A DNA stretch of 64,000 nucleotides from Minisyncoccota bacterium. GTDB lineage: Bacteria > Patescibacteriota > Microgenomatia > UBA1400 > PJMF01. Numbering within the stretch: the stretch's first letter is position 1; every line of letters starts with the position of its first letter. The notes below the pieces were generated by a model that made no database searches, was not told the origin of the DNA, and saw only the letters and a program-made list of their open reading frames with translations. The translations under genes and the position numbers were made by a program. Shown here piece by piece: positions 1 to 64,000 of the stretch. The stretch lies in NCBI GenBank assembly GCA_029881675.1, contig JAOUMD010000001.1, positions 2,930 to 66,929 of the forward strand, in the 5' to 3' direction.

Positions 1-988
1 AACTATGATGCAGATTGCTGCCCATAGAGCTAATCTAATTGTTGATTGGGATAAAATTATTGTTGTCACAAACAAGCGTTATTCTGATGACATCAAAGAA
101 CAACTACCTAAAATACCTGCCCAAAATATCATCGCAGAACCCGAAAGAAGAGACACTGCCATGGCTATGCTAGCAGGAACACTTTTAGCACAATCTATGG
201 ACCCTAATGCTAATATCTTTAACCTAGCATCAGACCATGTCGTCACAGATGAAGCTGAGTTTGTCAAAGTAATGAATACAGCCCTAGAAGTATCTAGTGC
301 AAAAAAAGATTTAGTTACTGTCGGTATTACAGCTACAACACCAAGTAGTGCCTTTGGCTATATAAAAATTGGTGACCTTATTGAAACCAAAGAAAATAAA
401 CTTTCTGTTTATAAGGTATCTAACTTTACTGAGAAACCAACTAAAGAAGTTGCTCAAGAATTTATTAATACAGGTAAATACTATTGGAATGCTAATATGT
501 ATGTCTGGTCAGCCCATGCACTAATAGAAGCATTTAGAAAGTATCAGCCCAATATTCTAGCCGAGTCAGAAGAACTAGCTTCAATGACTCCAGAAGATTT
601 TCACAAGAACCTTCCTGATGTTTATGGCAAGGTAGAAAAGATTTCTATTGACTATGCAATCAGTGAAAAAGCAGACAACTTAGTCCTAATTCCAGGTAAC
701 TTTGGTTGGGATGACGTTGGTGACTGGAAAGTCATGCATGATCTCTCTCATAAAGACAGCAAAGGTAATGCTGTCATCAAAACAGAAGAAAGCGTAGAAC
801 CAGTTGTAATTGATTCAGCAAATAATTTAATTTATTCAGGAGAAAGATTAATTGCTCTTGTAGGTGTAGAAGATCTAGTTATTGTTGATAGCAAAGATAT
901 CACTTTGATCGTACCTCGTTCAAAAAGTCAGGATGTCAAAAAGATTGTCACCCAACTTAAAGAGGAAAAGAAGAATCAATACTTGTAG
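1..988 (+). CDS. Mannose-1-phosphate guanylyltransferase (GDP-mannose pyrophosphorylase), 5'-truncated by the window edge; ORF is open to position 1
   Basis: Nucleotidyltransferase C-terminal half with 'GYIKIGD...FTEKP...YYWNANMYVW' (like the YLWNSGMF region of ManC/CpsB). The N-terminal G-x-G-T-R-L motif is missing, so the start lies upstream of the window. Confidence 0.7.
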   Translation, partial: TMMQIAAHRANLIVDWDKIIVVTNKRYSDDIKEQLPKIPAQNIIAEPERRDTAMAMLAGTLLAQSMDPNANIFNLASDHVVTDEAEFVKVMNTALEVSSAKKDLVTVGITATTPSSAFGYIKIGDLIETKENKLSVYKVSNFTEKPTKEVAQEFINTGKYYWNANMYVWSAHALIEAFRKYQPNILAESEELASMTPEDFHKNLPDVYGKVEKISIDYAISEKADNLVLIPGNFGWDDVGDWKVMHDLSHKDSKGNAVIKTEESVEPVVIDSANNLIYSGERLIALVGVEDLVIVDSKDITLIVPRSKSQDVKKIVTQLKEEKKNQYL

Positions 989-999
989 AATATAAATAT

Positions 1000-1626
1000 A
1001 TGTCGTCTTACGAATTTCAAAAAAGAATTCTTGATTTAACAATTGCAACTGCACTAATCGTAGCCTTCCTACCATTCTGGATTATCATCCCACTTCTTAT
1101 CTATCTAGAATCAGGAGATCCAATAATCTTTAAACATAAAAGAATTGGTAAGGATGGAAAAGAATTTGAGATATATAAGTTCAGAAGCATGATTCCTAAT
1201 GCAGATGAATATCTCCACTCTGGTAAAGATAAAGAACTATTAAAGAAATTTAAACAAGGTGACTGGAAACTTGAGCATGATCCTAGAATTACCAAATTAG
1301 GCAAAGTCCTTAGATCTCTTACAATTGATGAATTCCCTCAGCTATTCAATGTTCTAAAGGGTGAGATGAGTATGGTTGGTCCACGCGCATACGTCAAAAA
1401 AGAACTTAATGAACAAACAAAGAAATATCCAGCTACCAGAGAATTGGTCAAAGATATCCTCTCGATTAAGCCTGGTATTACCGGTCCATGGCAAACAAGT
1501 GGCCGCAATGAAGTTCCATTCAAACAAAGAGCCAAGATGGATGCTTTATATGCAAGAAAAAAATCTATCCTAAATGATCTCTTAATTGTTCTAAGAACCC
1601 CAAGAGCAATGATTTCCAAGTGGTAA
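1000..1626 (+). CDS. Bacterial sugar transferase (polyprenyl-phosphate hexose-1-phosphate transferase, WbaP/EpsL-like C-terminal domain)
   Basis: One N-terminal TM helix then the Bac_transf signature 'FRSMIPNADE...PRITKLGKVLRSLTIDEFPQLFNVLKGEMSMVGPRA...KPGITGPWQTSGRNEVPF'. Confidence 0.85.
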   Translation: MSSYEFQKRILDLTIATALIVAFLPFWIIIPLLIYLESGDPIIFKHKRIGKDGKEFEIYKFRSMIPNADEYLHSGKDKELLKKFKQGDWKLEHDPRITKLGKVLRSLTIDEFPQLFNVLKGEMSMVGPRAYVKKELNEQTKKYPATRELVKDILSIKPGITGPWQTSGRNEVPFKQRAKMDALYARKKSILNDLLIVLRTPRAMISKW

Positions 1627-1659
1627 TCTAAGACTTATATTTAGTATACTTGTTAAGTA

Positions 1660-3738
1660 ATGCCAAAAGATATTCAGTTACAAGATATTTCAAACACTAT
1701 GTCAGATGAAAAACTAGACTCTCAAGTAGAAAATTTATTTGTCAAAGCAGCAAAAAAAGTTCAAGACGAGCCAGAGGATAACGTGGTTAAAACCACAAAA
1801 GACTCCACAGAAATGTCATCAAAGAGTAATGACTCTAAATCTAAAAAGAAATTTAGTCTCTCAAACCTTTTTAACTCAAAAGGGAAGAAAATTGGATGGG
1901 CTGTTTTCTCTATTTTTTTAATTCTGTTTTCAATTATAGCTGGAGTAGGTTTTTATACTTACCAAGTGGCTATGGAACTAAAGACACAAGGTCTTGAAGC
2001 AAAAACTACTGGTATGGCTACTTATACAAACTTTAAGAACCAAAATTTACCTGGAGCAGAAGCAGAGCTAAATAAACTCAAAGAACAACTCGCTACAATT
2101 AGATCAACTTATTCTAAGCTTAATTTTTATAGAAATGTTCCAATCATTAATAATTATTACTTAGACGGAGAGCATTCTTTTAATGCTGCTGAGGCTGGTC
2201 TTAATGCTGGTGGTAAAACTATTGAAGCAATCGCTCCTTATGCTGATGTACTTGGATTTTCCGGTGAAGGAACTTTTGAAGGAGGATCTGCAGAAAATAG
2301 AATTAAACTTATTCTAGACACCTTAGAAAAAGTAACTCCTATCCTAGATGAAATCCAAGCAAACTTAGACACTGTCAGCACAGAACTAGCTCAAATTGAC
2401 GACAACCGATATCCAGAAGATTTTCAAGGAGTAGCTGTTAGAGAACTAATCGCTCAAGCAAAACAAGGAGCTGGTCAAGCAAACCTATTATTATCTGACT
2501 ACCGACCTATCATTGAATTAATTCCTGACATAGCAGGTTCCAAAGGGGAAAGAAGAAAATACTTAGTCTTATTTCAAAATGATAATGAACTGAGACCAAC
2601 TGGAGGCTTCTTAACTGCCTACTCTGTAATCTATATTGAAGATGGTAAGGTTACTCCAGAGAAATCAGATGATATTTATGAATTGGATAAGAAATTTAAC
2701 AAAAGAATTCCTATTCCAGAAGAACTTGGTCGTTATCTTACATCTGAAAGATACTGGAACCTTAGAGACATGAATACTTCTCCAGATTTCAAGACTTCAA
2801 TGGATCAATTCTTTGAATACTATAAAAATATCCCAGGAGAACCAGATAATATTGATGGAATTATTGCTGTTGATACTCAACTTCTTACAGATCTAATAGA
2901 AGTAGTGGGACCAATTAATATCCCTGGGTATGGAACTTTTAGTGCTGAGATTGATCCTAAATGTGATTGTCCACAAATCATTCTTGCTCTATCTGAAATC
3001 ATCACTAGACCTACTCCATATCTTAGAGAAGATCGTAAAGGGATCTTAGGCCCACTAATGTCTACTATTCTGACAAAGCTTTATTCTTCTCCAAGAACAT
3101 ATATGGCGGACCTATCTAATATTGCACTTAAAGACATCGAAGGTAGACATATCCAAATGTATTTCCTTAATGAAGAATTCCAAAAGTCCGTAGAAGCTAT
3201 TAATGCAGCTGGAAGGTTAGAGGTAAATGATAATGCTCAAGATTCACTTGCGATTGTTAATGCAAATTTGGGTGGGGCAAAATCTAACCTTTTTGTTGAT
3301 TACAATGTTACTCAGACTGTTTCAGATGTAGTAGATGGAAGAATTACTAAAACAGTTGAAATTACCTATAAGAATGACCATAAAGCAGATAACTGTAACT
3401 TAGAAGCTGGATTACTTTGTCTCAATAGTACTCTTAGAGATTGGACCAGACTCTATGTTCCACAAGGTAGTGAACTTGTTGAGGCACAAGGCTTTACAGA
3501 AGAAGCTAAAGTATATGATGAAGCAGGATTTACAGTTTTTGATGGCTTCTTTACCCTTGAACCAATGGCTCAAGCAAAACTAAAGGTTACCTACACAGTT
3601 CCATATACAGATGAAACATATAAGATTAACCTCTGGAAACAAGGTGGTATTAACCCTATCCCTATGATCATGGATGTTACAGGTGGACAAGAAGAAGTCT
3701 TGGTTAATAAAGACTTAATCTATGAGACTGAGTTCTAA
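1660..3738 (+). CDS. Membrane-anchored protein, DUF4012-like, commonly found next to sugar transferases
   Basis: 692 aa. Lys/Ser-rich N-terminus, a single TM segment ('WAVFSIFLILFSIIAGVGFYTY'), then a large extracytoplasmic domain. Sits directly downstream of the sugar transferase. The DUF4012 assignment is from memory of family architecture and is not verified. Confidence 0.5.
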   Translation: MPKDIQLQDISNTMSDEKLDSQVENLFVKAAKKVQDEPEDNVVKTTKDSTEMSSKSNDSKSKKKFSLSNLFNSKGKKIGWAVFSIFLILFSIIAGVGFYTYQVAMELKTQGLEAKTTGMATYTNFKNQNLPGAEAELNKLKEQLATIRSTYSKLNFYRNVPIINNYYLDGEHSFNAAEAGLNAGGKTIEAIAPYADVLGFSGEGTFEGGSAENRIKLILDTLEKVTPILDEIQANLDTVSTELAQIDDNRYPEDFQGVAVRELIAQAKQGAGQANLLLSDYRPIIELIPDIAGSKGERRKYLVLFQNDNELRPTGGFLTAYSVIYIEDGKVTPEKSDDIYELDKKFNKRIPIPEELGRYLTSERYWNLRDMNTSPDFKTSMDQFFEYYKNIPGEPDNIDGIIAVDTQLLTDLIEVVGPINIPGYGTFSAEIDPKCDCPQIILALSEIITRPTPYLREDRKGILGPLMSTILTKLYSSPRTYMADLSNIALKDIEGRHIQMYFLNEEFQKSVEAINAAGRLEVNDNAQDSLAIVNANLGGAKSNLFVDYNVTQTVSDVVDGRITKTVEITYKNDHKADNCNLEAGLLCLNSTLRDWTRLYVPQGSELVEAQGFTEEAKVYDEAGFTVFDGFFTLEPMAQAKLKVTYTVPYTDETYKINLWKQGGINPIPMIMDVTGGQEEVLVNKDLIYETEF

Positions 3739-4267
3739 ATCTAGTCTCTCTGCTGCCCTTATTCTCAAACGCTCTAATACTGGTGAAGCTGATCGAGTGG
3801 TTACTCTTTTTACCAAAGAGAGTGGTCGGATGGTTGTTATTGCCAAAGGTGTTAGAAAACTAAAGTCAACTAAGAGTGCATATCTAGAACCAGGTAACTT
3901 AACTAAAATTCTCCTTATTAAAACCAAATCCATGCCTATCCTTACCCAAGCTTCAATCATAGAAGATACTTCTGACATTAGAACTGATCTAGCTAAAATA
4001 AGACAGATGACCCAGCTACTAGAGATCATAGATAAGTTATTTGTTGAAGAAGAAGTAGAAGAACATGTCTACCAAATGGTAATGAGAATTAGAACAAAGA
4101 TTCTTGATGGTAGTAAGATTAATCTCAAAAAAGATCTTATTACCTTAGTTGAATGGTTGGGATACCAAAACCTCAAAGAAACACAGCATGATAGTATTCT
4201 TGACTATGTAGCAGAGATTACAGGCAAGAAGATGAAGAGCTTTGATTTTCTTAAGCCTAATTCATAG
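3722..4267 (+). CDS. recO: DNA repair protein RecO (short form)
   Basis: N-terminal OB-fold region 'AALILKRSNTGEADRVVTLFTKESGRMVVIAKGVRKLKS' matches the RecO N-domain pattern (G..L..r.ygEsdriv.llT...G...a.aKG.r). Overlaps the upstream gene by 17 nt. Confidence 0.65.
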   Translation: MRLSSKSSLSAALILKRSNTGEADRVVTLFTKESGRMVVIAKGVRKLKSTKSAYLEPGNLTKILLIKTKSMPILTQASIIEDTSDIRTDLAKIRQMTQLLEIIDKLFVEEEVEEHVYQMVMRIRTKILDGSKINLKKDLITLVEWLGYQNLKETQHDSILDYVAEITGKKMKSFDFLKPNS

Positions 4268-4358
4268 AACCCATATTTATTGATATCTCCAGTTATAGTG
4301 ATATAATCATTTAGCAATTTCAATCTATCCGTTTCAATAGCGAAAGCGAGTAATATCA

Positions 4359-4595
4359 ATGGGTATGAAGGTTGAAGTTTTGGATCGTTCTGGTCGCCCT
4401 AAAAGTAACGTTAGCGTTAAAGTGTTATATCAGGGCGGTGGACAAGATAATGGTCAAACAAATGGCAATGGGATATTTGATACAGGTGGAAGTGGAGGCA
4501 GAATCTCTGAAATCTATGTATCGGGTTCAAGCGCCATGACCTCAGGAGGACGTGCAGCCGGTTACAACGACACAGTAACAGTCGAAGTAAACTAA
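4359..4595 (+). CDS. Hypothetical small Gly/Ser-rich protein (78 aa)
   Basis: ORF followed by a clean intrinsic terminator. Gly-rich low-complexity core 'GGGQDNGQTNGNGIFDTGGSGGRISEIYVSGSSAMTSGGRAAG'. No convincing Shine-Dalgarno, so it may instead be non-coding. Confidence 0.3.
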   Translation: MGMKVEVLDRSGRPKSNVSVKVLYQGGGQDNGQTNGNGIFDTGGSGGRISEIYVSGSSAMTSGGRAAGYNDTVTVEVN

Positions 4596-4620
4596 ACTGC
4601 TCTATCCTCTCACCACAAGA

Positions 4621-4649
4621 CAGCGTCTTAACTTAGGCGCTGTTTTTAT
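4621..4649 (+). terminator. Rho-independent terminator
   Basis: Hairpin cagcgtc-ttaactta-ggcgctg followed by TTTTTAT. Confidence 0.6.
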
Positions 4650-4672
4650 ATTAAATGGTATAATAAACCTTA

Positions 4673-4879
4673 ATGTCAGACAAATATAAACCACCGTATC
4701 AAACAAAATTTAAACCAGGAGATAGTGTCAAATATGATAATAAACTCTGGAAAATTGACGGGTGGTGTTTACTATCAGGTAGTGAACATGCTTATGATAT
4801 TAGTACCCCTAGTGGTAAAGGTTTATACATTAAGGGTGTAAAAATTAGTGAAGGCGACAAATACTTCTCCAAAGCCTAA
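4673..4879 (+). CDS. Hypothetical small protein (68 aa)
   Basis: ORF only; 'FKPGDSVKYDNKLWKIDGW' resembles small DUF2158/YodC-like proteins (weak). Ends 4 nt inside the convergent metK. Confidence 0.4.
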   Translation: MSDKYKPPYQTKFKPGDSVKYDNKLWKIDGWCLLSGSEHAYDISTPSGKGLYIKGVKISEGDKYFSKA

Positions 4880-5994
4880 ACCTTCTTCACCACCTTCTCC
4901 CAACTAAACCCATTCCTACCAAAGTGCCCATAAGCAGCTGTTTCTAAAAACTGTGGTCTTTGTAGCTTAAGTTTCTTTATTATTCCACTTACAGATGTAT
5001 CAATTAGTTTCTGGGCAAAGTCGTTAATCTTCTTTGCGGAGACTTTATTTGTCCCAAAGGTCTCAACTTCTTGCATTAATGGTTTCTTAATTCCAATAGA
5101 GTAGGCCAACCTAACTTCTGCTTTCTTAGCTAAACCATGAGCAACAATATTCTTAGCAATATATCTTGCTGCATATGCTCCTGATCTATCTACTTTAGTA
5201 GAATCCTTTCCTGAAAAAGCTCCACCACCCACTCTGGCATAACCACCATAAGTATCTACAATTATCTTTCTACCGGTAAGTCCAGCATCAGAAGTAGGAC
5301 CACCGATATGCCAGACTCCAGTCCCATTCACAATTAAATCTTTAGGACCAATTGAGAATCCGTATTTATCTAAAACAAAGTTAACTACCTGTGAGAGGAT
5401 ATCGACTTTGACATCAGATAATTTAATTTCTTCATCATGAGGGACAGCAATGACTACCTTGGTTACCTCTGATGGTTTATCATTAATATACTTAACACTA
5501 ACCTGTGTTTTTCCATCTGGTCTCAAGTAGGGAAGAATATTCTTTTCTCTAACTTCATCTAGTCTCATTGCTAATTGTTGAGCCAGTTCAATTGGAAGAG
5601 GCATGAAATTCTTTGTCTCATCACAAGCAAAACCAAACATCATCCCTTGGTCTCCAGCCCCTTGATCATCTACTCCTGTGGCTATTTCACTTGATTGCTG
5701 GTGAATATTTACAATGATGGGGGACTTAGTAGTAAACTTAAATCTAGGATCATCAAAGCCTAGCCTTTTGATCTCTCTTCTTGCTATCTTCTTATAATCA
5801 ACTTTCTTTCCTTGGTAGTTAACTTCACCAGCTAGAACTATTTGATCACTACTAACTAATGTCTCTACAGCTACTCTTCCTTTAGGGTCACGTTTAAGAA
5901 TCTCATCTAAAATAGCGTCAGAAATTTGATCTGCAATCTTATCTGGATGACCTGCACAAACAGATTCTGAAGTGAATATATATTCATTTGGCAT
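4876..5994 (-). CDS. metK: S-adenosylmethionine synthetase
   Basis: 'FTSESVCAGHPDKIADQISDAILDEIL', 'GAGDQGMMFGFA', 'GGGAFSGKDSTKVDRSGAYAARYIAKNIVA' are canonical MetK motifs. 372 aa. Confidence 0.95.
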   Translation of the reverse strand: MPNEYIFTSESVCAGHPDKIADQISDAILDEILKRDPKGRVAVETLVSSDQIVLAGEVNYQGKKVDYKKIARREIKRLGFDDPRFKFTTKSPIIVNIHQQSSEIATGVDDQGAGDQGMMFGFACDETKNFMPLPIELAQQLAMRLDEVREKNILPYLRPDGKTQVSVKYINDKPSEVTKVVIAVPHDEEIKLSDVKVDILSQVVNFVLDKYGFSIGPKDLIVNGTGVWHIGGPTSDAGLTGRKIIVDTYGGYARVGGGAFSGKDSTKVDRSGAYAARYIAKNIVAHGLAKKAEVRLAYSIGIKKPLMQEVETFGTNKVSAKKINDFAQKLIDTSVSGIIKKLKLQRPQFLETAAYGHFGRNGFSWEKVVKKV

Positions 5995-6044
5995 AAAAAA
6001 ACCTCCTATGTACTTAAGAGGAGGTAACTATTATTTATTTTGTC

Positions 6045-6142
6045 TTACGACCACATCTTTCCCTCTTAAGTGAATTGGGCACCGTGTCCTTGCCAGAGGC
6101 TCGGTTGCCGGGTGAATTGCTTCACCACTCTTGATGTATATA
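6045..6142 (-). promoter_or_regulatory. SAM-I-family (S-box) riboswitch aptamer in the metK 5' leader. The expression platform continues to about 5995, a CCUCCU...AGGAGG hairpin plus U7 that sequesters the SD immediately before the AUG.
   Basis: Minus-strand RNA reads 'UACAUCAAGAGUGGUGAAGCAAUUCACCCGGCAACCGAGCCUCUGGCAAGGACACGGUGCCCAAUUCACUUAAGAGGGAAAGAUGUGG'. It matches the SAM-I core 'AUCAAGAG.GGUG...CCCGGCAACC...GGUGCCAAUUCC...GAAAGAUG' with P1 closing CAUC/GAUG. P2 is shortened (GGUGAA-GCAA-UUCACC), reminiscent of SAM-I/IV variants. Confidence 0.7.
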
Positions 6143-6224
6143 GATATACTAACAGGAAAATGGCTTGATTTCAATTACCTTAATGATTGTTGACAGTTTC
6201 GGGTTTTATTTGTTCAAATAAAGT

Positions 6225-6470
6225 ATGTACCAAAAAATAGGAGAAAAAATTAAAGTGGCAGGTGTATACAAAGACTATACCTTTCAACCATTTAAATTTC
6301 AGTGGAATGGGCGGCAATTAAAGATTGATAAGATCACTTTGGTTTCTAATATAAAAAATGGTCTTATAAAAAAACGTCTTTATAGCGTCATGATTGGCAA
6401 CGATATCTTTCGCCTACTCTTTGATAGAGAATCAGAGTCTTGGACCATAGATGAAGTCTGGGTTGATTAA
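6225..6470 (+). CDS. Hypothetical small protein translationally coupled to the Y-family polymerase gene (possible polymerase accessory factor)
   Basis: 81-aa ORF ending 2 nt before dinB. An AGGAG at 6240-6244 suggests the true start may be the GTG at about 6256. No recognisable domain. Confidence 0.45.
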   Translation: MYQKIGEKIKVAGVYKDYTFQPFKFQWNGRQLKIDKITLVSNIKNGLIKKRLYSVMIGNDIFRLLFDRESESWTIDEVWVD

Positions 6471-6472
6471 AT

Positions 6473-7717
6473 ATGCCCGACATTAATTGGCAAAACAAAA
6501 TCCTACACATTGATATTAATTCCTATTTTGCCGCCCTCTTACAACAAGAAAATCCCAAGTTAAGAAATAAACCAGTTGGAATAGTCAAAGATGTGGGGAG
6601 AACTTGTATCATTGCTGCTAGTAAAGAAGCTAAGAAACTTGGGGTTAGTACTGGAAGTAATGCTTATGAAGCAAAGCTAAAAGCACCTGACATAGTCTTA
6701 GTACCAGCTCAATTTGATCGCTATCTAGATGCAACCAAAAGACTTAAGAAAATCTTTATGAATGTTAGCCCTAATATTTATATTTATTCCTTAGATGAAG
6801 CCTTTGTTAATATTTCTCACTGTCAGAAATATCTTTATCCAGATGTAGAACAATTAGCAAAAAATATCCAACAACAAATTCAACTAGAACTAGGGGAGTG
6901 GGTAACAAGTAATGTTGGTATTAGTGCTAATTACTTTCTAGCCAAAATTGCCTCAAATATTGCTCCCAAAGGAACTGTCTTAACCATTGATGAAAACAAT
7001 CTTGATGGAATCTTAGCTGAAGTACCTTTTGCAGAAGTTTGTGGAGTTGGCTTAAGATTAGAAAAGAAATTAAAAAAACTTGGTGTCACTAATCCATACC
7101 AGATTAGATTCTACTCTCAAGCAGAACTAGAACTATTCTTTGGACCATTCTGGTCTAGAGAGTTATTAAAAATTGCCTACGGAGAAGAAACTAATCATCT
7201 AGCTTTATTAGAGAAACCGCTTAGTCAAATGAAAAGTGTCAGTCGCTCTATCACTGGCTATCATCTCTACGATGATGAGAAAGAAATTAAAGCCATTATT
7301 TATAATCTAATTAGTGAGGTGATACATAAAGTGAGAAAAATGAACTTGGCAGGTAGGCAAGTCAGTATTTTCTTAAACGGCCAAGATCAATTTTGGGCAG
7401 ATCATCTTACCGTTAAACACTTTATTAATCATGAACAAGAAATGTTTGAAATAATTTATAACAAACTATATAAGAACTGGAAGAGACATTTTAAAATTAT
7501 TAAATTTGGAGTGAGGATGTCACTACTAGAAAAGATGGGCCAAAATTCATTATTACCAAATTGGCAAAAGACAGAAAAGATTCATCAAGCTATGGATGAT
7601 GTGAATGATAAGTATGGCTTATTTACCCTAAGAACTGGAGCGCTACTTAATCAACCAATCATTAAACCAGAAGTAACTGGTTTCTTAGGGGATAGGATAT
7701 ATCAGTTAGGAGAATAA
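6473..7717 (+). CDS. dinB: DNA polymerase IV (Y-family translesion polymerase)
   Basis: 'ILHIDINSYFAALLQ...NKPVGIV' (the catalytic D-x-D/Y-F region), 'SLDEAFVNIS', 'GISANYFLAKIAS'. 414 aa. Confidence 0.85.
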   Translation: MPDINWQNKILHIDINSYFAALLQQENPKLRNKPVGIVKDVGRTCIIAASKEAKKLGVSTGSNAYEAKLKAPDIVLVPAQFDRYLDATKRLKKIFMNVSPNIYIYSLDEAFVNISHCQKYLYPDVEQLAKNIQQQIQLELGEWVTSNVGISANYFLAKIASNIAPKGTVLTIDENNLDGILAEVPFAEVCGVGLRLEKKLKKLGVTNPYQIRFYSQAELELFFGPFWSRELLKIAYGEETNHLALLEKPLSQMKSVSRSITGYHLYDDEKEIKAIIYNLISEVIHKVRKMNLAGRQVSIFLNGQDQFWADHLTVKHFINHEQEMFEIIYNKLYKNWKRHFKIIKFGVRMSLLEKMGQNSLLPNWQKTEKIHQAMDDVNDKYGLFTLRTGALLNQPIIKPEVTGFLGDRIYQLGE

Positions 7718-7728
7718 ATTAAATAAAG

Positions 7729-9831
7729 TTATTCAATTACCACCCGAGCATCAAGAACAATAGACTTGTCAGGTAATGCTAATAAAGGATTAATATCTAA
7801 CTCAATAATCTCAGGGAAATCAGTAACAAGCTGAGATAATCTTCCAATACATTCAACTAACTTCTCTTTATCCACTGCTTGCTGTCCTCTAACACCTTCA
7901 AATATCTTGGATGACTTTAAGCCATTAATCATTCTCATGGCATCAACTCTAGTCAATGGAGCATAGGCAAAATCAACATCTTTAAGTACTTCAACGTATA
8001 TACCACCAAGACCAAACATAATCATTGTCCCAAGACCTGGAGCTTTACTTACTCCCAAGATAATCTCTGTTCCACCTTCTGGAGCCATCTCCATTAAAAG
8101 CACACCATCTAGCTTTGCTTCAGGTTTCTTTTCTGAAACTGTCATAAGCATCTGATCATACTTCTGAGCTGCATCCTTGGTAGTGACATTAAGCATCACA
8201 CCACCAACATCACTCTTATGTAAAATATCATTTGAGACAATCTTCATCGCAAACTTACCTTCATCACCACCTAGTTCAAAACATTTCTGAGCTGCTTCAT
8301 GAGATGAATATGCTTGGACAGATTTCAAAAGAGGGAAATTATATGCTTCCATAATCTCCATCGCTAGTGCTTCAGGGAAAGAGGTTCTACCTTCTGCTTT
8401 TGCTTTAGAAAATATCTGAGTTACTTTGTCATAATCAACATCATCAAAATGGAGTGCCTCTCCAGCTGGTCTCTTACTCCACTTAGAGAAGTTAGATAAT
8501 GCAGCTAAACTAGCAGCCGCTGGTTCTGGGAAAGTAGTTGTCATAATATCAGCTGCTTGAAGCATTTCTACACCTGTATGAACACTTTTTTGTCCCATGA
8601 AACTAACTACAATTGGCTTTTGACTATCCTTGGTGACGTCGATAATAGCCTGAGCTGTTTCTTCTATCTCTGTCATTGATTGAGGAGTAAGAAGGACGAT
8701 AATTCCTTCTGCAGCAGGGTCTTTAATAATGGCTTCTAGTGCCATTTTATATCTATCAGCTCTAGCATCACCCAGAACATCAACCGGGTTATGAGTACTA
8801 GCAGCTTCTGGAAGAGCTTCTTTCATTACTCTAACTGTTTCTTCACTAAGTTCTGCCATTTCAAAACCATGCTTGACCACTTCATCGGTAGTGAGAACAC
8901 CTGGACCACCGGCATTAGTTAAAACAACTATCTTATTTATTTGGGTTTGAGGATTTACACAAAATATTTGAGCAAAGTTAAAAAGGTCTTCGATAGTATT
9001 AGCTCTGATAATACCGGCTTGAGCAAAAAGAGCTTCATAAGCACTATCTCCACCACTGAGTGAACCTGTGTGTGAAGCAATTGCTCCTGCGCCAGCTTCT
9101 GTTCTACCTGATTTTAAAATCACAACTGGCTTAGGATTATCTCCTTTATTTAGTTCAATCAGAGTATCAATAATCTCCCGAGCATTACTTAGTTGTTCTA
9201 CATATAAAGCCACAACTTTAGTTTGAGGATCAGTGTGTAAATACCTAATCATATCTACTTCATCAACATCAGCCTTATTTCCAATACTGACAAATTTAGA
9301 AAAACCAATGGCCATTTTGTCTGCATAATCAAGGACAGCAGTACAAAGAGCTCCAGATTGTGACATAAAGGCAATGTTACCTACCTCTGGCATTAGTGAA
9401 GCAAAAGAAGCATTCATCTTGTTCTGTGCATTTATCACACCCAGACAATTAGGACCAATCAAAGCAATATCATTCTTACGACAGACATCTTTAAGCTGTT
9501 CTTCTAGCTCCACATTACCAATTTCCTTAAAGCCTGCAGAAATAACAACGGCTGCTTTTGCACCCTTAGTTGCAGCAACTTTAATCACATCAGGAACAAA
9601 CTTAGCAGGAATGGCAATCACCACAACATCAATACTCTGATCTACATCAGCAATATCATGATAGACCTTATGGCCATACAACTCATCTATCTTGGGATTA
9701 ATTGGGATAATTTTACCTTGGTAACCTTGAGTACTAAGATTTTTTACAACATCATTACCGACAGTTTTCTCACGGGATGAAGCTCCTACAATAGCTATTG
9801 ATTGGGCGTTAAAAAGTGCATCAAGATTCAT
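7729..9831 (-). CDS. Acetate--CoA ligase (ADP-forming), fused alpha/beta subunits (NDP-forming acyl-CoA synthetase)
   Basis: N-terminal CoA-binding 'SIAIVGASSREKTVGNDVVKNL', succinyl-CoA-synthetase-like ligase domain, and a C-terminal ATP-grasp half. 700 aa. Confidence 0.8.
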   Translation of the reverse strand: MNLDALFNAQSIAIVGASSREKTVGNDVVKNLSTQGYQGKIIPINPKIDELYGHKVYHDIADVDQSIDVVVIAIPAKFVPDVIKVAATKGAKAAVVISAGFKEIGNVELEEQLKDVCRKNDIALIGPNCLGVINAQNKMNASFASLMPEVGNIAFMSQSGALCTAVLDYADKMAIGFSKFVSIGNKADVDEVDMIRYLHTDPQTKVVALYVEQLSNAREIIDTLIELNKGDNPKPVVILKSGRTEAGAGAIASHTGSLSGGDSAYEALFAQAGIIRANTIEDLFNFAQIFCVNPQTQINKIVVLTNAGGPGVLTTDEVVKHGFEMAELSEETVRVMKEALPEAASTHNPVDVLGDARADRYKMALEAIIKDPAAEGIIVLLTPQSMTEIEETAQAIIDVTKDSQKPIVVSFMGQKSVHTGVEMLQAADIMTTTFPEPAAASLAALSNFSKWSKRPAGEALHFDDVDYDKVTQIFSKAKAEGRTSFPEALAMEIMEAYNFPLLKSVQAYSSHEAAQKCFELGGDEGKFAMKIVSNDILHKSDVGGVMLNVTTKDAAQKYDQMLMTVSEKKPEAKLDGVLLMEMAPEGGTEIILGVSKAPGLGTMIMFGLGGIYVEVLKDVDFAYAPLTRVDAMRMINGLKSSKIFEGVRGQQAVDKEKLVECIGRLSQLVTDFPEIIELDINPLLALPDKSIVLDARVVIE

Positions 9832-9891
9832 AATTACATTCTAGCGTAATTTAATGAATATTTCTTGGGTGTGATCTTAAACTAAGTTTAA

Positions 9892-10533
9892 TTATTTAAA
9901 AAACTCTTGCAATGCATCTAAAGTTTTTCTCATGTCATCTTGAGTGACAATTAAAGAAATCTCTGTATAAGTTGATACTATCTCTAAAATATTAACTCTC
10001 TTTACAGCAAGTGATCTTATTATCGTATAAATTACATTTGGAATTGGGATATAAATATCAGAAAAACGAGCACTGACTCCCACTAAATTATCTAAAACAA
10101 CTTTAGGTTTTACTCCAAAGTGGGTTAAGACATCTTCTCTTAAACTTTCTGGGATAATTAAAGTAATTTCATTAGTACTCTGCGTAATAGTAAGGAAATC
10201 TTTATCTGATACTAATGTCTCTCTTAACTCTTGAGCTTTTCTAATCGTCAGCTGATTTTTCTCAAACGTAATATCAGAAAGGGGAGATCTGACAACAATG
10301 TCATCTAATTTTATTTTTTGAACTAAAGGAGCTGTTTTTTTTATCTCAGGAGCCATTCTAGATAGAGCAGTTACTATAGATGTTTTCTTTACAGGTTTAA
10401 ATGTTTTTTCTTCTACTTTATCTAAAATCTGCTCTGCATAAGCGCTATAGTTAAGCAAACCTTCACGCATTGCTTCAAAGGCGGTTTCATCATTAGCTAG
10501 TATTTCTGACACTACAGTCGATATTTTTATCAT
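9892..10533 (-). CDS. Hypothetical protein (213 aa)
   Basis: ORF in operon position just upstream of the ADP-forming ACS. No confident domain; possibly a small regulatory or ACT-like fold. Confidence 0.45.
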   Translation of the reverse strand: MIKISTVVSEILANDETAFEAMREGLLNYSAYAEQILDKVEEKTFKPVKKTSIVTALSRMAPEIKKTAPLVQKIKLDDIVVRSPLSDITFEKNQLTIRKAQELRETLVSDKDFLTITQSTNEITLIIPESLREDVLTHFGVKPKVVLDNLVGVSARFSDIYIPIPNVIYTIIRSLAVKRVNILEIVSTYTEISLIVTQDDMRKTLDALQEFFK

Positions 10534-10654
10534 ATTTCATTCTTATTTTGTAACGTATATTACAAAATGTATTATATATGAATTATATCATGGTTTTTTG
10601 TACAGATTAGAAACTTACTGATAAGCTACTTCAAGTTAATTTTAGATAAAATAT

Positions 10655-12040
10655 ATGCCAAACAATGAAATTTTAATACATGGGACCGGAAGTTTATCTC
10701 AATATGAGGGTGATGGTGATGATTATGATCGTTATTATCTTCCTGCAAGAGCTATCATAAGAGCATTAGCAGATAGAAGACAAGGTTTGGAATCTCATAT
10801 TATACTTCCTGGGACTCAGTTAGATGAGACTGTCAATTTTTTAAATGATACTCTCAGCCCAAATGATACAAATTTACCTTCACTCGGAGAGAGTGCTTAC
10901 AGAACGCCAGATGAGCAGTATTTAATGTGGCAAGAAGTTGAAGAAAATATAGAACAATTTATCCTCTGGTTAGTTGAAAATAATCTGCAACATGCACTTT
11001 TAGGATTGCTTCCCTATGCATCTTCTGAGGACTATTGGTCAGTCTATGAAACACTAGTAGAACGTGGTTTTAATATAAGAACAAATATGGACAGATTAGA
11101 TGATGCCGCTTGGCTTGAGAATAGTTGCTTTGCACACAAAGGAGCTTACTTTGAATGGATTAATAACTCTATTAGACAAGAGGACCTTACTAATTATGAA
11201 GATATTAATAGACCTACTGGATATGTTGCCTGCTCTCCAAGTGAAGCAACACTAGCTCTTAATAGACTTAGAGCTAAATTAGGAGATGGACCAGTTTTAT
11301 TCAAACCAATTTATGGTGGAGGAGGCTATGGAATTAAATACTTTAATTCTATTCTAGAAGCACAAGAAGCATTAGATAACTCTACATACCAATTTGAATA
11401 TAACACTTATGATGAGTCTCAACTCCATCCAATTTTAATTCAAGAAGCTATTAACATCCAATATGATGACATGGGTGAAGTGGGAATTTCCGTTCAATTT
11501 AATGGCAAAAATATCATTGGGCTCACAAGGACGTTAGGAGATGGGTCAGGGCATTGGAGTGGGAATTTATTAATTAATTCAGAAAACTCTCAAGCAGCTG
11601 GTATTAGTCATAATATGTTTTCTTTGGCAGAAACTATGACTAGGCAATTGCTAAGTGAAATATCTCCTGATGGGAGAGGTGGCATAGACTTTCTAGTTTC
11701 AAATAACAATGGTTCTAGTGAGTTACACTTTATAGAGTTGAACGGTGGTCGAACAACTGGAGCTGAAGAAGCTGTTCAATTTGAAAGAATAGTACAAAGT
11801 AATAATGGCGTAACTGGCCTTCATAAATATTCAATTGATCCTAACAGTGATCTTACCATTCATGATATTGCAGAATTACTAAGAACAAATGGGAACCTCT
11901 TTAGTTTTGATGAAAATGACAATCCTGTATTTGGGTTATTGCCAATAATTTGTATTGGAGATCATCTTACTGTAGTAGGATATGCAAGAAACCATCAGGA
12001 ACTTCACCAAGCATTTCAATTATTATCAGAAAGACTTTAG
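10655..12040 (+). CDS. Hypothetical protein with an ATP-grasp-like segment
   Basis: 461 aa. 'GPVLFKPIYGGGGYGIKYF' resembles the ATP-grasp phosphate-binding loop. The rest is unassigned. Confidence 0.4.
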   Translation: MPNNEILIHGTGSLSQYEGDGDDYDRYYLPARAIIRALADRRQGLESHIILPGTQLDETVNFLNDTLSPNDTNLPSLGESAYRTPDEQYLMWQEVEENIEQFILWLVENNLQHALLGLLPYASSEDYWSVYETLVERGFNIRTNMDRLDDAAWLENSCFAHKGAYFEWINNSIRQEDLTNYEDINRPTGYVACSPSEATLALNRLRAKLGDGPVLFKPIYGGGGYGIKYFNSILEAQEALDNSTYQFEYNTYDESQLHPILIQEAINIQYDDMGEVGISVQFNGKNIIGLTRTLGDGSGHWSGNLLINSENSQAAGISHNMFSLAETMTRQLLSEISPDGRGGIDFLVSNNNGSSELHFIELNGGRTTGAEEAVQFERIVQSNNGVTGLHKYSIDPNSDLTIHDIAELLRTNGNLFSFDENDNPVFGLLPIICIGDHLTVVGYARNHQELHQAFQLLSERL

Positions 12041-12041
12041 A

Positions 12042-13104
12042 TATGAATCTAATAGACTTATTTCAGCAACTAGTACAAATTGACTCTCCAACGGGAAAAG
12101 AAGAAAATATTTCTAACTTTGTTTCTAATTTTATCAAAGAAGAATGTAACCTTACTCCTCTTACTGACACACATAACAATGTTTTTGTAAAAGTAAAAGG
12201 AGTAGGGGAACCTATTTTTTTTAATGCTCACCTAGACACTGTTCAACCAGGGGAAAATATTGTTCCAATAATAGAAAATGGCATTATAAAAAGTCAAGGA
12301 AATACTATCTTGGGAGCAGATAATAAAGCTAGTGTTGCTGCAATCTTATCTTCCCTTAAAGATTTAAATACAAATAATTTAGAACATCGTCCTTTAGAAA
12401 TCCTTTTTACAATATCTGAAGAATCAGAGAACCTCGGTGCAATTAATTTTGATAAATCTATGATCAAATCAAAAATAGGTTACATCTTTGATCTAAATCG
12501 ACCTGTGGGAACGATTGTAAAATCAGCTCCATTCTATGCTAGGTTCTCAATAAAAATTAATGGTAAATCAGCCCACGCTTCAAGAAGAGATTTATCTATT
12601 CCAGCTATGGATTCATTAGTAGAAATAATTAATCTTATTGAGAAAGTTAGAAAAAAGGAATTAATAATAAATATTGGAGAAATTAACGGAGGAACTGCCA
12701 GAAATACTGTTATTGGAACTATTAGTATAGAAGGAGAATTTAGAAGTGTTAATAAAATCATCTTTTATAAAACAAAAGAACTTTTGGAAAAAAAACTTTC
12801 AGACATCAATGATAAAACAAAAAGTCAAATTTCATTTGAAATAATAGTAGAAAATCCTGGTTATTTACACACTGATGCAGAGATTAATTATGTTAAAACT
12901 ACTATTGAAAAAATACTTAATAAAAAAATTGACGTGATTGAAACAATGGGTTGTTCTGATGGGAATATTTTTAATAATGAAATAGGTCTCACTACCTTTG
13001 ATTTAGGAGATGGAGGTGAGGGAGCACACACTACAGATGAATCGATTAGTATAAGTAATTTATCTTTATTAAAAAAACTGGTTACAAACTTAATGATAAC
13101 TTAA
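12042..13104 (+). CDS. M20-family metallopeptidase (peptidase T / ArgE-DapE-like)
   Basis: N-terminus 'LIDLFQQLVQIDSPTGKEE' is typical of M20/M42 peptidases, with 'HLDTV' and 'GADNKASVAA' metal-ligand regions. The ORF-track start at 11950 overlaps the upstream gene, so the ATG at 12042 is preferred. Confidence 0.65.
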
Positions 13105-13634
13105 ATATTCTCTTCCAAATCCATATTTCTATCAATTAACTCTCTAATAATAGCTGCTTTAGTCTTATTGTATTTCTTGCTTACTGATTCTAAGTAATCA
13201 TCAATTCTTTGGCTAAGTGGTAAGTTCAATCTTACCTTCAGCTGATATTCCTCTAGTTTTTGTAAATCAAAGTTTTTACTAACCTCTGATTCAATAGATA
13301 GGGGAGTGTGGAGTAGTAGATAAGAAATTTCTGATTCTGTCAGGTAACCTCTACCAGCAATATCGAGTAGAGAATTAGCTTCTTCAATATATCTAATCCC
13401 ACGGTGATTAATTAATATCTCAATTAAAACTAAAATTGTTTTTCTATCTTTAGGAGTTCTTTTATCATTTTGCCAACGAGAAAGCTCACTATTACTAATA
13501 GTGATACCTGATTTGTAGAATTGATTGGAAAGCGCGTTTAGAGTCCTGAAGCCGGACTTCATTCTAAATAATTTAAATAGTTGACCAAAAGTATGTTTAT
13601 TATTAATTTGCGTCATAAGTATAAAACTACCCAC
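13101..13634 (-). CDS. Putative HTH transcriptional regulator (paralog of 26657..27148)
   Basis: 'FGQLFKLFRMKSGFRTLNALSNQF...SNSELSRWQNDKRTPKDRKTILVLIEIL' aligns with 'FGTLLKRYRKRAGFKTLASFADAL...SESILSRWQKGSRLPSDRKVYIIILRVF' of the other copy. The pattern looks like an XRE-like HTH. Confidence 0.5.
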   Translation of the reverse strand: MGSFILMTQINNKHTFGQLFKLFRMKSGFRTLNALSNQFYKSGITISNSELSRWQNDKRTPKDRKTILVLIEILINHRGIRYIEEANSLLDIAGRGYLTESEISYLLLHTPLSIESEVSKNFDLQKLEEYQLKVRLNLPLSQRIDDYLESVSKKYNKTKAAIIRELIDRNMDLEENI

Positions 13635-13964
13635 TCAATACACACATTATATCATTCATGAGTAAGATTTAATAAATGGGAGTACCAGACTAGAGAACAA
13701 TCTATCTATGCTTTTCTTTTGCAATACATGCAATTTTATTACTCAATATTTAATTGTTTGAAATAATGCCATCACTGCTATTTAATTATAATTTTAAATA
13801 GGGACAATACTTTCATGGTAAGAAAAATCTCTATCCTTCTACTCACTTGTCAGACAGCCGTAATTGTTATCCTGTCTCTTTTTCTTCTTACACCCAAAAA
13901 AGCACTATATACTCTAAGTGATATCTTAAATTTAAAATATAAAATTGTTCTGGTTGAGAGATAA

Positions 13965-14690
13965 TTATTTATCTATTGCTTCATTCAGATTGCCAATTAC
14001 TTCAGGGATAAAAACGTCATACATAAGGTTTGGTTCCATATCGACAGGAGGTACTCCATCACCATTGTGAATTACTCCTTCACGAGCCACGGTCACTACT
14101 TCAATAAGATTAGGATCATAGCTTCTTCCTAAAATATCTTTGAGGCCACCTAGAATAGCCTTAATAGTAGCTCCTGTACTATAGACATTATCAATAATAA
14201 CAATCTTTTCTCCCGCTTTAATTGCTGATTTAATATGCTTTTCTATTTGTCTACCAAAAGCCATATATTTTGGCTTATCTGGAGAAGTAATCGGATTATA
14301 TACGTAAATACGATCTTCTAAATGTGTCTGAGCTTTTATCTCATCAAAATCACGACTACCTAATAAATCAAGAAGAGGTAGCTCTACTTCATCACAAGCT
14401 TCTGTAATCATTGGCATTGATTTAGAAGAAAATGGGGTAATAGCTAAAGCAACATTATCTAACTTCCCAAGCATCTCAATTAAGGCACTGGTCCCAGCAT
14501 TTTTAACTTCTTCCTCTCTTGGATCAAACCAAGCAATCCAAACTGGCTCTTCATCACTGCCAACGTTCTTTAAAGCTAGTTCTAAGACCATTTGACCAAG
14601 AATTATTTCTAAGTATGGCTGATCATCTCTAAATTGAATATCTTCTGGTCTATAGATAGTGGCTTGATGCTCTAATGATTGTTTTGACAT
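13965..14690 (-). CDS. Type I phosphoribosyltransferase-domain protein
   Basis: PRPP-binding motif 'KIVIIDNVYSTGATIKA' (hydrophobic run, D, then S/T-G-x-T). 241 aa with an N-terminal extension. Substrate unknown. Confidence 0.6.
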   Translation of the reverse strand: MSKQSLEHQATIYRPEDIQFRDDQPYLEIILGQMVLELALKNVGSDEEPVWIAWFDPREEEVKNAGTSALIEMLGKLDNVALAITPFSSKSMPMITEACDEVELPLLDLLGSRDFDEIKAQTHLEDRIYVYNPITSPDKPKYMAFGRQIEKHIKSAIKAGEKIVIIDNVYSTGATIKAILGGLKDILGRSYDPNLIEVVTVAREGVIHNGDGVPPVDMEPNLMYDVFIPEVIGNLNEAIDK

Positions 14691-14755
14691 ATTAACTTAA
14701 TATAGCACTTTGCTATTAATTCAAAAACCCATAGCAATCAAGAATATTAAAAATA

Positions 14756-14784
14756 TTGACAGAATATTATTTGTAACTTAAAAT
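14756..14784 (+). promoter_or_regulatory. Sigma70-like promoter for the HAD gene (TTGACA-17-TAAAAT)
   Basis: TTGACA at 14756-14761, 17-nt spacer, TAAAAT at 14779-14784. Confidence 0.4.
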
Positions 14785-14874
14785 ACTCTAACAAAGTTAA
14801 CTTAGTCAAGAGATCCCCCCGCCTCCCCGCAAATAACTTAACTAACTGTTTCATATAAATAACAGAAAGTCATT

Positions 14875-15516
14875 ATGTTCACAGAAAAAAAATTAATCGC
14901 CCAAGATGTAGATGAGTGTATCTTTAATAGTGTTGATAAACATTATCTTCACTATAAAAAAGAAGCTGAGACTAGAGAAGGAATTGTTGTTCCTTCCCTA
15001 GAAGAAGTAATTAGACTTGGTGGAACCCATGCCTTCTTTGGTCAATTTGAGTGGTATGCACAGATGAATAAAGATAATAGAAATGATGAAAAGTTCAATA
15101 GGGGACAAGAAAGAATAGATGGTTCCCTAGAAGCACTCACATTATTAGAATCCCAACTAGCTGTATATCTTACTACCAGACCAGAGTCATTACTCAGAGT
15201 TACCCAAGAAGAACTTGATAAATATGGCTACCCAGATAGACAAGTAATTTGTAGACCAAAGGAAGTTAACTTCAAAAAGACTACAGAGTGGAAAACATGG
15301 ATGTTAGCTCAGTTAGCTATGCAATTCCAAGCACAAATGTTGATGGTAGATGACTCAATAAACTTACATCAACATCTAAACCATGCCAAACTAAATGGTA
15401 GTAAAGGCTTACTTGATACCATTCTATATGCTGGGCCTATGACACCTAAAGGCAATGGTGAAATGACATGGGAAGAGATTGTCTCATTGATGATGGGTAA
15501 AGAGTTTGCTGCTTAA
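14875..15516 (+). CDS. HAD-superfamily phosphatase, NT5C-like 5'(3')-deoxyribonucleotidase candidate (paralog of 30504..31103)
   Basis: 'LIAQDVDECIFNSV' (motif I D-x-D), 'GSLEALTLLESQLAVYLTTRPE' and 'MVDDS' align closely with the paralog ('IIAQDIDECLFNSV...GSLEALTLLQSMLGIYLTTRPE...MIDDS'). Confidence 0.5.
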   Translation: MFTEKKLIAQDVDECIFNSVDKHYLHYKKEAETREGIVVPSLEEVIRLGGTHAFFGQFEWYAQMNKDNRNDEKFNRGQERIDGSLEALTLLESQLAVYLTTRPESLLRVTQEELDKYGYPDRQVICRPKEVNFKKTTEWKTWMLAQLAMQFQAQMLMVDDSINLHQHLNHAKLNGSKGLLDTILYAGPMTPKGNGEMTWEEIVSLMMGKEFAA

Positions 15517-15552
15517 TATCAGCACTAATTACCTTAAATAATATTACAAATA

Positions 15553-15581
15553 TTTGACTTATAATAATTAAGTGATTATAA
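15553..15581 (+). promoter_or_regulatory. Sigma70 consensus promoter (TTGACT-17-TATAAT) upstream of the argH leader
   Basis: TTGACT at 15553-15558, 17-nt spacer, TATAAT at 15576-15581. Would give a leader of about 240 nt. Confidence 0.5.
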
Positions 15582-15756
15582 TTCCTATTACAAATTAAAA
15601 TTAAATCCGTTCACAGCAGGAGTCGCGCCTTGCAAAACTTGTCTAACAAGTACGGAGCTTCACAAAATTGAAGCCGAGAGAATCTCGTTAAAATTCAAAC
15701 TCTTAATCGCTAAATAGTAGAGAGAGTCATAAAGTAAATAGCAGTGATGTTATTTT

Positions 15757-15828
15757 AAATCAGAGTGGTACCACGAAGTTACTTCGTCTCTGTTCTTATA
15801 AATATTAAGAATAGAACGGAGTTTTTTT
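15757..15828 (+). promoter_or_regulatory. T-box-like leader (antiterminator/terminator) preceding argH-argG. Stem I should lie between about 15590 and 15750 but was not resolved.
   Basis: 'AAAUCAGAGUGGUACCACG' matches the T-box sequence AAUUAGGGUGGUACCGCG at 15/18 positions. An antiterminator is drawable: CAGAG, a 7-nt UGGUACC bulge, ACGAAG-UUA-CUUCGU, CUCUG. A competing helix CUCUGUUCU...AGAACGGAG plus U7 runs straight into the AUG and would act as a terminator or SD sequester. Confidence 0.5.
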
Positions 15829-17247
15829 ATGTCAAAAACAGTAAAACTGTGGGACAAAGGTACCAAATCAAATTCCATAATTGAAAACTACTTAGCAGGA
15901 GATGATATCTTCTTGGACCAACAGTTAGTTCAATTTGATGTTTACGGATCTTTGGCTCACTGCAAAATGTTATATCAAAATAATTTAATTGAGAAAATTG
16001 ACTTTGACCACTTAACTAAAGGTCTTAAACAAATCTTAAAGTTAAATAAAGATGGTCAATTTAACCTTTCACTTTCAGATGAAGATATTCATACCAAAGT
16101 AGAGAACTACTTAACAGAAATATACCCAGAATCTGGAGGTAAACTTCATACTGGAAGATCAAGAAATGATCAGGTATTAGTGGATATTAGACTTTACTCT
16201 AAGGATCAATTAACTGATGTTATTAAATTAGTAATAAATCTAATAAGTGATTTCCAAATCTTTTCAAAAAAACATGAGTTCTTGCCCATGGCTGGTTACA
16301 CTCATATGCAACAAGCAATGCTTTCATCAGTGGGTCTTTGGGCAGATTCTTTCACTCAAAGCTTACTTGACGACCTGACAGTTGTTCAAACTGCCTATGA
16401 CTTAAATGATCAGTCTCCACTTGGCTCTGGGGCAGCGTATGGAGTGTCTCTACCTATAGATAGAGAACTAACTGCTAAACTTCTAGGTTTTAAAAAAGTA
16501 CAAACCAATGCTTTATATTGTCAGAACTCAAAAGGAAAAATTGAATCAACTATAATCCATAGTTTAAGTTCAATCATGAACACCTTGAGTAAGTTTGCTC
16601 AAGACATCTTACTTTTTACTACCAGTGAATTTAATTATTTCTCCGTTCCTAAAAGCTTAACCACTGGAAGTAGTATCATGCCTCAAAAAAATAATCATGA
16701 TGCAATGGAACTGCTGAGAGGAAAAACAAAAGTTATTCAAAGCTATTACTCACTAGTCAGTTCAATCAACAGTGATTTACCGTCAGGATATAACAGAGAT
16801 ACACAGTTAATTAAACAACCTCTCTTTGAGAGCTTCAAAATAACTAAAGAATCTCTTCAAGTGGTGAGTTTATATGTTAATTCTTTGATACCAAATAAGG
16901 AAAATATTAAAAAGAATATATCCAAAGAACTATTTGCAGCTCATCATGCCTATCAGTTAATGAAAAAGAATAATTGGTCATTTAGAAAAGCCTATTCTTA
17001 TGTTGGTAAAAACTTAGATAAGATCCCTAACTATGACCCAATTAAAGTTCTCAAAGAAACTACTACATTGGGTGGACCAGGGAATTTGCAATTAGATTCT
17101 TTAGACAAAAACTTACTCCGTCAGTCCTTAACTTTGTCCCAAAGAAAACAAAACACTCATCAAACAATGAGTAAAATAAACATAAATAATTTAAGAAATA
17201 AAAATAATGAAAAAAATCACACAATATATAAAAGTTGCTTCACATGA
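15829..17247 (+). CDS. argH: Argininosuccinate lyase
   Basis: 'GGKLHTGRSRNDQVLVDIRLY', 'GYTHMQQAM', 'GSGAAYGVSLPIDRELTAKLLGF' are the fumarase/ASL family signatures. Confidence 0.9.
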   Translation: MSKTVKLWDKGTKSNSIIENYLAGDDIFLDQQLVQFDVYGSLAHCKMLYQNNLIEKIDFDHLTKGLKQILKLNKDGQFNLSLSDEDIHTKVENYLTEIYPESGGKLHTGRSRNDQVLVDIRLYSKDQLTDVIKLVINLISDFQIFSKKHEFLPMAGYTHMQQAMLSSVGLWADSFTQSLLDDLTVVQTAYDLNDQSPLGSGAAYGVSLPIDRELTAKLLGFKKVQTNALYCQNSKGKIESTIIHSLSSIMNTLSKFAQDILLFTTSEFNYFSVPKSLTTGSSIMPQKNNHDAMELLRGKTKVIQSYYSLVSSINSDLPSGYNRDTQLIKQPLFESFKITKESLQVVSLYVNSLIPNKENIKKNISKELFAAHHAYQLMKKNNWSFRKAYSYVGKNLDKIPNYDPIKVLKETTTLGGPGNLQLDSLDKNLLRQSLTLSQRKQNTHQTMSKININNLRNKNNEKNHTIYKSCFT

Positions 17248-18457
17248 AGTAAAAGAAAAAAAAGTAGACAAAGTAGTCCTACTGTATTCAGGAGGACTGG
17301 ATACTTCAGTGATGCTCAAATGGCTACAAGACTCATATCAGGCCAAAGTAATTGCACTCACAATAGACATTGGCCAACAAGCTGATGATCTTGAAGAGAT
17401 CAAACAAAAAGCTCTAAATCTAGGTGCCCACAAAGCATATACGCTAGATTGTAAGGATGAGTTTGCTAATGAATATATTGCCAAAGGGATTAAAGCTAAC
17501 GCTTCATACCAAGGTCAGTATCACTTAAGCACTCCAATCGGCAGACCTTTACTTGCAAAAAAAGCAGTAGAAATTGCAAAGAAAGAAGGAGCTCTAGTTA
17601 TTGCCCATGGCTGTACTGGAAAGGGAAATGACCAGGTCAGAATTGAGTCATCAATTCTTTGTTATGACTCTTCCATGAAGATCATTGCCCCTGTAAGAGA
17701 GTGGGCGATGGGTAGAGATGAGGAGTTAAAGTATGCAAAGAAACATAATATTCCAACTCCTCAAGCTCAACAAGGAGTCTCATATTCCTGGGATGACAAC
17801 ATGTGGGGAGTCACTGGAGAAGGTGGGGAAATAGAAGATCCTAAACTTGAACCAAATTATGAAAAAATTCTTCAGGTATGCAAGATTCCAGAAAAGGCAT
17901 CAAGTAAAGCAGAGTACCTTGAGATTACTTTTGATAAAGGGGTTCCTACTCATTTAAACAATAAAAAGGAAAAACTATCTAATTTAATTATTAAGTTAAA
18001 TAAAATAGGTGGTAAACATGGAGTAGGAATTACAACCTTAATTGAAGATAGATTGGTTGGTCTTAAAGTCAGAGGAGTTTATGAAGCCCCTGGTGCTGCC
18101 ATTATTACCAAAGCACATTATGACTTAGAAAAAATTGTCTGTACTCAAACAGAGAATGAGTTCAAAGAAATAATAGATAAAAAATGGGCTTACCTTTGTT
18201 ACTCAGCTAAATGGTTAGAACCAACCATGAGCCATCTCAATAGCTATATTGAGTCAGTTAGTAAAAAGGTAACTGGGGTAGTAAAACTGAAGTTATTCAA
18301 AGGAAACATTACCATTGTTTCAGTAAGTTCACCAAACTCTCTCTTTGATGCTGATTTAGCTACCTTTGATAAGAATAGTAAGTTCAATCAAAACTCTAGT
18401 GCAGGGTTTATTGAGATCTATTCATTAGCGATGAAGACGGCTAATTTGAAGAAGTAG
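17207..18457 (+). CDS. argG: Argininosuccinate synthase
   Basis: 'KVVLLYSGGLDTSVMLKWL' PP-loop and 'VIAHGCTGKGNDQVR' signature. Overlaps the argH 3' end by 41 nt. Confidence 0.9.
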   Translation: MKKITQYIKVASHEVKEKKVDKVVLLYSGGLDTSVMLKWLQDSYQAKVIALTIDIGQQADDLEEIKQKALNLGAHKAYTLDCKDEFANEYIAKGIKANASYQGQYHLSTPIGRPLLAKKAVEIAKKEGALVIAHGCTGKGNDQVRIESSILCYDSSMKIIAPVREWAMGRDEELKYAKKHNIPTPQAQQGVSYSWDDNMWGVTGEGGEIEDPKLEPNYEKILQVCKIPEKASSKAEYLEITFDKGVPTHLNNKKEKLSNLIIKLNKIGGKHGVGITTLIEDRLVGLKVRGVYEAPGAAIITKAHYDLEKIVCTQTENEFKEIIDKKWAYLCYSAKWLEPTMSHLNSYIESVSKKVTGVVKLKLFKGNITIVSVSSPNSLFDADLATFDKNSKFNQNSSAGFIEIYSLAMKTANLKK

Positions 18458-18472
18458 TTAAAAATAGTTACT

Positions 18473-18502
18473 AAAAAGCCCCTATTTAATAGGGGCTTTT
18501 TG
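18473..18502 (+). terminator. Rho-independent terminator after argG
   Basis: AGCCCCUAUUUAAUAGGGGCU hairpin followed by UUUUUG. Confidence 0.7.
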
Positions 18503-18637
18503 TAATGCACATTGATTAAATATCTACTTGATAATAAAATATCAATTAGAATGAACAAATATTTATTAACTACTGGTAATTCAATTATTATCCGCCTAAG
18601 GTGGAGTATTTGATTTAGTTAAAATAATTTAAGATCA

Positions 18638-18662
18638 GAGCCCCGCCTTAGGCGGGTTTTTT
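18638..18662 (+). terminator. Second intrinsic terminator (CCCGCC-UUA-GGCGGG + U6), possibly bidirectional
   Basis: GC-rich palindromic hairpin followed by TTTTTT. A partner hairpin CCGCCUAAGGUGG lies at 18592-18604. Confidence 0.55.
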
Positions 18663-18707
18663 AATTCCCAAAAATTATAAAAAATATAAATCTAATATCT
18701 AATTACT

Positions 18708-20336
18708 ATGGCAAAAAAATTATCAAAACAAACACAGCAAGAAAAAGAATTTCTTGAAAAACTATTTAATGAATCTACAAAAAAAGTAACCTCACAATAC
18801 CTGAAGTTTAGTAAAACTACAGTATCAGAAGCTAAAGACTTTGAGCTTCTAGAACCTCTTTTTCTATTACAAAAAGAAAACTTCTTTAATGGGCTTAGTG
18901 ATTCACTAAACCTTGCAAAAAATGCTCAATCTAAAACACGATTGGAAACTAAAAGAATCTCATACCATAACAAAGAAATGAAAAAGTTTTTAGTTATGTT
19001 GGAAAACACATTTCCTCAAGCTGGAAATATTTGGGTTCTAAATGGTTTAGTTTTCAAAAGACAAGTGGCAGGGCTAAAAGATCTAACTGGCTTTAATAAT
19101 AAAGAAGGACTAATCATAGATGTACTTAACTCAGCAGCATCATTGTCATTAGGAGCTCAAAACCCATGGCTGACAAAAATGGATTATTTAGAAGACCTAT
19201 TGGAAGTTAGGGATAATATTTGTGCTGCCTATCATCCAGGAGTTAGACAAGTTTTTACGCTAAAAAAATTAGCAAACCTCTACCCAAATAAAAATGTTAA
19301 AGATGTTGTTGTGCATACAGAATCATCGGGGAGTGTTGTTGATTCAATTGCGATTGAGTCAGCTTCAGCCTTTGCAGAAAAACAATTAGGAAATGTTAAC
19401 AACAAAGTACTTGCAGTAAATGGAACTTGGGCTGGTGGCTATGGATCAGCCAGAGAAGGATCAGGCTTTGGAGTAGACAATCAGCAAGTTAAGAAAGCTG
19501 GAAAGAATACCTGGGTTGACCGTTGCTTACCTGCTCCTATTAAGAAAAATAGAAAGATATTCCTGGACCTACTAAAAGAAAAACTTTCTAATCAAAAAGT
19601 AGCTGGTATTTATTTAGAACCAGATGTTGTGGGTGATTTAGGTCTCTTCTCAGTTGACAAACAACTATTAGAAGCTGTTAAAAAACTAATGCTCAAACAC
19701 AATCTACCAATCATTTTAGATTGTGTGCAACAACTTGGCAGATCTGGTAGTTACTGGGGAGAGAACGTTGATCAAGTATTTAATGATTACCCACTATTGA
19801 TCTTAACTACTGCAAAATCAGCTTCAAATGGACAACCATTTGGCTTTGTCTTAATGCCAAAAGAAATCGGAGATTGTGCATATCCAGTCAGTCAAATTAC
19901 TACTAACCAGATGAATGGACCGTTATTAAGATCATTAGTCGTTGCTGAAATCTTATCTAACAAACTATTTCAAAAATGGCTACAAAAAAAATCTAAAGAT
20001 ATAGAAAAAGTAGCTCTTAAGTATGGTTTTCAAAAGAATAATTTAGGTCTTAGAGGCAAATACTTAAACAGGGGTATTTACGTTGGGAATAACGATCTAG
20101 TTAAGCTAGTTCAATTAACTCTTTTTATAGAAGATGGCATTCTTGTTGGGGCAACCCCCAATAGCATTAGATATCAACCAATGCTATTGGAATATAGTGA
20201 AACTAATCTTTATGTAGCAGAAACAATCTTTAGAAAAGTAAAACTAGTTAAAGAAGGTAAAGTATCATCAGAAGTAGAAAGTATTTATAAAAAGATGAAT
20301 AATACTGTTTCTGGATTGGCTAGGGATAATATCTAA
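18708..20336 (+). CDS. Class-III (PLP) aminotransferase-like protein with about 150-aa N-terminal extension (ArgD/GabT-like?)
   Basis: 'ILDCVQQLGRSGSYWGE' resembles the class-III motif D-E-V-Q-x-G-f-G-R-T-G, and 'LTTAKSASNGQPFG' sits where the PLP-Lys lies. Placed in an arginine-gene context. Confidence 0.45.
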   Translation: MAKKLSKQTQQEKEFLEKLFNESTKKVTSQYLKFSKTTVSEAKDFELLEPLFLLQKENFFNGLSDSLNLAKNAQSKTRLETKRISYHNKEMKKFLVMLENTFPQAGNIWVLNGLVFKRQVAGLKDLTGFNNKEGLIIDVLNSAASLSLGAQNPWLTKMDYLEDLLEVRDNICAAYHPGVRQVFTLKKLANLYPNKNVKDVVVHTESSGSVVDSIAIESASAFAEKQLGNVNNKVLAVNGTWAGGYGSAREGSGFGVDNQQVKKAGKNTWVDRCLPAPIKKNRKIFLDLLKEKLSNQKVAGIYLEPDVVGDLGLFSVDKQLLEAVKKLMLKHNLPIILDCVQQLGRSGSYWGENVDQVFNDYPLLILTTAKSASNGQPFGFVLMPKEIGDCAYPVSQITTNQMNGPLLRSLVVAEILSNKLFQKWLQKKSKDIEKVALKYGFQKNNLGLRGKYLNRGIYVGNNDLVKLVQLTLFIEDGILVGATPNSIRYQPMLLEYSETNLYVAETIFRKVKLVKEGKVSSEVESIYKKMNNTVSGLARDNI

Positions 20337-20346
20337 ATGAACTTAT

Positions 20347-21864
20347 TTACCCAATACTTCTTCTTAAAACAGATGCTAACTTTACTTCATAAGTAACATC
20401 AATTTTGTTTTCTAACTTAGTACCAACTAAGCTTGATAGCTTTAAATGTTCTAATTGATATGATGTGGTTGGTTGGAGAGTCTTACCCAAATACTCTTCA
20501 ACCAGCTGAACATCTCCCATTACTTGAGACCATCCTAAATTCTTCTGAGCCAGTTGAGATAAGTTTTTCTTATTTAAATACTTACCAGCAAATGATAAAT
20601 CATCTTTAAAATATAAGTAATATTTTTCAAGAATAGGTAATAATCCTTTTTCTCCAATTTCACGAATCCCTCTTCCAGTTCCTATAAACTCAGGAGGTAT
20701 CCCTAATGAATAAAGAGAACCAGTAAAACCAATTGCTCTTGGAAGAGATTTCTCTCCCATTGTTCTTGAATATCCTAGTAAACCAGTTTGATTAAACCTT
20801 TCTCTTCTTTTAGGAATTGAACTAGCAACTATGTTAATTTCATCAGCTAGATAAGTTAAGCTTTCTTGATAATATTTTTTAAATATTTCAATAATTTGAA
20901 TCATTTTCTTCTCATCCTTAGCTGGAATTTTAACCGCCTTTCTTTTAGGAAGTGTTCTTTCAAGATAACTAACGGCTTTCTTAACTTTGTTTTCACTGAA
21001 ATCATACCTAAAAGCACTCTGAAGAAGAACAGTTCTAACTCCAGAGTATTCTTTTGAAAATTCTTCAACTCTATCTGGACTAAGACCTCCTCTGAATGGT
21101 AGTAAGCCTGGCCCTAGAATAGGATAGATATCAATGCCCATCTTTTTCTCAAGGGAAGAATAGCGAGATAATGCAATCTTTGTAGCCAAAACAGAACTTA
21201 CTAGCCCGGCAGTTAAAGCAGGGTCAGAACGAGCAATTAGAGGTCTTATATAAGTAGGTTTAGATCCAAACTTTTCTGATAACAAATTAAAATATTCTTC
21301 TATCATTTGATCAGAATTAATAATAATATCAACATCTTCAATTAAAGGGATAAGCTCGATGTTTTTCAAAGTATCTTTTGTATGTAATAACTTATGCTGC
21401 AAAGAACTTAACTCATGAAACGCGTCATGAACACTAATCATTTCCTGAGCTGATTGAACCATAGGAAGGATTAACTCAAATAATGGTTTTGAATGTAAGC
21501 CTGCTTTTTTAGTAATGTTTGCAGCACTAAATAGAGCCATTAATGATCGCCCTAATCTAAATTCATTCTCTGATTTGATATCAGGTATTCTGAAAGTTAA
21601 AAATAAATCCTTTCCTAGCTGATTCTTTCTAAAGAACTCAGGGTACTCTCCAAGTAACTTCTCAATCACAGCTTCGTCTACAAGCTTCCCCTCCCAATCC
21701 CACATACATTCTGAAATACCTATTTGAGAATATGCTAGATATGATTCTTTAATTTCATCAGCCGTACTAATAAATTCATTCTTTTGAAAAAATGGCGACT
21801 TAGAATGGTCTGGATGTTGTGTTGCCATTGTGGCTGGTATTTTACGTTTATACATATTGAACAA
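20347..21864 (-). CDS. Phosphoenolpyruvate carboxylase, archaeal-type (PpcA-like)
   Basis: About 505 aa. N-terminal 'KIPATMATQHPDH' matches the conserved TQHPD start of archaeal-type PEPC, and the size fits atPEPC. No other family fits as well. Confidence 0.5.
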   Translation of the reverse strand: MFNMYKRKIPATMATQHPDHSKSPFFQKNEFISTADEIKESYLAYSQIGISECMWDWEGKLVDEAVIEKLLGEYPEFFRKNQLGKDLFLTFRIPDIKSENEFRLGRSLMALFSAANITKKAGLHSKPLFELILPMVQSAQEMISVHDAFHELSSLQHKLLHTKDTLKNIELIPLIEDVDIIINSDQMIEEYFNLLSEKFGSKPTYIRPLIARSDPALTAGLVSSVLATKIALSRYSSLEKKMGIDIYPILGPGLLPFRGGLSPDRVEEFSKEYSGVRTVLLQSAFRYDFSENKVKKAVSYLERTLPKRKAVKIPAKDEKKMIQIIEIFKKYYQESLTYLADEINIVASSIPKRRERFNQTGLLGYSRTMGEKSLPRAIGFTGSLYSLGIPPEFIGTGRGIREIGEKGLLPILEKYYLYFKDDLSFAGKYLNKKNLSQLAQKNLGWSQVMGDVQLVEEYLGKTLQPTTSYQLEHLKLSSLVGTKLENKIDVTYEVKLASVLRRSIG

Positions 21865-23014
21865 ACCTCCTTATCCTTTTCATTGCTTCTTCTAATTCTG
21901 GCAATGAAGCTGCAAAACTTAATCTAAAGTAACCAGGGGCCATGAAAGCTTCTCCTGGTACAACCGCAACATTTTCTTTTGATAAAAGCTCCTGGCACCA
22001 ATCTTGAGAAGTTTTATATCTATCTCCCAACAGATTTGAAATATTTACAAAGAAATAGAAAGCACCTTGTGGTTCTACAAACGAAACTTCAGTAATTTTA
22101 TTTAATTCATTAATCAAATATGATCTTCTCTTAGCCAAAGATTGGACTGTTTTGATCACAGATTCTTGTTTTCCATTCAAAGCCTCAAGAGCTGCATATT
22201 GAGATATAGATGAAGTGTTAGAAGTGGTTTGACTTTGTAATGAAACCATCTTCTTAATCACTTCTCTTGGACCAGTAGCATAACCAACTCTCCAGCCGGT
22301 CATAGAATATGACTTAGAAACTCCATTGATGGTAATTGTTTGTTTTGCAACCTTTGCACTTAAAGAAGCAATAGAATGATGTTTTTTACCAAACAAAATG
22401 CTTTCATATATTTCATCAGAAATAATATAAATCTCATGTTTTATAACTAACTCTGCAATTCTAGTCAATTCACTTTTACCAATTACTGCTCCAGTAGGAT
22501 TTGCAGGACTATTTAAAATAATTGCTTTCGTTCTTAGAGTAATTTTCTTTTCAATATCGCTAGAAGTTAAAACAAATGGAGAAGATAAAGAAACTAAGAC
22601 TGGTTTAGCTCCTGACAGTTTAATTTGCTCAACGTAAGTACTCCAGGTAGGAGTACCAAGTATTACTTCATCTTTAGGGTTACAAATGACTTGTAGTGCG
22701 TTAAAAATTAATTGTTTTGCACCAACTCCAACAACAACTTGCTCAGGAGTAGTAATAATTTTGTTTTGCATAGAAAATTTCTTTGCAATAACCTCTCTTA
22801 ATTCACTTATTCCTTCGGTAGCTGTGTATCTTGTTTTGTTATCTTTAATTGCTTTGATTGCAGCATTTTTAATATTTTCAGGAGTTGGAGTATCTAACTG
22901 CCCTGAAGTTAAATTAATTACAGACTGTCCATTCGCAATTAATTTTGTTACCAACGCATTTAATAATAGGGTTGGGGATGGCTCAATTTGTTGAGCACGA
23001 TATGATGTTTTCAT
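21848..23014 (-). CDS. Aspartate/aromatic aminotransferase (class I PLP aminotransferase)
   Basis: 'INLTSGQLDTPTPENIKNAA', 'YIISDEIYESILF' and 'GVSKSYSMTGWRVGYA' (the PLP-Lys region). Overlaps the PEPC start by 17 nt. Confidence 0.8.
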   Translation of the reverse strand: MKTSYRAQQIEPSPTLLLNALVTKLIANGQSVINLTSGQLDTPTPENIKNAAIKAIKDNKTRYTATEGISELREVIAKKFSMQNKIITTPEQVVVGVGAKQLIFNALQVICNPKDEVILGTPTWSTYVEQIKLSGAKPVLVSLSSPFVLTSSDIEKKITLRTKAIILNSPANPTGAVIGKSELTRIAELVIKHEIYIISDEIYESILFGKKHHSIASLSAKVAKQTITINGVSKSYSMTGWRVGYATGPREVIKKMVSLQSQTTSNTSSISQYAALEALNGKQESVIKTVQSLAKRRSYLINELNKITEVSFVEPQGAFYFFVNISNLLGDRYKTSQDWCQELLSKENVAVVPGEAFMAPGYFRLSFAASLPELEEAMKRIRRFVQYV

Positions 23015-23371
23015 ATGTTTTTGGACAAGAAAAAAATCCTGCCGCTAACCTGAATACTTTATATTCTTGGTTAGGGACAAGATTCAAAAATCTCGTGATA
23101 CCACCCTCCTTCATTTTGATGTCACCATCAAAATCTTTGTAACTACGACACAAAAGTGCTTATAGTTTTGCATATGATTACGGATGCTTCCGGCGAGGGT
23201 CTAGTTTCTTATAAATAAGATTTCTTCCTGCAGCTAAAGGGTGTTAACCCTCTCAACGCTTTTACAATGTAATATTAACTTAGTGTTAAATGAATTGCAA
23301 TATCCACATTTGTCAATTTAGATGTACATTAATATTAAACTAATCGTGAGTTTTAAGGTTAGATATTATTA

Positions 23372-24808
23372 TTAATACCTATTCCACAACACCTGATTAG
23401 TCACTTCATGATGATAAATAACCTCTGAAGTTTTAACTATAGTTCCTAAGCTCTTTGGTGATCTATCTGCTACTACCTGCTTATGACTTATATACTTACC
23501 ATGAGTGTCATCACCTAATATTTTTTTCATTAAATCACTAGACTTAAAGATTCTAATTGCATCATAAATAGTACTAGGTAAGAACCTTAGTCTATCTCTT
23601 TTGCCAGCTTCTTTCTTTAACTTAGTACCTTCTAGACCAGTCCTTAAGATTGTATAGAATGCCAAATATGGATTAATATCTGGAGCAACTGACCTAATCT
23701 CTATTCTTGCTGACTTAGCATTACCTGCAGGAATACGTATCATTGCCCCTCTATCACTTGCAGAAACTTTAATCTGGTTAGGTGCCTCAAAATTAGGATC
23801 TAATCTTCTATATGCATTTACACTAGGGTTAAGAACTAAACAAAGCTCAGGAGCATGATTTAATATTCTGTCAATAAATCCCCATGCTAATTTAGAAATC
23901 TTTTCTTTTCCTTTATCATCAAAGAATAAATTCTTCTTACCCTTAATTAAGGATATGTTAAGGTGCATACCAGAACCATTGACTCCTGCAATTGGTTTAG
24001 GTAAGAAAGTGGCTGTCATGCCCATGGTATTAGCAACCTGACGGCAAACTAATTTGTATAACAGGATATTATCCGCAGCTAATAAAGCATTACTATATGA
24101 AAAGTTTAATTCAAACTGAGAGGGAGCCACTTCTGGATGATCTTTTTCATTCATAAAACCCATTGCTCTTTGTACTTCTGCTGACCTATCTATAAACTGT
24201 CTTAATTCATCTAAAGGTAAAGAATGATAGTAACCTCCCTGTGAAGCCAATGTAAATCCAACAGCTCGATTAAAGTTCTGTTCTACATCAGTGCCTTTCA
24301 TCAAAAAGCCTTCTACTTCTGCAGAGAAATGGGGAACTACACCATCTTTTTTTGCCATCTTTACCATGAGTTCAGCAAGACTACTTCTGAAGTCAGCTGG
24401 ATGAAACTTACGATCAGGGGTAAGAATATTTGCAAACATGATAACTTTACCCGGTCCAAAAATATCTGATGGTAAATACCTAATACTGGACCAATCAACT
24501 CCCAAGCGTAGATCTGATTCATTTAAATCACTAAAGCCTTTAATTGAGGAACCATCAAAGGTCAAGTTATCTGCCCCGCCAAGAAAAAACTTTTTATCAT
24601 AATCAAGCATGTGTAAACGACCTTCTAGATCAGAGAAACACAAGGTAATGGCTTTTAGTTTAGTTTCTTTTTTAAAATACTCTCGATATTCTTTTTCTAA
24701 TAAAGCAGGGTCTATAGTTTCAGATCTTTTAATAGCGGTTAGATTTAATTCCTCTAACTTTTCATAAGATATTTCAAGAAATGGGGTTATCGTTTTATTA
24801 TTTAGCAT
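23372..24808 (-). CDS. glnA: Glutamine synthetase family protein
   Basis: Catalytic-domain motifs 'NGSGMHLNISL' and 'PKPIAGVNGSGMH', plus 'SARIEIRSVAPDINPYLAF'. 478 aa. Confidence 0.8.
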   Translation of the reverse strand: MLNNKTITPFLEISYEKLEELNLTAIKRSETIDPALLEKEYREYFKKETKLKAITLCFSDLEGRLHMLDYDKKFFLGGADNLTFDGSSIKGFSDLNESDLRLGVDWSSIRYLPSDIFGPGKVIMFANILTPDRKFHPADFRSSLAELMVKMAKKDGVVPHFSAEVEGFLMKGTDVEQNFNRAVGFTLASQGGYYHSLPLDELRQFIDRSAEVQRAMGFMNEKDHPEVAPSQFELNFSYSNALLAADNILLYKLVCRQVANTMGMTATFLPKPIAGVNGSGMHLNISLIKGKKNLFFDDKGKEKISKLAWGFIDRILNHAPELCLVLNPSVNAYRRLDPNFEAPNQIKVSASDRGAMIRIPAGNAKSARIEIRSVAPDINPYLAFYTILRTGLEGTKLKKEAGKRDRLRFLPSTIYDAIRIFKSSDLMKKILGDDTHGKYISHKQVVADRSPKSLGTIVKTSEVIYHHEVTNQVLWNRY

Positions 24809-24951
24809 AATTATTTACATATTTATTATTAATTTAGTATTAATTAATATATAAGTTAATATGATTAATGTAAATATGTTAAATTAAGTTATTGTGTCGT
24901 AATTGACTCCATTATCATTTTTTGGATATTAAAGACGTATATAATATTGTC

Positions 24952-25515
24952 ATGAAACACCTTCTACTAACATCTCCCCTCAACACTTACTACCACGTTA
25001 GACATGGCCAAACAGACCTTAATTTAGAAAAAAAGTACCAAGGAACAAGTGATTATCCTCTTAATGAAAATGGTATTAATCAAGCTGCTAGAGTTAAGTT
25101 AGATCAAGCTCCTGATCTTGTCTTTTCCTCACCATTTAAGAGATCTACAAGGACAGCTGAGATTATCACAGGTATTACACCCAACCATGATTCTAGAATT
25201 AATGAAAAAGATGGAGGAGAAATAGAAGGTTGGAGTTATGACAAAATATTTAAGAATTACCCAGAAATTAAACCAGATTTCAATAACCCTTTGGAAGATC
25301 TTCTTTCAATACACCTTCCAAGTGGTGAATCTGACTTAGATGTAATAAAAAGACTCCATCAATTTATTTATGAACTAGAAGAAACACACAAAGGTAAATG
25401 TATTTACATCTTTGGTCATTATGGGACTGGAGTAGCAATGAGATATATCTTTGGTAAAACAAAAGAAGAGATATTCAAACATGTTGAGAATTGTAATGTA
25501 GAAAAATTAAGTTAA
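24952..25515 (+). CDS. Histidine phosphatase superfamily protein (phosphoglycerate-mutase-like)
   Basis: 'YYHVRHGQTDLN' is the R-H-G catalytic motif. The ORF-track start at 24922 is a TTG, so the ATG at 24952 is preferred. Confidence 0.65.
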   Translation: MKHLLLTSPLNTYYHVRHGQTDLNLEKKYQGTSDYPLNENGINQAARVKLDQAPDLVFSSPFKRSTRTAEIITGITPNHDSRINEKDGGEIEGWSYDKIFKNYPEIKPDFNNPLEDLLSIHLPSGESDLDVIKRLHQFIYELEETHKGKCIYIFGHYGTGVAMRYIFGKTKEEIFKHVENCNVEKLS

Positions 25516-25518
25516 ATA

Positions 25519-25869
25519 ATGAAAAAATATACAAAAATAAACATTCACGATCAGAAACCAGAAACTACACACAATGGCAGTGTCAATTTAATTCGCCTTA
25601 TTCACAATGGAGAAACTAATGCAAATATAGCGACCATGAATAAAGCTTGGTTAGATAAGGGTCAACAGTTTACTCCTCATAAACACCCAGATAGTATTGA
25701 ATATTTTCTTATTACAAATGGCAGTGGAACAATGCTCATTGATGATAATTGGTTTGAGGTAAAAATAGGAGACTTTATTACTATCCCAGTTGATTCTTTA
25801 CACAGTTTAAAAAACACAAGTGACACACCACTAGAATTTATTTCTCTCAGAGGATTAATTAACAAGTAA
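25519..25869 (+). CDS. Cupin-domain protein
   Basis: 'FTPHKHPDSIEYFLITNGSGTMLIDDNWFEVKIGDFITIP' shows the cupin two-motif pattern (H-x-H...E...H). Confidence 0.6.
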   Translation: MKKYTKINIHDQKPETTHNGSVNLIRLIHNGETNANIATMNKAWLDKGQQFTPHKHPDSIEYFLITNGSGTMLIDDNWFEVKIGDFITIPVDSLHSLKNTSDTPLEFISLRGLINK

Positions 25870-25972
25870 TTATGATAAAATCAATCTAATGATCAAAACA
25901 AAGCTTCACTTTAAACTAGCTTTCTCTACCACCTCATCATTATGATGGGGTAAATAATTGTAATTAAAATAT

Positions 25973-26010
25973 AAGCCCCTATCTAAATAAATACAGATAG
26001 GGGCTTTTTA
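25973..26010 (+). terminator. Rho-independent terminator after the cupin gene
   Basis: GCCCCUAUC...GAUAGGGGC hairpin followed by UUUUU. Confidence 0.65.
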
Positions 26011-26021
26011 GTGGAATAAAT

Positions 26022-26660
26022 ATGAATAAACAAATAAATATAATCTTTGACTTTGATTCAACCTTAGTAACTATAGAAGGTATTGATGAGCTAGCTAAAT
26101 TAAAAAACAAAGAGCAAGAAGTAATAAAACTAACTAATTATGCTATGAGTGGAAAGGTTAACTTAGAAGAAGCCTTTATTAAAAGATTAGAAATAATAAA
26201 ACCAAATAAAAATGACCTTAATGTAATCTCTCAACTATATAGAGACAACATTACCAATGGAGCAAAAGAGGTAATTGATAATTTACATGACAAAGCTAAT
26301 CTCTTTATTGTTAGTGGGGGATACAAATGCTCTATGCTTCAAACCACTGATTACTTAAATATAAAAAAAGAAAATGTTTTTGCCAATCAGTTATTGTTTG
26401 ATAAAGAAGATAACTATCAATGCTTAAACGAAGAGATTCCATTATGGAAAAATAATGGTAAAGAAATAATAGTTAAACAAATACAAAAAGAAAATCCATA
26501 CAAAACTATTTTTATCGGTGATGGATACAGTGACTATGAAACTTCTAAGTGTGTTAACCAATTTATTTGCTTTGCAGGCGTAGCAAAGAGAGAAGATGTA
26601 ATGAGAAAATCAAAGAGAGTAATATATAAGTTAAGTGAGCTAAGAAAATTTTTAGATTAA
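26022..26660 (+). CDS. HAD-superfamily hydrolase, phosphoserine-phosphatase-like (subfamily IB)
   Basis: Motif I 'IIFDFDSTLV' (classic SerB-type DFDSTL) and motif IV 'GDGYSD'. Confidence 0.6.
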   Translation: MNKQINIIFDFDSTLVTIEGIDELAKLKNKEQEVIKLTNYAMSGKVNLEEAFIKRLEIIKPNKNDLNVISQLYRDNITNGAKEVIDNLHDKANLFIVSGGYKCSMLQTTDYLNIKKENVFANQLLFDKEDNYQCLNEEIPLWKNNGKEIIVKQIQKENPYKTIFIGDGYSDYETSKCVNQFICFAGVAKREDVMRKSKRVIYKLSELRKFLD

Positions 26661-27148
26661 TTAGAATTAATATCGTTATCAATTAACCCTCTAAATACCT
26701 CTGCTTTACTTGTCTCATACTGTCCCGATACCCAGTCTAAGTATTTACTCATATTTTTTGGTAAAACTAAAGATATCTTAACTAGTTTCTCTTCTATCTC
26801 ATCATTGTCATGATCTTCTTCATATAAGTTCATGTCTAATTCGAGATCACCTTCTCCTAATAATTCCTTAAGTTCTATAGAAGATAAGAAACCTTTATTT
26901 GCTAAAGATAATAATTGGTTTGCTTGATAAATATTCTTAATTACTCCATAAGCAATGAATACTCTTAAGATTATAATATATACTTTTCTGTCACTAGGTA
27001 ATCTAGATCCTTTTTGCCAACGGGATAATATACTCTCACTATAAACAAGTCCTTCATCAGCAAGTGCATCAGCAAAGCTTGCTAAGGTTTTAAAACCTGC
27101 TCTTTTTCTATACCTTTTTAATAAAGTGCCAAAAGTGATTTGTTGCAT
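26657..27148 (-). CDS. Putative HTH transcriptional regulator (paralog of 13101..13634)
   Basis: See the paralog alignment under 13101..13634. The C-terminal acidic tail differs. Confidence 0.5.
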   Translation of the reverse strand: MQQITFGTLLKRYRKRAGFKTLASFADALADEGLVYSESILSRWQKGSRLPSDRKVYIIILRVFIAYGVIKNIYQANQLLSLANKGFLSSIELKELLGEGDLELDMNLYEEDHDNDEIEEKLVKISLVLPKNMSKYLDWVSGQYETSKAEVFRGLIDNDINSN

Positions 27149-27299
27149 TTTTTTTTACAGTACCTTCATTATCTCAAAGGCTGCAATGTATAAGGCTTAT
27201 ACAATAAATTCACATTTAGTAAAGATAAATGTTCAAATATATTTAATAGTCATAGTTCTTGACTATTAGTATCTATTTATACGGTTATAATTGAAAAAG

Positions 27300-27852
27300 A
27301 TGAACAATATTAATTTTATTAAATACCACTTCAAAAACGATACAGACAAATCAAAGGTCCTAAGATGGCAACATGGATTATTAGTTAGTAAAACTCTTAA
27401 AAAATTATCTAGAAAATAATAAAGAAACACCAAAGAATATTACAAATCTTCTTAATGCTGCACTAGGGCATGATCTTATTGAAGATACCAATTGCTCAGA
27501 AGAAGAAATAATTAAGCAGTGGAATAATGAAGTCTTAATATTGATAAAAAGCCTAACAAACACTAAGGGCGATGAGAACTTTGATGATTACCTTAATAAT
27601 CTAAAACAAGCTTCTGATGAAGTAATTATCATCAAACTAGCTGATATAAAAACAAATACTCAAAGTTCAATAAAAAATTACCAAATTTTAAAAAAAGAAT
27701 GGTTTATTTCATTTTGGATTCCACTTCTCAAAGACTATTTAGAAATATTTAAAGAAACTACTTCTAATAAATATCCGTTAACAGTTAAAAATCTTATTAA
27801 AGATATTAAGGCTGATTTTAATAAAATAATAGAAATAACTGATAATAACTAA
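27300..27852 (+). pseudogene. Frameshifted or truncated HD-domain phosphohydrolase, paralog of the gene at 35169..35678
   Basis: Frame 0 reads 'MNNINFIKYHFKNDTDKSKVLRWQHGLLVSKTLKKLSRK' then stops at 27417. Frame +1 continues '...NITNLLNAALGHDLIEDTNCSEEEI...IIIKLADIKTN', which aligns to 'ALSLLYHDVLEDT...LLFKLYDKTSN' of the intact paralog. One frameshift separates the two parts. Confidence 0.45.
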
Positions 27853-27853
27853 C

Positions 27854-29725
27854 CTACTCCCACTCAGTGGTCCCGGGTGGCTTAGCAGTTAAATCATAAA
27901 CAACTCTGCTAATACCTTTTACTTCTTTAAGTATTCTAGAAACCATTGTATTTAGGTACTTCTCTGGAAAATCTACATTAGGAACTGCTGGTACTCCAGT
28001 CATAAAATCATTAGTAATAATGGTTCTAATAGCAATAGATCTATTTCCTTTTTTGGAGAAGGGTAGGGGAAGAGAAATAACAGGAACCTGACTTACCACT
28101 TTCATTAAATCATTTTCAAATAACTCCTCATTAACAATCTTATCTGCCTGACGTAATTGTTCAATTGTTTCTTTATTTAACTTTGTAGGAGTAATTTCAG
28201 TTACTGGGCCTGACTCTTTCTCTCCAAATAGATACACAACTCTATTTATTTTATGAAAAAGTTTAGGAATACTCTTTGCCATCTCAAATAATACAGGCCA
28301 ATCCATCTCACCACTAATGGCAACAACATAACTATATGTACGACCATCACCTTGAACACCAACTGATTGGATAGGAAGTAATGTTACTTGATGTTTATCT
28401 GTACAATATTTTTTCAGTCTTTTATTAATCTCTTCAAAATCATCTTCTATATATGGCTTCTTGGTACACAGAATACGAATAGCTAGACCAGGACCAGGGA
28501 ATGGATGTCTCCAAACCAAGTGTTTAGATAAACCTAGTTTTTCTCCTAACTGACGGACTTCATCTTTATGATAATCAGCTAATGGTTCAATCACTCTGCC
28601 TTGATTACGTAACTTTCTAACAAGCTCAGTATCATTATGATGAGTCTTAATTACATTGGCATTTTTGGATATGTTATCTGAAGCACTTTCAATTAGATCT
28701 GGTCTTAAAGTACCTTGAACTAGGTAGATATCTTCATCAGGTATATCTAATTCTCTTAATTCTTTTTCTGAAACTTTGATAAAGGTATCTCCAATTATTT
28801 TTCTCTTTTTCTCAGGTTCAATTGTCTCATTTAATGGGAGTGTTTCTTCTCCTTTTATCATAGTTTTGGCTGATAAAAATTCCCTAGAGACATCTACCAC
28901 TTTTAGTTTAAGACCGACTTTTCTTAAGGCTTTTTCAACTTGCTCACTCTCCTTATATCTCATAAAGCCATGATCAATATGAAGTGCAAATACTTTCTCA
29001 CTTCCTAATGCTTTTGTCACCAAAGCTGCAACTACAGTTGAGTCAACTCCACCACTAACTAAGACCAAAGCATAACCATCACCGACATGATTCTTAATTA
29101 ACTCAATGGCTTTTTCTTCACGATCTTTCATCTTATATATTGGCTTTAACTTAGCTACTTTAAATAAGAAATTAGCTAAGATATCTTTACCATTTACTGA
29201 TAGATCAACTTCTGGGTGAAACTGGACACCAAACCATGGTTTATTTTTATGTTCAATTCCGGCAATTAATTTTCCAGATTTAGCTATTACTCTAAACTCC
29301 TTACCAACCTGATCTACTGTGTCTCCGTGAGTTAACAATACAGTTTGTGTTGAGTCTAATGAATCAAAAAGTAAACTATCTGTTTCTACAGAGATATCAA
29401 AAACACCATCTTCTCTAACCGCTTTTTTTTCTACAGTGCCCCCATGGACATAATTAAGCAGTTGCATGCCATAACAAATACCAAAAATTGGGACAGAGAC
29501 TGAGAAAAGATCTGGATTATATTTTGGAGCATTCTCACCATAAACACTTTCAGGTCCACCTGAAATAATAATTGCTCCATATTGTGCTAACTCTGATGAA
29601 GGTGTTTCTAAAGGAAGGATAATTGACTCAACAGCTAGTTCACGAATTCTTCTATCGATAACTTTTGCATATTGTGCACCAGCATCTAGAATAGCTACTT
29701 GCTGTTTTTTATTAGGTTCAGTCAT
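27854..29725 (-). CDS. guaA: GMP synthase (glutamine-hydrolysing), long form
   Basis: N-terminal class-I glutamine amidotransferase ('GICYGMQLL', and the catalytic His in 'VQFHPEV') plus PP-loop 'ALVLVSGGVDSTVVAAL'. At 623 aa it is longer than the typical bacterial GuaA. Confidence 0.8.
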   Translation of the reverse strand: MTEPNKKQQVAILDAGAQYAKVIDRRIRELAVESIILPLETPSSELAQYGAIIISGGPESVYGENAPKYNPDLFSVSVPIFGICYGMQLLNYVHGGTVEKKAVREDGVFDISVETDSLLFDSLDSTQTVLLTHGDTVDQVGKEFRVIAKSGKLIAGIEHKNKPWFGVQFHPEVDLSVNGKDILANFLFKVAKLKPIYKMKDREEKAIELIKNHVGDGYALVLVSGGVDSTVVAALVTKALGSEKVFALHIDHGFMRYKESEQVEKALRKVGLKLKVVDVSREFLSAKTMIKGEETLPLNETIEPEKKRKIIGDTFIKVSEKELRELDIPDEDIYLVQGTLRPDLIESASDNISKNANVIKTHHNDTELVRKLRNQGRVIEPLADYHKDEVRQLGEKLGLSKHLVWRHPFPGPGLAIRILCTKKPYIEDDFEEINKRLKKYCTDKHQVTLLPIQSVGVQGDGRTYSYVVAISGEMDWPVLFEMAKSIPKLFHKINRVVYLFGEKESGPVTEITPTKLNKETIEQLRQADKIVNEELFENDLMKVVSQVPVISLPLPFSKKGNRSIAIRTIITNDFMTGVPAVPNVDFPEKYLNTMVSRILKEVKGISRVVYDLTAKPPGTTEWE

Positions 29726-29754
29726 ATTTATTAAATTTTAAATATATTAAATAA

Positions 29755-30360
29755 CTAATTATCAAGAATAATCTTGCCTTCTTCTGAAATAGATTCTATT
29801 GAAATAAGAGAGAAGACGGGTACTCCTGTTTCTTTTTCTATCTTTTCAACTCCACCTTGCCACTTCTTATCAAAGATTACCGCCAAACCAACAATCTCTA
29901 CACCATAATCTTGTAAGGCCTTTATTGCAGCAACAGCAGTACTACCATGAGCTACAACATCATCTACTATCAGCAATCTCATGCCAGGTTGTAAAAAGCC
30001 TATCTGACTAACAATATCATCTTGCCCTGTAGTAAAAGACTTATTACTAAACTTTACTACTGACTCCCAAGAGCTAGGTGCTATCTTAGTTCTTTTTGAA
30101 GGAAGAATTTTTCTAATTCGAAGCATATCTGCAACAATAGATACTAAGCGAGAACCTGCATCAGGTAATCCCACAATTGCATCTATTCTCGGATAATCAA
30201 CATAATGCTCAGCCCAAGATCTAGAAACAAGAGACAGTAAATCAGGATCTAAAGAAATATTAAACGGAACAGCTGTAATATAGCCCTTTTGAGCGTCTTT
30301 AACTTTTGCTATTGAAAGAAAACTATTACGAAGTATGGAGAGGGAGTCTGTGTTGTGCAT
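29755..30360 (-). CDS. Type I phosphoribosyltransferase, purine (adenine/xanthine) PRTase-like
   Basis: 'IDAIVGLPDAGSRLVSIVADML' and 'LLIVDDVVAHGSTAVAAIKALQDYGVEIVGLAVIFD' closely resemble the APRT/XPRT core. Lies 30 nt upstream of guaA on the same strand. Confidence 0.65.
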   Translation of the reverse strand: MHNTDSLSILRNSFLSIAKVKDAQKGYITAVPFNISLDPDLLSLVSRSWAEHYVDYPRIDAIVGLPDAGSRLVSIVADMLRIRKILPSKRTKIAPSSWESVVKFSNKSFTTGQDDIVSQIGFLQPGMRLLIVDDVVAHGSTAVAAIKALQDYGVEIVGLAVIFDKKWQGGVEKIEKETGVPVFSLISIESISEEGKIILDN

Positions 30361-30503
30361 AAAAGTATGCTACTTATCATAACACTAAGTAGATAATTAA
30401 TTCTTTCCTTATTTGACAATTATTAGGTGAATTAATAATTAATCCTACACCTCATAGACTCTTTAGATATTTTTTTTCATAAGTTAAGAGTGACAATCCC
30501 TAT

Positions 30504-31103
30504 ATGAAAAAAGAAATTATCATTGCTCAAGATATAGATGAATGTCTATTCAATTCTGTAAAAAAACATTATCAGGAATTAACAAAGATAGGAAAAAAAC
30601 TAGGTTGGACTAATTTGCCAACTTATGAAGAAGTTTGCTTACTGGGTGGAACACATGGTGCATATGGTAAACAGACTGGATACTGGGAAATAAATGAAGA
30701 AATGAGAAATAGCTCTGAATTTAACCAAGGATTAGAACCAATTGAAGGGTCACTTGAAGCTCTTACTCTCTTACAATCAATGCTTGGGATATATCTAACT
30801 ACTAGGCCAGAAAATTTAACTTTAATAACAGAGGAAGAACTTGATGAAGCTGGTTTTCCCAAAAGAGAAGTTGTCTGTAGACCTAAATCAATCCCATTAG
30901 AACACACTACTGAGTGGAAACTAGATGTCCTTAGGTATTTAGCACAAGAGAAGACGGCTACTATGATTGATGACTCTATGAGTTTGCATAATGCCATCTT
31001 AAAAGCAAATGATCCTAGAATAGAAACTGTTCTTTTTCAAGGTCCTATGACTCCAAAGGGTAAAGGTAAAACATGGAAAAAAATTAGAGAAGAATTAAAG
31101 TAG
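30504..31103 (+). CDS. HAD-superfamily phosphatase, NT5C-like (paralog of 14875..15516)
   Basis: See the paralog alignment under 14875..15516. Divergently paired with a PRTase, as the first copy is. Confidence 0.5.
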   Translation: MKKEIIIAQDIDECLFNSVKKHYQELTKIGKKLGWTNLPTYEEVCLLGGTHGAYGKQTGYWEINEEMRNSSEFNQGLEPIEGSLEALTLLQSMLGIYLTTRPENLTLITEEELDEAGFPKREVVCRPKSIPLEHTTEWKLDVLRYLAQEKTATMIDDSMSLHNAILKANDPRIETVLFQGPMTPKGKGKTWKKIREELK

Positions 31104-31238
31104 TAATTATTAATATCTTTTAGCATGAATAGTTATTAATTTTAAAATATTTTGACAATCATTCTTCCAAAGTATAAAATTATTTTTCAGAGCTTAGATA
31201 AAAAAGAAAATTTCTTTGTATCTAAACTCTGATTTTTT

Positions 31239-31862
31239 ATGACAAACAAAAATAATGGAATAATAATAGCAATCGTTGGACCACACTATAGTGGAAAATC
31301 TACTTTATCTCAGAAATTATTTCATGAGAGTAACTTCTCAACAGTAGAAGAAAAATGGCTTGAAGATCCATTTACACAATTTCGCAAAAAAGGTGACTAC
31401 TTAAAATCACAAATATGGTTTCTTACAGAAACTATGAAAACAATGCTTGAAGCCATTAACATGAAAAATAATGGTTCTAAAATTGTCTTAGATACTTTTG
31501 TAAATACTACCCGAGCATTTTGTAGATCTAAACTTTCTACGCAAGATTTTAAAATATTTAACATTGTTTTTGACAATATTGTCAAGGATTTTCCTTTACC
31601 TGATCTAATAATCTATCTCACAGGATCAGTAGATGCTCTTAAACAAAGAAGTATTATTAGAGCCAAATCGGGAACTGGTCCAGATAGTGATAAAAACGTT
31701 TCTCTTGAATGGATAAAAAAATCTATTGATGCAAATGAAGAAGAATTTGGAAACTGGACCAAAACACCGATAATTAAGATTGATGTTTCAAATAAAGATG
31801 TAATAAATAACAAATTAGATTACAACGAACTTTTACAAAAGGTCATTAACACCCAGAACTAA
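31239..31862 (+). CDS. P-loop nucleoside/nucleotide kinase, deoxynucleoside-kinase-like
   Basis: Walker A 'IIAIVGPHYSGKSTLSQKL' at the N-terminus. About 207 aa with dNK/dNMP-kinase-like spacing. Specificity unknown. Confidence 0.45.
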   Translation: MTNKNNGIIIAIVGPHYSGKSTLSQKLFHESNFSTVEEKWLEDPFTQFRKKGDYLKSQIWFLTETMKTMLEAINMKNNGSKIVLDTFVNTTRAFCRSKLSTQDFKIFNIVFDNIVKDFPLPDLIIYLTGSVDALKQRSIIRAKSGTGPDSDKNVSLEWIKKSIDANEEEFGNWTKTPIIKIDVSNKDVINNKLDYNELLQKVINTQN

Positions 31863-31996
31863 TTTATATCTCAATATATTCTATTTAATAAATTAATTTC
31901 TATAATATGAAATTTTTCTTCTTTATATTCTTTTCTATGTTTTTTTCTTAAAAAATTACGATAATAATTAGATTTCCTCACATAATTCTTGACTCC

Positions 31997-34312
31997 ATGG
32001 TCAAAAATAATTCATTACCAGATGAAATAATCTACAACATTAGATTATTAAATTCTATTAGAATCATTATGGTAAAAGAAATACAATCCTTTGCCCCTCA
32101 GGCAGAACAACTAAGACAAAGACGAGACAGTTGGTTAAGAATGTTTGATAAAGACTTAAGATCTAAAATGTCTGAGCGACAAGGTTTTAAATCAGAATTA
32201 CCCTTAACTGCTCATTTCTTAATTGACGGATCAGTAAAAATTCCCTTTGCAGAGTTTTCTCAACTGCCTGACTGGATGAAAAAATTCTTCCTTGACGATA
32301 GAGTTTCTCGTCCACCATCAGTCTCAGTTTTTTCAGATTACAATGATAGTTTAGAACATCCAGAAGTTTTAGCGTCAGTTCAAAATAACACTAAAGATAT
32401 AGTTCTAAGAGGGGGTCGTTTTTGGGATTTTGATGGAAGTAAAGCAAACTATGGACCAGACGGGGCAGAAGCAGTTGAACTACTCTTTGAAAACATTAAC
32501 GGAAATATGTCAATAATAAATCAATTAATTAATTTTGAACCTCAAAATGAATTTGAATGGTTGGCAAGAATTGCAGCATGGGAATATATTAGAAATGATT
32601 TTTGTGCTGTCTATTATTCTTTAAAATGTAGAATTGCGAAAGTTGATGATGCTTCTGCACATGAATTGGGTGTTATTGATCACGCACTTGAATATATTTC
32701 AAATAGATACTTTGACAGTATCCTCATGTTTCAAACAGATCCCCATAGAGGTTCTAGAGAATTAAGTGAGATAGTGAATAATGCAGAAGAAATAAAATCT
32801 ACTTTAAGTGAGTTTGTTTCTGATCCTCAATTTGAAGGGCGAGATCTACTCAGATCTCATAGAGAAGTTAACAACCCACTATCATTAATGAATGCTTTTA
32901 GATTAATTTATAAATCTGACAGTGATTCTAATGAACTTAGTTATACTGATGAAATTAAAAATAATGATGCCATTTTAGCTCCTCTTTATGGGGGAATTGA
33001 TTTGGCCTATGCTTTCAGATATGCTCTCGGTGATGGGCAAAGATATATTGAACAACTTCTAGATACTAAGCTATGTGATGATAAAAAATTTGTTAAAGTT
33101 TTACCTGTACTCTCAAAACTAGGAAGTAAGGGTGTTGTTAGATCCCAATTATCTAAGATTGATTCAGTAATTCCAAATTTAAATTCAGATGAGTCTGTTA
33201 ATGGTAGAGAGAAGGGCTGGTTGGCTAAAGAAATTCCAGATGCCAGAAGTATTCTAGTTATTGATGACTCTCTAGCGACAGGTGGATCAGCGGTAGTATT
33301 CAAAGATTGGGTCTCTGAAGCACTTGGACATGATGTTGAAATGGAACTTAGAGTAATTTATGCCAACCTAAGATGGTCAAAACACCAATGTCCAATAGAA
33401 GATTTAATGGCAGCAGATCCTATTACTCAAACTCCAATTACTAGAAGCATGAAAAAGGCTCTATATCCACTTGGTAGTAGATTTATGCCAGATGCAGTAA
33501 GCAATCATCTACAACAAAAAACAAAACGGACTTTTTCAAGTTTAACTGATGCAATGCCAGAGATAACTAAAATGCATCAGAAAAAAACTATTGAAGCTGT
33601 TGGCTTTGATCTTGATGACACACTAATACTACGTACTGTTGATGCTAAAGCAAGAAGAATCATGATTAACCATTCTATACTTAGACTTCTAAATCAGAAC
33701 GGGATTACTATAGATCCCGATCTATATGCAGAACGTAGTTATAAAATTCTTAATAGGGAGAGGGGATTATCTCAAACTAATCCCAACCATCCTATTGATA
33801 TGGATTCTTGTAATAAAGAAATTTTAATTGACCTAGGTATAACAGATAAAGCTCAATTAAAAATCTTAGCCCCACTAATGACTCTTGAAGAACTTAAAGT
33901 AGATCAAAAAATTGTGATTCCAGCTCCTGGAGCAAGAGAGATATTAGAAGAACTAATTAGCTTAGGAATAGACTTTGGAATATTTTCAAATTCTCACTAT
34001 CTTGTCCAACACATTGAACAAATTCTTATTGCTGCTGGGATTGATGATCTACTAATAGATAGAACTCTTCTAACCTCAGCTAATCCAGGTACCCCTCAAA
34101 AACCTGATGGACAAGCAATAAAAAATCTTGCTAAAGAAATGGGTACCATAGTTCAAGACCTTGCATATGTTGGTAATTCATTCCAAACAGATGTGGTTGG
34201 TTCGACAAAGAGTGGCGGAGTTTCAATATATATACCCCAACCAGTAGATGCTATAAGTAGAGCAGAAATAACTAAAATAAAAAATTGGAAAGAACAATTA
34301 GCCAATGTCTAA
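31997..34312 (+). CDS. Multidomain protein: unknown N-terminal domain (about 400 aa), then a type I PRTase domain, then a C-terminal HAD phosphatase domain
   Basis: PRTase motif 'ILVIDDSLATGGSAVVF' near aa 420. HAD motif I 'AVGFDLDDTLI', motif II 'GIFSNS', and a motif III/IV region 'K...VGNSFQTDVVG'. Confidence 0.55.
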   Translation: MVKNNSLPDEIIYNIRLLNSIRIIMVKEIQSFAPQAEQLRQRRDSWLRMFDKDLRSKMSERQGFKSELPLTAHFLIDGSVKIPFAEFSQLPDWMKKFFLDDRVSRPPSVSVFSDYNDSLEHPEVLASVQNNTKDIVLRGGRFWDFDGSKANYGPDGAEAVELLFENINGNMSIINQLINFEPQNEFEWLARIAAWEYIRNDFCAVYYSLKCRIAKVDDASAHELGVIDHALEYISNRYFDSILMFQTDPHRGSRELSEIVNNAEEIKSTLSEFVSDPQFEGRDLLRSHREVNNPLSLMNAFRLIYKSDSDSNELSYTDEIKNNDAILAPLYGGIDLAYAFRYALGDGQRYIEQLLDTKLCDDKKFVKVLPVLSKLGSKGVVRSQLSKIDSVIPNLNSDESVNGREKGWLAKEIPDARSILVIDDSLATGGSAVVFKDWVSEALGHDVEMELRVIYANLRWSKHQCPIEDLMAADPITQTPITRSMKKALYPLGSRFMPDAVSNHLQQKTKRTFSSLTDAMPEITKMHQKKTIEAVGFDLDDTLILRTVDAKARRIMINHSILRLLNQNGITIDPDLYAERSYKILNRERGLSQTNPNHPIDMDSCNKEILIDLGITDKAQLKILAPLMTLEELKVDQKIVIPAPGAREILEELISLGIDFGIFSNSHYLVQHIEQILIAAGIDDLLIDRTLLTSANPGTPQKPDGQAIKNLAKEMGTIVQDLAYVGNSFQTDVVGSTKSGGVSIYIPQPVDAISRAEITKIKNWKEQLANV

Positions 34313-35153
34313 AATACCTATTATTATCGATACTGATGTCTTTGGTGACCCAGATGACATACTAGCCATTACCTACTTACTTGCAAACCAAGACAAGATA
34401 GAAATTAAACTTATCGTAACTGCTGATGAACATAAAGGGATGAGAGCAGCTTGGTTACAAAAAATATTCTCAAAAGCAGGGCTTGATGTTCCTATAGTGG
34501 CTGGCGTTGACCTCGGTAACACCAGACTTTTTCTTTTTGATGAAATTAACACTAGCAATGTAAATTTCAATTATCTTGAAGCAATCAAAGAAGTTATAGA
34601 ATCTAATGATTCAACTACATATCTTTGTATGGCTCCTCAATCTAACTTAGCTGCCTTTATTTCTAAATATCCTCACCTTAAAAATAAAATAGTTGTAAAA
34701 GGTATGGGTGCAGTTTTAGATATAGACTTAGGCAGAATAGAACACAATGTGAAATATGACATTGAAGCATTTAAAACAGTAGCTAGTCAGATGAAACCAC
34801 AACTCTTATTAGCTGATCATACTTGGCATGACAGTATGCAATTCCACAAAGAAACTGAGATGTATAAGATGATAGATAAAAGCACTAATCCTCTTGCTCT
34901 TGCAATAATAAAAAATGCCAATGCTTTTTACGATACCCTTTATCCTCAATCAAGATTTCATGATCCAATCTTAGCTAGTATTCTTCTTGATGACTTTCTA
35001 GAATTTACTCCTGACAAACTAATTGTTGAACCAAATGGATTTACAAGAAGACCTAAAAAAGGTGAAAAGGGGTGTGAAGTTACGGTAAGTAAAAGTGTTG
35101 ATTATGATAACTTATACACTCATTTCTTTAATAGTCTAAAACAATATCTCTAG
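34305..35153 (+). CDS. Inosine-uridine-preferring nucleoside hydrolase family protein
   Basis: N-terminal 'KIPIIIDTDVFGDPDDILAITYLL' is the IU-nucleoside-hydrolase aspartate cluster (D-x-D-x-x-x-D-D). 8-nt overlap with the upstream gene. Confidence 0.75.
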   Translation: MSKIPIIIDTDVFGDPDDILAITYLLANQDKIEIKLIVTADEHKGMRAAWLQKIFSKAGLDVPIVAGVDLGNTRLFLFDEINTSNVNFNYLEAIKEVIESNDSTTYLCMAPQSNLAAFISKYPHLKNKIVVKGMGAVLDIDLGRIEHNVKYDIEAFKTVASQMKPQLLLADHTWHDSMQFHKETEMYKMIDKSTNPLALAIIKNANAFYDTLYPQSRFHDPILASILLDDFLEFTPDKLIVEPNGFTRRPKKGEKGCEVTVSKSVDYDNLYTHFFNSLKQYL

Positions 35154-35168
35154 CTACAAAATATATTT

Positions 35169-35678
35169 ATGAAAATTAACCTATCAAAACACATAGAAAC
35201 TGTAATTAAAGCTCATGTAGATCACCCCAAAGAAGAAATCAATAAATATCGTTTCTTTGATAAAAAGACACCGTATGTTGTCCATCCAATATGGTGTGCT
35301 ACTACTATATTAACAGAGCCAAAACTTGATTTTGACCTAAGACAAAAAGGAGCATTATCACTTCTATACCACGATGTTTTAGAAGATACTTTAGCTCCAT
35401 TACCAGAAGATTTGCCAAGTGAAATTAAAGAATGGATTAGAGACATGACCTTTGATGGGGGCTTTGAAGAAGAACAGGTTAAACTATTCACAAAGCCAAA
35501 AGAAGTTTTACTCTTTAAGCTTTATGATAAAACCTCAAACTTACTGGATGCCACTTGGATGGATAAAGAGTTATATAAAACATATTTTGACTTTACTCAA
35601 AAGTTATCAAAGAAAGTAACCAAACATTACGGAGAGTTAAATATTACTAAGATACTTGGTACCTTAAAATATAGATAG
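35169..35678 (+). CDS. HD-domain phosphohydrolase (YfbR-like 5'-deoxynucleotidase candidate)
   Basis: 'VHPIWCA' (the His) and 'LLYHDVLEDT' (the HD motif). 169 aa. Confidence 0.55.
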   Translation: MKINLSKHIETVIKAHVDHPKEEINKYRFFDKKTPYVVHPIWCATTILTEPKLDFDLRQKGALSLLYHDVLEDTLAPLPEDLPSEIKEWIRDMTFDGGFEEEQVKLFTKPKEVLLFKLYDKTSNLLDATWMDKELYKTYFDFTQKLSKKVTKHYGELNITKILGTLKYR

Positions 35679-35681
35679 TAT

Positions 35682-36248
35682 TTAATAATACTTATCTTCC
35701 TTAGCCATCTCTTCTACAAGTAATGATCTAATAATATCTGCCTTTGATTTGTTCATCTTTTGAGACTTCTCGTTAAGAAAGTTAACTAAGTCTGAAGAAA
35801 GCATCATATTAAACCTTTGGTCCTTTTCTTTTGAAATAAAGTTAATTGCATTGCTAATAATCTCTCTTAAGTTACTTTGGTTATAACCTAAGACAATTAA
35901 CTTATCTGATTTAATATCTTTGAGGATATGAGGTGTAGCTGAGTCTTTATGCAAGGCAATTACAAACTTATTATGTAATAGAGCCATACTTATTTCTTGA
36001 CCTATTCCTATTGAAGAATGAGTAACTTCAACAACAATCACATCTGCATCTTTCTTTTGTTTAGAGATCATTTCTTGTTCTAATAGATTTTCCTTCTCAC
36101 TCTTATTAAAATACTGATCTTTATTATTAAATCTTCTTTCAAAAAGGTTTACATAACCTAATTCCTCAAAGTAGTCACAAATTAAATTACAATCTTTTTT
36201 TAACTCACTGGTCATCTTGCTGATGGAGACAGAGAAGTAGATTTTCAT
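35682..36248 (-). CDS. DNPH1(Rcl)/nucleoside-2-deoxyribosyltransferase-like domain fused to a C-terminal ribbon-helix-helix domain (paralog A; catalytic Glu retained)
   Basis: 'MKIYFSVS' N-terminus. 'DVIVVEVTHSSIGIGQEISMALLHNKFVIAL' aligns to Rcl 'VVVAEVTQPSLGVGYELGRAVALGKPILCLF', with Glu at the nucleophile position. C-terminal 'QRFNMMLSSDLVNFLNEKSQKMNKSKADIIRSLLVEEM' is a beta-strand / helix / turn / helix RHH pattern. Confidence 0.6.
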   Translation of the reverse strand: MKIYFSVSISKMTSELKKDCNLICDYFEELGYVNLFERRFNNKDQYFNKSEKENLLEQEMISKQKKDADVIVVEVTHSSIGIGQEISMALLHNKFVIALHKDSATPHILKDIKSDKLIVLGYNQSNLREIISNAINFISKEKDQRFNMMLSSDLVNFLNEKSQKMNKSKADIIRSLLVEEMAKEDKYY

Positions 36249-36811
36249 TAGTTATTCTGCTTTTTCATATCCATTCTAATTAACTCTCTTATGTGCGAAG
36301 ACTTAGGCTTTCTATTTTTCTTCGATAGTTTATTTAAATAATTAATCAACTCAGGTTCTAACATTAAATTAAATCTCTTTAACTGCCTCCCTTTGGCATA
36401 TTCAAGTCCTTCTTCAACGACATCCTCCAAATTTGATCCATCATATTCTAAATATATAAAGTTCTCATCATCCATACCTTTTAAAAACACTGATTCATAT
36501 CCTATTTCATGAAATGCAAGAATAGTCTTATTTTGTTCTAAAGCCATAGTTACCTCATGACCAATATTAATTGTTGATGGAAATGACATTTCTGCTATTA
36601 CTAGATCACATTTCCCAATCCACTTAACAACTTTTTTATAATACTTTGTTGAAGTATCCAGAGTTTTGTTTCTAATATCATCCATTGAGACATCTAAAAT
36701 ATGGTCTGCTTTAATAGTATGACCTAGATCTTCAGCTCGTTTTACAATCCTCTCAAAGAAGTCTTTATGGTCTTTTCTGAAATAAATAGAACCAGTGAAA
36801 TATATATTCAT
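36248..36811 (-). CDS. DNPH1/NDT-like + RHH fusion (paralog B; catalytic Glu retained)
   Basis: 'MNIYFTGSIY', 'DLVIAEMSFPSTINIGHEVTMAL', and C-terminal 'KRFNLMLEPELINYLNKLSKKNRKPKSSHIRELIRMDM'. 4-nt overlaps with both neighbours. Confidence 0.6.
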   Translation of the reverse strand: MNIYFTGSIYFRKDHKDFFERIVKRAEDLGHTIKADHILDVSMDDIRNKTLDTSTKYYKKVVKWIGKCDLVIAEMSFPSTINIGHEVTMALEQNKTILAFHEIGYESVFLKGMDDENFIYLEYDGSNLEDVVEEGLEYAKGRQLKRFNLMLEPELINYLNKLSKKNRKPKSSHIRELIRMDMKKQNN

Positions 36812-37374
36812 TTATTTAACTCAACTTTCATCAACTCATTAATAGCTTTTCGAATTATTTGAGCTTTAGACATTTTATTCTTTTTTGAGTAATCGTTAAG
36901 GAAATTTATCATTTGAGGAGAAAGCATTAAGTTAAAACGCTTATCTTGATTTCCAGAAAAATAATCAAATGCATCTGAAATAACATCATCAATACTTTCA
37001 TATGTATATTCTGATACGACTAGATTAGGGTCATGAATTCCTGAGAGAAAAAATGGAGCATTTCCTTTTGAATATAAACACAAAGTTGGTTTTGATAACT
37101 CAATACCTTTATTAATTAGGTAGCCCATTGATAAACTATGAATAGATACTTCTACAACTATTACATAAGCTTTTTTCAAGTTAGTAAGTGTATTCTGATA
37201 GTGCTGATCAATCTCTTCTAATGAATATTCGTAAAAACTATCTGGATCATTATTTATAACTAAATCTGAAGTATGTTTACCATAGGCAGATAGTGACTTA
37301 TATATCTTATTTAAGTTATCAGATTGTTCTTTTATTCTTAAGGAACGAGGGGAGCCGGTGAAGAATATTTTCAC
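36808..37374 (-). CDS. DNPH1/NDT-like + RHH fusion (paralog C; nucleophile Glu replaced by Leu, N-terminal Tyr replaced by Phe)
   Basis: 'MKIFFTGSP', 'YVIVVEVSIHSLSMGYLINKGIELSKPTLCLY', and C-terminal 'KRFNLMLSPQMINFLNDYSKKNKMSKAQIIRKAINELM'. Confidence 0.55.
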   Translation of the reverse strand: MKIFFTGSPRSLRIKEQSDNLNKIYKSLSAYGKHTSDLVINNDPDSFYEYSLEEIDQHYQNTLTNLKKAYVIVVEVSIHSLSMGYLINKGIELSKPTLCLYSKGNAPFFLSGIHDPNLVVSEYTYESIDDVISDAFDYFSGNQDKRFNLMLSPQMINFLNDYSKKNKMSKAQIIRKAINELMKVELNK

Positions 37375-37931
37375 AAATCTTTCCCCTTCATATCTTCTTT
37401 AATCAAACCTCTTATATAAACAGCTTTTGGAGTTTTTGTTTTCTTTGATAACTTATTCAAATACAGATTCATCTTCTTACTAAGCATCATGTTATATCTA
37501 ACATCATTCTCAAAAAACAAATTATCTAATGCTAAATCAATTACTTTCTTATAATTTTTTTCTGAATACTCCCACAATTGAAACCTCTCATCATCTATAC
37601 CTTCAATAAAGAGTTGCCTATTTCCTTTTGTATATAGACAGATTACATTCTTCTCATGCTTTAAAGCATGTAATATCTGAAAACCAATAGTAATACTAGG
37701 AGTAGAGGTCTCTAAAATAACGACATCACTCTTCTTCATTAACGAATCAGCTTGATCATAAACATGCTTAATGTGAAAGGAAGTAGGTTTATAAAAATCT
37801 TCAAAGTTTTCTTTAGAAAGGTAATCTAAAACAATTTTATGTCCTATGTCTTGAAGGTAAGACTGGACTTTTGTTACCAAGTTGATCTGTTTCTTATCTG
37901 ATCTTCCAGATAAGTTTAGATATATATTCAT
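37371..37931 (-). CDS. DNPH1/NDT-like + RHH fusion (paralog D; Glu replaced by Gln)
   Basis: 'MNIYLNLSG', 'DVVILETSTPSITIGFQILHALKHEKNVICLY', and C-terminal 'VRYNMMLSKKMNLYLNKLSKKTKTPKAVYIRGLIKEDM'. First gene of the four-gene minus-strand operon. Confidence 0.55.
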   Translation of the reverse strand: MNIYLNLSGRSDKKQINLVTKVQSYLQDIGHKIVLDYLSKENFEDFYKPTSFHIKHVYDQADSLMKKSDVVILETSTPSITIGFQILHALKHEKNVICLYTKGNRQLFIEGIDDERFQLWEYSEKNYKKVIDLALDNLFFENDVRYNMMLSKKMNLYLNKLSKKTKTPKAVYIRGLIKEDMKGKDL

Positions 37932-38073
37932 ACTTGGTATTAGATTCTATCATACAAAAGTGTAATAGATACGTCTTTTAAATATTCCATTCTCAAGAAT
38001 AGATGATAAAATTTATAGAATTTGGTGTAAAATATACACAGCCAATAAATATCAGTTATTTAGAAAGACGGCA

Positions 38074-38643
38074 ATGAAAATTTTCTTGAGCGCTTCAATC
38101 TACGGTAAACAACATCTTGAGGATAGTTGTAAGAAGATTGTTGAACTAACTAAGAAAAGTGGTAATACTATTGTTGCTGATCATATTTTAAGCACTACAA
38201 GTGAAGACATGCTTAAATGGCAAAAAGATAAAGATATTGAATTTCATAACTTTGTTATGAATGGTGTAAAGAACTCTGATGCAGTTTTTGCAGAAATTTC
38301 ACACCCAAGTACTTCAGTAGGTTACTTAATTGCTATTGCAGCCCAAACAGGTAAGCCAGTAGTTTGTTTTTATAATGGGGATAAAAAACCTCACCTCTTT
38401 AATACTCTAGAACAACAAAATGATAAGTTTGTAGTGGTTGAATATCATAAGCCTGAAGATTTAGACAAACTTGTCCCAGAAATGATTGAGTTTATTCATG
38501 AAGGACAAGATACTAGATTTAACTTCTTTGTTACTCCAAAACATATTAACTATATGAACTGGATTGCTAAAAATAAACGAATTCCTAGGTCTGTTTTCTT
38601 GAGGAGATTGATTGAAGAGGAGATGAAGAAGAATGAATTTTGA
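38074..38643 (+). CDS. DNPH1/NDT-like + RHH fusion (paralog E; Glu replaced by Leu, Tyr replaced by Phe)
   Basis: 'MKIFLSASIYGKQHLEDSCKKIVELTKKSGNTIVADHIL' aligns to the Rcl N-terminus 'LYFCGSIRGGRED..LY.RIV..L...G.VLTEHV'. Also 'AVFAEISHPSTSVGYLIAIAAQTGKPVVCFY' and C-terminal 'TRFNFFVTPKHINYMNWIAKNKRIPRSVFLRRLIEEEM'. Confidence 0.6.
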   Translation: MKIFLSASIYGKQHLEDSCKKIVELTKKSGNTIVADHILSTTSEDMLKWQKDKDIEFHNFVMNGVKNSDAVFAEISHPSTSVGYLIAIAAQTGKPVVCFYNGDKKPHLFNTLEQQNDKFVVVEYHKPEDLDKLVPEMIEFIHEGQDTRFNFFVTPKHINYMNWIAKNKRIPRSVFLRRLIEEEMKKNEF

Positions 38644-39067
38644 AAATAAAAATTTTAATAGAATAAATGTAGCTGCACTTATAGTTGATGAAAATAGTCG
38701 TTTTTTAATTTGTAAAAGAAGTAAAAATAAAAAATTTCTTCCAGGAATTTGGCACTTCCCAGGAGGAAAGGTAGAAAAAGGTGAATCTAATATTCAAGCT
38801 TTACAAAGAGAACTAATTGAAGAAATTAATATTAAGAATATATCAGAATTTATAGATCTTAAGATATCACATGAATATATTGTAAAAGAAGAGAAACATA
38901 AAACAGAATTTTACTTTTGTAAAACTACAGATACGCCAAATATAAATAATGAAGAAAATGAAGCCTTAAAATTTATTTTACCAGTTGAAGTAAAAGATTA
39001 TATTAATGATAGAAGTACAACAATTCTAATTAATGCTGTTCAGAAAGTCTTAAATGAAAACCAATAA
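38633..39067 (+). CDS. Nudix hydrolase
   Basis: Nudix box 'GGKVEKGESNIQALQRELIEEINI' (G-x5-E-x7-R-E-U-x-E-E-x-(G to N)-U). 144 aa. Overlaps paralog E by 11 nt. Confidence 0.75.
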   Translation: MNFENKNFNRINVAALIVDENSRFLICKRSKNKKFLPGIWHFPGGKVEKGESNIQALQRELIEEINIKNISEFIDLKISHEYIVKEEKHKTEFYFCKTTDTPNINNEENEALKFILPVEVKDYINDRSTTILINAVQKVLNENQ

Positions 39068-39956
39068 TGTTCAGTACCATAAACAGCTATCAAATGCTTT
39101 TTTTGATAAAAACGGGAAATCATCAGCGCTCCCTACAATAATTAAGACTATAGAAGAACAACTCAAAATAAAAAAAACTATCAACTTTTTAGATATAGGA
39201 TGTAATAGAGGCACTCTTTATTCTATTTTAAAAATTATAATATATGAAAATAAATGGGAGGATAGGATAAATTTTTATGGTATAGATTATGACAAAAAAT
39301 CAATAGAATTGTGTTCAAAAAGACATAATGATGTTATTTTTTACAATATTAACCTAAATAAAATTAATATAAAAATCAAAGATCATTTTGACATAATTAC
39401 ATCTATTAACACTCTCCATGAAGTCTTTTCTGGATACATATTAAAACAAAGTGGTAAAAACGATCTATCATTCAAAAATGCAAAGACTCATACCGAAGCA
39501 GTTTTAACAGAATTAATAAAATTACTTAATAAAAATTCTTCATTTATTATTTATGATGGATTGGATGTTGAAACTTTTCAATATGAAAATATTGTTAGGT
39601 TTTCTTTTGTAAATGCTAAAGATAAAGACTTATTTAATATATTTGTTAAAGAATACGAACCTATTCCAATTAACGTTAAAGAGATAAATTTAAATCTTTT
39701 TGAGACTTCTAAAAGTAATCTACTAAGATTAATCAGTACATTCAAATATATTAACACTGATATTTGGGACATTGAACGAAAACAAACATATCATTTTTTT
39801 TCTATAACTGACTTTAAAAATACCGCTTATAATAATAATCTTAAAATAGAAACTATTAAAAGTTTTTCTAATGACATAGAACTTTGGAAATCAAAATTCA
39901 TATTAGAAGACTCTGATTGGCCTGAAAAATCAGTATTAATAAAGTATAATAATTAA
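39054..39956 (+). CDS. Class I SAM-dependent methyltransferase-like protein
   Basis: Motif I-like 'INFLDIGCNRGTL', 'FYGIDYDKKSIELC', and a post-II 'FDIITSINTLHEV'. 300 aa. Overlaps the Nudix gene by 14 nt. Substrate unknown. Confidence 0.45.
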   Translation: MKTNNVQYHKQLSNAFFDKNGKSSALPTIIKTIEEQLKIKKTINFLDIGCNRGTLYSILKIIIYENKWEDRINFYGIDYDKKSIELCSKRHNDVIFYNINLNKINIKIKDHFDIITSINTLHEVFSGYILKQSGKNDLSFKNAKTHTEAVLTELIKLLNKNSSFIIYDGLDVETFQYENIVRFSFVNAKDKDLFNIFVKEYEPIPINVKEINLNLFETSKSNLLRLISTFKYINTDIWDIERKQTYHFFSITDFKNTAYNNNLKIETIKSFSNDIELWKSKFILEDSDWPEKSVLIKYNN

Positions 39957-39958
39957 AT

Positions 39959-40528
39959 ATGAAAATTCACTTTATCGGAGATCTTAATGGAGACATTGCA
40001 CAATACGAAAGTATTATAAACCTAATTGAAAAATTAGGTCATAGAATCGTCACAAAACATTTTATTAAAAGAAGTTTCGAAGAACTTAAAAATGAAACCG
40101 ATAAAGATGCCGCTGATTATTCAAAAAAAATGAAAAAGTGGATTAATGGATCTGATGCTGTGATAGTAGAAATTACAAAACCAGGGCTAGGCTCGGGTTA
40201 TGAAATATCAACTGCACTAGCGTTAAGTAAACCAGTTATTGTTTTATTTAAAGAAAATCAAAAAAATAGCCCTCATGTGTTAAAAGGTATTGAATCTGAT
40301 AAGTTACAAGTAATGAATTACAACATGGATAACCTTTCTGATTTACTAAACGACGCACTAGACTACGCCTCATCCCAACAAGACACCCGCTTCAACTTCT
40401 TTGTAGCCCCTAAGCACATTAACTTCTTAGATTGGGTAGCAAAGAATAAGAAGATACCTAGATCTGTTTTCCTTAGAAGACTTATCGAAAGAGAAATAGC
40501 TAATGATGAACAGTATTCTAATCAGTAA
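39959..40528 (+). CDS. DNPH1/NDT-like + RHH fusion (paralog F; Glu retained, N-terminal Tyr replaced by His)
   Basis: 'MKIHFIGDL', 'AVIVEITKPGLGSGYEISTALALSKPVIVLF' (closest of the six to the Rcl core), and a C-terminal 'TRFNFFVAPKHINFLDWVAKNKKIPRSVFLRRLIEREI' that is nearly identical to paralog E's C-terminus. Confidence 0.6.
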   Translation: MKIHFIGDLNGDIAQYESIINLIEKLGHRIVTKHFIKRSFEELKNETDKDAADYSKKMKKWINGSDAVIVEITKPGLGSGYEISTALALSKPVIVLFKENQKNSPHVLKGIESDKLQVMNYNMDNLSDLLNDALDYASSQQDTRFNFFVAPKHINFLDWVAKNKKIPRSVFLRRLIEREIANDEQYSNQ

Positions 40529-40548
40529 ATAAATTAAATATAAATATA

Positions 40549-40577
40549 TAACCCCTCTTATTAGAGGGGTTTTTTAA
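40549..40577 (+). terminator. Rho-independent terminator
   Basis: AACCCCUCU-UAUU-AGAGGGGUU hairpin followed by UUUUUU. Confidence 0.7.
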
Positions 40578-40826
40578 TACTCAAAATACTTACAGGACCC
40601 AAATTTTACCCCTATATTTATTATATCTAGTTCATATATAATGATTAATTCCCCTCAATAAATCCAAAAAGGATCCATATACGCACCCGTTACGCATGGA
40701 CATAACAAGGTACTTGGTTTTATAATATAGGACGATACAAAATATAAATTAAATTATAAGCAATGAGGGGTAAACCCTCAAAAAATTTTGTCAATTTTTA
40801 CAAGCCTATAATTAAAGAATATAAAT

Positions 40827-42488
40827 ATGCCTATTAAAGAAACCCTTCGCTTAGCGGAAGTAAGAACTTATACAAACTTAGTTTTAATTCTAGCTATGCT
40901 CGCAATATTCATTATTAGCATCAACCCTGTTGAAGCTGATGATACTGAAAGTATTTGGCAATCTCTTAGTGAAAGAGGTCAAATCGAACTTACTTTAGAT
41001 GATTCCTACTTAGAATCAAACAATATGTTTGGTGATGTAGAACAACAAGTAAACCCAGAACAAGTTACTACTACTCTTAATATAAACATTCCAAATACTG
41101 CAGTAGTCAGAAGACTCTCAGATGGTCAAGAAAATGAATTCTTCCGTAGTGGAGAATTTGATGTCATTGGATGGTTTAACTCAGATGGTACAAGTTTTGA
41201 AGGATTTGGTGATGGAATTGTATTAGTCATAGATGGTGTAGCTGGTGGCTATGGTGTATTTGCATCAGAAGTTACTGAAACTGATGGCAGTGGTGTCACA
41301 GATGCAGAAGCTGCTACTACTCAACCATATGGGGAAGATGATGAAGGAGATATAGTTCCAATTGAACCTGATCCTGATACTATTACAACTCCTGAAGCAA
41401 TTGTTAACAATCCAACTATTAATATTACAGATAATATTAACGTAAGAAACACTAGTGGTCTTAACACTGGTAGAACTAATAACAACTTCCCAAGAGGTGA
41501 AGCTACTGTTATTGGTATATTTGAAGCTGATGCAGATGACATTTTTGGCCGTACTGCAATAGGTACTTGGTACGTTGTGGTTGCAGAAAGTGGTACTGAA
41601 GGTGCTGTCTTTGCTAATTCATTTAACAATGTAACTGACGTTCAAGAAGCTGCTTTACCTGTCTACACAATTACCAACAGCAATTTATCTGCCCCTGTTG
41701 AGGTAGAACCTACTGATGTACCTGAAGTAGAACCAGAAGCCGCTCCAGAACCAGATGATGAGACAGTTGTGACTCCAGAGCCTATTGTTACACCAGAAAG
41801 TAATTTAGGGTTTCCTGAGTTACCTAGTAGTATGGAGGTTTCATATTATGCATACGGTGATAGAAATGATGATGTAGTTACCACAGAAACATTAAATATT
41901 AACTCTGAAAGTTTCTTACCATTCCCATTAGGAATGATTGAGCAAGGAGCTTCAGAGCAAACTGATAGAGTAGGTTGGTGGGGAGAGCCTAATCCAGAAC
42001 GAAATAGATGGCAAAAAATTCCTTTAGCTGGAATTGTTGTAAATGTTGAAACTATCACAGAAGGATCTCGTCAATTTAATTTCATACACCTATTAACTCA
42101 AACTCCAGATGGTCAAAATGTAATTATTCAAATCAGATTACATGATCACACAAGGTTTTCACCAGTGAACGATGAATTACAAAACATGGCCTCTGATGAT
42201 GTGATGGCTATGCTTTGGGAAAGTAATGGAGTTATTTATGATGATTTGATTCAAGCTCCAACAAGAAACATAACCCCAGGTGACTATATAATTATTGATA
42301 TTGAAAATGTCGGAGAACAATCAAATACTCCAAATGGAACAAATTGGATGGTTAATCAAAGCAATAACAATATTCCCGATGGTACTCCTACAGCAGTTTT
42401 TGAATCAATTGATGATGGAGAGGTTGATAGAGAAATTCCTGTTATACAAGTCTTTGGAGGAAATAGAATTCTTTTTAATCAAGACTAA
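40827..42488 (+). CDS. Secreted or membrane-anchored acidic surface protein (hypothetical)
   Basis: N-terminal hydrophobic segment 'LVLILAMLAIFIISINPVEADD', then a highly acidic low-complexity protein rich in E, D, T and P ('EPTDVPEVEPEAAPEPDDETVVTPEPIVTPE'). Confidence 0.55.
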   Translation: MPIKETLRLAEVRTYTNLVLILAMLAIFIISINPVEADDTESIWQSLSERGQIELTLDDSYLESNNMFGDVEQQVNPEQVTTTLNINIPNTAVVRRLSDGQENEFFRSGEFDVIGWFNSDGTSFEGFGDGIVLVIDGVAGGYGVFASEVTETDGSGVTDAEAATTQPYGEDDEGDIVPIEPDPDTITTPEAIVNNPTINITDNINVRNTSGLNTGRTNNNFPRGEATVIGIFEADADDIFGRTAIGTWYVVVAESGTEGAVFANSFNNVTDVQEAALPVYTITNSNLSAPVEVEPTDVPEVEPEAAPEPDDETVVTPEPIVTPESNLGFPELPSSMEVSYYAYGDRNDDVVTTETLNINSESFLPFPLGMIEQGASEQTDRVGWWGEPNPERNRWQKIPLAGIVVNVETITEGSRQFNFIHLLTQTPDGQNVIIQIRLHDHTRFSPVNDELQNMASDDVMAMLWESNGVIYDDLIQAPTRNITPGDYIIIDIENVGEQSNTPNGTNWMVNQSNNNIPDGTPTAVFESIDDGEVDREIPVIQVFGGNRILFNQD

Positions 42489-42508
42489 TTAATTAAGTTT
42501 TAAATATA

Positions 42509-42536
42509 AAAACCCCTCTTTTGAGGGGTTTTTTAA
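42509..42536 (+). terminator. Rho-independent terminator (near-identical in flanks to the one at 40549)
   Basis: AACCCCUC-UUUU-GAGGGGUU hairpin followed by UUUUUU. Confidence 0.7.
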
Positions 42537-42559
42537 TACAATAAATTACTATCTTCACA

Positions 42560-43210
42560 TTGATTAAAAAACTGTCTACAATGAAATATATGAATTGGAA
42601 AATATTAGTTGGAGGTAGCTTTTTTATAATCATTATCTTTTCTGTGTTCCTTGGATTTCAATTTATCCAAAACAGAGGTAATTTATTAAATATACCTGAA
42701 GGTAATCAAGTTTCTACATTCAAACCTCTCCTTACTAAAACTCCAGAAGAACGTCGCTTAGCTGCTAAGAGTGAGGCAAACACTAGCAGACAGCTTGTTC
42801 GAGGGTATGTTTTTAGATATAGCCAAGAGAACAATACTTTTGGAATAGCTGTTGAAGCTAAGCAGCCTAATGGAATTATGGGAGTTATAGGGGTAGTAGA
42901 TATAGTGATAGATCCAGACAGGATTAATGAATTTTTATGTTGGCCAGAATTTAATAAAACTCCTGCAGGCATAGATGTAGACATGAAAAAAACATTTATT
43001 TCTATGGGTGCTGATAATACACTATACCTAAAAGGAGAATCAAAGAAACAAATTGAAGCAGTTGGAACTCAACTTAATAATTCTCCCTATGTTTTTGCTT
43101 TCTTAGCTACAGCAGTAGAAGATTTAATCCCTTCTATAGAAAACTCAAAAGACCTTGATGCTCAATATGTTGATCAATTATCTATCTTAGGATGCAATGA
43201 AACTAACTAA
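42560..43210 (+). CDS. N-terminally membrane-anchored hypothetical protein
   Basis: TM helix 'ILVGGSFFIIIIFSVFLGFQFI', then a 180-aa soluble domain. Overlaps the next gene by 14 nt. Confidence 0.55.
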   Translation: MIKKLSTMKYMNWKILVGGSFFIIIIFSVFLGFQFIQNRGNLLNIPEGNQVSTFKPLLTKTPEERRLAAKSEANTSRQLVRGYVFRYSQENNTFGIAVEAKQPNGIMGVIGVVDIVIDPDRINEFLCWPEFNKTPAGIDVDMKKTFISMGADNTLYLKGESKKQIEAVGTQLNNSPYVFAFLATAVEDLIPSIENSKDLDAQYVDQLSILGCNETN

Positions 43211-44984
43211 AATATTTAAAACACTATTCACTTTAATATTAATAGCTTCTGCTTTTTTTATTTTTAAAGGTGATACCTTAGCTGCCTGTGGTGATGCTGC
43301 TTTTTGTGATGCTGCTCCAGGAGAGTGTTCAACTACTTCTAACGGTGGCCAAACAATTGTTATTGGATCATTTCAAACTGTGACAAGAGAATGTAGTGAG
43401 CTACAAAATTGTGATTACTGTACTTCTCAAGATTTACAAGATAACCCCTACTGTCAACCGGTCTGTACAACAGTGACAGAATGTCAAGATTCAGAAGGAA
43501 ATGATTTGCCAAGTGATACCGTTGTTACTACCACTTGTACCGACACCATCTGGGAAACTTGCTGTACTCCTGGGACACCTGCCGGAACTTGTGGAGACAA
43601 CATCTGTGAAGGAACTGAAACTTGTAGCTCTTGTGAATCTGATTGTGGAGCCTGTCTAGTACAGTGGTGTGGAGATGGCTCATGTAATGCTGGAGAAACT
43701 TGTGACAGTTGCGCTGCTGACTGTGGATCATGTAATTTCTGTGGAAATAATTCATGTGATGGTGGTGAAGATTGTAATAATTGTGCTGCTGACTGTGGTG
43801 CCTGTGCAGGTGGAAGTTGTGGAGATGGTTCATGTAACAATGGAGAATGGTGTGGAGACTGTCCAGGTGACTGTGGAACCTGTACCTCTTGTGGTGATGG
43901 TTCATGTAATGGTGGTGAAACTTGTGGAACATGCTCTACCGACTGTGGAGCTTGTGTAAGCTGTGGTGACGGTTCATGTAATGGTAGTGAGAACTGTGGT
44001 ACTTGTGCTACAGACTGTGGTAGCTGTGCTGACCCATCGTTCTGTGGAGATACAACCTGTGATGCCTTTGAGACTTGTGATACCTGTGAATCTGACTGTG
44101 GTGCCTGTGCGGAAAATGCAGCATGGTTCCAAATTAGTGCTGGACATGTCGGTAGTGCAAATGCAGGAGATGCTTCAGTAGCTATTCAAAGTGATATTAC
44201 CGATACAGCAGATTGTGTTGCTCCTGCTTGTGTTAGATCTTTATCTAGAACTGACTTAAATAATACTGCTTTAACTGACGGCTTTGCTGTTGTAGGTAGC
44301 GGAACAATTGATGCTAATGGTGGAATCAGTGAGCGTGATCAGAACACATATTCATCAAATACAACTAAGTCTAGATACCAAGAAAACTACGAATTCTTTT
44401 ATAGAAATTCTGGTTTAGCTGCAAATCCAACTGGTGACTTTACTGGATCAGAAACTGATGCTCAAAAACCAACATATAATGCTAATGATATTGTTTACTT
44501 CCAAAGTGGAGATCTCACTATTCAATCACCATGGAGTGTTGCTTCAGGTGAAACTTATGTAGTCTTTGTTGATGGTAATTTAACACTCACTGACGGAGAT
44601 GGTGCAAGTGACCAATTAATTGATGTAGCAGATGGTGGTTTCTTAGCCTTTATCGTCAGCGGAAATATAATAGTTAATGAACAACTTGGTAACTCAACCC
44701 TAGCCAGTACAACTTCAAATGTAGAAGGTGTCTATATTGCTGATGGTACGCTAACTATTGAGTCTAGAGGTACTGCAGGTGGAGGAGATGATCGCTTTGT
44801 CGGAGAAGGTGTATTTGTCGGCTGGACTGGAGTTAACTTAAATCGTGACTTTAGTGATGGTAGTACTAGATCTTTAGAAAATAATGATAAAGCTGTAGAA
44901 CTATTTGTCTACCGCCCAGATCTACTGGTTAATATGCCAGACATCATGCTTGTCCCAATTAGGATCTGGCAAGAAACTAACTAG
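43197..44984 (+). CDS. Secreted cysteine-rich-repeat protein with a C-terminal beta-helix/adhesin-like region
   Basis: Signal/TM 'LFTLILIASAFFIF', then about eight tandem copies of a roughly 22-aa unit 'CGDGSCN.GE.C..C..DCG.C' (for example CGDGSCNAGETCDSCAADCGSC; CGDGSCNGGETCGTCSTDCGAC). The C-terminus has repetitive beta-strand-like 'GDLTIQS...GNLTLTDGDG...VSGNIIVN' segments. Confidence 0.75.
   Translation: MKLTKIFKTLFTLILIASAFFIFKGDTLAACGDAAFCDAAPGECSTTSNGGQTIVIGSFQTVTRECSELQNCDYCTSQDLQDNPYCQPVCTTVTECQDSEGNDLPSDTVVTTTCTDTIWETCCTPGTPAGTCGDNICEGTETCSSCESDCGACLVQWCGDGSCNAGETCDSCAADCGSCNFCGNNSCDGGEDCNNCAADCGACAGGSCGDGSCNNGEWCGDCPGDCGTCTSCGDGSCNGGETCGTCSTDCGACVSCGDGSCNGSENCGTCATDCGSCADPSFCGDTTCDAFETCDTCESDCGACAENAAWFQISAGHVGSANAGDASVAIQSDITDTADCVAPACVRSLSRTDLNNTALTDGFAVVGSGTIDANGGISERDQNTYSSNTTKSRYQENYEFFYRNSGLAANPTGDFTGSETDAQKPTYNANDIVYFQSGDLTIQSPWSVASGETYVVFVDGNLTLTDGDGASDQLIDVADGGFLAFIVSGNIIVNEQLGNSTLASTTSNVEGVYIADGTLTIESRGTAGGGDDRFVGEGVFVGWTGVNLNRDFSDGSTRSLENNDKAVELFVYRPDLLVNMPDIMLVPIRIWQETN
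43560..44110 (+). repeat. Coding tandem repeat, period about 66 bp (22 codons), about eight copies, inside the Cys-rich protein gene
   Basis: Repeating 'tgtgg(a/t)ga(t/c)gg(c/t)tcatgtaa...gactgtgg...tgt' units. The His-rich overlapping ORFs on both strands in this interval are alternate-frame artefacts of the repeat. Confidence 0.8.
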
Positions 44985-45026
44985 AACCTGTTATAATAAA
45001 ATTATCAAAAGTATCTAAAGGAACAT

Positions 45027-45611
45027 ATGGAATTCTTATTCCCAATCATTGTAGTAGCCGGACTTCTATTTTATGTCGTCTCAATCTATAACACACTTCA
45101 ACAATTAAAAACTCAAATAGTTGCTTCAATCCAAGAGATTGGAAATCAATTAAAGAGACAAGCATCATTAATCCCTAATTTAGAGTCAGCAACAAAAGGT
45201 CATCTCAAACATGAAAAAGAAATCTTTAAAATGTTAACTGATGCCAGAAAGAAAATTGCTAAAGCTGAGAAATCAGGCTCTAGTGAAGACATTGAAAGTG
45301 CAATTGAATCAGTTCAATCAATGGTGCCAAGTTTCAACATTGCAGTTGAATCTAACCCTGAGTTAAAAGCAGATAAGACCATCTCAAAATTTATGAATGA
45401 ACTAACTGATACTGCTGATAAGTTAATGTATGCCCGTAGAAGTGTGATTGATCTTTCTCAAGCTTACAATGTTAAGTTGGTTACATTCCCAACTAATGTA
45501 ATTGCAAATACCTTTGGCTTTACCAAAGAAAAAGGTTTAGAAACAGCAATGACAGGCAGTCACGTTGAAGTCTCATCAGATGAGATGAAAGATGTTAAAG
45601 TAGACCTTTAA
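45027..45611 (+). CDS. LemA family protein
   Basis: N-terminal TM, then 'YNTLQQLKTQIVASIQEIGNQLKRQASLIPNLESATKGHLKHEKEI', the canonical LemA core. Confidence 0.8.
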   Translation: MEFLFPIIVVAGLLFYVVSIYNTLQQLKTQIVASIQEIGNQLKRQASLIPNLESATKGHLKHEKEIFKMLTDARKKIAKAEKSGSSEDIESAIESVQSMVPSFNIAVESNPELKADKTISKFMNELTDTADKLMYARRSVIDLSQAYNVKLVTFPTNVIANTFGFTKEKGLETAMTGSHVEVSSDEMKDVKVDL

Positions 45612-45620
45612 AGTTACTTT

Positions 45621-46535
45621 ATGACCCATTACCAAACGATTCAATCTAACAAGAATAAGTCATTGTTAATAATGACTTTGTTTATCACCTTCATTGTCGG
45701 AGCTAGCTATATTATGGCTAAAGGACTTGGCTATGGACTTGATATTGTCGGTATCGCTTTGATCGTCTCTGGAGTTACTTCATTCTTCTCTTACTACTAC
45801 TCAGACAAAATCATCCTCACTATTAGTGGAGCTAGAGAAGCCAAAAGAAAAGAGTTTTTTGACTTCTATACAGTCACAGAAAACCTCTGTCTATCTAGCA
45901 GATTACCAAAACCAAAACTGTATGTCATTGATGACACTGCTATGAATGCTTTTGCCACAGGTAGAGATCCTGAGCATGCCGTGGTCTGTTGTACAACTGG
46001 ACTTCTCAAAAGACTCAATCGTTCTGAAATTGAAGCTGTGGTAGCTCATGAACTTTCTCATGTAAAAAATTATGATATTAGACTGATGTCTATTGTCACG
46101 ATCTTAGTTGGACTAATTGCACTTCTTTCAGATTGGATGTTAAGAATGACGTTTTATGGCAGAGGCAGAAAAAGAAGTAGTGATAGAAATGATGGTCAAA
46201 TACAAATGATTATGTTTGTTATTGGTATTATTTTAGCCATTCTTTCACCAATCATTGCCCAGCTTATCCAATTAGCTATCTCACGCAGAAGAGAATACTT
46301 TGCTGATGCTAGTGCAGTTGGCATGACCAAGAATCCACAGGGGTTAATTAAAGCTTTAGAAAAGATTAGTCATGATAAGGAACCTCTGGAAGCTGCAAAT
46401 AAAGCAACTGCTCATCTATACATCTCAAACCCACTCAAGAATACTCATAATGCCATTGGCTTCTTCTCTGGAATGTTCCAAACACATCCCCCCGTAAAAG
46501 AAAGAATTTCTGCCCTTAGGAAACTAACTTCATAA
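45621..46535 (+). CDS. htpX: HtpX-like M48 zinc metalloprotease
   Basis: 'AVVAHELSHVKNYD' (H-E-x-x-H) between TM segments, plus 'EYFADASAVGMT'. Classic LemA-HtpX pairing. Confidence 0.8.
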   Translation: MTHYQTIQSNKNKSLLIMTLFITFIVGASYIMAKGLGYGLDIVGIALIVSGVTSFFSYYYSDKIILTISGAREAKRKEFFDFYTVTENLCLSSRLPKPKLYVIDDTAMNAFATGRDPEHAVVCCTTGLLKRLNRSEIEAVVAHELSHVKNYDIRLMSIVTILVGLIALLSDWMLRMTFYGRGRKRSSDRNDGQIQMIMFVIGIILAILSPIIAQLIQLAISRRREYFADASAVGMTKNPQGLIKALEKISHDKEPLEAANKATAHLYISNPLKNTHNAIGFFSGMFQTHPPVKERISALRKLTS

Positions 46536-46647
46536 TTAACTTTATCTTGTGATATCATATAAGAACTGTGAAACTCACTCTATTAATTAACCAGCAAAAT
46601 CAACAAGCCAACTAAACTAGGGGCTTTGATTTTCTGTAAAGTTACAA

Positions 46648-46672
46648 GCCCCCTTTAAAGGGGTCTTTTTAT
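46648..46672 (+). terminator. Rho-independent terminator
   Basis: GCCCCCUUUAAAGGGGUC hairpin followed by UUUUUAUU. Confidence 0.6.
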
Positions 46673-46679
46673 TAAAACT

Positions 46680-46982
46680 ATGTTAAACAAAATTACCAAA
46701 CAACAAGTACATCACGTAGCCAAATTAGCTAATATTCCTATCGATGATAGTGAAGCAGAAAAGCTAGCGACTGGCTTTAGAGAAACACTAGAAACAATTA
46801 CTGATCTTCAGTCAGTTGATGTTAGTGGAGTTGAGCCAACTCATCAGGTCACTGGGATGGAGAATATCCTCAGAGAAGATAAAGTAGATGACTCTCGCAC
46901 TTTCACTCAAGAACAAGCTCTTGCCAATGCAAAGCAAACCCATCAAGGATTCTTTGTAGTACCAAGACTTATCAAAAAATAA
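46680..46982 (+). CDS. gatC: Glutamyl/aspartyl-tRNA amidotransferase subunit C
   Basis: 100-aa protein 'ITKQQVHHVAKLANIPIDDSEAEKLATGF...LQSVDVSGVEPT', immediately upstream of gatA/gatB. Confidence 0.8.
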   Translation: MLNKITKQQVHHVAKLANIPIDDSEAEKLATGFRETLETITDLQSVDVSGVEPTHQVTGMENILREDKVDDSRTFTQEQALANAKQTHQGFFVVPRLIKK

Positions 46983-46993
46983 TAAAGATAATT

Positions 46994-48367
46994 ATGCTTA
47001 ACACACTTACCCTCAAACAGGCCTTAGATAAACTAGATAAAAAGGAAGTTACTCTCAGTGAGATTAACTCCGATATAAATAAAGCCATTAAAGAAAAAAA
47101 TGAAGAACTAAATGTCTATCTAACTCTCAATGATATAGCGGTCACAAACACTGAAGAAAAAAGTTCATTAGCTGGTCTTCCTATAGCTGTCAAAGATAAC
47201 TATTGTACAAGAGACTTAAGAACAACTGCTTCTTCTACAGTCCTTGATAACTTTGTCCCTCAATATGATTCTACTGTAATCAAAAATCTCAGAAAAGCTG
47301 GAGGCCATATAATTGGTAAAACAAATCTTGATGCTTGGGCACATGGTTCTTCTACAGAAACTTCACAGTATGGTAGAACTCTAAACCCAAGAAATACTGG
47401 TCATTTGCCAGGAGGTTCTTCTGGTGGAAGTGCTGCCGCTGTAGCTGCTGATCTTTGTATAGCCTCACTTGGTACAGAAACTGCTGGTTCCATTAGACAG
47501 CCTTCTAGCTGGTGTGGAGTTGTTGGTCTTAAACCTACTTATGGTCGTTGTTCTCGTTATGGTGTAATTGCGATGGCTTCATCCACTGATAGCCCTGGAC
47601 CAATTACAAAAACTGTCGAAGATGCTGCAATCATGCTTAATCATATTGCTGGTCATGATCAATATGACGGTACTACTACTACAAAAGAAGTTCCTGACTT
47701 TACAAGCTTTTTAGATCAAGATCTTAAAGGAATGAAAATTGGTGTTGTTTATACAAACATTGAAGGACTAGAAGAAATAAAAGATACATTCTTAGAACAG
47801 ATTAAAGTCTTTGAAAAATTAGGTGCAACTGTCGAGATAGTAGAAGCAATGGACCCTCATCATGCAATTGGTGTTTATACCATCATTCAGCGTGGTGAAG
47901 TCTCAAGTAATCTTGGCCGTTTTGATGGCATTAGATATGGAAACGACCGTTCTTTCTTTGGTCATGAAGCAAAAAATAGAATCATGCTGGGTACCTACAC
48001 TTTATCTAAAGGTTATGCCGACCAATACTATAATACAGCCCAGAAAGTCAGAACACTTTTTATCAAAGACTATAAAAAATTATTCAAAGAGTATGATGTC
48101 CTCATCAGCCCAACTTCACCAGGATTTGCTAAAAAAATTGGTGTCTCAGAAAGCTCTGCCATGTTTGGAGAACTTGAAGACATGCTGTTAGAGCCTAGCT
48201 CAATTGCAGGTCTACCGGGTATCTCTGTCCCATGTTACCGTGATCAGGAAACAAATCTATATTTAGGTTTAAACATTGTTGCCCCAATGTTTAGAGAAGA
48301 TTTGGTAATTAAAGCTGGTGATGCTTTTGAAAAAAATACTAAGTGGAATAGTTGGAGGAATAAATAA
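46994..48367 (+). CDS. gatA: Glutamyl/aspartyl-tRNA amidotransferase subunit A (amidase)
   Basis: Amidase signature 'GGSSGGSAAAVAADLCIASLGTETAGSIRQPSSWCGVVGLKPTYGRCSRYG'. Confidence 0.9.
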   Translation: MLNTLTLKQALDKLDKKEVTLSEINSDINKAIKEKNEELNVYLTLNDIAVTNTEEKSSLAGLPIAVKDNYCTRDLRTTASSTVLDNFVPQYDSTVIKNLRKAGGHIIGKTNLDAWAHGSSTETSQYGRTLNPRNTGHLPGGSSGGSAAAVAADLCIASLGTETAGSIRQPSSWCGVVGLKPTYGRCSRYGVIAMASSTDSPGPITKTVEDAAIMLNHIAGHDQYDGTTTTKEVPDFTSFLDQDLKGMKIGVVYTNIEGLEEIKDTFLEQIKVFEKLGATVEIVEAMDPHHAIGVYTIIQRGEVSSNLGRFDGIRYGNDRSFFGHEAKNRIMLGTYTLSKGYADQYYNTAQKVRTLFIKDYKKLFKEYDVLISPTSPGFAKKIGVSESSAMFGELEDMLLEPSSIAGLPGISVPCYRDQETNLYLGLNIVAPMFREDLVIKAGDAFEKNTKWNSWRNK

Positions 48368-49704
48368 TGTCAGAATCATGTAAATACCACCTAGTTTGTG
48401 GCATGGAAGTTCATGCAGAGCTTAAAACTAATTCTAAAATGTTCTGTGGTTGTAAAAACGACCCATTTGGAGCAGAAAAACCAAATTCTCATACCTGCCC
48501 TGTCTGTCTTGGAATGCCTGGAGCATTACCTGTAGCAAATAAAAAAGCAATTGAATGGACAATCAAATTAGGATTAGCTTTAAATTGTAAAATAAACTTA
48601 TTCTCAAAATTTGATCGTAAAAACTACTTCTATCCTGATCTTCCTAAAGCATATCAGATTAGTCAGTATGACATTCCCTTCTGTTATGAAGGGGTCATTG
48701 AAACTTCTCATGGACCAATTAGAATCACTCGTATTCACTTAGAAGAAGATACTGGTAAATTGTTACACAAAGAAATTAAGGGAGAAGATGTTAGTTTAAT
48801 TGACTATAACCGTTCTAGTGTGCCTTTAATTGAAATTGTAACTGAGCCAGATATTAAATCACCAGAACAAGCTGAAGAATACGGACGTGCACTACGTGAC
48901 ATCATTCGCTATTTAGACATTGGTAACTGTGATATGGAACAAGGTGGAATGCGTCTTGAAGCTAATATCTCTCTACAAGAGAACGGTAAAGAAGGTCTAC
49001 CAAACTATAAAACGGAAGTTAAAAATATTAACTCATTTAAATTTGCTAAACAAGCTATTGAATTTGAAATGGAAAGACAGGAAGAGATTCTTGAGGAAGG
49101 GAATATCCCAAAGCAAGAAACTCGTGGCTGGGATGCAAAAAAATCAGTGACATTCTCACAGAGAACAAAAGAAGATGCAGAAGATTACAGATACTTCCCA
49201 GATCCTGACTTACCACCAATTAGATTCACTACTGAACAAATTGAAAAAATTAGAAAAGATATTCCTAAGCTTCCACATGTCTTGGTCAAAGAATGGAAAG
49301 AAAACTATGGCGTTGAGGAAAGATACTCATCTATATTATTTAACTCACCATCAGAAGCAAAGTGGCTTGAAGAGTTATTTGTTCTTTCTAAAAAAGAAGG
49401 GTTAAAAGCAAATAAGCTAGTAGGTGCAATGGTCAACAAAAATGTAAAATATAATTTTACAGACAAAGTAGAATCAGTAATCAATGAATTTAAGAAATTA
49501 AATAAAACTGATGATGTTTCTGATGATGATTTAATAAAAATCATTGATAATGTCATTAAAGCAAATGCTGATACTGTTGCAAGATATAAAGCTGGAGAAA
49601 AACAACTAATCAATTTCTTCTTTGGTCAAACCATGAAAGCTCTTGGTAAAAAGGTTGATGGTGGTCTCTTAAGAAAACTTCTTACCCAGCAGCTAGATAA
49701 ATAA
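48367..49704 (+). CDS. gatB: Glutamyl/aspartyl-tRNA amidotransferase subunit B
   Basis: 'YHLVCGMEVHAELKTNSKMFCGC...PVCLGMPGALPVAN' GatB N-terminus. Start overlaps the gatA stop. Confidence 0.9.
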   Translation: MSESCKYHLVCGMEVHAELKTNSKMFCGCKNDPFGAEKPNSHTCPVCLGMPGALPVANKKAIEWTIKLGLALNCKINLFSKFDRKNYFYPDLPKAYQISQYDIPFCYEGVIETSHGPIRITRIHLEEDTGKLLHKEIKGEDVSLIDYNRSSVPLIEIVTEPDIKSPEQAEEYGRALRDIIRYLDIGNCDMEQGGMRLEANISLQENGKEGLPNYKTEVKNINSFKFAKQAIEFEMERQEEILEEGNIPKQETRGWDAKKSVTFSQRTKEDAEDYRYFPDPDLPPIRFTTEQIEKIRKDIPKLPHVLVKEWKENYGVEERYSSILFNSPSEAKWLEELFVLSKKEGLKANKLVGAMVNKNVKYNFTDKVESVINEFKKLNKTDDVSDDDLIKIIDNVIKANADTVARYKAGEKQLINFFFGQTMKALGKKVDGGLLRKLLTQQLDK

Positions 49705-49741
49705 ATATATCTTAAATTAAATAATTTTATTTATAGTTGTT

Positions 49742-50779
49742 TTACTCAAAGACTTCTTGTGCTGGAAAGAACATTGTTTCTTGAATTGATTTTGTATTGG
49801 CAAATAACATTACCAACCTATCAACTCCAACAGCAATACCACCTGATGGAGGAAGTCCTTCTTTTAGTGCATCGAGATAGTCCTCATCCATACCGTAATC
49901 AGTCTTGCCTAATTCTTTTCTGAGTTGTAAATCTTCTCTAAATTTTTCTTCCTGAACCTTTGGATCATTTTCTTCACTAAATGCATTACCTAATTCATAT
50001 CCACCTAAGTAAAACTCAAACCTCTGGGCAAATCTTGGATCAGATTGTTTCTTTTTTGAATATGCAGCCTGACTAGCAGGGTAGTCATATAAAATAACAG
50101 GAACATCATAATTTACTAACTGTGATTCAATTAAATTAAGAAACAGCTGGTTATATACTTCTTCCCAGGTAGTCTTATCATCTACTTGATATCCTTCTTG
50201 CTTAGCTCTCTCAATCATCTTATTTCTATCTAACAACCCATCAATATCAACCCCTACCCACTTCTCAAAAGCCTCAGCCACACTGATCTTTACCCAATCT
50301 TTACTTAAATCATACTTCTTACCTTGGTACTCTAAAATATCACTTCCATTTACTCTCTTAGAAAGGGACAGCATTAGATCCTGGCAATCCTGCATAATCT
50401 CTTCATAACTTGCATTACTTCGATACCATTCTAGAATTGTAAATTCAGGATTATGTCTTGAGCTAATTCCCTCACCATTTCTAAAACTTTTACAAACTTG
50501 AAATATATTTTCAAAACCAGCTACAAGTAACTTCTTCATAGCAAACTCAGGGCTAGTTAACATGAAGGCTTGCTGTCTTTTACCATTAGCCCATTTAAGT
50601 TCTGTTTCAAATACTTCAAGGAATGGTTCAGTACCTGGGTACTTAACCATCATTGGAGTTTCTACTTCATGAAAATCATTTGACTTAAAAAAGTCACGGA
50701 TACCATCAATTACTTTTTCACGGATGAGAAATTGTTCTTTTAAATCAGGGTTTTGCTTAATCTTTTTCCAGTTTTTCAT
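49742..50779 (-). CDS. epmA: EF-P--(R)-beta-lysine ligase EpmA (PoxA/GenX)-like, a truncated class II lysyl-tRNA-synthetase paralog without an anticodon-binding domain
   Basis: 'HEVETPMMV', 'MLTSPEFAMKKLLVAGFENIFQVCKSFRNGEGISSRHNPEFTILEWYR', 'RFEFYLGGYELGNAFSE' and 'GIAVGVDRLVMLF' are class II LysRS/EpmA motifs 1-3. Only 345 aa. Confidence 0.65.
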   Translation of the reverse strand: MKNWKKIKQNPDLKEQFLIREKVIDGIRDFFKSNDFHEVETPMMVKYPGTEPFLEVFETELKWANGKRQQAFMLTSPEFAMKKLLVAGFENIFQVCKSFRNGEGISSRHNPEFTILEWYRSNASYEEIMQDCQDLMLSLSKRVNGSDILEYQGKKYDLSKDWVKISVAEAFEKWVGVDIDGLLDRNKMIERAKQEGYQVDDKTTWEEVYNQLFLNLIESQLVNYDVPVILYDYPASQAAYSKKKQSDPRFAQRFEFYLGGYELGNAFSEENDPKVQEEKFREDLQLRKELGKTDYGMDEDYLDALKEGLPPSGGIAVGVDRLVMLFANTKSIQETMFFPAQEVFE

Positions 50780-50851
50780 TAGATGTATTATATGCTATGT
50801 TTTGATTTAGACAAAATACCTTAAAACATATTATATTAATTATTTTTATAC

Positions 50852-52066
50852 ATGAAAGATAAACCAAAAATTCTTGAGATTACATTGGGTAAATCTAAAA
50901 TTAAGGATAATAATATTCTTCACTTAAAAAATAATTATATTCTCAAACAATATAATCTTAGACTGAATGAAAACATTCAAACCCAAGCAGATCAACTTAT
51001 TGAAAATCTTAATTATAAGCCTGATGGGATTATTGCCTTTAATGAAAATACCACTTTGTTTGCCAGCTTCATTATAAAAAAATTAAATCTATTTGGTCCA
51101 AAACATTCCTCCCTGATTGAAATTCAAAATAAGGAAAGTTTCGCAAATAAATTAAAGGACAAAGTATATTTACCTCAAACAAATATTGTCAGCAAAGAAA
51201 ATATAGATGAACTAAAAAAACTAAATTATCCAATTTTTATTAAACCAACCAAAGGTGCATTCTCACATGGAGCGTTAAAAATTAATAAAAAAAGTAACTC
51301 TAAAAAAATTATTCTAGATGCAATAGATGCTATTAAAATTAACAATTTTGATAAATCATCAAATTCACTTTCTTTAAAAAAATTCATTGTACAACCATTT
51401 ATTAACCAAAGACAATTTACACTAGATGGCTTTATTTTCAAAAGTAAAATATTCATTTTGGGCATTACAGAATCTATCTATGATGAGAAGCGACAAAGCT
51501 TCATTAGATTTGACTTTCCAATTATTTTCAAAAGTGAAATTAACTTAAAATTAAAAAATATCATGGAGGATATTTTTCAACAATTCTCATTTGATAATAG
51601 TTTTTTTAATTTAGAATTTTTTCTAACTAACACGGATGAAATAAAAGTCATTGAGGTTAATACAAGGCCTTCGATTAGTTTTAAAAACTTTTTTGACTCA
51701 AAGTATAAACAAGGAATTATAGAAATGATGATTTTGCTCTCACTTGGACTAAAACCTTCTTTAGAACTAAAAGACAATAAGGTTATTGGTAAAAGTTTTA
51801 TCTTAAGAAAATATCAGGACTGTCTAATTAAAAGGAAACCAAAAAATAACGAAATCAATAATATAAATAGTTTAAATCCATTTACTAAAGTAAGAATTTT
51901 TGTCAAAGAAAATGAAAGATTATCTCAACTAAAACAAGATTCATATTCATTCAGATATGGACTAATCGATATATGTGGAGAAACTGACAATGAAATATTT
52001 TCAAGATTTAAAAAAATAAAAAATGAACTAGATAAACTAATTAATTTTTCCCCAGTTTCTGATTAA
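50852..52066 (+). CDS. ATP-grasp-fold protein (hypothetical ligase)
   Basis: 'YPIFIKPTKGAFSHGALKINKK' ATP-grasp-like loop and a C-terminal 'IEVNTRPS'. 404 aa. Overlaps pgi by 26 nt (convergent). Confidence 0.4.
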   Translation: MKDKPKILEITLGKSKIKDNNILHLKNNYILKQYNLRLNENIQTQADQLIENLNYKPDGIIAFNENTTLFASFIIKKLNLFGPKHSSLIEIQNKESFANKLKDKVYLPQTNIVSKENIDELKKLNYPIFIKPTKGAFSHGALKINKKSNSKKIILDAIDAIKINNFDKSSNSLSLKKFIVQPFINQRQFTLDGFIFKSKIFILGITESIYDEKRQSFIRFDFPIIFKSEINLKLKNIMEDIFQQFSFDNSFFNLEFFLTNTDEIKVIEVNTRPSISFKNFFDSKYKQGIIEMMILLSLGLKPSLELKDNKVIGKSFILRKYQDCLIKRKPKNNEINNINSLNPFTKVRIFVKENERLSQLKQDSYSFRYGLIDICGETDNEIFSRFKKIKNELDKLINFSPVSD

Positions 52067-53306
52067 TCAAAATCTTACCACTCTCTACACCAGGTTGATC
52101 AAATGCATTAACTTCTAACATTTCAGCAAGATAAACTACAGCTAGTTCAAAAAGCATAAATAATTCACCTAAAGCGTATGGAGTTAACTCTTCAACACTA
52201 AGCATTGCCGTAGGACGACCTTCATCATAAATAGACTGAGCAGTTGCATCAGCTTCAATATTTACAATAGTATTAAAGTCATTACCTTCTAAATACTCTG
52301 CTTCAGGGACATCAATTCCCTTGAGAGTAAAGTTAGTCTTTCGATTCTTTATCTTCACAAACAGTATTGACTGGAGAGGAGAGCCTTGGTTATAAAACTG
52401 AACTTGTGAATGTTGGTCTGCAGGACCCCAAGCTTTTATAGGAAGAATACCTTTACCATCTTTTCCTAAAGACTCTGCCCAAAGTTGTCTAAACCAGCGA
52501 GCAAACTCTTGCAGTTGTACAGAATAGGTCATCATTACAGAGACTTTGACTCCTTGTTGATATAGCTCATATTGGCTACGAGCTAACTTTTGTGCAACCT
52601 TTCTAGTTTCTACATTAGTGGCAAAGTTTAATGCCCCAGTGACTAAGTCTTTAATATCTACACCAGCTGCAAGGGCAGGCAATAGTCCAACAGGAGTTAA
52701 AACACTAAATCTTCCACCGACACCTTCAGGAACGGGGAGTGTAATAACATTATGTCTCCCTGCTTCATCCTTTAAAATACCTTTGACACTACTGGTTGTA
52801 AAGACAAAGTGCTTTGCCCAGTTACTAGCTACTTTCTTTGCTTGTGATTTATAAAAGACATAAGTGGAAAGTGGTTCTAGTGTTCCACCTGATTTTGAAA
52901 CAACATTAAAAACAGTTTTCTTGATATCTATTTGATCTAATATTCTTTGAAAGGCAACTGGGTCTGTTGAGTCTCCAGCAAAGAGTACCTTCATTTGATT
53001 ACTCTTCTTATAAAAAGCTTCAACAATAGTTCTACCACCTAGGTCAGAACCACCGATACCAATTACAACCATGTATTCAGCCCACTTTAAATTTTCATAG
53101 ACATTTTGGACTGACTTAATATATGAATCTTCCTTAAGTACTTCGATAAAGTCATACTGAGCAACAGCGATATTTTCTTCAATCTTGTCGATGCTTTTTC
53201 TGAGATGATTAGATTCAACCTTAACTATTTCATTAGCAATTAAATGACCTAAGTTCTTATTTTCATATAAATACTTAGTATCAAGAGAAAGTAAAGTGTT
53301 TTTCAT
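52041..53306 (-). CDS. pgi: Glucose-6-phosphate isomerase (short form)
   Basis: 'VVIGIGGSDLGGRTIVEAF' PGI signature 1, plus 'GGRFSVLTPVGLLP'. 421 aa. Confidence 0.8.
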   Translation of the reverse strand: MKNTLLSLDTKYLYENKNLGHLIANEIVKVESNHLRKSIDKIEENIAVAQYDFIEVLKEDSYIKSVQNVYENLKWAEYMVVIGIGGSDLGGRTIVEAFYKKSNQMKVLFAGDSTDPVAFQRILDQIDIKKTVFNVVSKSGGTLEPLSTYVFYKSQAKKVASNWAKHFVFTTSSVKGILKDEAGRHNVITLPVPEGVGGRFSVLTPVGLLPALAAGVDIKDLVTGALNFATNVETRKVAQKLARSQYELYQQGVKVSVMMTYSVQLQEFARWFRQLWAESLGKDGKGILPIKAWGPADQHSQVQFYNQGSPLQSILFVKIKNRKTNFTLKGIDVPEAEYLEGNDFNTIVNIEADATAQSIYDEGRPTAMLSVEELTPYALGELFMLFELAVVYLAEMLEVNAFDQPGVESGKILINQKLGKN

Positions 53307-53413
53307 ACGTTTTTATCCTAGCCTAAAGAAGGTGGGCTGTCCACTCATATAAGCAGAACTAAACAGATCATTACTCCCTAGTCACCAGATGATTTTTTAG
53401 ATAAAATGAAGAA

Positions 53414-55111
53414 GTGAAAAAACATCTCAATAAATGGATTCCTTTTCTTATCATTATCTTTGTAGCTACTGCATTACGTTTTTACCAATTAGGTAATGTT
53501 CCAATAGAACTTAACAGGGATGAAGCTTCACTTGGCTATACAGCCTATTCTTTATTACAAACAGGTAAAGAAGAACACGGTCAGTCCTGGCCAATTAATA
53601 TAGAGTCATTTGGCGACTGGAAACTTCCAGCCTATGTCTATACTCTTATCCCTTTTATCAAAATATTTGGTCTTAAAGCTTGGGTTGTAAAACTACCAAG
53701 TGCTTTAGCCGGTATAGGAATAGTTATCCTAAGTGCTGTAATTACTTGGTTACTAACAAGTAGTTGGAAAGATCAGAATAAAAGAATTACTTTAAGCACA
53801 CTTGTCGCTTTCATGATCACTATCTCTCCTTGGAATATTCATATGTCCCATATGGCTTATGAGGCAAACTTAGGAATGTTATTCTTAATGACTGGGGTAG
53901 CTCTTTTACTGACTGCTTTGCAAAACAAATCCAAGAGAGTCTTGTTAATTCCTAGTGCTTTTTTCTTTGGTCTTACCTTCTTTAGTTACCATTCCTACCA
54001 GGTCTTCATGCCACTCTTAGTCTTATCTTTTCTATCTATCTACTGGAAAAAAGCCAAAAATATTTTTGAAACAGAAAAGAAAATTAGTTATATCTCTATA
54101 GCAATTGGAGCCTTATTTACTATTGCATTAATTGCTACTTCTCTTAGTGCTAATCAAACAAAACTATCTGGCCTTTCTATCTTCGATAAGAGCTCTTACT
54201 CAGTAGTAATGGAAGAAAATAGGGGATACTTTGAGAATAGAAATAGTTTACTAGCAAAGCTTCACTCCAATAACTTCTACTTTATCTTCAATCAAGCTCA
54301 AAGAAACATAGCTGATATATTTTCTAGTAAGTTCCTTTTCTTTGAAGGTGGCTCACATGGTTCTCACGATATTCCTGGGACAGGTAAGATGCATCCTGTT
54401 GCTTTTATTTTCTTAATCATTGCAGGATATAAATTCCTAACTATTTGGCAAGAAAAGAAATTGGAGAAGTGGCACAAAGTTATTATGGCTTGGCTTCTTG
54501 TTTCTATAGTTGCACCTTTCATTACCTTTGAAGCTGCTCATACCATTAGATTCTCACCAGCTTTATTCTCTTTAGAATTCCTTAGTGCTTATGGTTTATT
54601 TATCTTATTAGAAAAAGCCTTGAAAGATAATAAATATAAAATAATAGCAGGACTAACTATATTTATTCTTCTTTATTCTTTTGTTTATTTCTTTGCTACC
54701 TATTTCTTTGTTGCTCCAAAAAGAGACATAGATAAACATAATTGGCAGATAGAAAGGTTAGTAGAACTGGTAAATGATAGGGGAGATAGATATGATCTTA
54801 TCTCAATGCCAGGTACTGAGTGGTCACCATACATTTACTTCTTACTTTTTAATCAGACTGATCCAAATAGCCTAAGTAAAGATTTAGAATTTTATGATCC
54901 AGACCATGAAGGCTTCAGGCACGTAAAAAGACTCGGTAACATTCACTTTAGTTTAATTGACTGGAATGATCAGTCAGGCAAGAGTGTACTATATGTCATA
55001 AAGAGTAAAGAAGTTCCTGGAGATAAACTGGAATCAGAGAAATATCGATTAGAATATTCTTTAACTAATCCATATGCAAAGCATGAATGGTTATTACTTG
55101 GTAGAAAATAA
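53414..55111 (+). CDS. GT-C family membrane glycosyltransferase (GT39/PMT_2, ArnT-like), paralog 1
   Basis: About 10 TM helices. N-terminal loop 'RDEASLGYTAYSLLQTGKEEHGQSWPINIESFGDWKLPAYVYTLIPFIKIFGL...KLPSALAGIG' carries the D-E motif. Large C-terminal soluble domain. Confidence 0.7.
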   Translation: MKKHLNKWIPFLIIIFVATALRFYQLGNVPIELNRDEASLGYTAYSLLQTGKEEHGQSWPINIESFGDWKLPAYVYTLIPFIKIFGLKAWVVKLPSALAGIGIVILSAVITWLLTSSWKDQNKRITLSTLVAFMITISPWNIHMSHMAYEANLGMLFLMTGVALLLTALQNKSKRVLLIPSAFFFGLTFFSYHSYQVFMPLLVLSFLSIYWKKAKNIFETEKKISYISIAIGALFTIALIATSLSANQTKLSGLSIFDKSSYSVVMEENRGYFENRNSLLAKLHSNNFYFIFNQAQRNIADIFSSKFLFFEGGSHGSHDIPGTGKMHPVAFIFLIIAGYKFLTIWQEKKLEKWHKVIMAWLLVSIVAPFITFEAAHTIRFSPALFSLEFLSAYGLFILLEKALKDNKYKIIAGLTIFILLYSFVYFFATYFFVAPKRDIDKHNWQIERLVELVNDRGDRYDLISMPGTEWSPYIYFLLFNQTDPNSLSKDLEFYDPDHEGFRHVKRLGNIHFSLIDWNDQSGKSVLYVIKSKEVPGDKLESEKYRLEYSLTNPYAKHEWLLLGRK

Positions 55112-55130
55112 TAAATAAGTTTAAATATAA

Positions 55131-56903
55131 ATGAAAAAACATATCGGAAAAATAATCTTTAGCTTAATTATTATTCTTGCTGTTTTTCTTAGAGTTTATA
55201 AAGTCGATACATTATTATCACCGTACTGGGAAGAAGTTGCTCTTGGATATGATGCATACTCCATTAGTGAAACCATGCGTGATCATCATGGTAACTTCAT
55301 GCCTCTTGTGGCCTTTGAATCATTTGGTGACTGGAAACCTTCCTTTTACTTCTACACCATTGTGCCATTTATAAAATTGATTGGTCTTAATGTATTAGCA
55401 GTTAGACTGCCAAGTATTCTAACAGGGTTAGGCATAGTTCTTGGTGTTTATGTTTTACTAAGACAAATCTTACCTAATAATTTATTGAGTAAAAAACCTT
55501 ATCTCCCATTACTAGGAATGTTTGTCACAGCTATATCTCCATGGGCAATTATGTTCTCACGGGCTGGTTGGGAAGTTAACTTAGCTACAGAACTTATTTT
55601 ATGGGGAATAATTTGTTTTATTAGTTTTATTAAGCAAACAAAAAACATAAGAATAAAAAATACCTCATTATTCTTTTCTGTTCTCTTCCTATCTCTGTCT
55701 ATGTACACATACCATGCTACTAGAGTGATTGCACCACTACTGGGAGTAATTTTAATTTGTCTTTGGTATGCACAAACAGATCATTCAAAAAGACTTGCTC
55801 AAAGTATAAGAAAGTTTGTAGTAAACAATGTTTATACTATTATTGCCGCTGTCTTATTAACAATACTTTTAACTGGACCATTGATAATCAGTCTCAATGA
55901 TAAATCTACCTCACAAAGATTTGCAGAAACTAGTATCTTCTCTGAACTTAGTATCATTGAAGAGAGCAATTCTGCTTTATTAACTCAGCCGAATATTATT
56001 GGTAAAGTTTTCTACCATCGTTATCTACTTTTTGGTAGAGAAATGTTAACCAATTATTTAGATCACTTTACATTAGATTTCCTCTTCCTGAGTGGTGACG
56101 CCAATCCTAGGCACTCTGTCCAATATTTTGGACAACTCTATCATATTGAATTGGTCTTTTTATTATTGGGTTTTTATTTTGTTTTTTCATCTCTTAGAAA
56201 AATTAAAAATGATCCATATGGTGATAAATTTAAAAACTATCTTTGGTTACTGATTGCCTGGCTTGCTATCACTATCATTCCCGCTAGTATGACAAAGACT
56301 ACACCACATGCTTTACGTATTCTGCCCGCATTACCCGTTTTTATTGTTTTTATCACATTAGGAATAGGTCAATTTATTGATGAAGTCATCAATTTATTAA
56401 ATAAAATAAATATAAAACACAAGTATTTACCAAAGCTTATTCTTAAACTTGTAATTGTATTTTATATTTTAGAACTCTCTGTATTCTGGAGATTCTATAC
56501 CCTAATTTATCCAGTCCAATATGCTAGTGAATGGCAAGCTGGTTATGCTCAGATGGTAGCTGGAATTAACGATAAGATTGGTTTAGAAACTCCAATTTAT
56601 ATAACTAGACAACAGGGAAGACCAGCCATGTATGTTTGGTTTTTTAGCAAAACAGACCCAAATCTAGTTCAAGAATGGGACAGTATAGCAAAACAAGACC
56701 AAGGTGAATATTTAGAGTTTCAAAACATCAAATTTGTTAACTCATTAAATGAAATTACAAATACTCCTGCCACTATAATTGGATCGCAAGCAGAAATTGA
56801 AATCATTTCTAACACAGAGGATGGAAAGAATAATCTAACTATTACTCATAGTATTAATAATATTGATAATAAAAATGTCTGGCAAATTGGAGAACTCCAA
56901 TGA
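55131..56903 (+). CDS. GT-C (GT39/PMT-like) glycosyltransferase, paralog 2
   Basis: 'WEEVALGYDAYSISETMRDHHGNFMPLVAFESFGDWKPSFYFYTIVPFIKLIGL...RLPSILTGLG' has the same architecture as paralog 1. Confidence 0.7.
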   Translation: MKKHIGKIIFSLIIILAVFLRVYKVDTLLSPYWEEVALGYDAYSISETMRDHHGNFMPLVAFESFGDWKPSFYFYTIVPFIKLIGLNVLAVRLPSILTGLGIVLGVYVLLRQILPNNLLSKKPYLPLLGMFVTAISPWAIMFSRAGWEVNLATELILWGIICFISFIKQTKNIRIKNTSLFFSVLFLSLSMYTYHATRVIAPLLGVILICLWYAQTDHSKRLAQSIRKFVVNNVYTIIAAVLLTILLTGPLIISLNDKSTSQRFAETSIFSELSIIEESNSALLTQPNIIGKVFYHRYLLFGREMLTNYLDHFTLDFLFLSGDANPRHSVQYFGQLYHIELVFLLLGFYFVFSSLRKIKNDPYGDKFKNYLWLLIAWLAITIIPASMTKTTPHALRILPALPVFIVFITLGIGQFIDEVINLLNKINIKHKYLPKLILKLVIVFYILELSVFWRFYTLIYPVQYASEWQAGYAQMVAGINDKIGLETPIYITRQQGRPAMYVWFFSKTDPNLVQEWDSIAKQDQGEYLEFQNIKFVNSLNEITNTPATIIGSQAEIEIISNTEDGKNNLTITHSINNIDNKNVWQIGELQ

Positions 56904-58699
56904 GAAAATTCCTACCATTAATTTTCATTATCTTAATTGGGCTACTTGTTAGAACTTTCAGAATAGAACACGCCCCCAGCAGATTAACTCATGATGAAAT
57001 GAGCATTGGCTATAATGCTTATTCTATTGCCCAAACTGGGTTAGATGAATGGGGTAGGAAACTCCCCTTAAGTTTTGAAGCTTTTGGCGATTATAAGCTA
57101 CCTGGATATATTTATAGCGTTGTACCTTTTATATCTTTAATTGGCTTAAATACAATATCTCTAAAGCTTCCCTCGATCATTGCTGGAATATTTATCATAA
57201 TATTTTCTTACTTTATTACATTAAAGATAACAAATAACCAACAAACTAGTTTGTTTACGGCTGCTTTAATTGCACTTAGTCCTTGGCCAATTCACATCTC
57301 TAGAATGGCTTTAGAATCAAACCTGGCATTAGCTTTTTATAGTGGGGGATTATTTTTTTCATTAAGTATTTTTGATAAAGACTTAAAAAATGAAACTAAG
57401 ACAAAAAAAGAAATAATCAATAAAAAGAGTCTTACAATTAAATTACTGCTATCGGGATTATTATTTGCTCTCTCTTCATATACTTATGTTGCCTTTAGAT
57501 TAATTACTGTCTTAACGCTATTCTCTTTATCTATAATAAATATTAAGAAGAAAAAGCAACTAAAAAAATCATTTTTAATTTGGCTGTCATTCCTAGTTAT
57601 ATTAATTCCTCTTGTACCACAGCTTTTAGGAAGATCTGGTTCTGCCCGTTTTTCTCAAGTCTCTATTTTTTCTGATCAGGGTATTGAAGCCAAGGTAACA
57701 GAGCAAAGAAACTTTTGTTTCTTACAGCAACAATCAGGATTACCAAAATTATGCAAAGTTTTATATAACAAATACTTTTATATTGGAGAAAAGATAAGTA
57801 AAAACTATTTAAGTTTCATTCTACCGACATTCATATTTTTAGATGGAGATAAATTAGAATATTTAAATAACCCAGACTTTGGACAGTTTTCAATTATCCT
57901 TATTCCTTTTTACTTGATTGGTTTATACCAATTAGTTCAAAATAATAAGGAAAAATATGGCGATAAAACTAAAATTATCTATCTTTTGCTTGCATTCTTA
58001 TTTACCCCATTATCTTCAGCTTTAGTCGGAGATCCTCAGATAGTCAGAGGTAGTGGCTTGCTCCTCTTCATAGCCATATTTAGTGCGATTGGATTAACTT
58101 ATATATCAAGCTTAATTAAAAATAAAAATCTACAAAAAATTTCTTTGGCAGTAATTTCTCTTATTTTCTTATTCAACTTCAGCCAATACTTTATTAGCTA
58201 TAACTACATTTATGCGGCACAGTATGAAAATTATATCTACCAATTAGATCAAAGAACAGTTTCTCATTTAAATGAAGTAGAAAATAATTTTGACAAAATT
58301 TATATCTCAAATCATTTTCCCGATGCTCATATTTTATTAGCTTTTTATAACAAAATTGACCCAGCGTATTATCAAGCAAACATTATTAGACCAATAGCTG
58401 ATGGATTTGGTTTTGCCCATCCTAGTAACTTAGGAAAGTATCATTTCGGTGATCAAAAGTTAATTGAACAACTTTGCTTAACTGATAATTCTCTTTATCT
58501 TTCATTCAATGATGAGTTACCTGCAGGGTGGAAAATTGAAGAGAATGAAGCTAATAATTATGTATATGAAATAAAAGGTTTTTCAGGAGTTCATACCCAA
58601 GTTAAGTTCTTCGATTTAAAAAGGATTAAAGAATACTTAATAGTAAATAATTTATTAGAAAATACTTGTAAAAACTATACCAAATTATTAATAATTTAA
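56900..58699 (+). CDS. GT-C (GT39/PMT-like) glycosyltransferase, paralog 3
   Basis: 'HDEMSIGYNAYSIAQTGLDEWGRKLPLSFEAFGDYKLPGYIYSVVPFISLIGL...KLPSIIAGIF'. 4-nt overlap with paralog 2. Confidence 0.7.
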   Translation: MRKFLPLIFIILIGLLVRTFRIEHAPSRLTHDEMSIGYNAYSIAQTGLDEWGRKLPLSFEAFGDYKLPGYIYSVVPFISLIGLNTISLKLPSIIAGIFIIIFSYFITLKITNNQQTSLFTAALIALSPWPIHISRMALESNLALAFYSGGLFFSLSIFDKDLKNETKTKKEIINKKSLTIKLLLSGLLFALSSYTYVAFRLITVLTLFSLSIINIKKKKQLKKSFLIWLSFLVILIPLVPQLLGRSGSARFSQVSIFSDQGIEAKVTEQRNFCFLQQQSGLPKLCKVLYNKYFYIGEKISKNYLSFILPTFIFLDGDKLEYLNNPDFGQFSIILIPFYLIGLYQLVQNNKEKYGDKTKIIYLLLAFLFTPLSSALVGDPQIVRGSGLLLFIAIFSAIGLTYISSLIKNKNLQKISLAVISLIFLFNFSQYFISYNYIYAAQYENYIYQLDQRTVSHLNEVENNFDKIYISNHFPDAHILLAFYNKIDPAYYQANIIRPIADGFGFAHPSNLGKYHFGDQKLIEQLCLTDNSLYLSFNDELPAGWKIEENEANNYVYEIKGFSGVHTQVKFFDLKRIKEYLIVNNLLENTCKNYTKLLII

Positions 58700-58704
58700 T
58701 CAAA

Positions 58705-60108
58705 TCAAATCAAATCAGCACACCACTGATTCCTAAACCCTGCATCCATTTCCCAATATCGAGTGAAATCAAAAACAATAATCACGTAGATATTAACCAA
58801 TATTAATAAAAACAGAAGTGACCACATTAATATTTTAAGCTGTTTATCTTTTATCTTAAATCCAATCAACTTAAGACCATATGGAACAAACCCTAGTCCC
58901 ATCACACCTCTCATAACCAATGAAGGGACTTCGTGATACCAATGCCCATGAACTCCAGCAACTCTAAATAAAGGAAGCGTAACAAGCCAAAAAATACCAA
59001 ACATTAAATAATTATATTTCTTGAAAATTCTTTTTATATTATCTACAATTGCGACAACAAAAAGAGGATAAAGCATATAGTCATACCAACCGTGATAAGT
59101 ATTTTCTCCACTAGTGGCAAGGATAAAAAGCAGATTAAAAATTACAAAAATATTTAAGGCCAAAAATGTTTTCTTATTCTTATATAGAGAAATAACACTA
59201 GCAACCAGACCTAGTAGAATCCATCCATCAAAAAATATCTTTTCAATTACACCAGGATGTAAAAAGAACCTATTATGTAGTGTTGCCCAACCAATTGGTC
59301 GATTTGATTGTCCTAAAAATACATCAAGAAATAATCCCCAATTAAAATATGCTCCCCATAAAGAAAATAAAATTAAGCCACCAATTAAACCCCATAAACC
59401 TGCCATACTAATTTTCTTATCTTTGATAGACATGCCATATACAAAAATTGAAATAGGGATAATAAGGCCTGAGACTTTTGTCAAAACAGCTAATACACCT
59501 ACCAATAACAAGGCGACATATTTGAACCTCCATTTATCAGGTCTAAGTAAAATTAATGCCAATAAGGTCCAAGTAACTAATAAATTTTCTGCCACAACTA
59601 AACGACTTGCAAAAACAAAAGAAGGAACGGTAGCATAGATTAAACTTGTTAAATAAACCCATTTCTTTTTCTTAAAATATTTACTTGAAAGAATAAATAT
59701 CAAAACTACATTTAAAGTTCCAATTAATATCATCGGAAAACGAATCAATTTTATAGATGGAGTACTTTGCCAGTTGTTTTTTAAGGTATGAGCAAATCCT
59801 GGAATTAAAGCAAAGAGGGGAGGATGATCCAAAGCAGGTCTTACAAATGGAGCTTCATCACCACGTTGTTGAAATATATAGTTATCTAAGTATGGTCTAA
59901 AATACGACCAGCTAGTAGGCTGTCCTTCTTGGATAAGACTAGAACCAAGATACGTCCAGGCACTCTCATCAGCTGTCTCTCCACCAATTGGAAAACTAGT
60001 ATAGTTATAAAACCTCAAAAAAAGTGCGAGGACAATAATCGCACTAAAAATAAATAGGTTCTTATTTAAAAACTTCACATTCTTAGTATAACGCACATTT
60101 CGTAACAA
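58705..60108 (-). CDS. GT-C (GT39/PMT_2, ArnT-like) glycosyltransferase, inverted member of the array. Start uncertain: the ORF-track start is a TTG, and GTG candidates lie at 60096 and 60078.
   Basis: 'GGETADESAWTYLGSSLIQEG' and 'ALDHPPLFALI' (PMT_2 H-P-P-L motif), multi-TM. The N-terminus 'KFLNKNLFIFSAIIVLALFLRFYNY' resembles the other paralogs' starts. Confidence 0.65.
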   Translation of the reverse strand: MLRNVRYTKNVKFLNKNLFIFSAIIVLALFLRFYNYTSFPIGGETADESAWTYLGSSLIQEGQPTSWSYFRPYLDNYIFQQRGDEAPFVRPALDHPPLFALIPGFAHTLKNNWQSTPSIKLIRFPMILIGTLNVVLIFILSSKYFKKKKWVYLTSLIYATVPSFVFASRLVVAENLLVTWTLLALILLRPDKWRFKYVALLLVGVLAVLTKVSGLIIPISIFVYGMSIKDKKISMAGLWGLIGGLILFSLWGAYFNWGLFLDVFLGQSNRPIGWATLHNRFFLHPGVIEKIFFDGWILLGLVASVISLYKNKKTFLALNIFVIFNLLFILATSGENTYHGWYDYMLYPLFVVAIVDNIKRIFKKYNYLMFGIFWLVTLPLFRVAGVHGHWYHEVPSLVMRGVMGLGFVPYGLKLIGFKIKDKQLKILMWSLLFLLILVNIYVIIVFDFTRYWEMDAGFRNQWCADLI

Positions 60109-60135
60109 GTCAGATTGTTATATGATAAAGCAAGT

Positions 60136-61869
60136 ATGACCGAGAAACTTTTTATTAAATTTTTCCTTCTAATTGTAATAGTGGCTGCATTTATTAGGTT
60201 TACTGGCTTAGGTCAGATCCCTGTCTCCCTTTATTGGGATGAAGCAGCCATGCTTGTTGATGCTAAGACTGTAGCTGCTACTGGACAGGATATGCACGGT
60301 AACCCTTGGTATCAGCTCATGTACCCTTCATATGGAGACTACAAACTACCAATCTATATCTGGCTTGCTAGTTTCTCTGTCAAGTTATTTGGATTGAGTG
60401 AATGGTCTCTCAGACTTCCGAGTGCAATTGCTGGAATTGGAACAGTCATCACTTCAGGATTAATTGCCAGATTCCTATTCAAAAATTCAAAAAGAACTGA
60501 TCCAAAATTAATTCAATTAATGACCATGGCTGTAGTTACCTTTTCACCCTGGAGTATTATGTTTTCCAGGACTGCCTTCGAAGGACACTTAGCCCAATTC
60601 TTAGTTAGTTTAAGTATTCTTATATTAATGTGGATTCACTCCACAGTAACTCCATCACTCTTATTTGGGAAGGAGACTCCACAAACTATAATAAAACTAT
60701 CAATAGCTGCTTTATTTGGAGTAGTAGCAACTTATACATATTTTTCTGTAAGATTTGTTTGGCCAGTAGTATTCATAGCAATTCAACTATTCTATGCATT
60801 AAAATTTTTTACAAGCAAAACTAAAACTTTTGCCGTAGTTAAAAATATTATCCTCAGCTCTGCAATTCCCTTAATACTCTTCTTCTTGCTTTTAATTCCC
60901 ATGGTAAAGTCACCGCTTTATCAAGAAAGTAATACATTTAGATACTCAACCTCTTCTGTACTTAATAGCTTTGACTATCCTGTTATCTCCAATGGACTGA
61001 GAGAGTTAGCAGGAAATAATACTATTGATCGTTTTTTCTTTCATAGACATTTACTCTTAATTAAAGAGCTTGCCATTAACTACTCTGACCATCTCAGCTT
61101 AAATTACTTATTTATTAATGGCGACTCTAACTTAAGACATGGCACTACTACTCATGGTCTTTTCTTAGTTATCCTTCTGCCAATCTTTATTTATGGATTA
61201 TTTAAATTATTTTTAAATAATAAGAGAGTTTTAACCGTCTTAATTATTTGGTGGATAATTGCTTTGTTACCTGCCTCTGCACCAGAGACTACCCCGCATG
61301 CACTTAGATCACTAAATGGACTTATTCCATTAAGCATTATTATTGGTTTTGGTTTAACCCAATTTATTAACTTTAGTTTAATCAGATCAAAAAAAATAAA
61401 ATTCAAAGTAATATTATTTAGTTTTACACTTTTAACTATCTTTAATATCGGACACTTCCTTAACCACTACTTTTACCACTATCCTAGCCAATCTGCTCAT
61501 GACTGGCAGGATGGTTACAAAGAATTAGCTCTAACAATTGATCAAGTCAAAGATGATGTTACCACTGTCTGGGTGGAGCCATTTGAAGGTAGATTTTACT
61601 TGTGGCTATTAGCCTTTGGTGATTACTCAGCGACTCAAATTCAAGAAATGGATAAGCCAAACTACCAAATCAGTGAAATAGAAAACATAAAAATAGCTCC
61701 TTATGATTGGACTAGATTAAAAACAAATAGCTACAAGATTATTATTGTTGGCGAGACAACTAATATAAATAACAAGCTATCAGAAATAGAAACAAAGCCA
61801 AACTGGATTAAAGAAATTTACAGTCATGATGGAATATCTAGATTTAGCGTAGTGGAATTTGGAGAATGA
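60136..61869 (+). CDS. GT-C (GT39/PMT-like) glycosyltransferase, paralog 5. Start moved to the ATG at 60136, since the ORF-track start at 60115 is a TTG only 6 nt from the divergent gene.
   Basis: 'WDEAAMLVDAKTVAATGQDMHGNPWYQLMYPSYGDYKLPIYIWLASFSVKLFGL...RLPSAIAGIG'. Confidence 0.65.
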   Translation: MTEKLFIKFFLLIVIVAAFIRFTGLGQIPVSLYWDEAAMLVDAKTVAATGQDMHGNPWYQLMYPSYGDYKLPIYIWLASFSVKLFGLSEWSLRLPSAIAGIGTVITSGLIARFLFKNSKRTDPKLIQLMTMAVVTFSPWSIMFSRTAFEGHLAQFLVSLSILILMWIHSTVTPSLLFGKETPQTIIKLSIAALFGVVATYTYFSVRFVWPVVFIAIQLFYALKFFTSKTKTFAVVKNIILSSAIPLILFFLLLIPMVKSPLYQESNTFRYSTSSVLNSFDYPVISNGLRELAGNNTIDRFFFHRHLLLIKELAINYSDHLSLNYLFINGDSNLRHGTTTHGLFLVILLPIFIYGLFKLFLNNKRVLTVLIIWWIIALLPASAPETTPHALRSLNGLIPLSIIIGFGLTQFINFSLIRSKKIKFKVILFSFTLLTIFNIGHFLNHYFYHYPSQSAHDWQDGYKELALTIDQVKDDVTTVWVEPFEGRFYLWLLAFGDYSATQIQEMDKPNYQISEIENIKIAPYDWTRLKTNSYKIIIVGETTNINNKLSEIETKPNWIKEIYSHDGISRFSVVEFGE

Positions 61870-63389
61870 AAAAAAATCATAAATTAATACTAGCATTCAT
61901 TATCTTTATTGGTTTTTTGATTCGCATTTTTAATCTTTCTTCATTACCACTAATCCTAAATAGGGATGAGGCCGCTCTTGCTTATAATGGCCTGTTAATT
62001 AGTCAAAGCGCCAAAGATGAATTTGCAAAAAGTTGGCCTTTAACACTAGAGTCATTTGGTGACTATAAACTTCCGGGATATCCCTATACTTTAGCGATAC
62101 TATTTAAAATTTTGCCTATCAATGATTTTACGGTCAGACTACCATCTGTCTTAGCTGGAACATTATTAATCTTTATCAGTTATTTCTTAGCTCGAAACTT
62201 TAAATTTTCAATAAAGCAATCTTTATTCTTCTCCTTTTTGATTGCCCTTGGCCCAATTTTTATCTTTTACTCTCGGATAGCTTTTGAAGCTAATGTTGCT
62301 CTAACTCTATTTGTAATATCAATAACATTATTAACTTTACCTAAAAGTAATTTAAAAACTGATCTATGGGCTGGAGTGATTACTTTTATTGCCATTCTCT
62401 TTTACAACACACCATTATTGTTGTTACCTTTTATTATCCTTGCCTTAATAATATCCAGAGGAATTAAAAAACCTCAGAATTGGTTGCCTGTAGCAAGTTT
62501 ACTAACTTTTATTTTTATTATTATGTTTATGGGTCTGGCTGGGATCTCTTCACAAAAAAGTGGCATTACAATTTTTAGTGATGAAACTATTTGGACAGAG
62601 TCAGTTACTCATTACAATAGCTACACAGGAATATCACAAAAGATTCTGGGAAATAAAATTGTCTTTTATATTACAAAGATATGGCCTAGATTCTTTGAAA
62701 GTTTTTCCATGCATTTTTTAGTTACTGGGGGAGGAACTCATCCCTGGCACAACTTACCAACTCATGCCCATCTTTATTACACTACTTATTTCCTTGGGCT
62801 AGTTGGATTACTCTTACTAATTTTCAAGTCAATGAGAGATAAGAAACATCTCTTTATCTTGTTAATCTTAATTAGTTCTCTTGCTCCAAGTGTTATCACA
62901 GTAGATTCTCCACATGCGACTAGAAGTTTATTATTCATCTACCTGCTCACTTTTACAGGTCTGTATTCTTTGACAATAATCAGAAAAAAATATTTCAAAA
63001 AAATACTTTCACTATTAGTGTTATTGGTAATTCTAGAATCAAGTCGGTACATGTATCTATATTTTGGAAAGTATCCAGCCACACAACCTTCCTCACTAAA
63101 AATTGGTTATCCAGAATTAATAAATGAAGTTAACAAAAACCATTCTGATAAAAATATTGCTGTTATTGATGAAGCTGGCTTTCAATATATTTTAACTGCC
63201 TGGTACTTAAAAATACCATCAGATGAATTCTTCTCAACAATAATCAAACAATTACCAGATAGAATTGGATTTAAATATGGTCAGCAATTATCTAACTACC
63301 ACTTTATCGCACATCCTGATGATAGGGACGAAGCTGAGACTGTTCTGGTAGAATGGATAGATAACAGATGGCAAGTACGCCAATTCTAA
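61866..63389 (+). CDS. GT-C (GT39/PMT-like) glycosyltransferase, paralog 6
   Basis: 'RDEAALAYNGLLISQSAKDEFAKSWPLTLESFGDYKLPGYPYTLAILFKIL...RLPSVLAGTL'. 4-nt overlap with paralog 5. Confidence 0.7.
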   Translation: MKKNHKLILAFIIFIGFLIRIFNLSSLPLILNRDEAALAYNGLLISQSAKDEFAKSWPLTLESFGDYKLPGYPYTLAILFKILPINDFTVRLPSVLAGTLLIFISYFLARNFKFSIKQSLFFSFLIALGPIFIFYSRIAFEANVALTLFVISITLLTLPKSNLKTDLWAGVITFIAILFYNTPLLLLPFIILALIISRGIKKPQNWLPVASLLTFIFIIMFMGLAGISSQKSGITIFSDETIWTESVTHYNSYTGISQKILGNKIVFYITKIWPRFFESFSMHFLVTGGGTHPWHNLPTHAHLYYTTYFLGLVGLLLLIFKSMRDKKHLFILLILISSLAPSVITVDSPHATRSLLFIYLLTFTGLYSLTIIRKKYFKKILSLLVLLVILESSRYMYLYFGKYPATQPSSLKIGYPELINEVNKNHSDKNIAVIDEAGFQYILTAWYLKIPSDEFFSTIIKQLPDRIGFKYGQQLSNYHFIAHPDDRDEAETVLVEWIDNRWQVRQF

Positions 63390-63391
63390 TT

Positions 63392-64000
63392 ATGTCAAAA
63401 CCACTTATCAGTGTTGCACTAGCTACTCACAATGAAGAAAAAAACCTTTCTATGTGCTTGGATAGCGTCAAAGATTGGGTAGATGAAATCATTATTGCAG
63501 ATGGAGAATCTACAGATCAGACCATTTCAATTGCAAAAAAATATGATGCAAAAGTAATTAAGACAACCAATAAAGCAAACTTTCATATTAACAAACAAAT
63601 TGCCATGGACGAAGCAAAGGGTCTCATTGTTTTACAACTTGATGCAGATGAAGTAGTAGATAAAAAGATGGCCAAGTTTATCAAAGAAAAAGCAAAAGAA
63701 ATCAGTACCATTGAAAAAAAGGATTCTAGAGATATAAAAAACTACCAGCCAAAGGCTTGGAACTTAAGAAGGAGGAATTTCTTTCTTGGTAGATTTCTAA
63801 CAAAGGGTGGGCAATACCCTGACCCTGTCATCAGATTATATATTAATGGATTTGCTAGGTTACCTCAAAAGGATGTTCATGAACAAATGGATGTAAATGG
63901 GAATATAGAATTTGCTAAAGGACACCTCCTTCACTATTCAAATCCAAGCTTTACTGATTATTTACGAAAATTTAATACTTACACATCATTCAAAGCTATG
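63392..64000 (+). CDS. GT2-family (GT-A fold) glycosyltransferase, 3'-truncated by the window edge
   Basis: 'ISVALATHNEEKNLSMCLDSVKDWVDEIIIADGESTDQT...LQLDADE' shows the GT2 D-x-D / D-G-S-T-D-like signatures. No stop before the window end. Starts 3 nt after paralog 6. Confidence 0.7.
   Translation, partial: MSKPLISVALATHNEEKNLSMCLDSVKDWVDEIIIADGESTDQTISIAKKYDAKVIKTTNKANFHINKQIAMDEAKGLIVLQLDADEVVDKKMAKFIKEKAKEISTIEKKDSRDIKNYQPKAWNLRRRNFFLGRFLTKGGQYPDPVIRLYINGFARLPQKDVHEQMDVNGNIEFAKGHLLHYSNPSFTDYLRKFNTYTSFKAM

Follow-up and report, generated by a model that had tools for sequence, protein, structure and literature searches.

A predicted SAM-I/IV riboswitch upstream of metK in a Patescibacteria genome, with a miniature P4 and a terminator-like hairpin containing the Shine-Dalgarno sequence

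Results

The metK locus

Here, we describe the leader of metK in a 64-kb window of a small Patescibacteria genome (33% GC), the window being the whole stretch of 64,000 nucleotides that was analysed. The gene lies on the minus strand (4876-5994, with its AUG at 5994-5992), as do all of the features described below, and encodes an S-adenosylmethionine synthetase of 372 amino acids. All three S-AdoMet synthetase Pfam domains are matched (E = 2e-60 to 3.5e-34), in agreement with the metK assignment made in an earlier note on this DNA, and the closest homologues are MetK proteins of Patescibacteria. Directly upstream of the gene lies the riboswitch that is predicted to regulate it. Further upstream, a pattern scan picks out a promoter-like site at 6146-6174, consisting of TTGAAA (6174-6169), a 17-nt spacer and TG-TAGTAT, with the -10 box at 6151-6146 (9 of 12 matches plus the TG extension). 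Taken alone, the promoter scan is not significant (2 sites found, against 1.7 expected from shuffles); in the leaders of relatives, a -10-like box stands 8-12 nt upstream of ACAUCAAGAG. Judging from the promoter-like site, the transcript probably starts a few nucleotides 5' of P1.

Family assignment

As the earlier note had anticipated, a SAM-clan covariance model matches the leader above threshold. In a scan of the whole 64-kb window against 4227 Rfam families, RF01725 (SAM-I/IV) is matched at 6142-6026 with 57.0 bits (gathering score 41.1; E = 9.9e-07), and this is the window's only match above a gathering score. When the search was confined to the junction, SAM-I/IV was still the top member of the clan (39.3 bits), and SAM-IV (RF00634) gave a clan match scoring lower than SAM-I/IV. 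The label originally given to the element, "SAM-I-type", holds in a broad sense, because SAM-I, SAM-IV and SAM-I/IV have been grouped as types within one general SAM-I class (McCown et al. 2017); in the narrow sense it does not, since RF00162 (SAM-I, or S-box) stays below 39.3 bits against its own cut-off of 44.4 and the family is RF01725. The orthologous metK leaders of 11 close relatives score 45-61 bits with RF01725, and that of L081 (relatives carry L numbers here) scores 53 bits.

The SAM-clan core, namely AAGAG in J1/2 (AAGAG(U), 6127-6132), CAACC, GGUGC and the P1-closing A-GAU, is identical throughout to the consensus of the RF01725 model and to the crystallised Thermoanaerobacter tengcongensis SAM-I sequence (PMC5393176), and is invariant in 18 relatives. 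Each of the core strings first quoted for this leader is found on the minus strand at the position given for it: AUCAAGAG at 6135-6128, CCCGGCAACC at 6112-6103, GGUGCC followed by CAAUUC at 6083-6072, and GAAAGAUG at 6061-6054. Taken by itself, the folding energy of the complete leader is unremarkable (z = -1.85).

Aptamer architecture

The aptamer (6137-6042) is predicted to form a four-way junction from P1, P2 (unsplit), P3 and a miniature P4, with P5 on its 3' side. The segment folds into the expected four-way junction unaided in its unconstrained MFE structure, and the same junction appears in 20 of 21 family members, a count that takes in L002 and L093, whose junction is three-way. Aligning the close clade gives 95.8% paired cells and both-side changes in 9 pairs; the covariation score is reached by none of 500 shuffles, and slid controls pair at 35-48%. 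RNAalifold, run on 18 sequences, finds compensatory changes in 13 of 20 pairs.

P1 is formed by ACAUC (6133-6137) and GAUGU (6053-6057), both placed by the Rfam alignment, the MFE fold and the alignment of 18 relatives, in which four of the five P1 pairs vary yet stay paired, three of them with changes on both sides. P2 (6111-6126; Rfam alignment, MFE) is the compact GGUGAA-GCAA-UUCACC hairpin that had been recognised from the outset, with six base pairs and neither an internal loop nor a K-turn. Four of seven P2 pairs are changed on both sides in 11 close relatives, and the loop L2 is hypervariable in length and sequence. The GCAA loop of P2 has no complement in J3/4 that would form PK-1. A PK-1-like pairing through an 8-nt direct repeat, CAAUUCAC (6119-6112 and 6077-6070), was also considered and rejected, the repeat being lost in relatives with a different P2.

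J2/3 and P3 (CGGCAACC ... GGUGCC, 6078-6110; Rfam alignment, MFE and alignments of relatives) have the consensus bases at the core positions, and P3 carries a conserved distal extension (CCU/AGG) and the loop L3 (CUGGCA, 6096-6091). The junction is completed by J3/4 (CAA, 6077-6075), the miniature P4 (UUC-A-CUU / AAG / AGG-GAA, 6059-6074; unconstrained MFE of the aptamer segment) and J4/1 (A, 6058). At the position of P4, other lineages have different arms (GUCC/GGAC, UCCU/AGGA, CUCC/GGAG, UGCA/UGCA and UGCU/GGCA), as judged by per-sequence folds; in MAFFT alignments this tiny hairpin shifts register between lineages. Immediately 3' of P1 stands P5 (G-GUC-GUAA-GAC, 6042-6052; Rfam alignment), a hairpin characteristic of SAM-I/IV and SAM-IV, with both-side changes in two of its three outer pairs in the close clade and in all three across 18 relatives. 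An A-rich linker follows, AAAAUAAAUAAUAGUU (6026-6041), which is the site of the PK-2 3' strand in other members. The miniature P4, the presence of P5 after P1 and the location of CUUAAGAGG in the loop and 3' arm of P4 go beyond what the earlier note had seen.

A terminator-like hairpin and a competing helix

Downstream of the linker, folding, the terminator scan and the repeat finder all identify a hairpin at 6001-6025, with arms ACCUCCU (6025-6019) and AGGAGGU (6007-6001) around an 11-nt loop. The Shine-Dalgarno sequence AGGAGG (6007-6002) lies in its 3' arm, 7 nt from the AUG, and a U7 tract (5995-6001; sequence and terminator scan) forms both the putative terminator tail and the spacer between Shine-Dalgarno and AUG. 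The CCUCCU...AGGAGG helix with U7 abutting the start codon, as originally pointed out, is present, would hide the Shine-Dalgarno and is called terminator-like by the scan, which finds one such site (6021-6002 plus U7) against 0.1 expected from shuffles; termination itself is predicted. Independently, the repeat finder returns the hairpin arms as a 7-nt perfect inverted repeat. Folded alone, the hairpin has a calculated energy of -8.3 kcal/mol (-5.5 to -11.8 kcal/mol in the close clade), and by this estimate, with 7 bp and an 11-nt loop, it is weak for a terminator. Two of its pairs are changed on both sides among relatives. Throughout the close clade the 3' arm is an SD-like purine run (AGGAGG, GAGAGGAG or GAAGGGG) 5-8 nt from the AUG, and a run of 5-7 U follows the stem in 12 of 13 close relatives, being absent in L209. 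In 11 relatives this loop is constant in its 5' half, CUUAAGU, and variable in its 3' half, and the leader's other loops vary too.

An alternative pairing with an upstream segment, also raised in the earlier note, proves to be available: CUUAAGAGG (6070-6062) is complementary to CCUCUUAAG (6021-6013) in the 5' arm and loop of the hairpin, and the two are paired in 11 of 11 relatives. In full, the helix has 11 bp, with ACUUAAGAGGG (6061-6071), drawn from the loop and 3' arm of P4, as its 5' strand and UCCUCUUAAGU (6012-6022), drawn from part of the hairpin 5' arm and the 5' half of its loop, as its 3' strand. It is the placement of CUUAAGAGG in the P4 loop and 3' arm that makes it a switch element. 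The helix is present in the MFE structure of the full leader and also in that of a transcript cut just before the hairpin 3' arm, and it is contained in a 17-nt, 82% inverted repeat returned by the repeat finder. Its duplex energy is -15.5 kcal/mol in the window and -14 to -16 kcal/mol in the close clade. With pseudoknots and tertiary contacts ignored in both states, the full-leader MFE with the 11-bp helix is -39.9 kcal/mol and the state with aptamer and hairpin is -37.1 kcal/mol, a gap of 2.8 kcal/mol that ligand binding could plausibly bridge.

All 118 cells of the helix are paired in 11 close relatives, the sole changes being from A-U to G-U and from G-U to G-C. Within the close clade the helix is therefore invariant at the sequence level, and what speaks for it there is conservation rather than covariation. 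In the more distant L210, GCUAA(A)GAGG faces CCUCUUAGC, equivalent to two double compensatory changes, and across nine lineages, two of them closely related, pairing between the P4 region and the hairpin strand is better within a lineage than between lineages (permutation p = 0.002). In three distant relatives (L085, L003 and L083) the hairpin 5' strand pairs better with P1-5'/J1/2 than with P4, so the P4-based design does not extend to the whole family.

The PK-2 pseudoknot

Canonical PK-2 would join L3 to the linker. In the window this duplex has an energy of -1.6 kcal/mol, no better than shuffled linkers give (fraction 0.33), and the same duplex test finds no complementarity at the usual position in 12 of 12 close relatives. 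The test is passed (shuffle fraction <=0.01) by the more distant Patescibacteria relatives L084 (8 bp), L085 (7), L002 (6) and L083 (5). The study of env87 reported PK-2 as required for regulatory activity; since the complementarity is missing here, the aptamer may fold or bind unlike the crystallised member. Pairing of L3 with the AGAGG of P4 or with the Shine-Dalgarno, by way of a CCUCU in the window's L3, was discarded, CCUCU being absent from the L3 of relatives.

PK-2 could instead have been re-targeted to the start codon, with UGGCA of L3 (6095-6091) pairing with UGCCA (5993-5989), such that SAM binding would also occlude the start codon directly. The pairing has 5 bp in the window and 4-7 bp in eight relatives, but 5-15% of random 14-nt coding windows pair L3 equally well (five sequences). 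Eight sequences have both GGCA in L3 and AUGCC; the sequences that share GGCA/UGCC are related by descent. L200 and L207 lack GGCA but have an L3 complementary to UUAUG or UAAUG, whereas nothing convincing is seen in L206, L081 and L210. All 9 MPN-type genes have CCA as codon 2, and among them all four synonyms are used for the proline at position 17, but A-rich early codons are also selected for other reasons. In the canonical relative L002, the 3' strand of PK-2 directly adjoins the AUG, in keeping with the idea. On this evidence we regard a re-targeted PK-2 as doubtful.

Discussion

The metK leader element is a SAM riboswitch of the known SAM-I/IV type, for which SAM binding is predicted from the sequence; apart from the absence of the usual PK-2 pseudoknot, it is ordinary for its class. 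The features of the family that we use for comparison are drawn from published descriptions (PMC6890682, PMC8525861, PMC5393176, PMC2864571). The type was first described as the "SAM-I-IV-variant", and its unsplit P2 hairpin without an internal loop was noted then (Weinberg et al. 2010); it has no PK-1 (PMC6890682). The metK leader resembles SAM-I/IV in its best covariance match (57 bits), in the common core, the unsplit P2 and the lack of PK-1, in having a hairpin P5 directly 3' of P1 and then CAAAA, and in its association with a SAM-related gene. Like env87, whose P4 is CACCG-GAGA-CGGUG (PMC5393176), it has within the junction a P4 that is absent from the Rfam consensus. It departs from SAM-I/IV as described in the missing complementarity of L3 to the segment 3' of P5 (canonical PK-2), an extra conserved distal extension of P3, a very short P4 that doubles as the putative anti-terminator strand, and a separate terminator/SD hairpin inserted between P5 and the AUG. 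The env87 SAM-I/IV aptamer is reportedly that of PDB entries 4L81 and 4OQU, from Trausch and colleagues in 2014.

With SAM-I (S-box) riboswitches the leader shares the sequences of the ligand pocket, the four-way junction with P4, metK as a typical target, and the logic of terminator versus anti-terminator, in which an element of the aptamer serves as anti-anti-terminator. It differs from them in lacking the P2 K-turn and PK-1, in its extra hairpin after P1, in a score below gathering and in the source of the anti-terminator strand, which in the classical S-box comes from the P1 3' strand and here would come from P4. Saccharibacteria relatives of the same metK use true SAM-I. SAM-IV (RF00634) belongs to the same clan, has the same core and likewise has a hairpin after P1, but its P2 is split, it forms both PK-1 and PK-2 and its junction lacks a P4 (PMC6890682), whereas here P2 is unsplit, P4 is present and no pseudoknot is evident. 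As in other dual terminator/SD-sequestrator platforms, a single hairpin has the Shine-Dalgarno in its 3' arm and a U tract running into the AUG. Nothing in this arrangement is distinctive, and hairpin, GGAG, U7 and AUG follow one another in the same way in a second leader of the window, the T-box-like element upstream of argH. A literature search found no description of natural SAM riboswitches in Patescibacteria. In viral contigs, the core pattern GGCAACC..GGTGC..AGAGGNNNGAT gave 38 matches that are unrelated, mostly coding and devoid of AAGAG/P1 context, and these were set aside as chance.

How might the element act on metK? Taken together, the aptamer, the competing helix and the terminator/SD hairpin make it likely that metK is under the control of a SAM-I/IV-type OFF switch that responds to SAM. 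With SAM bound, P1 and P4 would be held together, leaving AAGAGG in the 3' half of P4 unavailable for the 11-bp helix; ACCUCCU would pair with AGGAGGU, the hairpin would form ahead of U7, and metK would be off. Hairpin and U7 could end transcription just where the start codon lies, and any transcript that still reached full length would have its Shine-Dalgarno buried in the hairpin. Without SAM, the weak P4 would open and ACUUAAGAGGG would pair with UCCUCUUAAGU, destroying the hairpin, and metK would be made through read-through and an exposed Shine-Dalgarno. The analysis shows the family match and the two competing helices with their energies and conservation; that SAM binds, which way the switch works and whether it acts on transcription, translation or both are inferences. 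Probably one hairpin both stops transcription and hides the ribosome-binding site.

A switch acting on translation only, in which the hairpin merely hides the Shine-Dalgarno and U7 is an A/U-rich spacer in a genome of 33% GC, is to our minds rather unlikely. The Shine-Dalgarno does lie wholly within the 3' arm at 7 nt from the AUG, and the hairpin is weak for a terminator, but the pattern scan calls one all the same. L209 keeps the hairpin without a U tract and can therefore act solely by hiding the Shine-Dalgarno, yet 5-7 U directly follow the stem in 12 of 13 close relatives. In canonical members, L002 for example, there is no terminator and the 3' strand of PK-2 lies beside the AUG; in L001, however, hairpin and U7 lie about 110 nt upstream of the AUG, where they are unable to hide the Shine-Dalgarno and can act solely as a terminator.

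The same placement in L001, away from any start codon, would suit a transcription-only attenuator, in which AGGAGG is mainly the terminator 3' arm and hiding it adds nothing. An SD-like word stands upstream of only 8 of the window's 50 ORFs, which makes the organism's reliance on SD pairing for translation uncertain and suggests that it is weak. Against this, the spacing from Shine-Dalgarno to AUG is ideal, the 3' arm in the close clade is without exception an SD-like purine run 5-8 nt from the AUG, and in a leader 150 nt long initiation depends on an internal signal; we judge a transcription-only switch to be unlikely.

It is very improbable that the 11-bp helix is instead part of the SAM-bound fold, as a substitute pseudoknot in an ON switch. 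The helix does cross P1 topologically like PK-2, and canonical PK-2 is missing, but it cannot coexist with P4, a hairpin that arises in the aptamer segment alone, and in L088 and L209 it also takes up P1 3' bases. To our knowledge, a SAM-activated metK would oppose every known SAM riboswitch upstream of that gene. Finally, despite the P4-bearing four-way junction and core strings near-identical to those of T. tengcongensis SAM-I (PMC5393176), a classical SAM-I riboswitch is effectively ruled out by the sub-threshold family model score and by an architecture in which P2 lacks both K-turn and internal loop, L2 is hypervariable with no PK-1 partner, and P5 follows P1.

As an annotation, the metK leader element is routine: a standard Rfam scan finds it, and it fits the feedback control expected for SAM synthesis. 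Its comparative value is modest, adding a well-sampled Patescibacteria lineage to SAM-I/IV, a class known mostly from marine metagenomes. Within one family, output would take three forms (by a terminator alone, by hiding of the Shine-Dalgarno alone, or by the two combined), and it would be P4, not P1, that serves as the anti-anti-terminator.

We also put forward, tentatively and as a possibility only, that the window and its 12 closest relatives make up a distinct Patescibacteria subtype of SAM-I/IV, in which PK-2 has been lost or moved to the start codon and a 16-nt P4 acts as the switch. Loss of PK-2 would make this a naturally occurring aptamer of the SAM clan that lacks both PK-1 and PK-2; if PK-2 has moved, UGGCA of L3 would pair with UGCCA at +2 to +6. 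All three structurally characterised SAM-clan types depend on a peripheral pseudoknot (PMC6890682), and the missing PK-2, if real, would be a natural test of the need for one. Riboswitches have been proposed as candidate tools for inducible expression in Patescibacteria (PMC11665869), and the natural SAM-I/IV riboswitches of this group could serve as such tools.

A SAM-I/IV leader upstream of metK

Judged from its sequence, the minus-strand metK leader is a real member of the SAM clan, of the SAM-I/IV rather than the S-box type. The earlier note had expected a covariance-model match, and an Rfam scan of the 64-kb window gave one: SAM-I/IV (RF01725) at 6142-6026(-), which scored 57.0 bits (E = 9.9e-07; gathering score 41.1) and was the sole match above a curated threshold in the whole window. 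SAM-I/IV was again the top clan member in a permissive regional scan, where two lower-scoring clan matches were suppressed. When the junction alone (6146-6051) was searched it was still best at 39.3 bits, so SAM-I (RF00162) scores less than this and falls under its cut-off of 44.4. The leader has every SAM-I/IV feature tested except the canonical PK-2 pseudoknot; it lacks the model score, K-turn and PK-1 of SAM-I, and does not agree with the SAM-IV features. Thus the original label of a “SAM-I-type” riboswitch holds in the broad sense, SAM-I, SAM-IV and SAM-I/IV being types of one general SAM-I class (McCown et al. 2017), but not in the narrow one. The strings quoted in support of it are all found on the minus strand, at 6142-5992. 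RF01725 also scores 45-61 bits in all 11 newly fetched close relatives, and several similarly designed leaders from more distant Patescibacteria (L001, L003, L083, L086-L088) fall under the Rfam threshold.

The downstream gene is metK, as had been supposed: the ORF from 5994 to 4876(-) matches all three Pfam domains of S-adenosylmethionine synthetase (E 2e-60 to 3.5e-34). The nearest MetK proteins are encoded in metagenome-assembled genomes of Patescibacteria (CPR), among them Daviesbacteria, Roizmanbacteria and Levyibacteriota, and a large protein collection contains relatives with up to 93% identity. GC is 33%, and no tRNA genes were found in the 64-kb window. Divergent to metK lies a conserved 81-aa ORF without a Pfam match (6225-6470(+)), coupled to a Y-family DNA polymerase gene (IMS, 6473-7717(+)), with the stop at 6470 and the ATG at 6473; the same pair stands upstream of metK in the related loci L201-L205. 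Two close relatives have a different upstream neighbour and nonetheless a conserved leader, which indicates that conservation goes with metK. Elsewhere in the window, 35682-40528 holds six paralogous ORFs, each about 187 aa long: a minus-strand tandem array of four and two plus-strand copies. Three of the six match nucleoside 2-deoxyribosyltransferase (PF05014) weakly or near the threshold.

Aptamer structure

A promoter-like TTGAAA-17-TG-TAGTAT was found by pattern scan at 6174-6146(-), and relatives carry similar -10 boxes 8-12 nt before ACAUCAAGAG. The aptamer segment alone folds, unconstrained, into the predicted four-way junction: P1 (ACAUC/GAUGU, 6137-6133/6057-6053(-)), P2 (6126-6111(-)), P3 with its CAACC...GGUGC core (6110-6078(-)) and a miniature P4 (UUC-A-CUU/AAG/AGG-GAA, 6074-6059(-)), with P5 (GUC-GUAA-GAC, 6051-6042(-)) directly 3' of P1. 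P2 is the compact hairpin that had been described, GGUGAA-GCAA-UUCACC, with no internal loop. The unconstrained minimum free energy (MFE) structure is the same fold in 20 of 21 related leaders; P4 is absent from L002 and L093, which have a 5-nt junction strand.

In an alignment of 11 close relatives, 95.8% of cells are paired in the proposed structure, and in nine pairs both partners have changed. Its covariation score was matched by none of 500 shuffles, and pairing fell to 35-48% when the partners were slid. RNAalifold on 18 sequences likewise recovers P1, P2, P3 and P5; of its 20 pairs, 13 carry compensatory changes. A register shift between lineages prevents column scoring of P4, but its arms vary by lineage and still pair at the same spot (UUC../..GAA, GUCC/GGAC, UCCU/AGGA, CUCC/GGAG, UGCA/UGCA, UGCU/GGCA). 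An 8-nt direct repeat, CAAUUCAC, occurs at 6119-6112(-) (P2 loop and 3' arm) and 6077-6070(-) (J3/4 and P4 5' arm), so the P2 5' arm could pair with either copy; it is probably incidental, because it is not kept in relatives whose P2 differs.

A putative terminator hairpin and its competitor

A 16-nt A-rich linker separates P5 from the hairpin that the earlier note had placed against the start codon. This hairpin (ACCUCCU/AGGAGGU, 6025-6019/6007-6001(-), 11-nt loop, -8.3 kcal/mol alone) is followed by U7 (6001-5995(-)) and then the AUG, and it counts as terminator-like in the pattern scan (0.1 expected by chance). AGGAGG, 7 nt from the AUG, is the only plausible Shine-Dalgarno sequence (SD) and lies entirely inside the 3' arm. 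Both features, a U tract and an SD within the hairpin, occur in the window and in most close relatives. In L001 the hairpin and U7 lie about 110 nt upstream of the AUG and can only terminate; that of L209 lacks a U tract and can only hide the SD. In L001 an insert of about 110 nt between terminator and metK ATG (2880-2985, DATKGO010000065.1) contains a long inverted repeat (GGAACAAATTTTTTCCTAGCA ... TGCTAGAAAAAATTTCGTTCC); it could represent a small mobile element, or else another hairpin with a regulatory role.

Just 8 of 50 window ORFs of at least 150 aa have GGAG, GAGG or AGGA within 21 nt upstream, the ATG of many ORFs is preceded at 7-12 nt by a TATAAT-like box, and the metK AGGAGG is among very few strong SD sequences there. 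The start regions suggest that leaderless or SD-less mRNAs are widespread in the window.

The suspected alternative pairing with an upstream strand is borne out by an 11-bp helix between ACUUAAGAGGG (6071-6061(-), P4 loop and 3' arm) and UCCUCUUAAGU (6022-6012(-), hairpin 5' arm and half its loop), whose duplex energy of -15.5 kcal/mol compares with -8.3 for the lone hairpin. It appears in the full-leader MFE (-39.9 kcal/mol) and in that of the nascent transcript ending just before the hairpin 3' arm. The state with aptamer and hairpin reaches -37.1 kcal/mol, and the predicted gap of 2.8 kcal/mol is plausibly of a size that ligand binding could reverse. Across 11 relatives all 118 cells of the competing helix are paired, the only changes being A-U to G-U and G-U to G-C; the hairpin loop is unchanged throughout its 5' half, whereas its 3' half, L2 and L5 vary freely. 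Beyond the close clade the helix persists with altered sequence: in L210, GCUAA(A)GAGG faces CCUCUUAGC, which differs from the window helix by two double compensatory changes, and in L088 and L209 the helix reaches into the P1 3' strand. Binding is stronger when P4 region and hairpin strand come from one lineage than when lineages are mixed (permutation p = 0.002, though the nine lineages include two close relatives). In L085, L003 and L083 the hairpin 5' strand is instead complementary to P1-5'/J1/2 (e.g. CGAGAGGC with GCCUCUCG), and hence the family has more than one anti-terminator solution.

PK-2 and a possible substitute

PK-2 in canonical members joins the P3 loop to the strand directly 3' of P5. 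Several Patescibacteria relatives show it plainly, each outscoring at least 99% of shuffled linkers: 8 bp in L084 (UAAAAGUU with AACUUUUA), 7 bp in L085, 6 bp in L002 (AAGCUU with an AAGCUU adjoining the AUG) and 5 bp in L083. The window L3 (CUGGCA) pairs with the linker (AAAAUAAAUAAUAGUU) at -1.6 kcal/mol, not above shuffles, and the same shuffle test found no PK-2 complementarity at the linker in 12 of 12 close relatives. The close clade instead has a conserved distal P3 extension, CCGAGCC...GGACACGG.

Might L3 have found another partner? One speculative and rather unlikely option is that its UGGCA pairs with a UGCCA at the start codon (+2 to +6). Such pairing spans 4-7 bp in eight relatives, and in L200 and L207, which lack GGCA, the complement of L3 is UUAUG or UAAUG. 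All nine genes have CCA as codon 2, while the proline at codon 17 uses all four synonyms. However, these sequences are related by descent, and L3 pairs just as well with 5-15% of random coding windows (background test, five sequences).

Proposed mechanism and relation to known systems

The best-supported reading of the leader is an OFF switch, for which we infer SAM binding, the switch direction and how much each of the two outputs counts. SAM would stabilise the junction and so hold P1 and P4; with AAGAGG kept in P4, the CCUCCU/AGGAGG hairpin would form, terminating transcription at U7 and hiding the SD in read-through transcripts. The earlier proposal of combined termination and SD occlusion is consistent with each use being seen in family layouts (L001, L209) and with both features in the window, although the regulation itself we likewise infer.

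A candidate T-box leader at 15601-15828(+), before argH (Lyase_1) and argG (ORFs 15829-17247 and 17207-18457), has the same layout as the metK leader (hairpin, SD-like 3' arm, U7, AUG): its T-box motif, AGAGUGGUACCACG, precedes a 17-bp hairpin (z = -3.9) with GGAG in the 3' arm, then U7 and AUG. The Rfam T-box model gives 39.2 bits against a cut-off of 93 (E 1.7e-7 on 321 nt) and the putative Stem I region, which holds Arg codons (AGG-A, CGC-G), is far shorter than the model's (41 vs 89 nt); such a T-box-like leader is thus missed by a gathering-threshold scan. It is a candidate short-Stem-I T-box in Patescibacteria.

The metK leader resembles SAM-I/IV riboswitches in architecture and model score, and the S-box in its proposed contest of terminator and anti-terminator, with the aptamer as anti-anti-terminator. 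SAM-I/IV riboswitches have an undivided P2, no PK-1, and a P4 (PMC6890682). The crystallised SAM-I/IV RNA env87 (sequence in PMC5393176) parses like the leader, with an unsplit P2, a junction hairpin (CACCG-GAGA-CGGUG) and a hairpin after P1, but has a PK-2 (GUCC with GGAC in L3), whereas the window L3 has no such linker complement. Our literature search found no publication on natural SAM riboswitches in Patescibacteria. While the element is annotatable by a standard Rfam scan, it stands apart by the missing canonical PK-2 and the proposed P4-based switch. In further Patescibacteria metagenome-assembled genomes (L004-L008, three labelled Saccharibacteria), metK is preceded at about 60-220 nt by classical SAM-I, not SAM-I/IV, with a K-turn-type P2 and a CUAG:CUAG PK-1 (RF00162 50-57 bits; L008 similar by eye but under threshold), and hence two SAM-clan types control metK within Patescibacteria.

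Follow-up and report, generated by a model that had tools for sequence, protein, structure and literature searches.

Four separately conserved nucleotide modules, one an array of putative DNPH1-derived regulators, adjoin in a Candidatus Pacebacteria genome

Regulators that are fused to enzymes or derived from them include PutA, which joins an RHH domain to proline dehydrogenase, and NadR, which joins an HTH domain to NMN adenylyltransferase/kinase. PurR of Bacillus subtilis is a phosphoribosyltransferase (PRTase)-fold sensor whose catalytic residues are partly lost, and PyrR is likewise an enzyme-derived or enzyme-fused regulator. DNPH1/Rcl (within PF05014) is a 2'-deoxynucleoside 5'-phosphate N-hydrolase and 5-hydroxymethyl-dUMP hydrolase of the nucleoside 2-deoxyribosyltransferase (NDT) superfamily. 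In hicAB/brnTA-type operons, the gene for an enzyme comes first and is followed by that for a partner with a C-terminal RHH.

The window, meaning the whole stretch of 64,000 nucleotides that was analysed, comes from a Candidatus Pacebacteria MAG (Microgenomates, candidate phyla radiation [CPR]) with a tiny genome, which supports the original prediction insofar as it had pointed to an organism such as an episymbiont. All 17 ORFs between 26657 and 40528 were confirmed where that prediction had placed them, and enzymes acting on nucleotides, nucleosides, and bases do predominate among them. Firm nucleotide-handling domains occurred in 12/17 of these ORFs versus about 1/43 elsewhere in the window (Fisher p = 5e-8, or p = 3e-5 with six paralogues collapsed to one). 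The stretch from 14.7 to 35.7 kb also holds non-nucleotide genes, including argH/argG, PEPC, aminotransferases, glutamine synthetase, a histidine phosphatase, and a cupin.

The six paralogues, NDT1–NDT6 (186–189 aa, mutual identity 23%–33%), each carry a DNPH1-like domain followed by an RHH and form an array with the following layout:
35682–36248, minus strand: NDT1, nucleophile Glu kept
36248–36811, minus strand: NDT2, nucleophile Glu kept
36808–37374, minus strand: NDT3, Leu in place of the nucleophile Glu
37371–37931, minus strand: NDT4, Gln in place of the nucleophile Glu
37932–38073, no strand: putative divergent promoter region between both NDT-RHH operons
38074–38643, plus strand: NDT5, Phe/Leu at the catalytic Tyr/Glu positions
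38633–39067, plus strand: Nudix144, Nudix hydrolase (profile 5e-18)
39054–39956, plus strand: MT300, class I SAM methyltransferase (profile 2e-9)
39959–40528, plus strand: NDT6, His at the Tyr position, Glu kept
40550–40571, no strand: bidirectional intrinsic-terminator-like hairpin at the array end (9-bp stem, 5 G-C pairs, T runs on both strands)

NDT4-NDT3-NDT2-NDT1 form one operon (35682–37931, minus strand) with overlaps of 1–4 bp, and NDT5-Nudix144-MT300-NDT6 form a second tight operon (38074–40528, plus strand), whose first three genes overlap by 11 and 14 bp and whose last two are 2 bp apart. The three closest relatives (L002, L008, and L011) contained one-to-one orthologues of NDT1–4 at 52%–66% identity with identical active-site states, and the blocks GATAAAAT, TTCTCA, and TTTGGTnTAAAAT of the putative promoter region were conserved with all three. 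Their counterpart of the NDT5 operon consisted of an NDT5 orthologue, a methyltransferase, and an NDT6 orthologue, without the Nudix gene, and homology between their array methyltransferases and MT300 was not detectable.

Of the two affinities originally proposed for these proteins, DNPH1 and NDT, the first stood. A profile of the six paralogues matched rat and human DNPH1/Rcl at 3.5e-22 versus only 0.02 for classical NDT, and Foldseek ranked DNPH1 first (target TM about 0.8), with fold and sequence register shared over about 138 residues. The "AE..PS.G.G(Y/H)E" core and the phosphate-binding Ser (rat S87) are kept in NDT-RHH proteins, and NDT1, NDT2, and NDT6 retain the nucleophile Glu. Differences from DNPH1/Rcl were nonetheless extensive. 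The water-activating Asp (rat D69, human D80) was present in 0/157 family representatives, NDT1–6 included; the nucleophile was kept in only 95/157 (lost in about 40% of the family) and in 3/6 window paralogues, with Leu or Gln in NDT3–5; and the phosphate loop GSIRGGR was highly variable. The family is also bacterial and CPR-restricted, comprising 300 clusters at E<1e-30 in which every named match belonged to Patescibacteria/Microgenomates.

NDT-RHH proteins further differ from DNPH1/Rcl in their added C-terminal domain, replaced in some relatives by an N-terminal HTH. Searched as a profile, the last 47 residues first matched only RHH proteins (CopG, YiiF, and VapB), and these marginal E-values (0.03–0.05 for CopG) together with a monomer model point to a CopG-like RHH; an RHH was also what the original prediction had named. 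As in CopG/Arc/MetJ repressors, about 45 residues follow a β-strand–helix–helix order, the strand bears conserved Arg and Asn/Thr, and helix 2 begins with Ser/Ala; in contrast to those repressors, the domain lies C-terminal to a 140-residue enzyme-like domain. Across 148 representatives, pairwise identity was higher in the RHH (40.5%) than in the enzyme-like domain (29.3%), with residues R146, F147, and R175 conserved at 93%–99%. In P0134 and P0147, the DNPH1-like domain is joined to an Xre-type HTH in place of the RHH, and P0009 has the order DNPH1-HTH-DNPH1.

Loss of the Glu from half of the window paralogues, absence of the Asp from all of them, and stronger conservation of the DNA-binding half make simple catabolism an unlikely role for NDT-RHH proteins. 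One-component DNA-binding regulation is the most likely function of the DNPH1-like+RHH proteins, with an effector domain that would derive from a (deoxy)nucleoside-5'-monophosphate N-glycosidase, and the six array proteins are probably nucleotide-sensing regulators of an undescribed kind. Like PutA, NadR, PurR, and PyrR, they join a DNA-binding domain to an enzyme fold of nucleotide metabolism and are encoded beside pathway genes, and as in PurR, catalytic residues are partly lost. They differ in their DNPH1-like fold, the C-terminal position of the RHH, the tandem arrays of paralogues, and the variable upstream partner enzyme, and their DNA binding, ligand sensing, and regulatory targets are predicted. 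We note that a tandem run of six regulators, interrupted by just two genes of other kinds, would be unusual.

Nucleotide enzymes beside this family, as described for the window, recurred in other genomes. A same-strand upstream gene was present for 111/134 family genes (median gap 7 bp). It was another family member in 27/111 cases, and among the other 84, 62 were nucleotide enzymes: methyltransferases (25), kinases (16), the prokaryotic viperin pVip (13), PRTases (3), deaminases (3), and other radical SAM proteins (2). Partners included thymidine kinase, PfkB, PRTase, and dCMP-type deaminase. At 81 loci, a variable nucleotide enzyme was encoded a median 7 bp ahead of the family gene, and family clades tracked partner type across differing genomic sites. 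No operator was found: neither palindromes nor k-mers upstream of these cassettes were enriched beyond orthologous promoters, and the window island contained no shared repeat.

This pairing could also be catabolic, as in the salvage role originally proposed for the locus. The family members would then be (d)NMP N-glycosidases, each paired with an upstream maker of monophosphates (kinase, thymidine kinase, deaminase, or PRTase) and freeing base and (deoxy)ribose-5-phosphate for salvage and fermentation, with the RHH serving only for dimerisation. Most upstream partners do yield nucleoside monophosphates, clades correlate with partner type, and PRTases, a nucleoside hydrolase, and kinases lie beside the window array. 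The main clade of the family has the catalytic Glu in 63/68 members and the Tyr in 46/68, which suits an enzyme as well as a sensor. However, members that have lost the nucleophile are nonetheless conserved among orthologues, and the DNPH1 Asp is missing throughout. The conserved Arg/Asn of the better-conserved RHH map to its strand, the DNA-contacting element of RHH proteins, dimerisation alone hardly explains the swaps of HTH for RHH, and a scheme of kinase then glycosidase is ill-suited to methyltransferases and viperin. We therefore consider this account of the array unlikely, while the chemistry of the neighbouring genes described below does fit salvage.

The viperin loci bear on the defence role that the original prediction had also left open. 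In 13 other Microgenomates loci, at two genomic sites, the gene immediately upstream of a family member encodes pVip (PADLOC 7.8e-55), which a PfkB kinase often accompanies. These loci suggest a possible conflict-related role for some cassettes. The variable enzyme and its DNPH1-like+RHH partner might form mobile toxin-antitoxin-like or antiphage cassettes, in which the constant partner neutralises or regulates the variable effector, as promiscuous antitoxin domains do, and the window island would be a defence or nucleotide-depletion locus. Cassettes occur in tandem stacks at the recR-cysS site, and when one is swapped from site to site, its partner-specific clade goes with it; the gene order, enzyme first and partner with C-terminal RHH second, recalls hicAB/brnTA-type operons. 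Yet the window has no viperin, the described pVip systems (PADLOC models) include no DNPH1-like+RHH partner, and family genes occupy fixed housekeeping sites (recR-cysS and beside pilM) across many Microgenomates. No known defence system was found in the window, where matches were only generic (kinase versus VakA, 1.7e-9; Nudix versus PDC-S07, 4.9e-22), with none in PADLOC for the NDT-RHH proteins, the 771-aa protein, IUNH282, HD169, or MT300. Pattern scans detected no family members in viral contigs, and the majority of partners resemble ordinary salvage enzymes. A conflict role as the explanation of this locus is thus very doubtful.

The remainder of the region, with two related genes outside it, comprises the following features:
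13101–13634, minus strand: second HTH-RHH paralogue (by clustering)
13965–14690, minus strand: 241-aa protein with a PRTase PRPP-loop match (NCBIfam APRT/HPT loop matches at 2e-5)
26657–27148, minus strand: HTH-RHH163, N-terminal Xre-type HTH (~100 aa; Pfam HTH_31 E 1e-3) and C-terminal RHH
27385–27852, plus strand: truncated HD (RelA/SpoT-type) gene remnant
27854–29725, minus strand: guaA, glutamine-hydrolysing GMP synthase, eukaryotic type, 623 aa
29755–30360, minus strand: PRT201, type I PRTase closest to xanthine PRTase (Pfam Pribosyltran 8e-13)
30504–31103, plus strand: HAD199, putative HAD-type phosphatase
31239–31862, plus strand: dNK207, deoxynucleoside-kinase-family P-loop kinase (Pfam dNK 1.2e-14), first of a three-gene operon
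31997–34312, plus strand: 771-aa protein, N-region, PRTase-like middle, and C-terminal HAD phosphatase (HAD 3.6e-9); true start probably at 32069
34305–35153, plus strand: IUNH282, inosine-uridine-preferring nucleoside hydrolase (Pfam IU_nuc_hydro 3.4e-16, 60 bits versus cut-off 34)
35169–35678, plus strand: HD169, small HD-domain protein, weakly RelA/SpoT/MESH1-like (NCBIfam spoT_relA E 0.002)

These genes fall into three modules, for which all enzyme substrates are predicted. In the first, PRT201 precedes guaA by 29 bp, both genes being on the minus strand. Its orthologues (58%–59% identity) adjoin guaA in two other genomes, at 9 bp (L095) and 2 kb (L096), in agreement with the co-operonic pair originally described and with salvage chemistry. 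As in the purine salvage pair XPRT + GuaA, the PRTase would convert xanthine (or guanine) and PRPP to XMP, from which GMP synthase would make GMP. The best NCBIfam match of PRT201 was XPRT (2e-17, under its cut-off), but it missed all equivalog cut-offs. The guaA product scored 496 bits against NCBIfam equivalog NF000848 (cut-off 400) and matched human GMPS (2vxo, E 1.9e-200) far better than bacterial GuaA (about 1e-90); by these scores the gene is a eukaryote-type xenologue, whereas relatives with the pair have the bacterial type.

The second module would pair a HAD phosphatase with a nucleoside kinase. HAD199 orthologues in two contigs (L098 and L099) have a PRK/uridine-kinase-type kinase 2–4 bp downstream, and a kinase of this type lies two genes away in a third contig. 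HAD199 itself had zero matches in Pfam, NCBIfam, and further profile searches, and its original "NT5C-like" label derives from DxD, T, and DD motifs seen by eye and from neighbouring genes.

The third module is the operon of dNK207, the 771-aa protein, and IUNH282, with a near-consensus promoter ahead of dNK207 (31152–31180) and an 8-bp overlap between the last two genes. It would convert nucleosides to bases, and nucleosides and bases to monophosphates. The gene order was kept in L090 and L093; in each of three unrelated contexts the genes overlap, and IUNH282 orthologues (65%–67% identity) occupy the same slot, confirming a conserved gene set compatible with salvage. The HAD part of the supposed PRTase-HAD fusion was confirmed. 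Its PRTase-like middle matched Pribosyltran only at 9.6e-4 (excised region) and PRT201 at E 0.011 (hhalign), although its PRPP loop VIDDSLATGGS was invariant across 4 homologues, the only clusters in a search of 5.8 billion proteins. The N-terminal region of about 290 aa matched no known family, and the AF2 model was poor (pLDDT 59).

HD169 is appended to this operon in the window genome only, being missing after IUNH in L090 and L093, and its PDB matches were Rel (7oiw, E 0.006) and MESH1 (3nr1, E 0.07). What had been read as its frameshifted paralogue is a truncated remnant. The listed ORF (27541–27852, 103 aa) begins downstream of the motif GHDLIEDT, which is borne by the open frame from 27385 in three-frame translation; this frame has an in-frame stop immediately upstream and no start codon before 27541. 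The extended frame matched Pfam HD_4 (E 0.0086), and tblastn with HD169 gave E 0.011. The labels of guaA, the PRTase, dNK, IU-nucleoside hydrolase, Nudix, methyltransferase, and DNPH1-like-RHH proteins thus stood, whereas those of the fusion's PRTase half, the HD pair, and the NT5C-like HAD found weaker profile support.

The proposal of a single 14-kb island did not survive comparison with the three closest relatives, and the region is four separately conserved modules rather than one unit. These relatives keep only the array at this position, with its methyltransferase and then directly the orthologues of HAD212 and HTH-RHH163; they lack the block from guaA to HD169, and modules 1–3 are elsewhere or not found. 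In 88 other loci, none of the seven block proteins was encoded 10 kb or less from an NDT-RHH gene. The fourth module, the six DNPH1-like+RHH genes with embedded Nudix and methyltransferase, would be the ancestral occupant of the site. HTH-RHH163 lacks the DNPH1-like domain, its C-terminus aligns with the RHH of the six paralogues, and its HTH module recurs in P0147 and P0009 (BLASTP 3e-22 and 2e-20), attached there to DNPH1-like domains. An orthologue of the 241-aa protein immediately follows the array's HTH-RHH in L008.

Such juxtaposition could lack functional integration, if the array flank were a hot spot for rearrangement or insertion where modules landed by chance. The entire segment from 14.7 to 35.7 kb, non-nucleotide genes included, is extra compared with L008 and L002, HTH-RHH is duplicated with one copy at each end of part of it, and guaA is xenologous. 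The strong nucleotide-gene enrichment at 26.6–40.5 kb argues against chance, as do the recurrent nucleotide-enzyme neighbours elsewhere; even after the array of relatives, there is a DUF4922/GDPGP1-like protein with a Nudix (L002) or a PRTase-like protein (L008). We regard chance landing as quite unlikely.

Our best reading, to which we give a probability of about one half, is that four nucleotide modules, each with its own inheritance, were brought together in this lineage, making a salvage neighbourhood beside DNA-binding regulators that derive from an enzyme and sense nucleotides. Within the array, NDT3, NDT4, and NDT5 would act as ligand sensors only, and NDT1, NDT2, and NDT6 may still cleave a nucleotide, as enzyme-repressors like PutA, NadR, and PyrR.

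Genes acting on nucleotides were concentrated between positions 26657 and 40528 of the window, a ~14-kb region of 17 ORFs on a 211-kb contig from a Candidatus Pacebacteria MAG (Microgenomates, CPR). All of the ORFs named in the original prediction were found in place, and the dominance of nucleotide genes that it had described was borne out as an enrichment relative to the remaining window (Fisher p = 5e-8, or p = 3e-5 with the six paralogues NDT1-NDT6 counted once). The G+C content was ~33%, with no compositional break across the region.

Features of the region and profile support for its enzymes
26022-26660, HAD212, SerB-like HAD protein
26657-27148, minus strand, HTH-RHH163, protein with HTH and RHH modules
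27385-27852, plus strand, putative HD remnant
27854-29725, minus strand, guaA (GMP synthase), NCBIfam NF000848, 496 bits against a cut-off of 400
35169-35678, plus strand, HD169, putative HD protein
35682-37931, minus strand, operon NDT4-NDT3-NDT2-NDT1, DNPH1-like+RHH paralogues
38074-40528, plus strand, interval holding the paralogues NDT5 and NDT6
PRT201, type I PRTase, Pfam Pribosyltran 8e-13, 48.4 bits, above the cut-off of 26.3
dNK207, kinase, PF01712 1.2e-14, 55 bits against 27, above the cut-off and full-length (residues 10-202 of 207)
IUNH282, nucleoside hydrolase, PF01156 3.4e-16, 60.2 bits against a cut-off of 34.2, full-length
Nudix hydrolase, profile match 5e-18
MT300, class I SAM methyltransferase, firm profile support
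771-aa protein, HAD half, firm profile support

The GuaA protein had complete domains (Pfam GATase, NAD_synthase/PP-loop and GMP_synt_C) and scored above its curated cut-off. It is of the eukaryotic type, matching human GMPS (2vxo) at E 1.9e-200 (670 bits) versus ~1e-90 (308 bits) for bacterial GuaA, and the guaA genes that adjoin the orthologous PRTase in two loci of other genomes, L095 (10607-12076) and L096 (12536-14005), were only 32-33% identical to it. From these similarities, it looks as though a bacterial guaA was replaced in place by a eukaryote-type xenologue. PRT201 was closest to XPRT, with scores of 63 and 55 bits to the NCBIfam xanthine-PRTase equivalogs, below their cut-offs of 177 and 164. 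IUNH282 contained the Asp cluster (DTDVFGDPDD) and scored far under the cut-offs of the RihA and RihC equivalogs.

Assignments for the 771-aa, HAD and HD proteins were less firm. The excised middle region of the 771-aa protein matched Pfam Pribosyltran at E 9.6e-4 (18.9 bits, below the cut-off of 26.3), its PRPP loop aligned with that of PRT201 in hhalign (E 0.011, probability 3.8%), and the loop sequence VIDDSLATGGS was invariant in four homologues. At best, this region may work like a PRTase, and we do not file it as one. An AF2 model of the protein from four sequences reached a pLDDT of 59, with the N-terminal 290 residues mostly below 50. The ORF was listed from 31997, and three homologues begin level with an internal Met at 32069 (MVKEIQ…); the true start is probably 72 nt downstream of the listed one, leaving 31997-32068 outside the gene. 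HAD199 is at most a putative NT5C-type 5'(3')-deoxyribonucleotidase, and it had no Pfam, NCBIfam or PDB sequence match beyond LNS2/APP1 at E 0.03-0.15; the neighbouring nucleoside kinases are the only support for a nucleotidase role. HAD212 was ruled out as a nucleotidase, being SerB-like (TIGR00338, 1.7e-31, under cut-off). HD169 matched no Pfam family and was weakly similar to spoT_relA (E 0.002), Rel (7oiw, E 0.006) and MESH1 (to E 0.07). The supposed frameshifted HD paralogue has an open frame from 27385 that encodes GHDLIEDT and gives a weak HD_4 match (16.3 bits against a cut-off of 27.2). It is a truncated remnant: a stop codon immediately precedes the frame, which has no start codon ahead of 27541.

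Nucleotide salvage, as first proposed for the whole region, is a reasonable reading of three modules: PRT201-guaA, HAD199 with a nucleoside kinase, and the dNK-771-aa-IUNH operon. The XPRT-like PRTase and GMP synthase would take xanthine to XMP and then GMP, and the predicted kinase, nucleoside hydrolase, PRTase-like and HAD activities would interconvert nucleosides, bases and monophosphates.

Comparison with the three closest relatives (loci L002, L008 and L011) did not support a single 14-kb island. These loci hold the NDT array without the guaA-to-HD169 block (27.2-35.7 kb) and without a Nudix gene at that position. Their shared gene order is gatCAB - M48 protease - LemA - p595 - p216 - p553 - NDT6 orthologue - methyltransferase - NDT5 orthologue - NDT3 or NDT4 orthologue - NDT2 orthologue - (NDT1 orthologue) - (HAD212 orthologue) - HTH-RHH163 orthologue. 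In L008, this HTH-RHH gene is followed by the orthologue of window 13965-14690 and, farther on, by orthologues of 9892-10533 and 7729-9831. Because L008 joins the HTH-RHH gene of the array to the 13965-14690 orthologue, we consider ~14.7-35.7 kb of the window to be extra relative to the three relatives. In 88 other loci, no family member had any of the seven block proteins within 10 kb, and the modules were found at places of their own. The overlapping genes of the dNK-771-aa-IUNH operon lie in a recG/nusB interval in L090 and a DUF1295/DUF805 interval in L093, PRT201 orthologues (58-59% identity) adjoin guaA in L095 and L096, and in L098 and L099 a PRK-type kinase gene begins 2-4 bp after the HAD199 orthologue.

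Several further observations concern the surroundings of the array. The part of the extra segment at 14875-26660 carries argH, argG, a class III aminotransferase, an archaeal-type PEP carboxylase (PEPcase_2, 5e-133), an aspartate-type aminotransferase, glutamine synthetase, a histidine phosphatase, a cupin and the SerB-like HAD, and its amino-acid metabolism is unusually rich for a CPR genome. The lyase at 15829-17247 was ruled out as purB by its argH match (297 bits against a cut-off of 279.5). A second HTH-RHH paralogue (13101-13634, minus strand) adjoins a 241-aa protein (13965-14690, minus strand) with a PRTase PRPP-loop match (E 2e-5), the orthologue of which lies just beyond the NDT-RHH array in L008 and L002. 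Also beyond the array, L002 11887-13571 encodes a DUF4922/GDPGP1-like protein (nucleotidyl-phosphorylase type) and a Nudix hydrolase, so the equivalent place is taken by different nucleotide genes. The recG-nusB slot, which holds the dNK-771-aa-IUNH operon in L090, is occupied in L006 by a 301-aa gene and a DNPH1-like gene of 145 aa that lacks an RHH; the slot lies ~8 kb from the pil-adjacent NDT-RHH site. The 595-aa protein at 43197-44984 (plus strand) matched no Pfam or NCBIfam family; in 12 other loci, a homologue is found no more than 10 kb from NDT-RHH genes. Elsewhere in the window, a SAM-I/IV riboswitch (6026-6142, minus strand; 57 bits against a gathering score of 41) precedes an S-adenosylmethionine synthetase gene (4876-5994, minus strand).

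The six NDT paralogues, which share 23-33% pairwise identity, have an NDT-type Rossmann-like fold with the sequence signature of DNPH1. The family profile matched rat/human DNPH1/Rcl at E 3.5e-22 versus E 0.02 for classical NDT, and we rejected the latter, a base-exchange transferase, as the nearest relative. An AF2 model (pLDDT 84) gave DNPH1 for all of its best 50 Foldseek matches (target TM 0.75-0.85). Active-site residues, mapped onto rat Rcl, were unevenly kept. At the nucleophile position (rat E93, human E104), NDT1, NDT2 and NDT6 retain Glu, NDT3 and NDT5 carry Leu, and NDT4 carries Gln; across the family, 95 of 157 representatives have Glu. The catalytic Tyr (rat Y13) is present in NDT1, NDT2 and NDT4, and is Phe, Phe and His in the other three. 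At the water-activating Asp (rat D69, human D80), all six carry Val, Ile, Thr, Ala or Met; Asp was found at this position neither in the window paralogues and the orthologues shown nor among the eight commonest residues in the 157 representatives. The catalytic Tyr and Asp of DNPH1 occur together in none of the six. The states of NDT1-5 were identical in their orthologues, so we consider these old, stable lineages rather than decaying copies. NDT6 differs: it keeps Glu where its orthologues carry Leu, and at the Tyr position those orthologues show Tyr or a gap.

The C-terminal 47 residues of the paralogues resemble ribbon-helix-helix (RHH) proteins. A 47-column profile gave marginal matches to CopG (7by2, 1b01 and 2cpg, E 0.03-0.05), followed by YiiF and VapB, all of them RHH proteins, and the AF2 monomer has coil at 146-152 and helices at 153-166 and 170-186. 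No Pfam RHH match was found for the NDT paralogues at E<=0.01. Across 148 full-length representatives, mean pairwise identity was 40.5% for the RHH and 29.3% for the less conserved DNPH1-like domain, with R146, F147 and R175 conserved at 93-99%. In two family representatives, P0134 and P0147, the RHH is replaced by an Xre-type HTH module of ~100 residues at the N-terminus, and a third, P0009, has the order DNPH1-HTH-DNPH1. The HTH of P0147 and P0009 corresponds to the N-terminal half of HTH-RHH163 (BLASTP 3e-22 and 2e-20), the RHH of which is common to the six NDT paralogues. Fusion of the DNPH1-like domain to two unrelated DNA-binding domains is the strongest argument for DNA binding by the family.

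Searches for an operator were negative. A repeat search of 26.6-40.9 kb returned AT-rich chance matches only, k-mer enrichment upstream of 82 promoters of family gene cassettes was traced to the orthologous promoters of L002, L008, L011 and the window, and no gapped palindrome was found in 71 de-replicated promoters versus 467 background spacers. The divergent promoter region between the NDT-RHH operons is kept in four close relatives (window 37932-38073, L002 9258-9437, L008 9320-9446 and L011 9258-9341). An inverted pair of GTGATAAAATAC, ~45 nt apart, is present there in L002 and L008 and could represent -10 boxes or an operator.

The family is large and was seen mainly in one lineage. An exhaustive profile search returned 2,799 cluster representatives at E<1e-3, of which 300 reached E<1e-30, with lengths of nearly all members at 185-195 aa. 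Since nearly all match the profile over their full length, the DNPH1-like+RHH fusion is the normal form of the family. A one-genome-per-species scan found 78 loci; it was seeded with an NDT2-lineage pattern, so the Glu-containing main clade is over-represented among them. Informative titles of these loci were all Patescibacteria/Microgenomates (Collier-, Woese-, Ames-, Roizman- and Chisholmbacteria), and we took many "uncultured Pseudomonadales" titles to be mislabelled because the gene contexts match Microgenomates loci.

Family genes recur as the second member of small cassettes. After calling and clustering ORFs in all loci (134 family genes, 81 loci), we found a same-strand upstream gene for 111 of the 134, at a median gap of 7 bp. 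The upstream gene was another family member in 27 of these 111 cases and a SAM methyltransferase in 25, the latter from at least eight unrelated clusters. Kinases (PfkB 6, AAA_33 6, thymidine kinase 3, other 1), prokaryotic viperin (13), recR (7), PRTase (3), dCMP-type deaminase (3) and another radical SAM enzyme (2) were also represented, and the rest had no assigned family. Downstream genes belong to the backbone, namely a 70-aa membrane protein, pil genes and cysS. Cassettes occupy a small number of constant locations among housekeeping genes, namely ybeY-dnaX-ybaB-recR…cysS, the vicinity of pilM/N/O and that of an RmlC-like gene, and may be stacked, as in recR-MT31->N-PfkB->N-cysS, where N is a family member. 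In the window, MT300->NDT6 follows the same rule, and an MT300-like gene precedes a family gene in L073 and L081. In 13 Microgenomates genomes (L024, L027, L030, L036, L038-L040, L046-L048, L050, L052 and L055), the viperin-type partner (pVip; radical SAM, ~293 aa, PADLOC 7.8e-55) immediately precedes a DNPH1-like+RHH gene, at two different chromosomal sites and often with a PfkB kinase present.

Within the main group, clades track partner type, not site. Viperin-linked members from both the recR-cysS and RmlC sites cluster together, as do MT31-linked and MT74-linked members. The nucleophile Glu is present in 63 of 68 members of the main clade, and members of Glu-less clades are usually a further copy, as in N(inactive)->methyltransferase->N(active). 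A purely enzymatic reading, in which a kinase acts first and the family member follows as an NMP N-glycosidase, accounts for the main clade. However, it leaves unexplained the Glu-less lineages, the missing Asp, the better-conserved RHH and the HTH swaps. The DNPH1 pocket binds a free 5'-phosphate mononucleotide, and with this in view we set aside a possible RHH-tethered DNA glycosylase.

Taken together, the evidence favours the DNPH1-like+RHH proteins being DNA-binding and nucleotide-responsive. Some members may still be catalytic, by analogy with PutA or NadR, and the remainder would act purely as sensors, like PurR. This reading is weakened by three points: the operator motif search was negative, six regulators in a row are odd, and the RHH sequence match is marginal.

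The possibility of a defence role, also raised by the original prediction, or of a toxin-antitoxin-like one, has a different standing for the window and for the cassettes in general. In PADLOC-DB v2, NDT2, the 771-aa protein, IUNH, HD169, HAD199 and MT300 had no match, the kinase and Nudix matches were generic (VakA 1.7e-9 and PDC-S07 4.9e-22), and pattern scans found no relatives of the NDT-RHH or 771-aa families in viral contigs; for these reasons, a defence role is not supported for the window. For the cassettes, a conflict role is possible in view of the association with viperin, their stacking at hot spots and the partner-specific clades. A bolder proposal, which we think unlikely, is that a variable nucleotide-modifying enzyme (methyltransferase, PfkB/thymidine/P-loop kinase, viperin, deaminase or PRTase) and its DNPH1-like+RHH partner form an unrecognised mobile two-gene Microgenomates cassette, stacks of which occupy the hot spots at recR-cysS and next to pil genes. 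The co-evolving, DNPH1-derived partner would neutralise the enzyme's non-canonical nucleotide product or switch the cassette on in response, acting as a promiscuous antitoxin-like or immunity-like regulator for nucleotide-based conflict systems of CPR, and the six-gene array of the window would be an expanded sensor set.

CPR bacteria are thought to depend on scavenged nucleotides. To our knowledge, almost nothing is known about the regulation of nucleotide traffic in CPR, and few CPR transcription factors have been identified. A literature search returned no relevant paper linking nucleoside 2-deoxyribosyltransferase or DNPH1 to RHH/HTH fusion, CPR salvage or the cassette arrangement. The individual enzymes are ordinary; what appears to be new is a putative enzyme-fold sensor joined to a DNA-binding domain beside a salvage neighbourhood. 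Smaller points on how salvage routes are assembled in reduced genomes come from the dNK-771-aa-nucleoside-hydrolase operon and the apparent in-place replacement of guaA, from bacterial to eukaryote-type. The cassette rule yields directly testable pairs of enzyme and candidate ligand, prokaryotic viperins included. Should proteins of the DNPH1-like+RHH and HTH+DNPH1-like types prove to be regulators that sense nucleotides, or enzyme-repressors, they would make up a lineage-specific family of considerable size, with hundreds of clusters at 50% identity, that couples (deoxy)nucleotide pools to gene expression, and a new case of an enzyme fold recruited as a sensor.

What the first reader, a model, noticed from the sequence alone, without database searches (positions are those of the whole stretch)
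31997..34312. Large uncharacterised N-terminal domain on the PRTase+HAD fusion protein
The first roughly 400 aa of the 771-aa protein show no motif I could recognise, yet are fused to the PRTase and HAD domains and are translationally coupled (8-nt overlap) to the nucleoside hydrolase and then the HD gene. This could be a substrate-recognition or regulatory module specific to this pathway.
Basis: seen in the sequence. Interest (0 to 1): 0.5.

Follow-up and report, generated by a model that had tools for sequence, protein, structure and literature searches.

The report
Orphan N-terminal domain capping a phosphoribosyltransferase
A three-part nucleotide-recycling enzyme from a tiny uncultured (CPR) bacterium carries a real, strongly conserved N-terminal domain of about 260 residues that matches no known protein family or solved fold, is known from only about a dozen sequences, and always sits next to a nucleoside-splitting enzyme.

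Summary

The domain is as conserved as the PRTase core and more conserved than the HAD domain. It keeps about 20 invariant, mostly charged residues. AlphaFold places it in one compact unit with the PRTase (pTM 0.87). The overlapping IUNH gene follows in every lineage where downstream DNA is visible.

An assembly artefact is excluded. My best reading is a lineage-specific acceptor or active-site module of a PRTase that is coupled to a nucleosidase for nucleotide salvage. Its function is inferred, not shown.

The parts
31997..32068 (+). Residues 1-24 of the annotated ORF; probably not translated (5' extension of the ORF call)
   Evidence: Nine of the 10 homologues have no counterpart to these residues (P0007 has its own unrelated extension) and the alignment begins at or after Met25 of the window protein. 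In close relatives the start overlaps the stop of the upstream dNK gene. Not proven for this genome.
32069..32866 (+). Orphan N-terminal domain (residues 25-290): long helix 33-59, small beta/short-helix subdomain about 64-156, four-helix bundle about 157-274
   Evidence: AlphaFold2 model from the 11-sequence alignment: pLDDT 80.9, pTM 0.87. No hit in Pfam, NCBIfam, PHROGs, PADLOC or PDB. Found only in this architecture among 1.84 billion representatives. Mean pairwise identity 34.4% with 8.6% invariant columns, equal to the PRTase core. Lowest dN of all domains.
32216..32233 (+). Conserved motif FLIDGS (residues 74-79; F74, D77 and G78 invariant)
32405..32464 (+). Most conserved N-domain motif LRGxRFxDxDGKxxxGPD (residues 137-156; L137, G139, D146, G147, K149, G153 and P154 invariant, R138 nearly so)
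   Evidence: It gives only a borderline PDB sequence match (2kxi_A, E = 0.018 over 42 aa).
32555..32599 (+). Helix motif EWLAxxAAWEYIRND (residues 187-201; Y197, N200 and D201 invariant, W188 nearly so)
32843..32878 (+). Junction motif DLxRSHRExxNP (residues 283-294; D283, R286, R289, E290 and P294 invariant, H288 nearly so) between the N-domain and the PRTase core
   Evidence: It lies just before the first PRTase helix in the model.
32876..33364 (+). Type I phosphoribosyltransferase core (residues about 294-456): PPi loop APLYGGID 328-335, disordered flexible loop about 373-396, PRPP loop ILVIDDSLATGGS 419-431 (D423 and D424 invariant)
33365..33580 (+). Linker / C-terminal extension of the PRTase (residues 457-528; W460, P480 and P498 invariant); low model confidence
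33581..34246 (+). HAD phosphatase domain with helical cap (residues about 529-750): motif I FDLDDTL 537-543, motif II FSNS 663-666, motif III K702, motif IV GNSxxxD 726-732
   Evidence: Pfam PF00702 37.7 bits and PF13419 28.7 bits, both above cut-off. NCBIfam gives HAD subfamily hits only below cut-off. Motif positions. This is the least conserved module: 2.3% invariant columns, second Asp of motif I lost in distant members, and the domain largely missing in P0011.
34305..35153 (+). Nucleoside hydrolase (IUNH family), translationally coupled (8-nt overlap); the invariable partner gene
   Evidence: Pfam PF01156 60 bits. An overlapping IUNH gene lies downstream of the homologue in every lineage seen. 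The DTDxxxDxDD, EHN and HD motifs are invariant among 8 partner proteins.
31239..31862 (+). Deoxynucleoside kinase family gene upstream (same strand); frequent partner
   Evidence: Pfam PF01712 55 bits. It lies directly upstream and overlaps the homologue in the P0002-P0005 lineages, and lies nearby in L011. The best promoter-like site is at 31152-31180.
35169..35678 (+). Small RelA/SpoT-type HD-like protein, 15 nt downstream of the IUNH gene; not a conserved partner
   Evidence: Weak matches only and no Pfam hit. No recognisable counterpart follows the IUNH gene in the seven homologue contexts; the cut-off ORF after it in L006 has no family hit.

Best explanation
The protein is a multidomain nucleotide-salvage enzyme of Microgenomates-group CPR bacteria. 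Residues 25-290 form a domain restricted to this family: one long helix, a small beta subdomain and a four-helix bundle. I read it as an integral part of the PRTase catalytic unit, not as an independent housekeeping domain.

It sits where the 'hood' (acceptor-binding part) of type I PRTases lies, and is predicted to pack tightly on the PRTase core. It contributes invariant polar residues: D77, R102, R138, D146, K149, N166, Y197, N200, D201, D240, D283, R286, H288, R289 and E290. My reading is that these shape the acceptor and/or pyrophosphate side of the active site and so set the substrate specificity.

The proposed pathway runs as follows. The co-translated nucleoside hydrolase releases a base from scavenged nucleosides. 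The PRTase joins that base to PRPP to give a 5'-nucleotide. The C-terminal HAD phosphatase either dephosphorylates scavenged nucleotides to feed the hydrolase or converts the product into a riboside. The upstream deoxynucleoside kinase handles the direct route.

Shown here: the domain is real, conserved and family-specific; the PRTase and HAD folds and motifs; the invariable gene pairing. Inferred: the role of the N-domain, the identity of the acceptor, and the order of the reactions.
For: - Occurrence: the N-domain is found only in this architecture. 8 cluster representatives out of 1.84 billion carry it, all 620-760 aa.
- Conservation: 11 sequences at 23-62% identity align over their full length. 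The N-domain has 34.4% mean pairwise identity and 8.6% invariant columns, the same as the PRTase core (34.4%, 8.8%) and above the HAD domain (30.0%, 2.3%). Its dN is the lowest of all domains, with dN/dS about 0.1 where it can be computed.
- Structure: the model of N-domain + PRTase reaches pLDDT 80.9 and pTM 0.87, which implies a confident single unit.
- HAD: the domain scores above the Pfam cut-off.
- Gene pairing: an overlapping IUNH gene follows in all 8 lineages with downstream sequence. The partner keeps its catalytic motifs.
- Minimal unit: P0011 has lost most of the HAD domain but keeps N-domain + PRTase + IUNH.
- Neighbourhood: the neighbours are nucleotide-metabolism genes. These are dNK, an XPRT-like PRTase, GuaA, NUDIX and Nuc_deoxyrib_tr paralogues in the window, and ThyA, a dCTP deaminase/dUTPase-family protein (DCD) and a thymidylate kinase fusion in L007.
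- Literature: CPR bacteria generally lack de novo nucleotide synthesis (PMC7304191). Auxotrophic protozoa use nucleoside hydrolase plus PRTase for salvage (PMC10474468).
Against: - No coordinates or PAE were available, so I could not check that the invariant N-domain residues face the PRPP or acceptor pocket.
- The alignment behind the model has only 11 sequences.
- If all three activities acted on the same base and sugar, nucleotidase + nucleosidase + PRTase would form a futile cycle. At least one substrate must therefore differ from the naive scheme.
- A standalone XPRT-like PRTase and a HAD-like gene already lie nearby.
- For the window protein, the PRTase sequence signal is below Pfam's threshold.
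Confidence: 0.4

Rival explanations
1. The N-domain is an allosteric or regulatory ligand-sensing module. Its four-helix bundle plus small beta subdomain binds a nucleotide or other metabolite and tunes the PRTase and/or HAD activity. It does not contribute directly to catalysis.
Confidence: 0.22
2. The N-domain is an independent, previously undescribed catalytic domain that supplies a fourth activity. Together with the nucleosidase, PRTase and phosphatase it would form a base- or sugar-exchange pathway making a riboside: the base is released by the hydrolase, re-attached to a phosphosugar diphosphate, then dephosphorylated. The logic resembles PRPP-dependent ribosylation followed by a HAD phosphatase.
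Against: No fold or sequence match to any enzyme family. The PRTase here keeps the classical adjacent DD motif, unlike CriT. The gene context is nucleotide salvage, not glycan or secondary metabolism. The HAD domain is dispensable in P0011. The organisms have very small genomes.
Confidence: 0.15
3. The N-domain is mainly a docking platform that holds the co-translated nucleoside hydrolase, or replaces the second subunit of the usual PRTase dimer, so that the released base is channelled to the PRTase.
For: Strict, translationally coupled pairing with the IUNH gene in every lineage. From general knowledge, type I PRTases normally complete their active sites across a dimer interface.
Against: Nothing tested here bears on complex formation. 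Invariant charged motifs are more typical of ligand binding than of interfaces.
Confidence: 0.15
4. The fusion or the N-terminal region is an assembly or gene-calling artefact.
For: Only the first 24 codons look like an over-extended ORF call.
Against: The same architecture appears in 11 sequences from independent samples and assemblers, including the closed genome CP065002.1. There is strong purifying selection on the N-domain.
Confidence: 0.02

Closest known systems
Type I purine/pyrimidine phosphoribosyltransferases (OPRT, APRT, XGPRT/HGPRT; Pfam PF00156)
   Different: Sequence similarity is confined to the PRPP loop (15-16 bits, below the Pfam cut-off). The usual small hood is replaced or preceded by a conserved 260-aa domain. 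The core is fused to a HAD phosphatase.
Bcs3 CriT-CrpP of Haemophilus influenzae type b (PRPP-dependent ribofuranosyltransferase + HAD phosphatase; PMC10299916)
   Different: CriT has a split D/E pair instead of the DD motif and an open site for a polymer acceptor. The domain order is reversed (phosphatase first). Its context is capsule synthesis, whereas here it is nucleotide salvage with a nucleosidase. No sequence similarity was detected.
Nucleoside hydrolase + PRTase salvage of purine/pyrimidine-auxotrophic protozoa (for example Trichomonas, trypanosomatids)
   Same: The same two-step logic, nucleoside to base to NMP, in an organism lacking de novo synthesis (PMC10474468, PMC10208901; PMC7304191).
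   Different: In protozoa the enzymes are separate single-domain proteins without the N-domain or a HAD fusion, and the genes are not coupled.
PRTase + phosphatase modules proposed to make nucleoside-like metabolites (Ter-associated cluster)
   Same: In my recollection of the original Ter-cluster analysis (Anantharaman, Iyer & Aravind 2012; not checked here) the PRTases are paired with a HAD phosphatase and predicted to make a nucleoside-like metabolite. [quoted passage not shown]
   Different: No Ter genes are present here, PADLOC gives no hit, and no sequence relationship was shown.

Membership tests
Type I phosphoribosyltransferase (PF00156) | PRPP-binding loop: four hydrophobic residues, two acidic residues, then xx-[STA]-[ST]-G-x-[ST] | tested here: met
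   ILVIDDSLATGGS at 419-431. D423 and D424 are invariant and S425 nearly invariant across 11 homologues. This loop is the segment that aligns to APRT chains.
Type I phosphoribosyltransferase (PF00156) | Five-stranded parallel alpha/beta core fold | tested here: met
Type I phosphoribosyltransferase (PF00156) | Score above Pfam's gathering threshold | tested here: not met
   15.1-16.2 bits against 26.3 for the window protein. 6 of 11 homologues match at E <= 1, best 2e-6.
Type I phosphoribosyltransferase (PF00156) | PRPP-dependent transfer of ribose-5-P to a base | not testable with these tools
   Needs an enzyme assay.
HAD superfamily phosphatase (PF00702 / PF13419) | Motifs I (DxDxT), II (S/T), III (K) and IV (acidic), plus a Pfam score above the cut-off | tested here: met
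   D538-L-D540-D-T542, S664, K702 and G726-N-S-xxx-D732. PF00702 37.7 bits against 26.4. In the five most distant full-length members (P0006-P0010) motif I is DLYET, so the second Asp is lost.
Any described family for residues 25-290 (Pfam, NCBIfam, PHROGs, PADLOC, PDB sequences, PDB folds, BFVD) | Significant sequence-profile or fold match | tested here: not met
CriT/CrpP-type PRPP-dependent ribofuranosyltransferase-phosphatase | Split D...E pair replacing the DD motif; polymer or O-nucleophile acceptor; glycan-synthesis context | tested here: not met
IUNH nucleoside hydrolase (PF01156), partner gene | N-terminal Asp cluster, E-x-N and H-D motifs, and a Pfam score above the cut-off | tested here: met
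   60.2 bits against 34.2. DTDxxxDPDD, EHN and HD are invariant in 8 partner proteins. Equating these motifs with the Ca2+ and catalytic residues rests on my knowledge of the family, and the Asp cluster has a 2-residue insertion relative to RihA.

The most novel reading that the evidence does not exclude
Residues 25-290 are a new catalytic or substrate-defining domain. Together with the PRTase, the HAD phosphatase and the obligatorily coupled nucleosidase, it would form a channelled base- or sugar-exchange machine. Such a machine could rebuild ribonucleotides or ribosides from scavenged (deoxy)nucleosides, or make an unusual riboside. That would be a CPR-specific solution to living without de novo nucleotide synthesis.
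Probability: 0.15. Interest if true: 0.65.

Novelty: new variant of a known kind. Interest (0 to 1): 0.42.

Why it matters
CPR/Patescibacteria depend on scavenged nucleotides, yet most of their salvage enzymology is inferred from distant homology. This is a compact, conserved gene pair: N-domain + PRTase + HAD, followed by a nucleosidase. Its largest and best-conserved unexplained piece has no relatives outside about a dozen sequences. If the domain sets acceptor specificity or adds a reaction, it would define a new way of building a PRTase active site and a lineage-specific salvage step. If it is only a structural cap, the finding is a modest addition to domain catalogues. In either case it is a well-delimited candidate for a new domain family and for a simple biochemical test.

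Tried and rejected
- Single-sequence and per-member scans of Pfam, NCBIfam, PHROGs and PADLOC found nothing for the N-domain.
- PDB sequence profiles built from 4 and from 11 sequences gave only borderline local matches. One was 2kxi_A, E = 0.018 over the LRGxRFYDxDGKxxWGP motif. I recall that entry as Neisseria NarE, but could not verify this. The other was vWF-A 'FLLDGS' at E about 0.3. The family does not keep a MIDAS DxSxS motif. I rejected both as probable chance.
- The first AlphaFold run (full length, 4 sequences) was too poor to use (pLDDT 58.8). The second (N-domain + PRTase, 11 sequences) was good.
- The two extra hits of the exhaustive HMMER search (P0012, P0013) are repeat or Ig-like proteins matched in many short stretches, so I treated them as unrelated.
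- No internal duplication: hhalign between the N-domain and the PRTase region matched only the 16 residues shared by the two alignments. There is no second copy of the N-domain in the window.
- No riboswitch or other Rfam element lies upstream of the gene. The promoter scan is not above chance overall.
- A defence-system or phage origin is not supported: there are no PADLOC or PHROG hits and no relatives in IMG/VR.
- Scans of the GTDB species representatives and of JGI metagenomes each returned only one contig, and both were already known.
- The search for homologous proteins with the N-domain alignment returned nothing at all, even though its own members are in that collection. I treat this as a tool limitation.
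- Literature searches found no description of this family.

Full report
**What is at the coordinates.** The ORF 31997-34312 (+) exists and encodes 771 aa. Public databases hold the identical protein as 'HAD hydrolase-like protein [Candidatus Pacebacteria bacterium]', from a 211-kb contig. Its stop overlaps the next start by 8 nt (…GCC AAT GTC TAA / ATG TCT AAA). That next gene is an inosine-uridine nucleoside hydrolase (IUNH) family protein (PF01156, 60 bits). A third gene follows a 15-nt spacer. It is only weakly RelA/SpoT-HD-like, with no Pfam hit and E = 0.002-0.07 against spoT_relA, a GTP pyrophosphokinase chain and HDDC3. A deoxynucleoside kinase family gene lies upstream on the same strand (PF01712, 55 bits).

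**Domain map.** Pfam places a solid HAD domain at 532-740 and a sub-threshold PRTase match at 321-434 (15 bits against 26.3). NCBIfam sees nothing in residues 1-400.

Only three close homologues turned up in the 5.8-billion-protein word-indexed search (54-62% identity, same length). They align from Met25 of the window protein, so the first 24 codons are probably an over-extended ORF call.

An exhaustive HMMER search of 1.84 billion cluster representatives with the N-terminal profile found 8 genuine hits. These are P0002 and P0005-P0011, with E from 1e-145 to 1e-13. All are 620-760 aa, and all align over the full length with the same order of N-domain, PRTase and HAD. Two further weak hits are repeat proteins and unrelated.

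The two members that carry an organism name are Pacebacteria and Woesebacteria, the latter from the closed genome CP065002.1. Scans of GTDB species representatives, JGI metagenomes and IMG/VR added nothing new. The family is therefore genuine but very rare, and the N-terminal domain is never seen alone or in another architecture.

**Structure.** A full-length AlphaFold model built from 4 sequences was poor (pLDDT 58.8). With the 11-sequence alignment of residues 25-528 the model reached pLDDT 80.9 and pTM 0.87. In protein numbering it shows:
- a long helix at 33-59;
- a small subdomain of short strands and helices at about 64-156;
- a four-helix bundle at about 157-274;
- from about 294, a Rossmann-like alpha/beta core with a disordered loop at about 381-396.

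A pTM of 0.87 over 504 residues implies that the N-terminal part and the alpha/beta core are predicted as one confidently packed unit. This is inference, because no PAE or coordinates were available.

The best sequence lead is a 42-residue match of the motif LRGxRFYDxDGKxxWGP to PDB 2kxi (E = 0.018). It is borderline, and I treat it as chance.

The domain is under strong constraint:
- Mean pairwise identity is 34.4% with 8.6% invariant columns. The PRTase core has the same values (34.4%, 8.8%), and the HAD domain is lower (30.0%, 2.3%).
- It has the lowest dN of all domains between close relatives, although dS is saturated.
- Its invariant residues are mostly polar or charged: D77, R102, D146, K149, N166, Y197, N200, D201, D283, R286, R289 and E290, plus the nearly invariant R138, H288, Y206/207 and D240. 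This pattern is more typical of a ligand or active site than of a scaffold.
- The motif DLxRSHRExxNP lies exactly at the junction with the PRTase core.

**Genomic association.** In every lineage where downstream DNA is visible, the gene is followed by an overlapping IUNH gene. That covers the window plus seven homologue lineages, down to 23% identity. The partner proteins keep the Asp cluster and the EHN and HD motifs, so they look catalytically competent.

A dNK gene overlaps the 5' end in the closer lineages and lies nearby in another. P0011 lacks most of the HAD domain yet keeps the N-domain, the PRTase and the coupled IUNH gene. The conserved functional core is therefore N-domain + PRTase + nucleosidase.

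The surroundings are nucleotide metabolism. In the window these are GMP synthase, an XPRT-like PRTase, NUDIX and six Nuc_deoxyrib_tr-like paralogues. In L007 they are thymidylate synthase, a dCTP deaminase/dUTPase-family protein (DCD) and a thymidylate kinase fusion. No riboswitch precedes the gene. Nothing points to a defence system or a phage.

**Interpretation.** CPR bacteria generally cannot make nucleotides de novo (PMC7304191). Auxotrophic protozoa solve the same problem with nucleoside hydrolases plus PRTases.

The most economical reading is a salvage module. The nucleosidase frees a base, and the PRTase re-attaches it to PRPP. The HAD phosphatase either feeds the hydrolase by dephosphorylating scavenged nucleotides or converts the product into a riboside.

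Within that scheme I assign the N-domain the role of an enlarged, family-specific hood or active-site module of the PRTase (confidence about 0.4). Four arguments support this: its position, the predicted packing, conservation equal to that of the catalytic core, and exclusive co-occurrence with this PRTase.

Rivals that remain open are an allosteric four-helix-bundle sensor, an independent new catalytic domain, and a docking platform for the nucleosidase.

**Verdict.** The artefact explanation is excluded.

The domain is an orphan with respect to every library I could search. The main gaps are that AFDB and HHpred-type searches of the isolated domain could not be run, and that its function is inferred. 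I classify it as a new variant of a known kind: a type I PRTase/HAD salvage enzyme with a previously undescribed conserved N-terminal domain. I rate its interest as moderate.

Noticed in passing
window 35682-38643 and 39959-40528 (also 13101-13634, -): Six paralogous genes of about 187-189 aa: four in tandem on the minus strand and two on the plus strand. Each pairs a nucleoside 2-deoxyribosyltransferase-like N-terminal half with a ribbon-helix-helix (CopG-like) C-terminal tail (phmmer E 1e-21 to 1e-28 between copies; Pfam PF05014 33 bits and RHH_1 16 bits for one copy). A distant seventh copy lies at 13101-13634. An enzyme-like domain fused to a DNA-binding tail and amplified sixfold next to the salvage operon is unusual.
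   Followed up: partly
window 6026-6142 (-): SAM-I/IV riboswitch aptamer above Rfam's gathering score (57 bits against 41.1). It is the only Rfam family found in the window.
   Followed up: no
window 31863-32068: In the window, an AT-rich spacer of 135-206 nt separates the dNK stop from the start of the fusion gene. In the relatives P0002-P0005 the two genes overlap by 4-8 nt. No Rfam element or clear signal was found in the spacer. The first 24 codons of the annotated ORF lie inside it and are probably not translated.
   Followed up: partly
homologues P0006-P0011 (loci L009, L011, L012, L013); window 33605-33625 for comparison: The HAD motif I is DLDDT in the window clade but DLYET in the distant members, so the second Asp (the general acid/base) is lost. 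P0011 lacks the cap and motif II altogether. The phosphatase module therefore appears to be changing function or decaying, while N-domain + PRTase + IUNH stay intact.
   Followed up: partly
L007 3967-9193: Upstream of the dNK - fusion gene - IUNH triad in the P0005 contig there is a thymidylate synthase fused to MtrA-like and pterin-binding DUF4346 domains, a dCTP deaminase/dUTPase-family protein, a 521-aa protein with no Pfam hit, and a Nuc_deoxyrib_tr + thymidylate kinase fusion. Together these form a dense cluster of unusual nucleotide-metabolism fusions.
   Followed up: no
window 27854-30360 (-): A standalone xanthine/adenine-PRTase-like gene (63 bits to the XPRT model, below its cut-off) lies directly downstream of glutamine-hydrolysing GMP synthase (496 bits). 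This suggests a xanthine to XMP to GMP salvage pair separate from the fusion protein. A 199-aa protein with a DxD start motif and no family hit lies at 30504-31103.
   Followed up: no
window 35169-35678 (+): This small protein of 169 aa carries an H...HD...D pattern. It is detectable only weakly as RelA/SpoT-type HD (HDDC3/Mesh1-like) and matches no Pfam model. No recognisable counterpart follows the IUNH gene in the seven homologue contexts (the cut-off ORF after it in L006 has no family hit).
   Followed up: partly
window 31239-31862 (+): The dNK-family kinase also hits PADLOC models VakA (E = 1.7e-9) and PDC-M51B, and weakly the ribosylnicotinamide kinase part of NadR. This is probably generic P-loop kinase similarity.
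   Followed up: no
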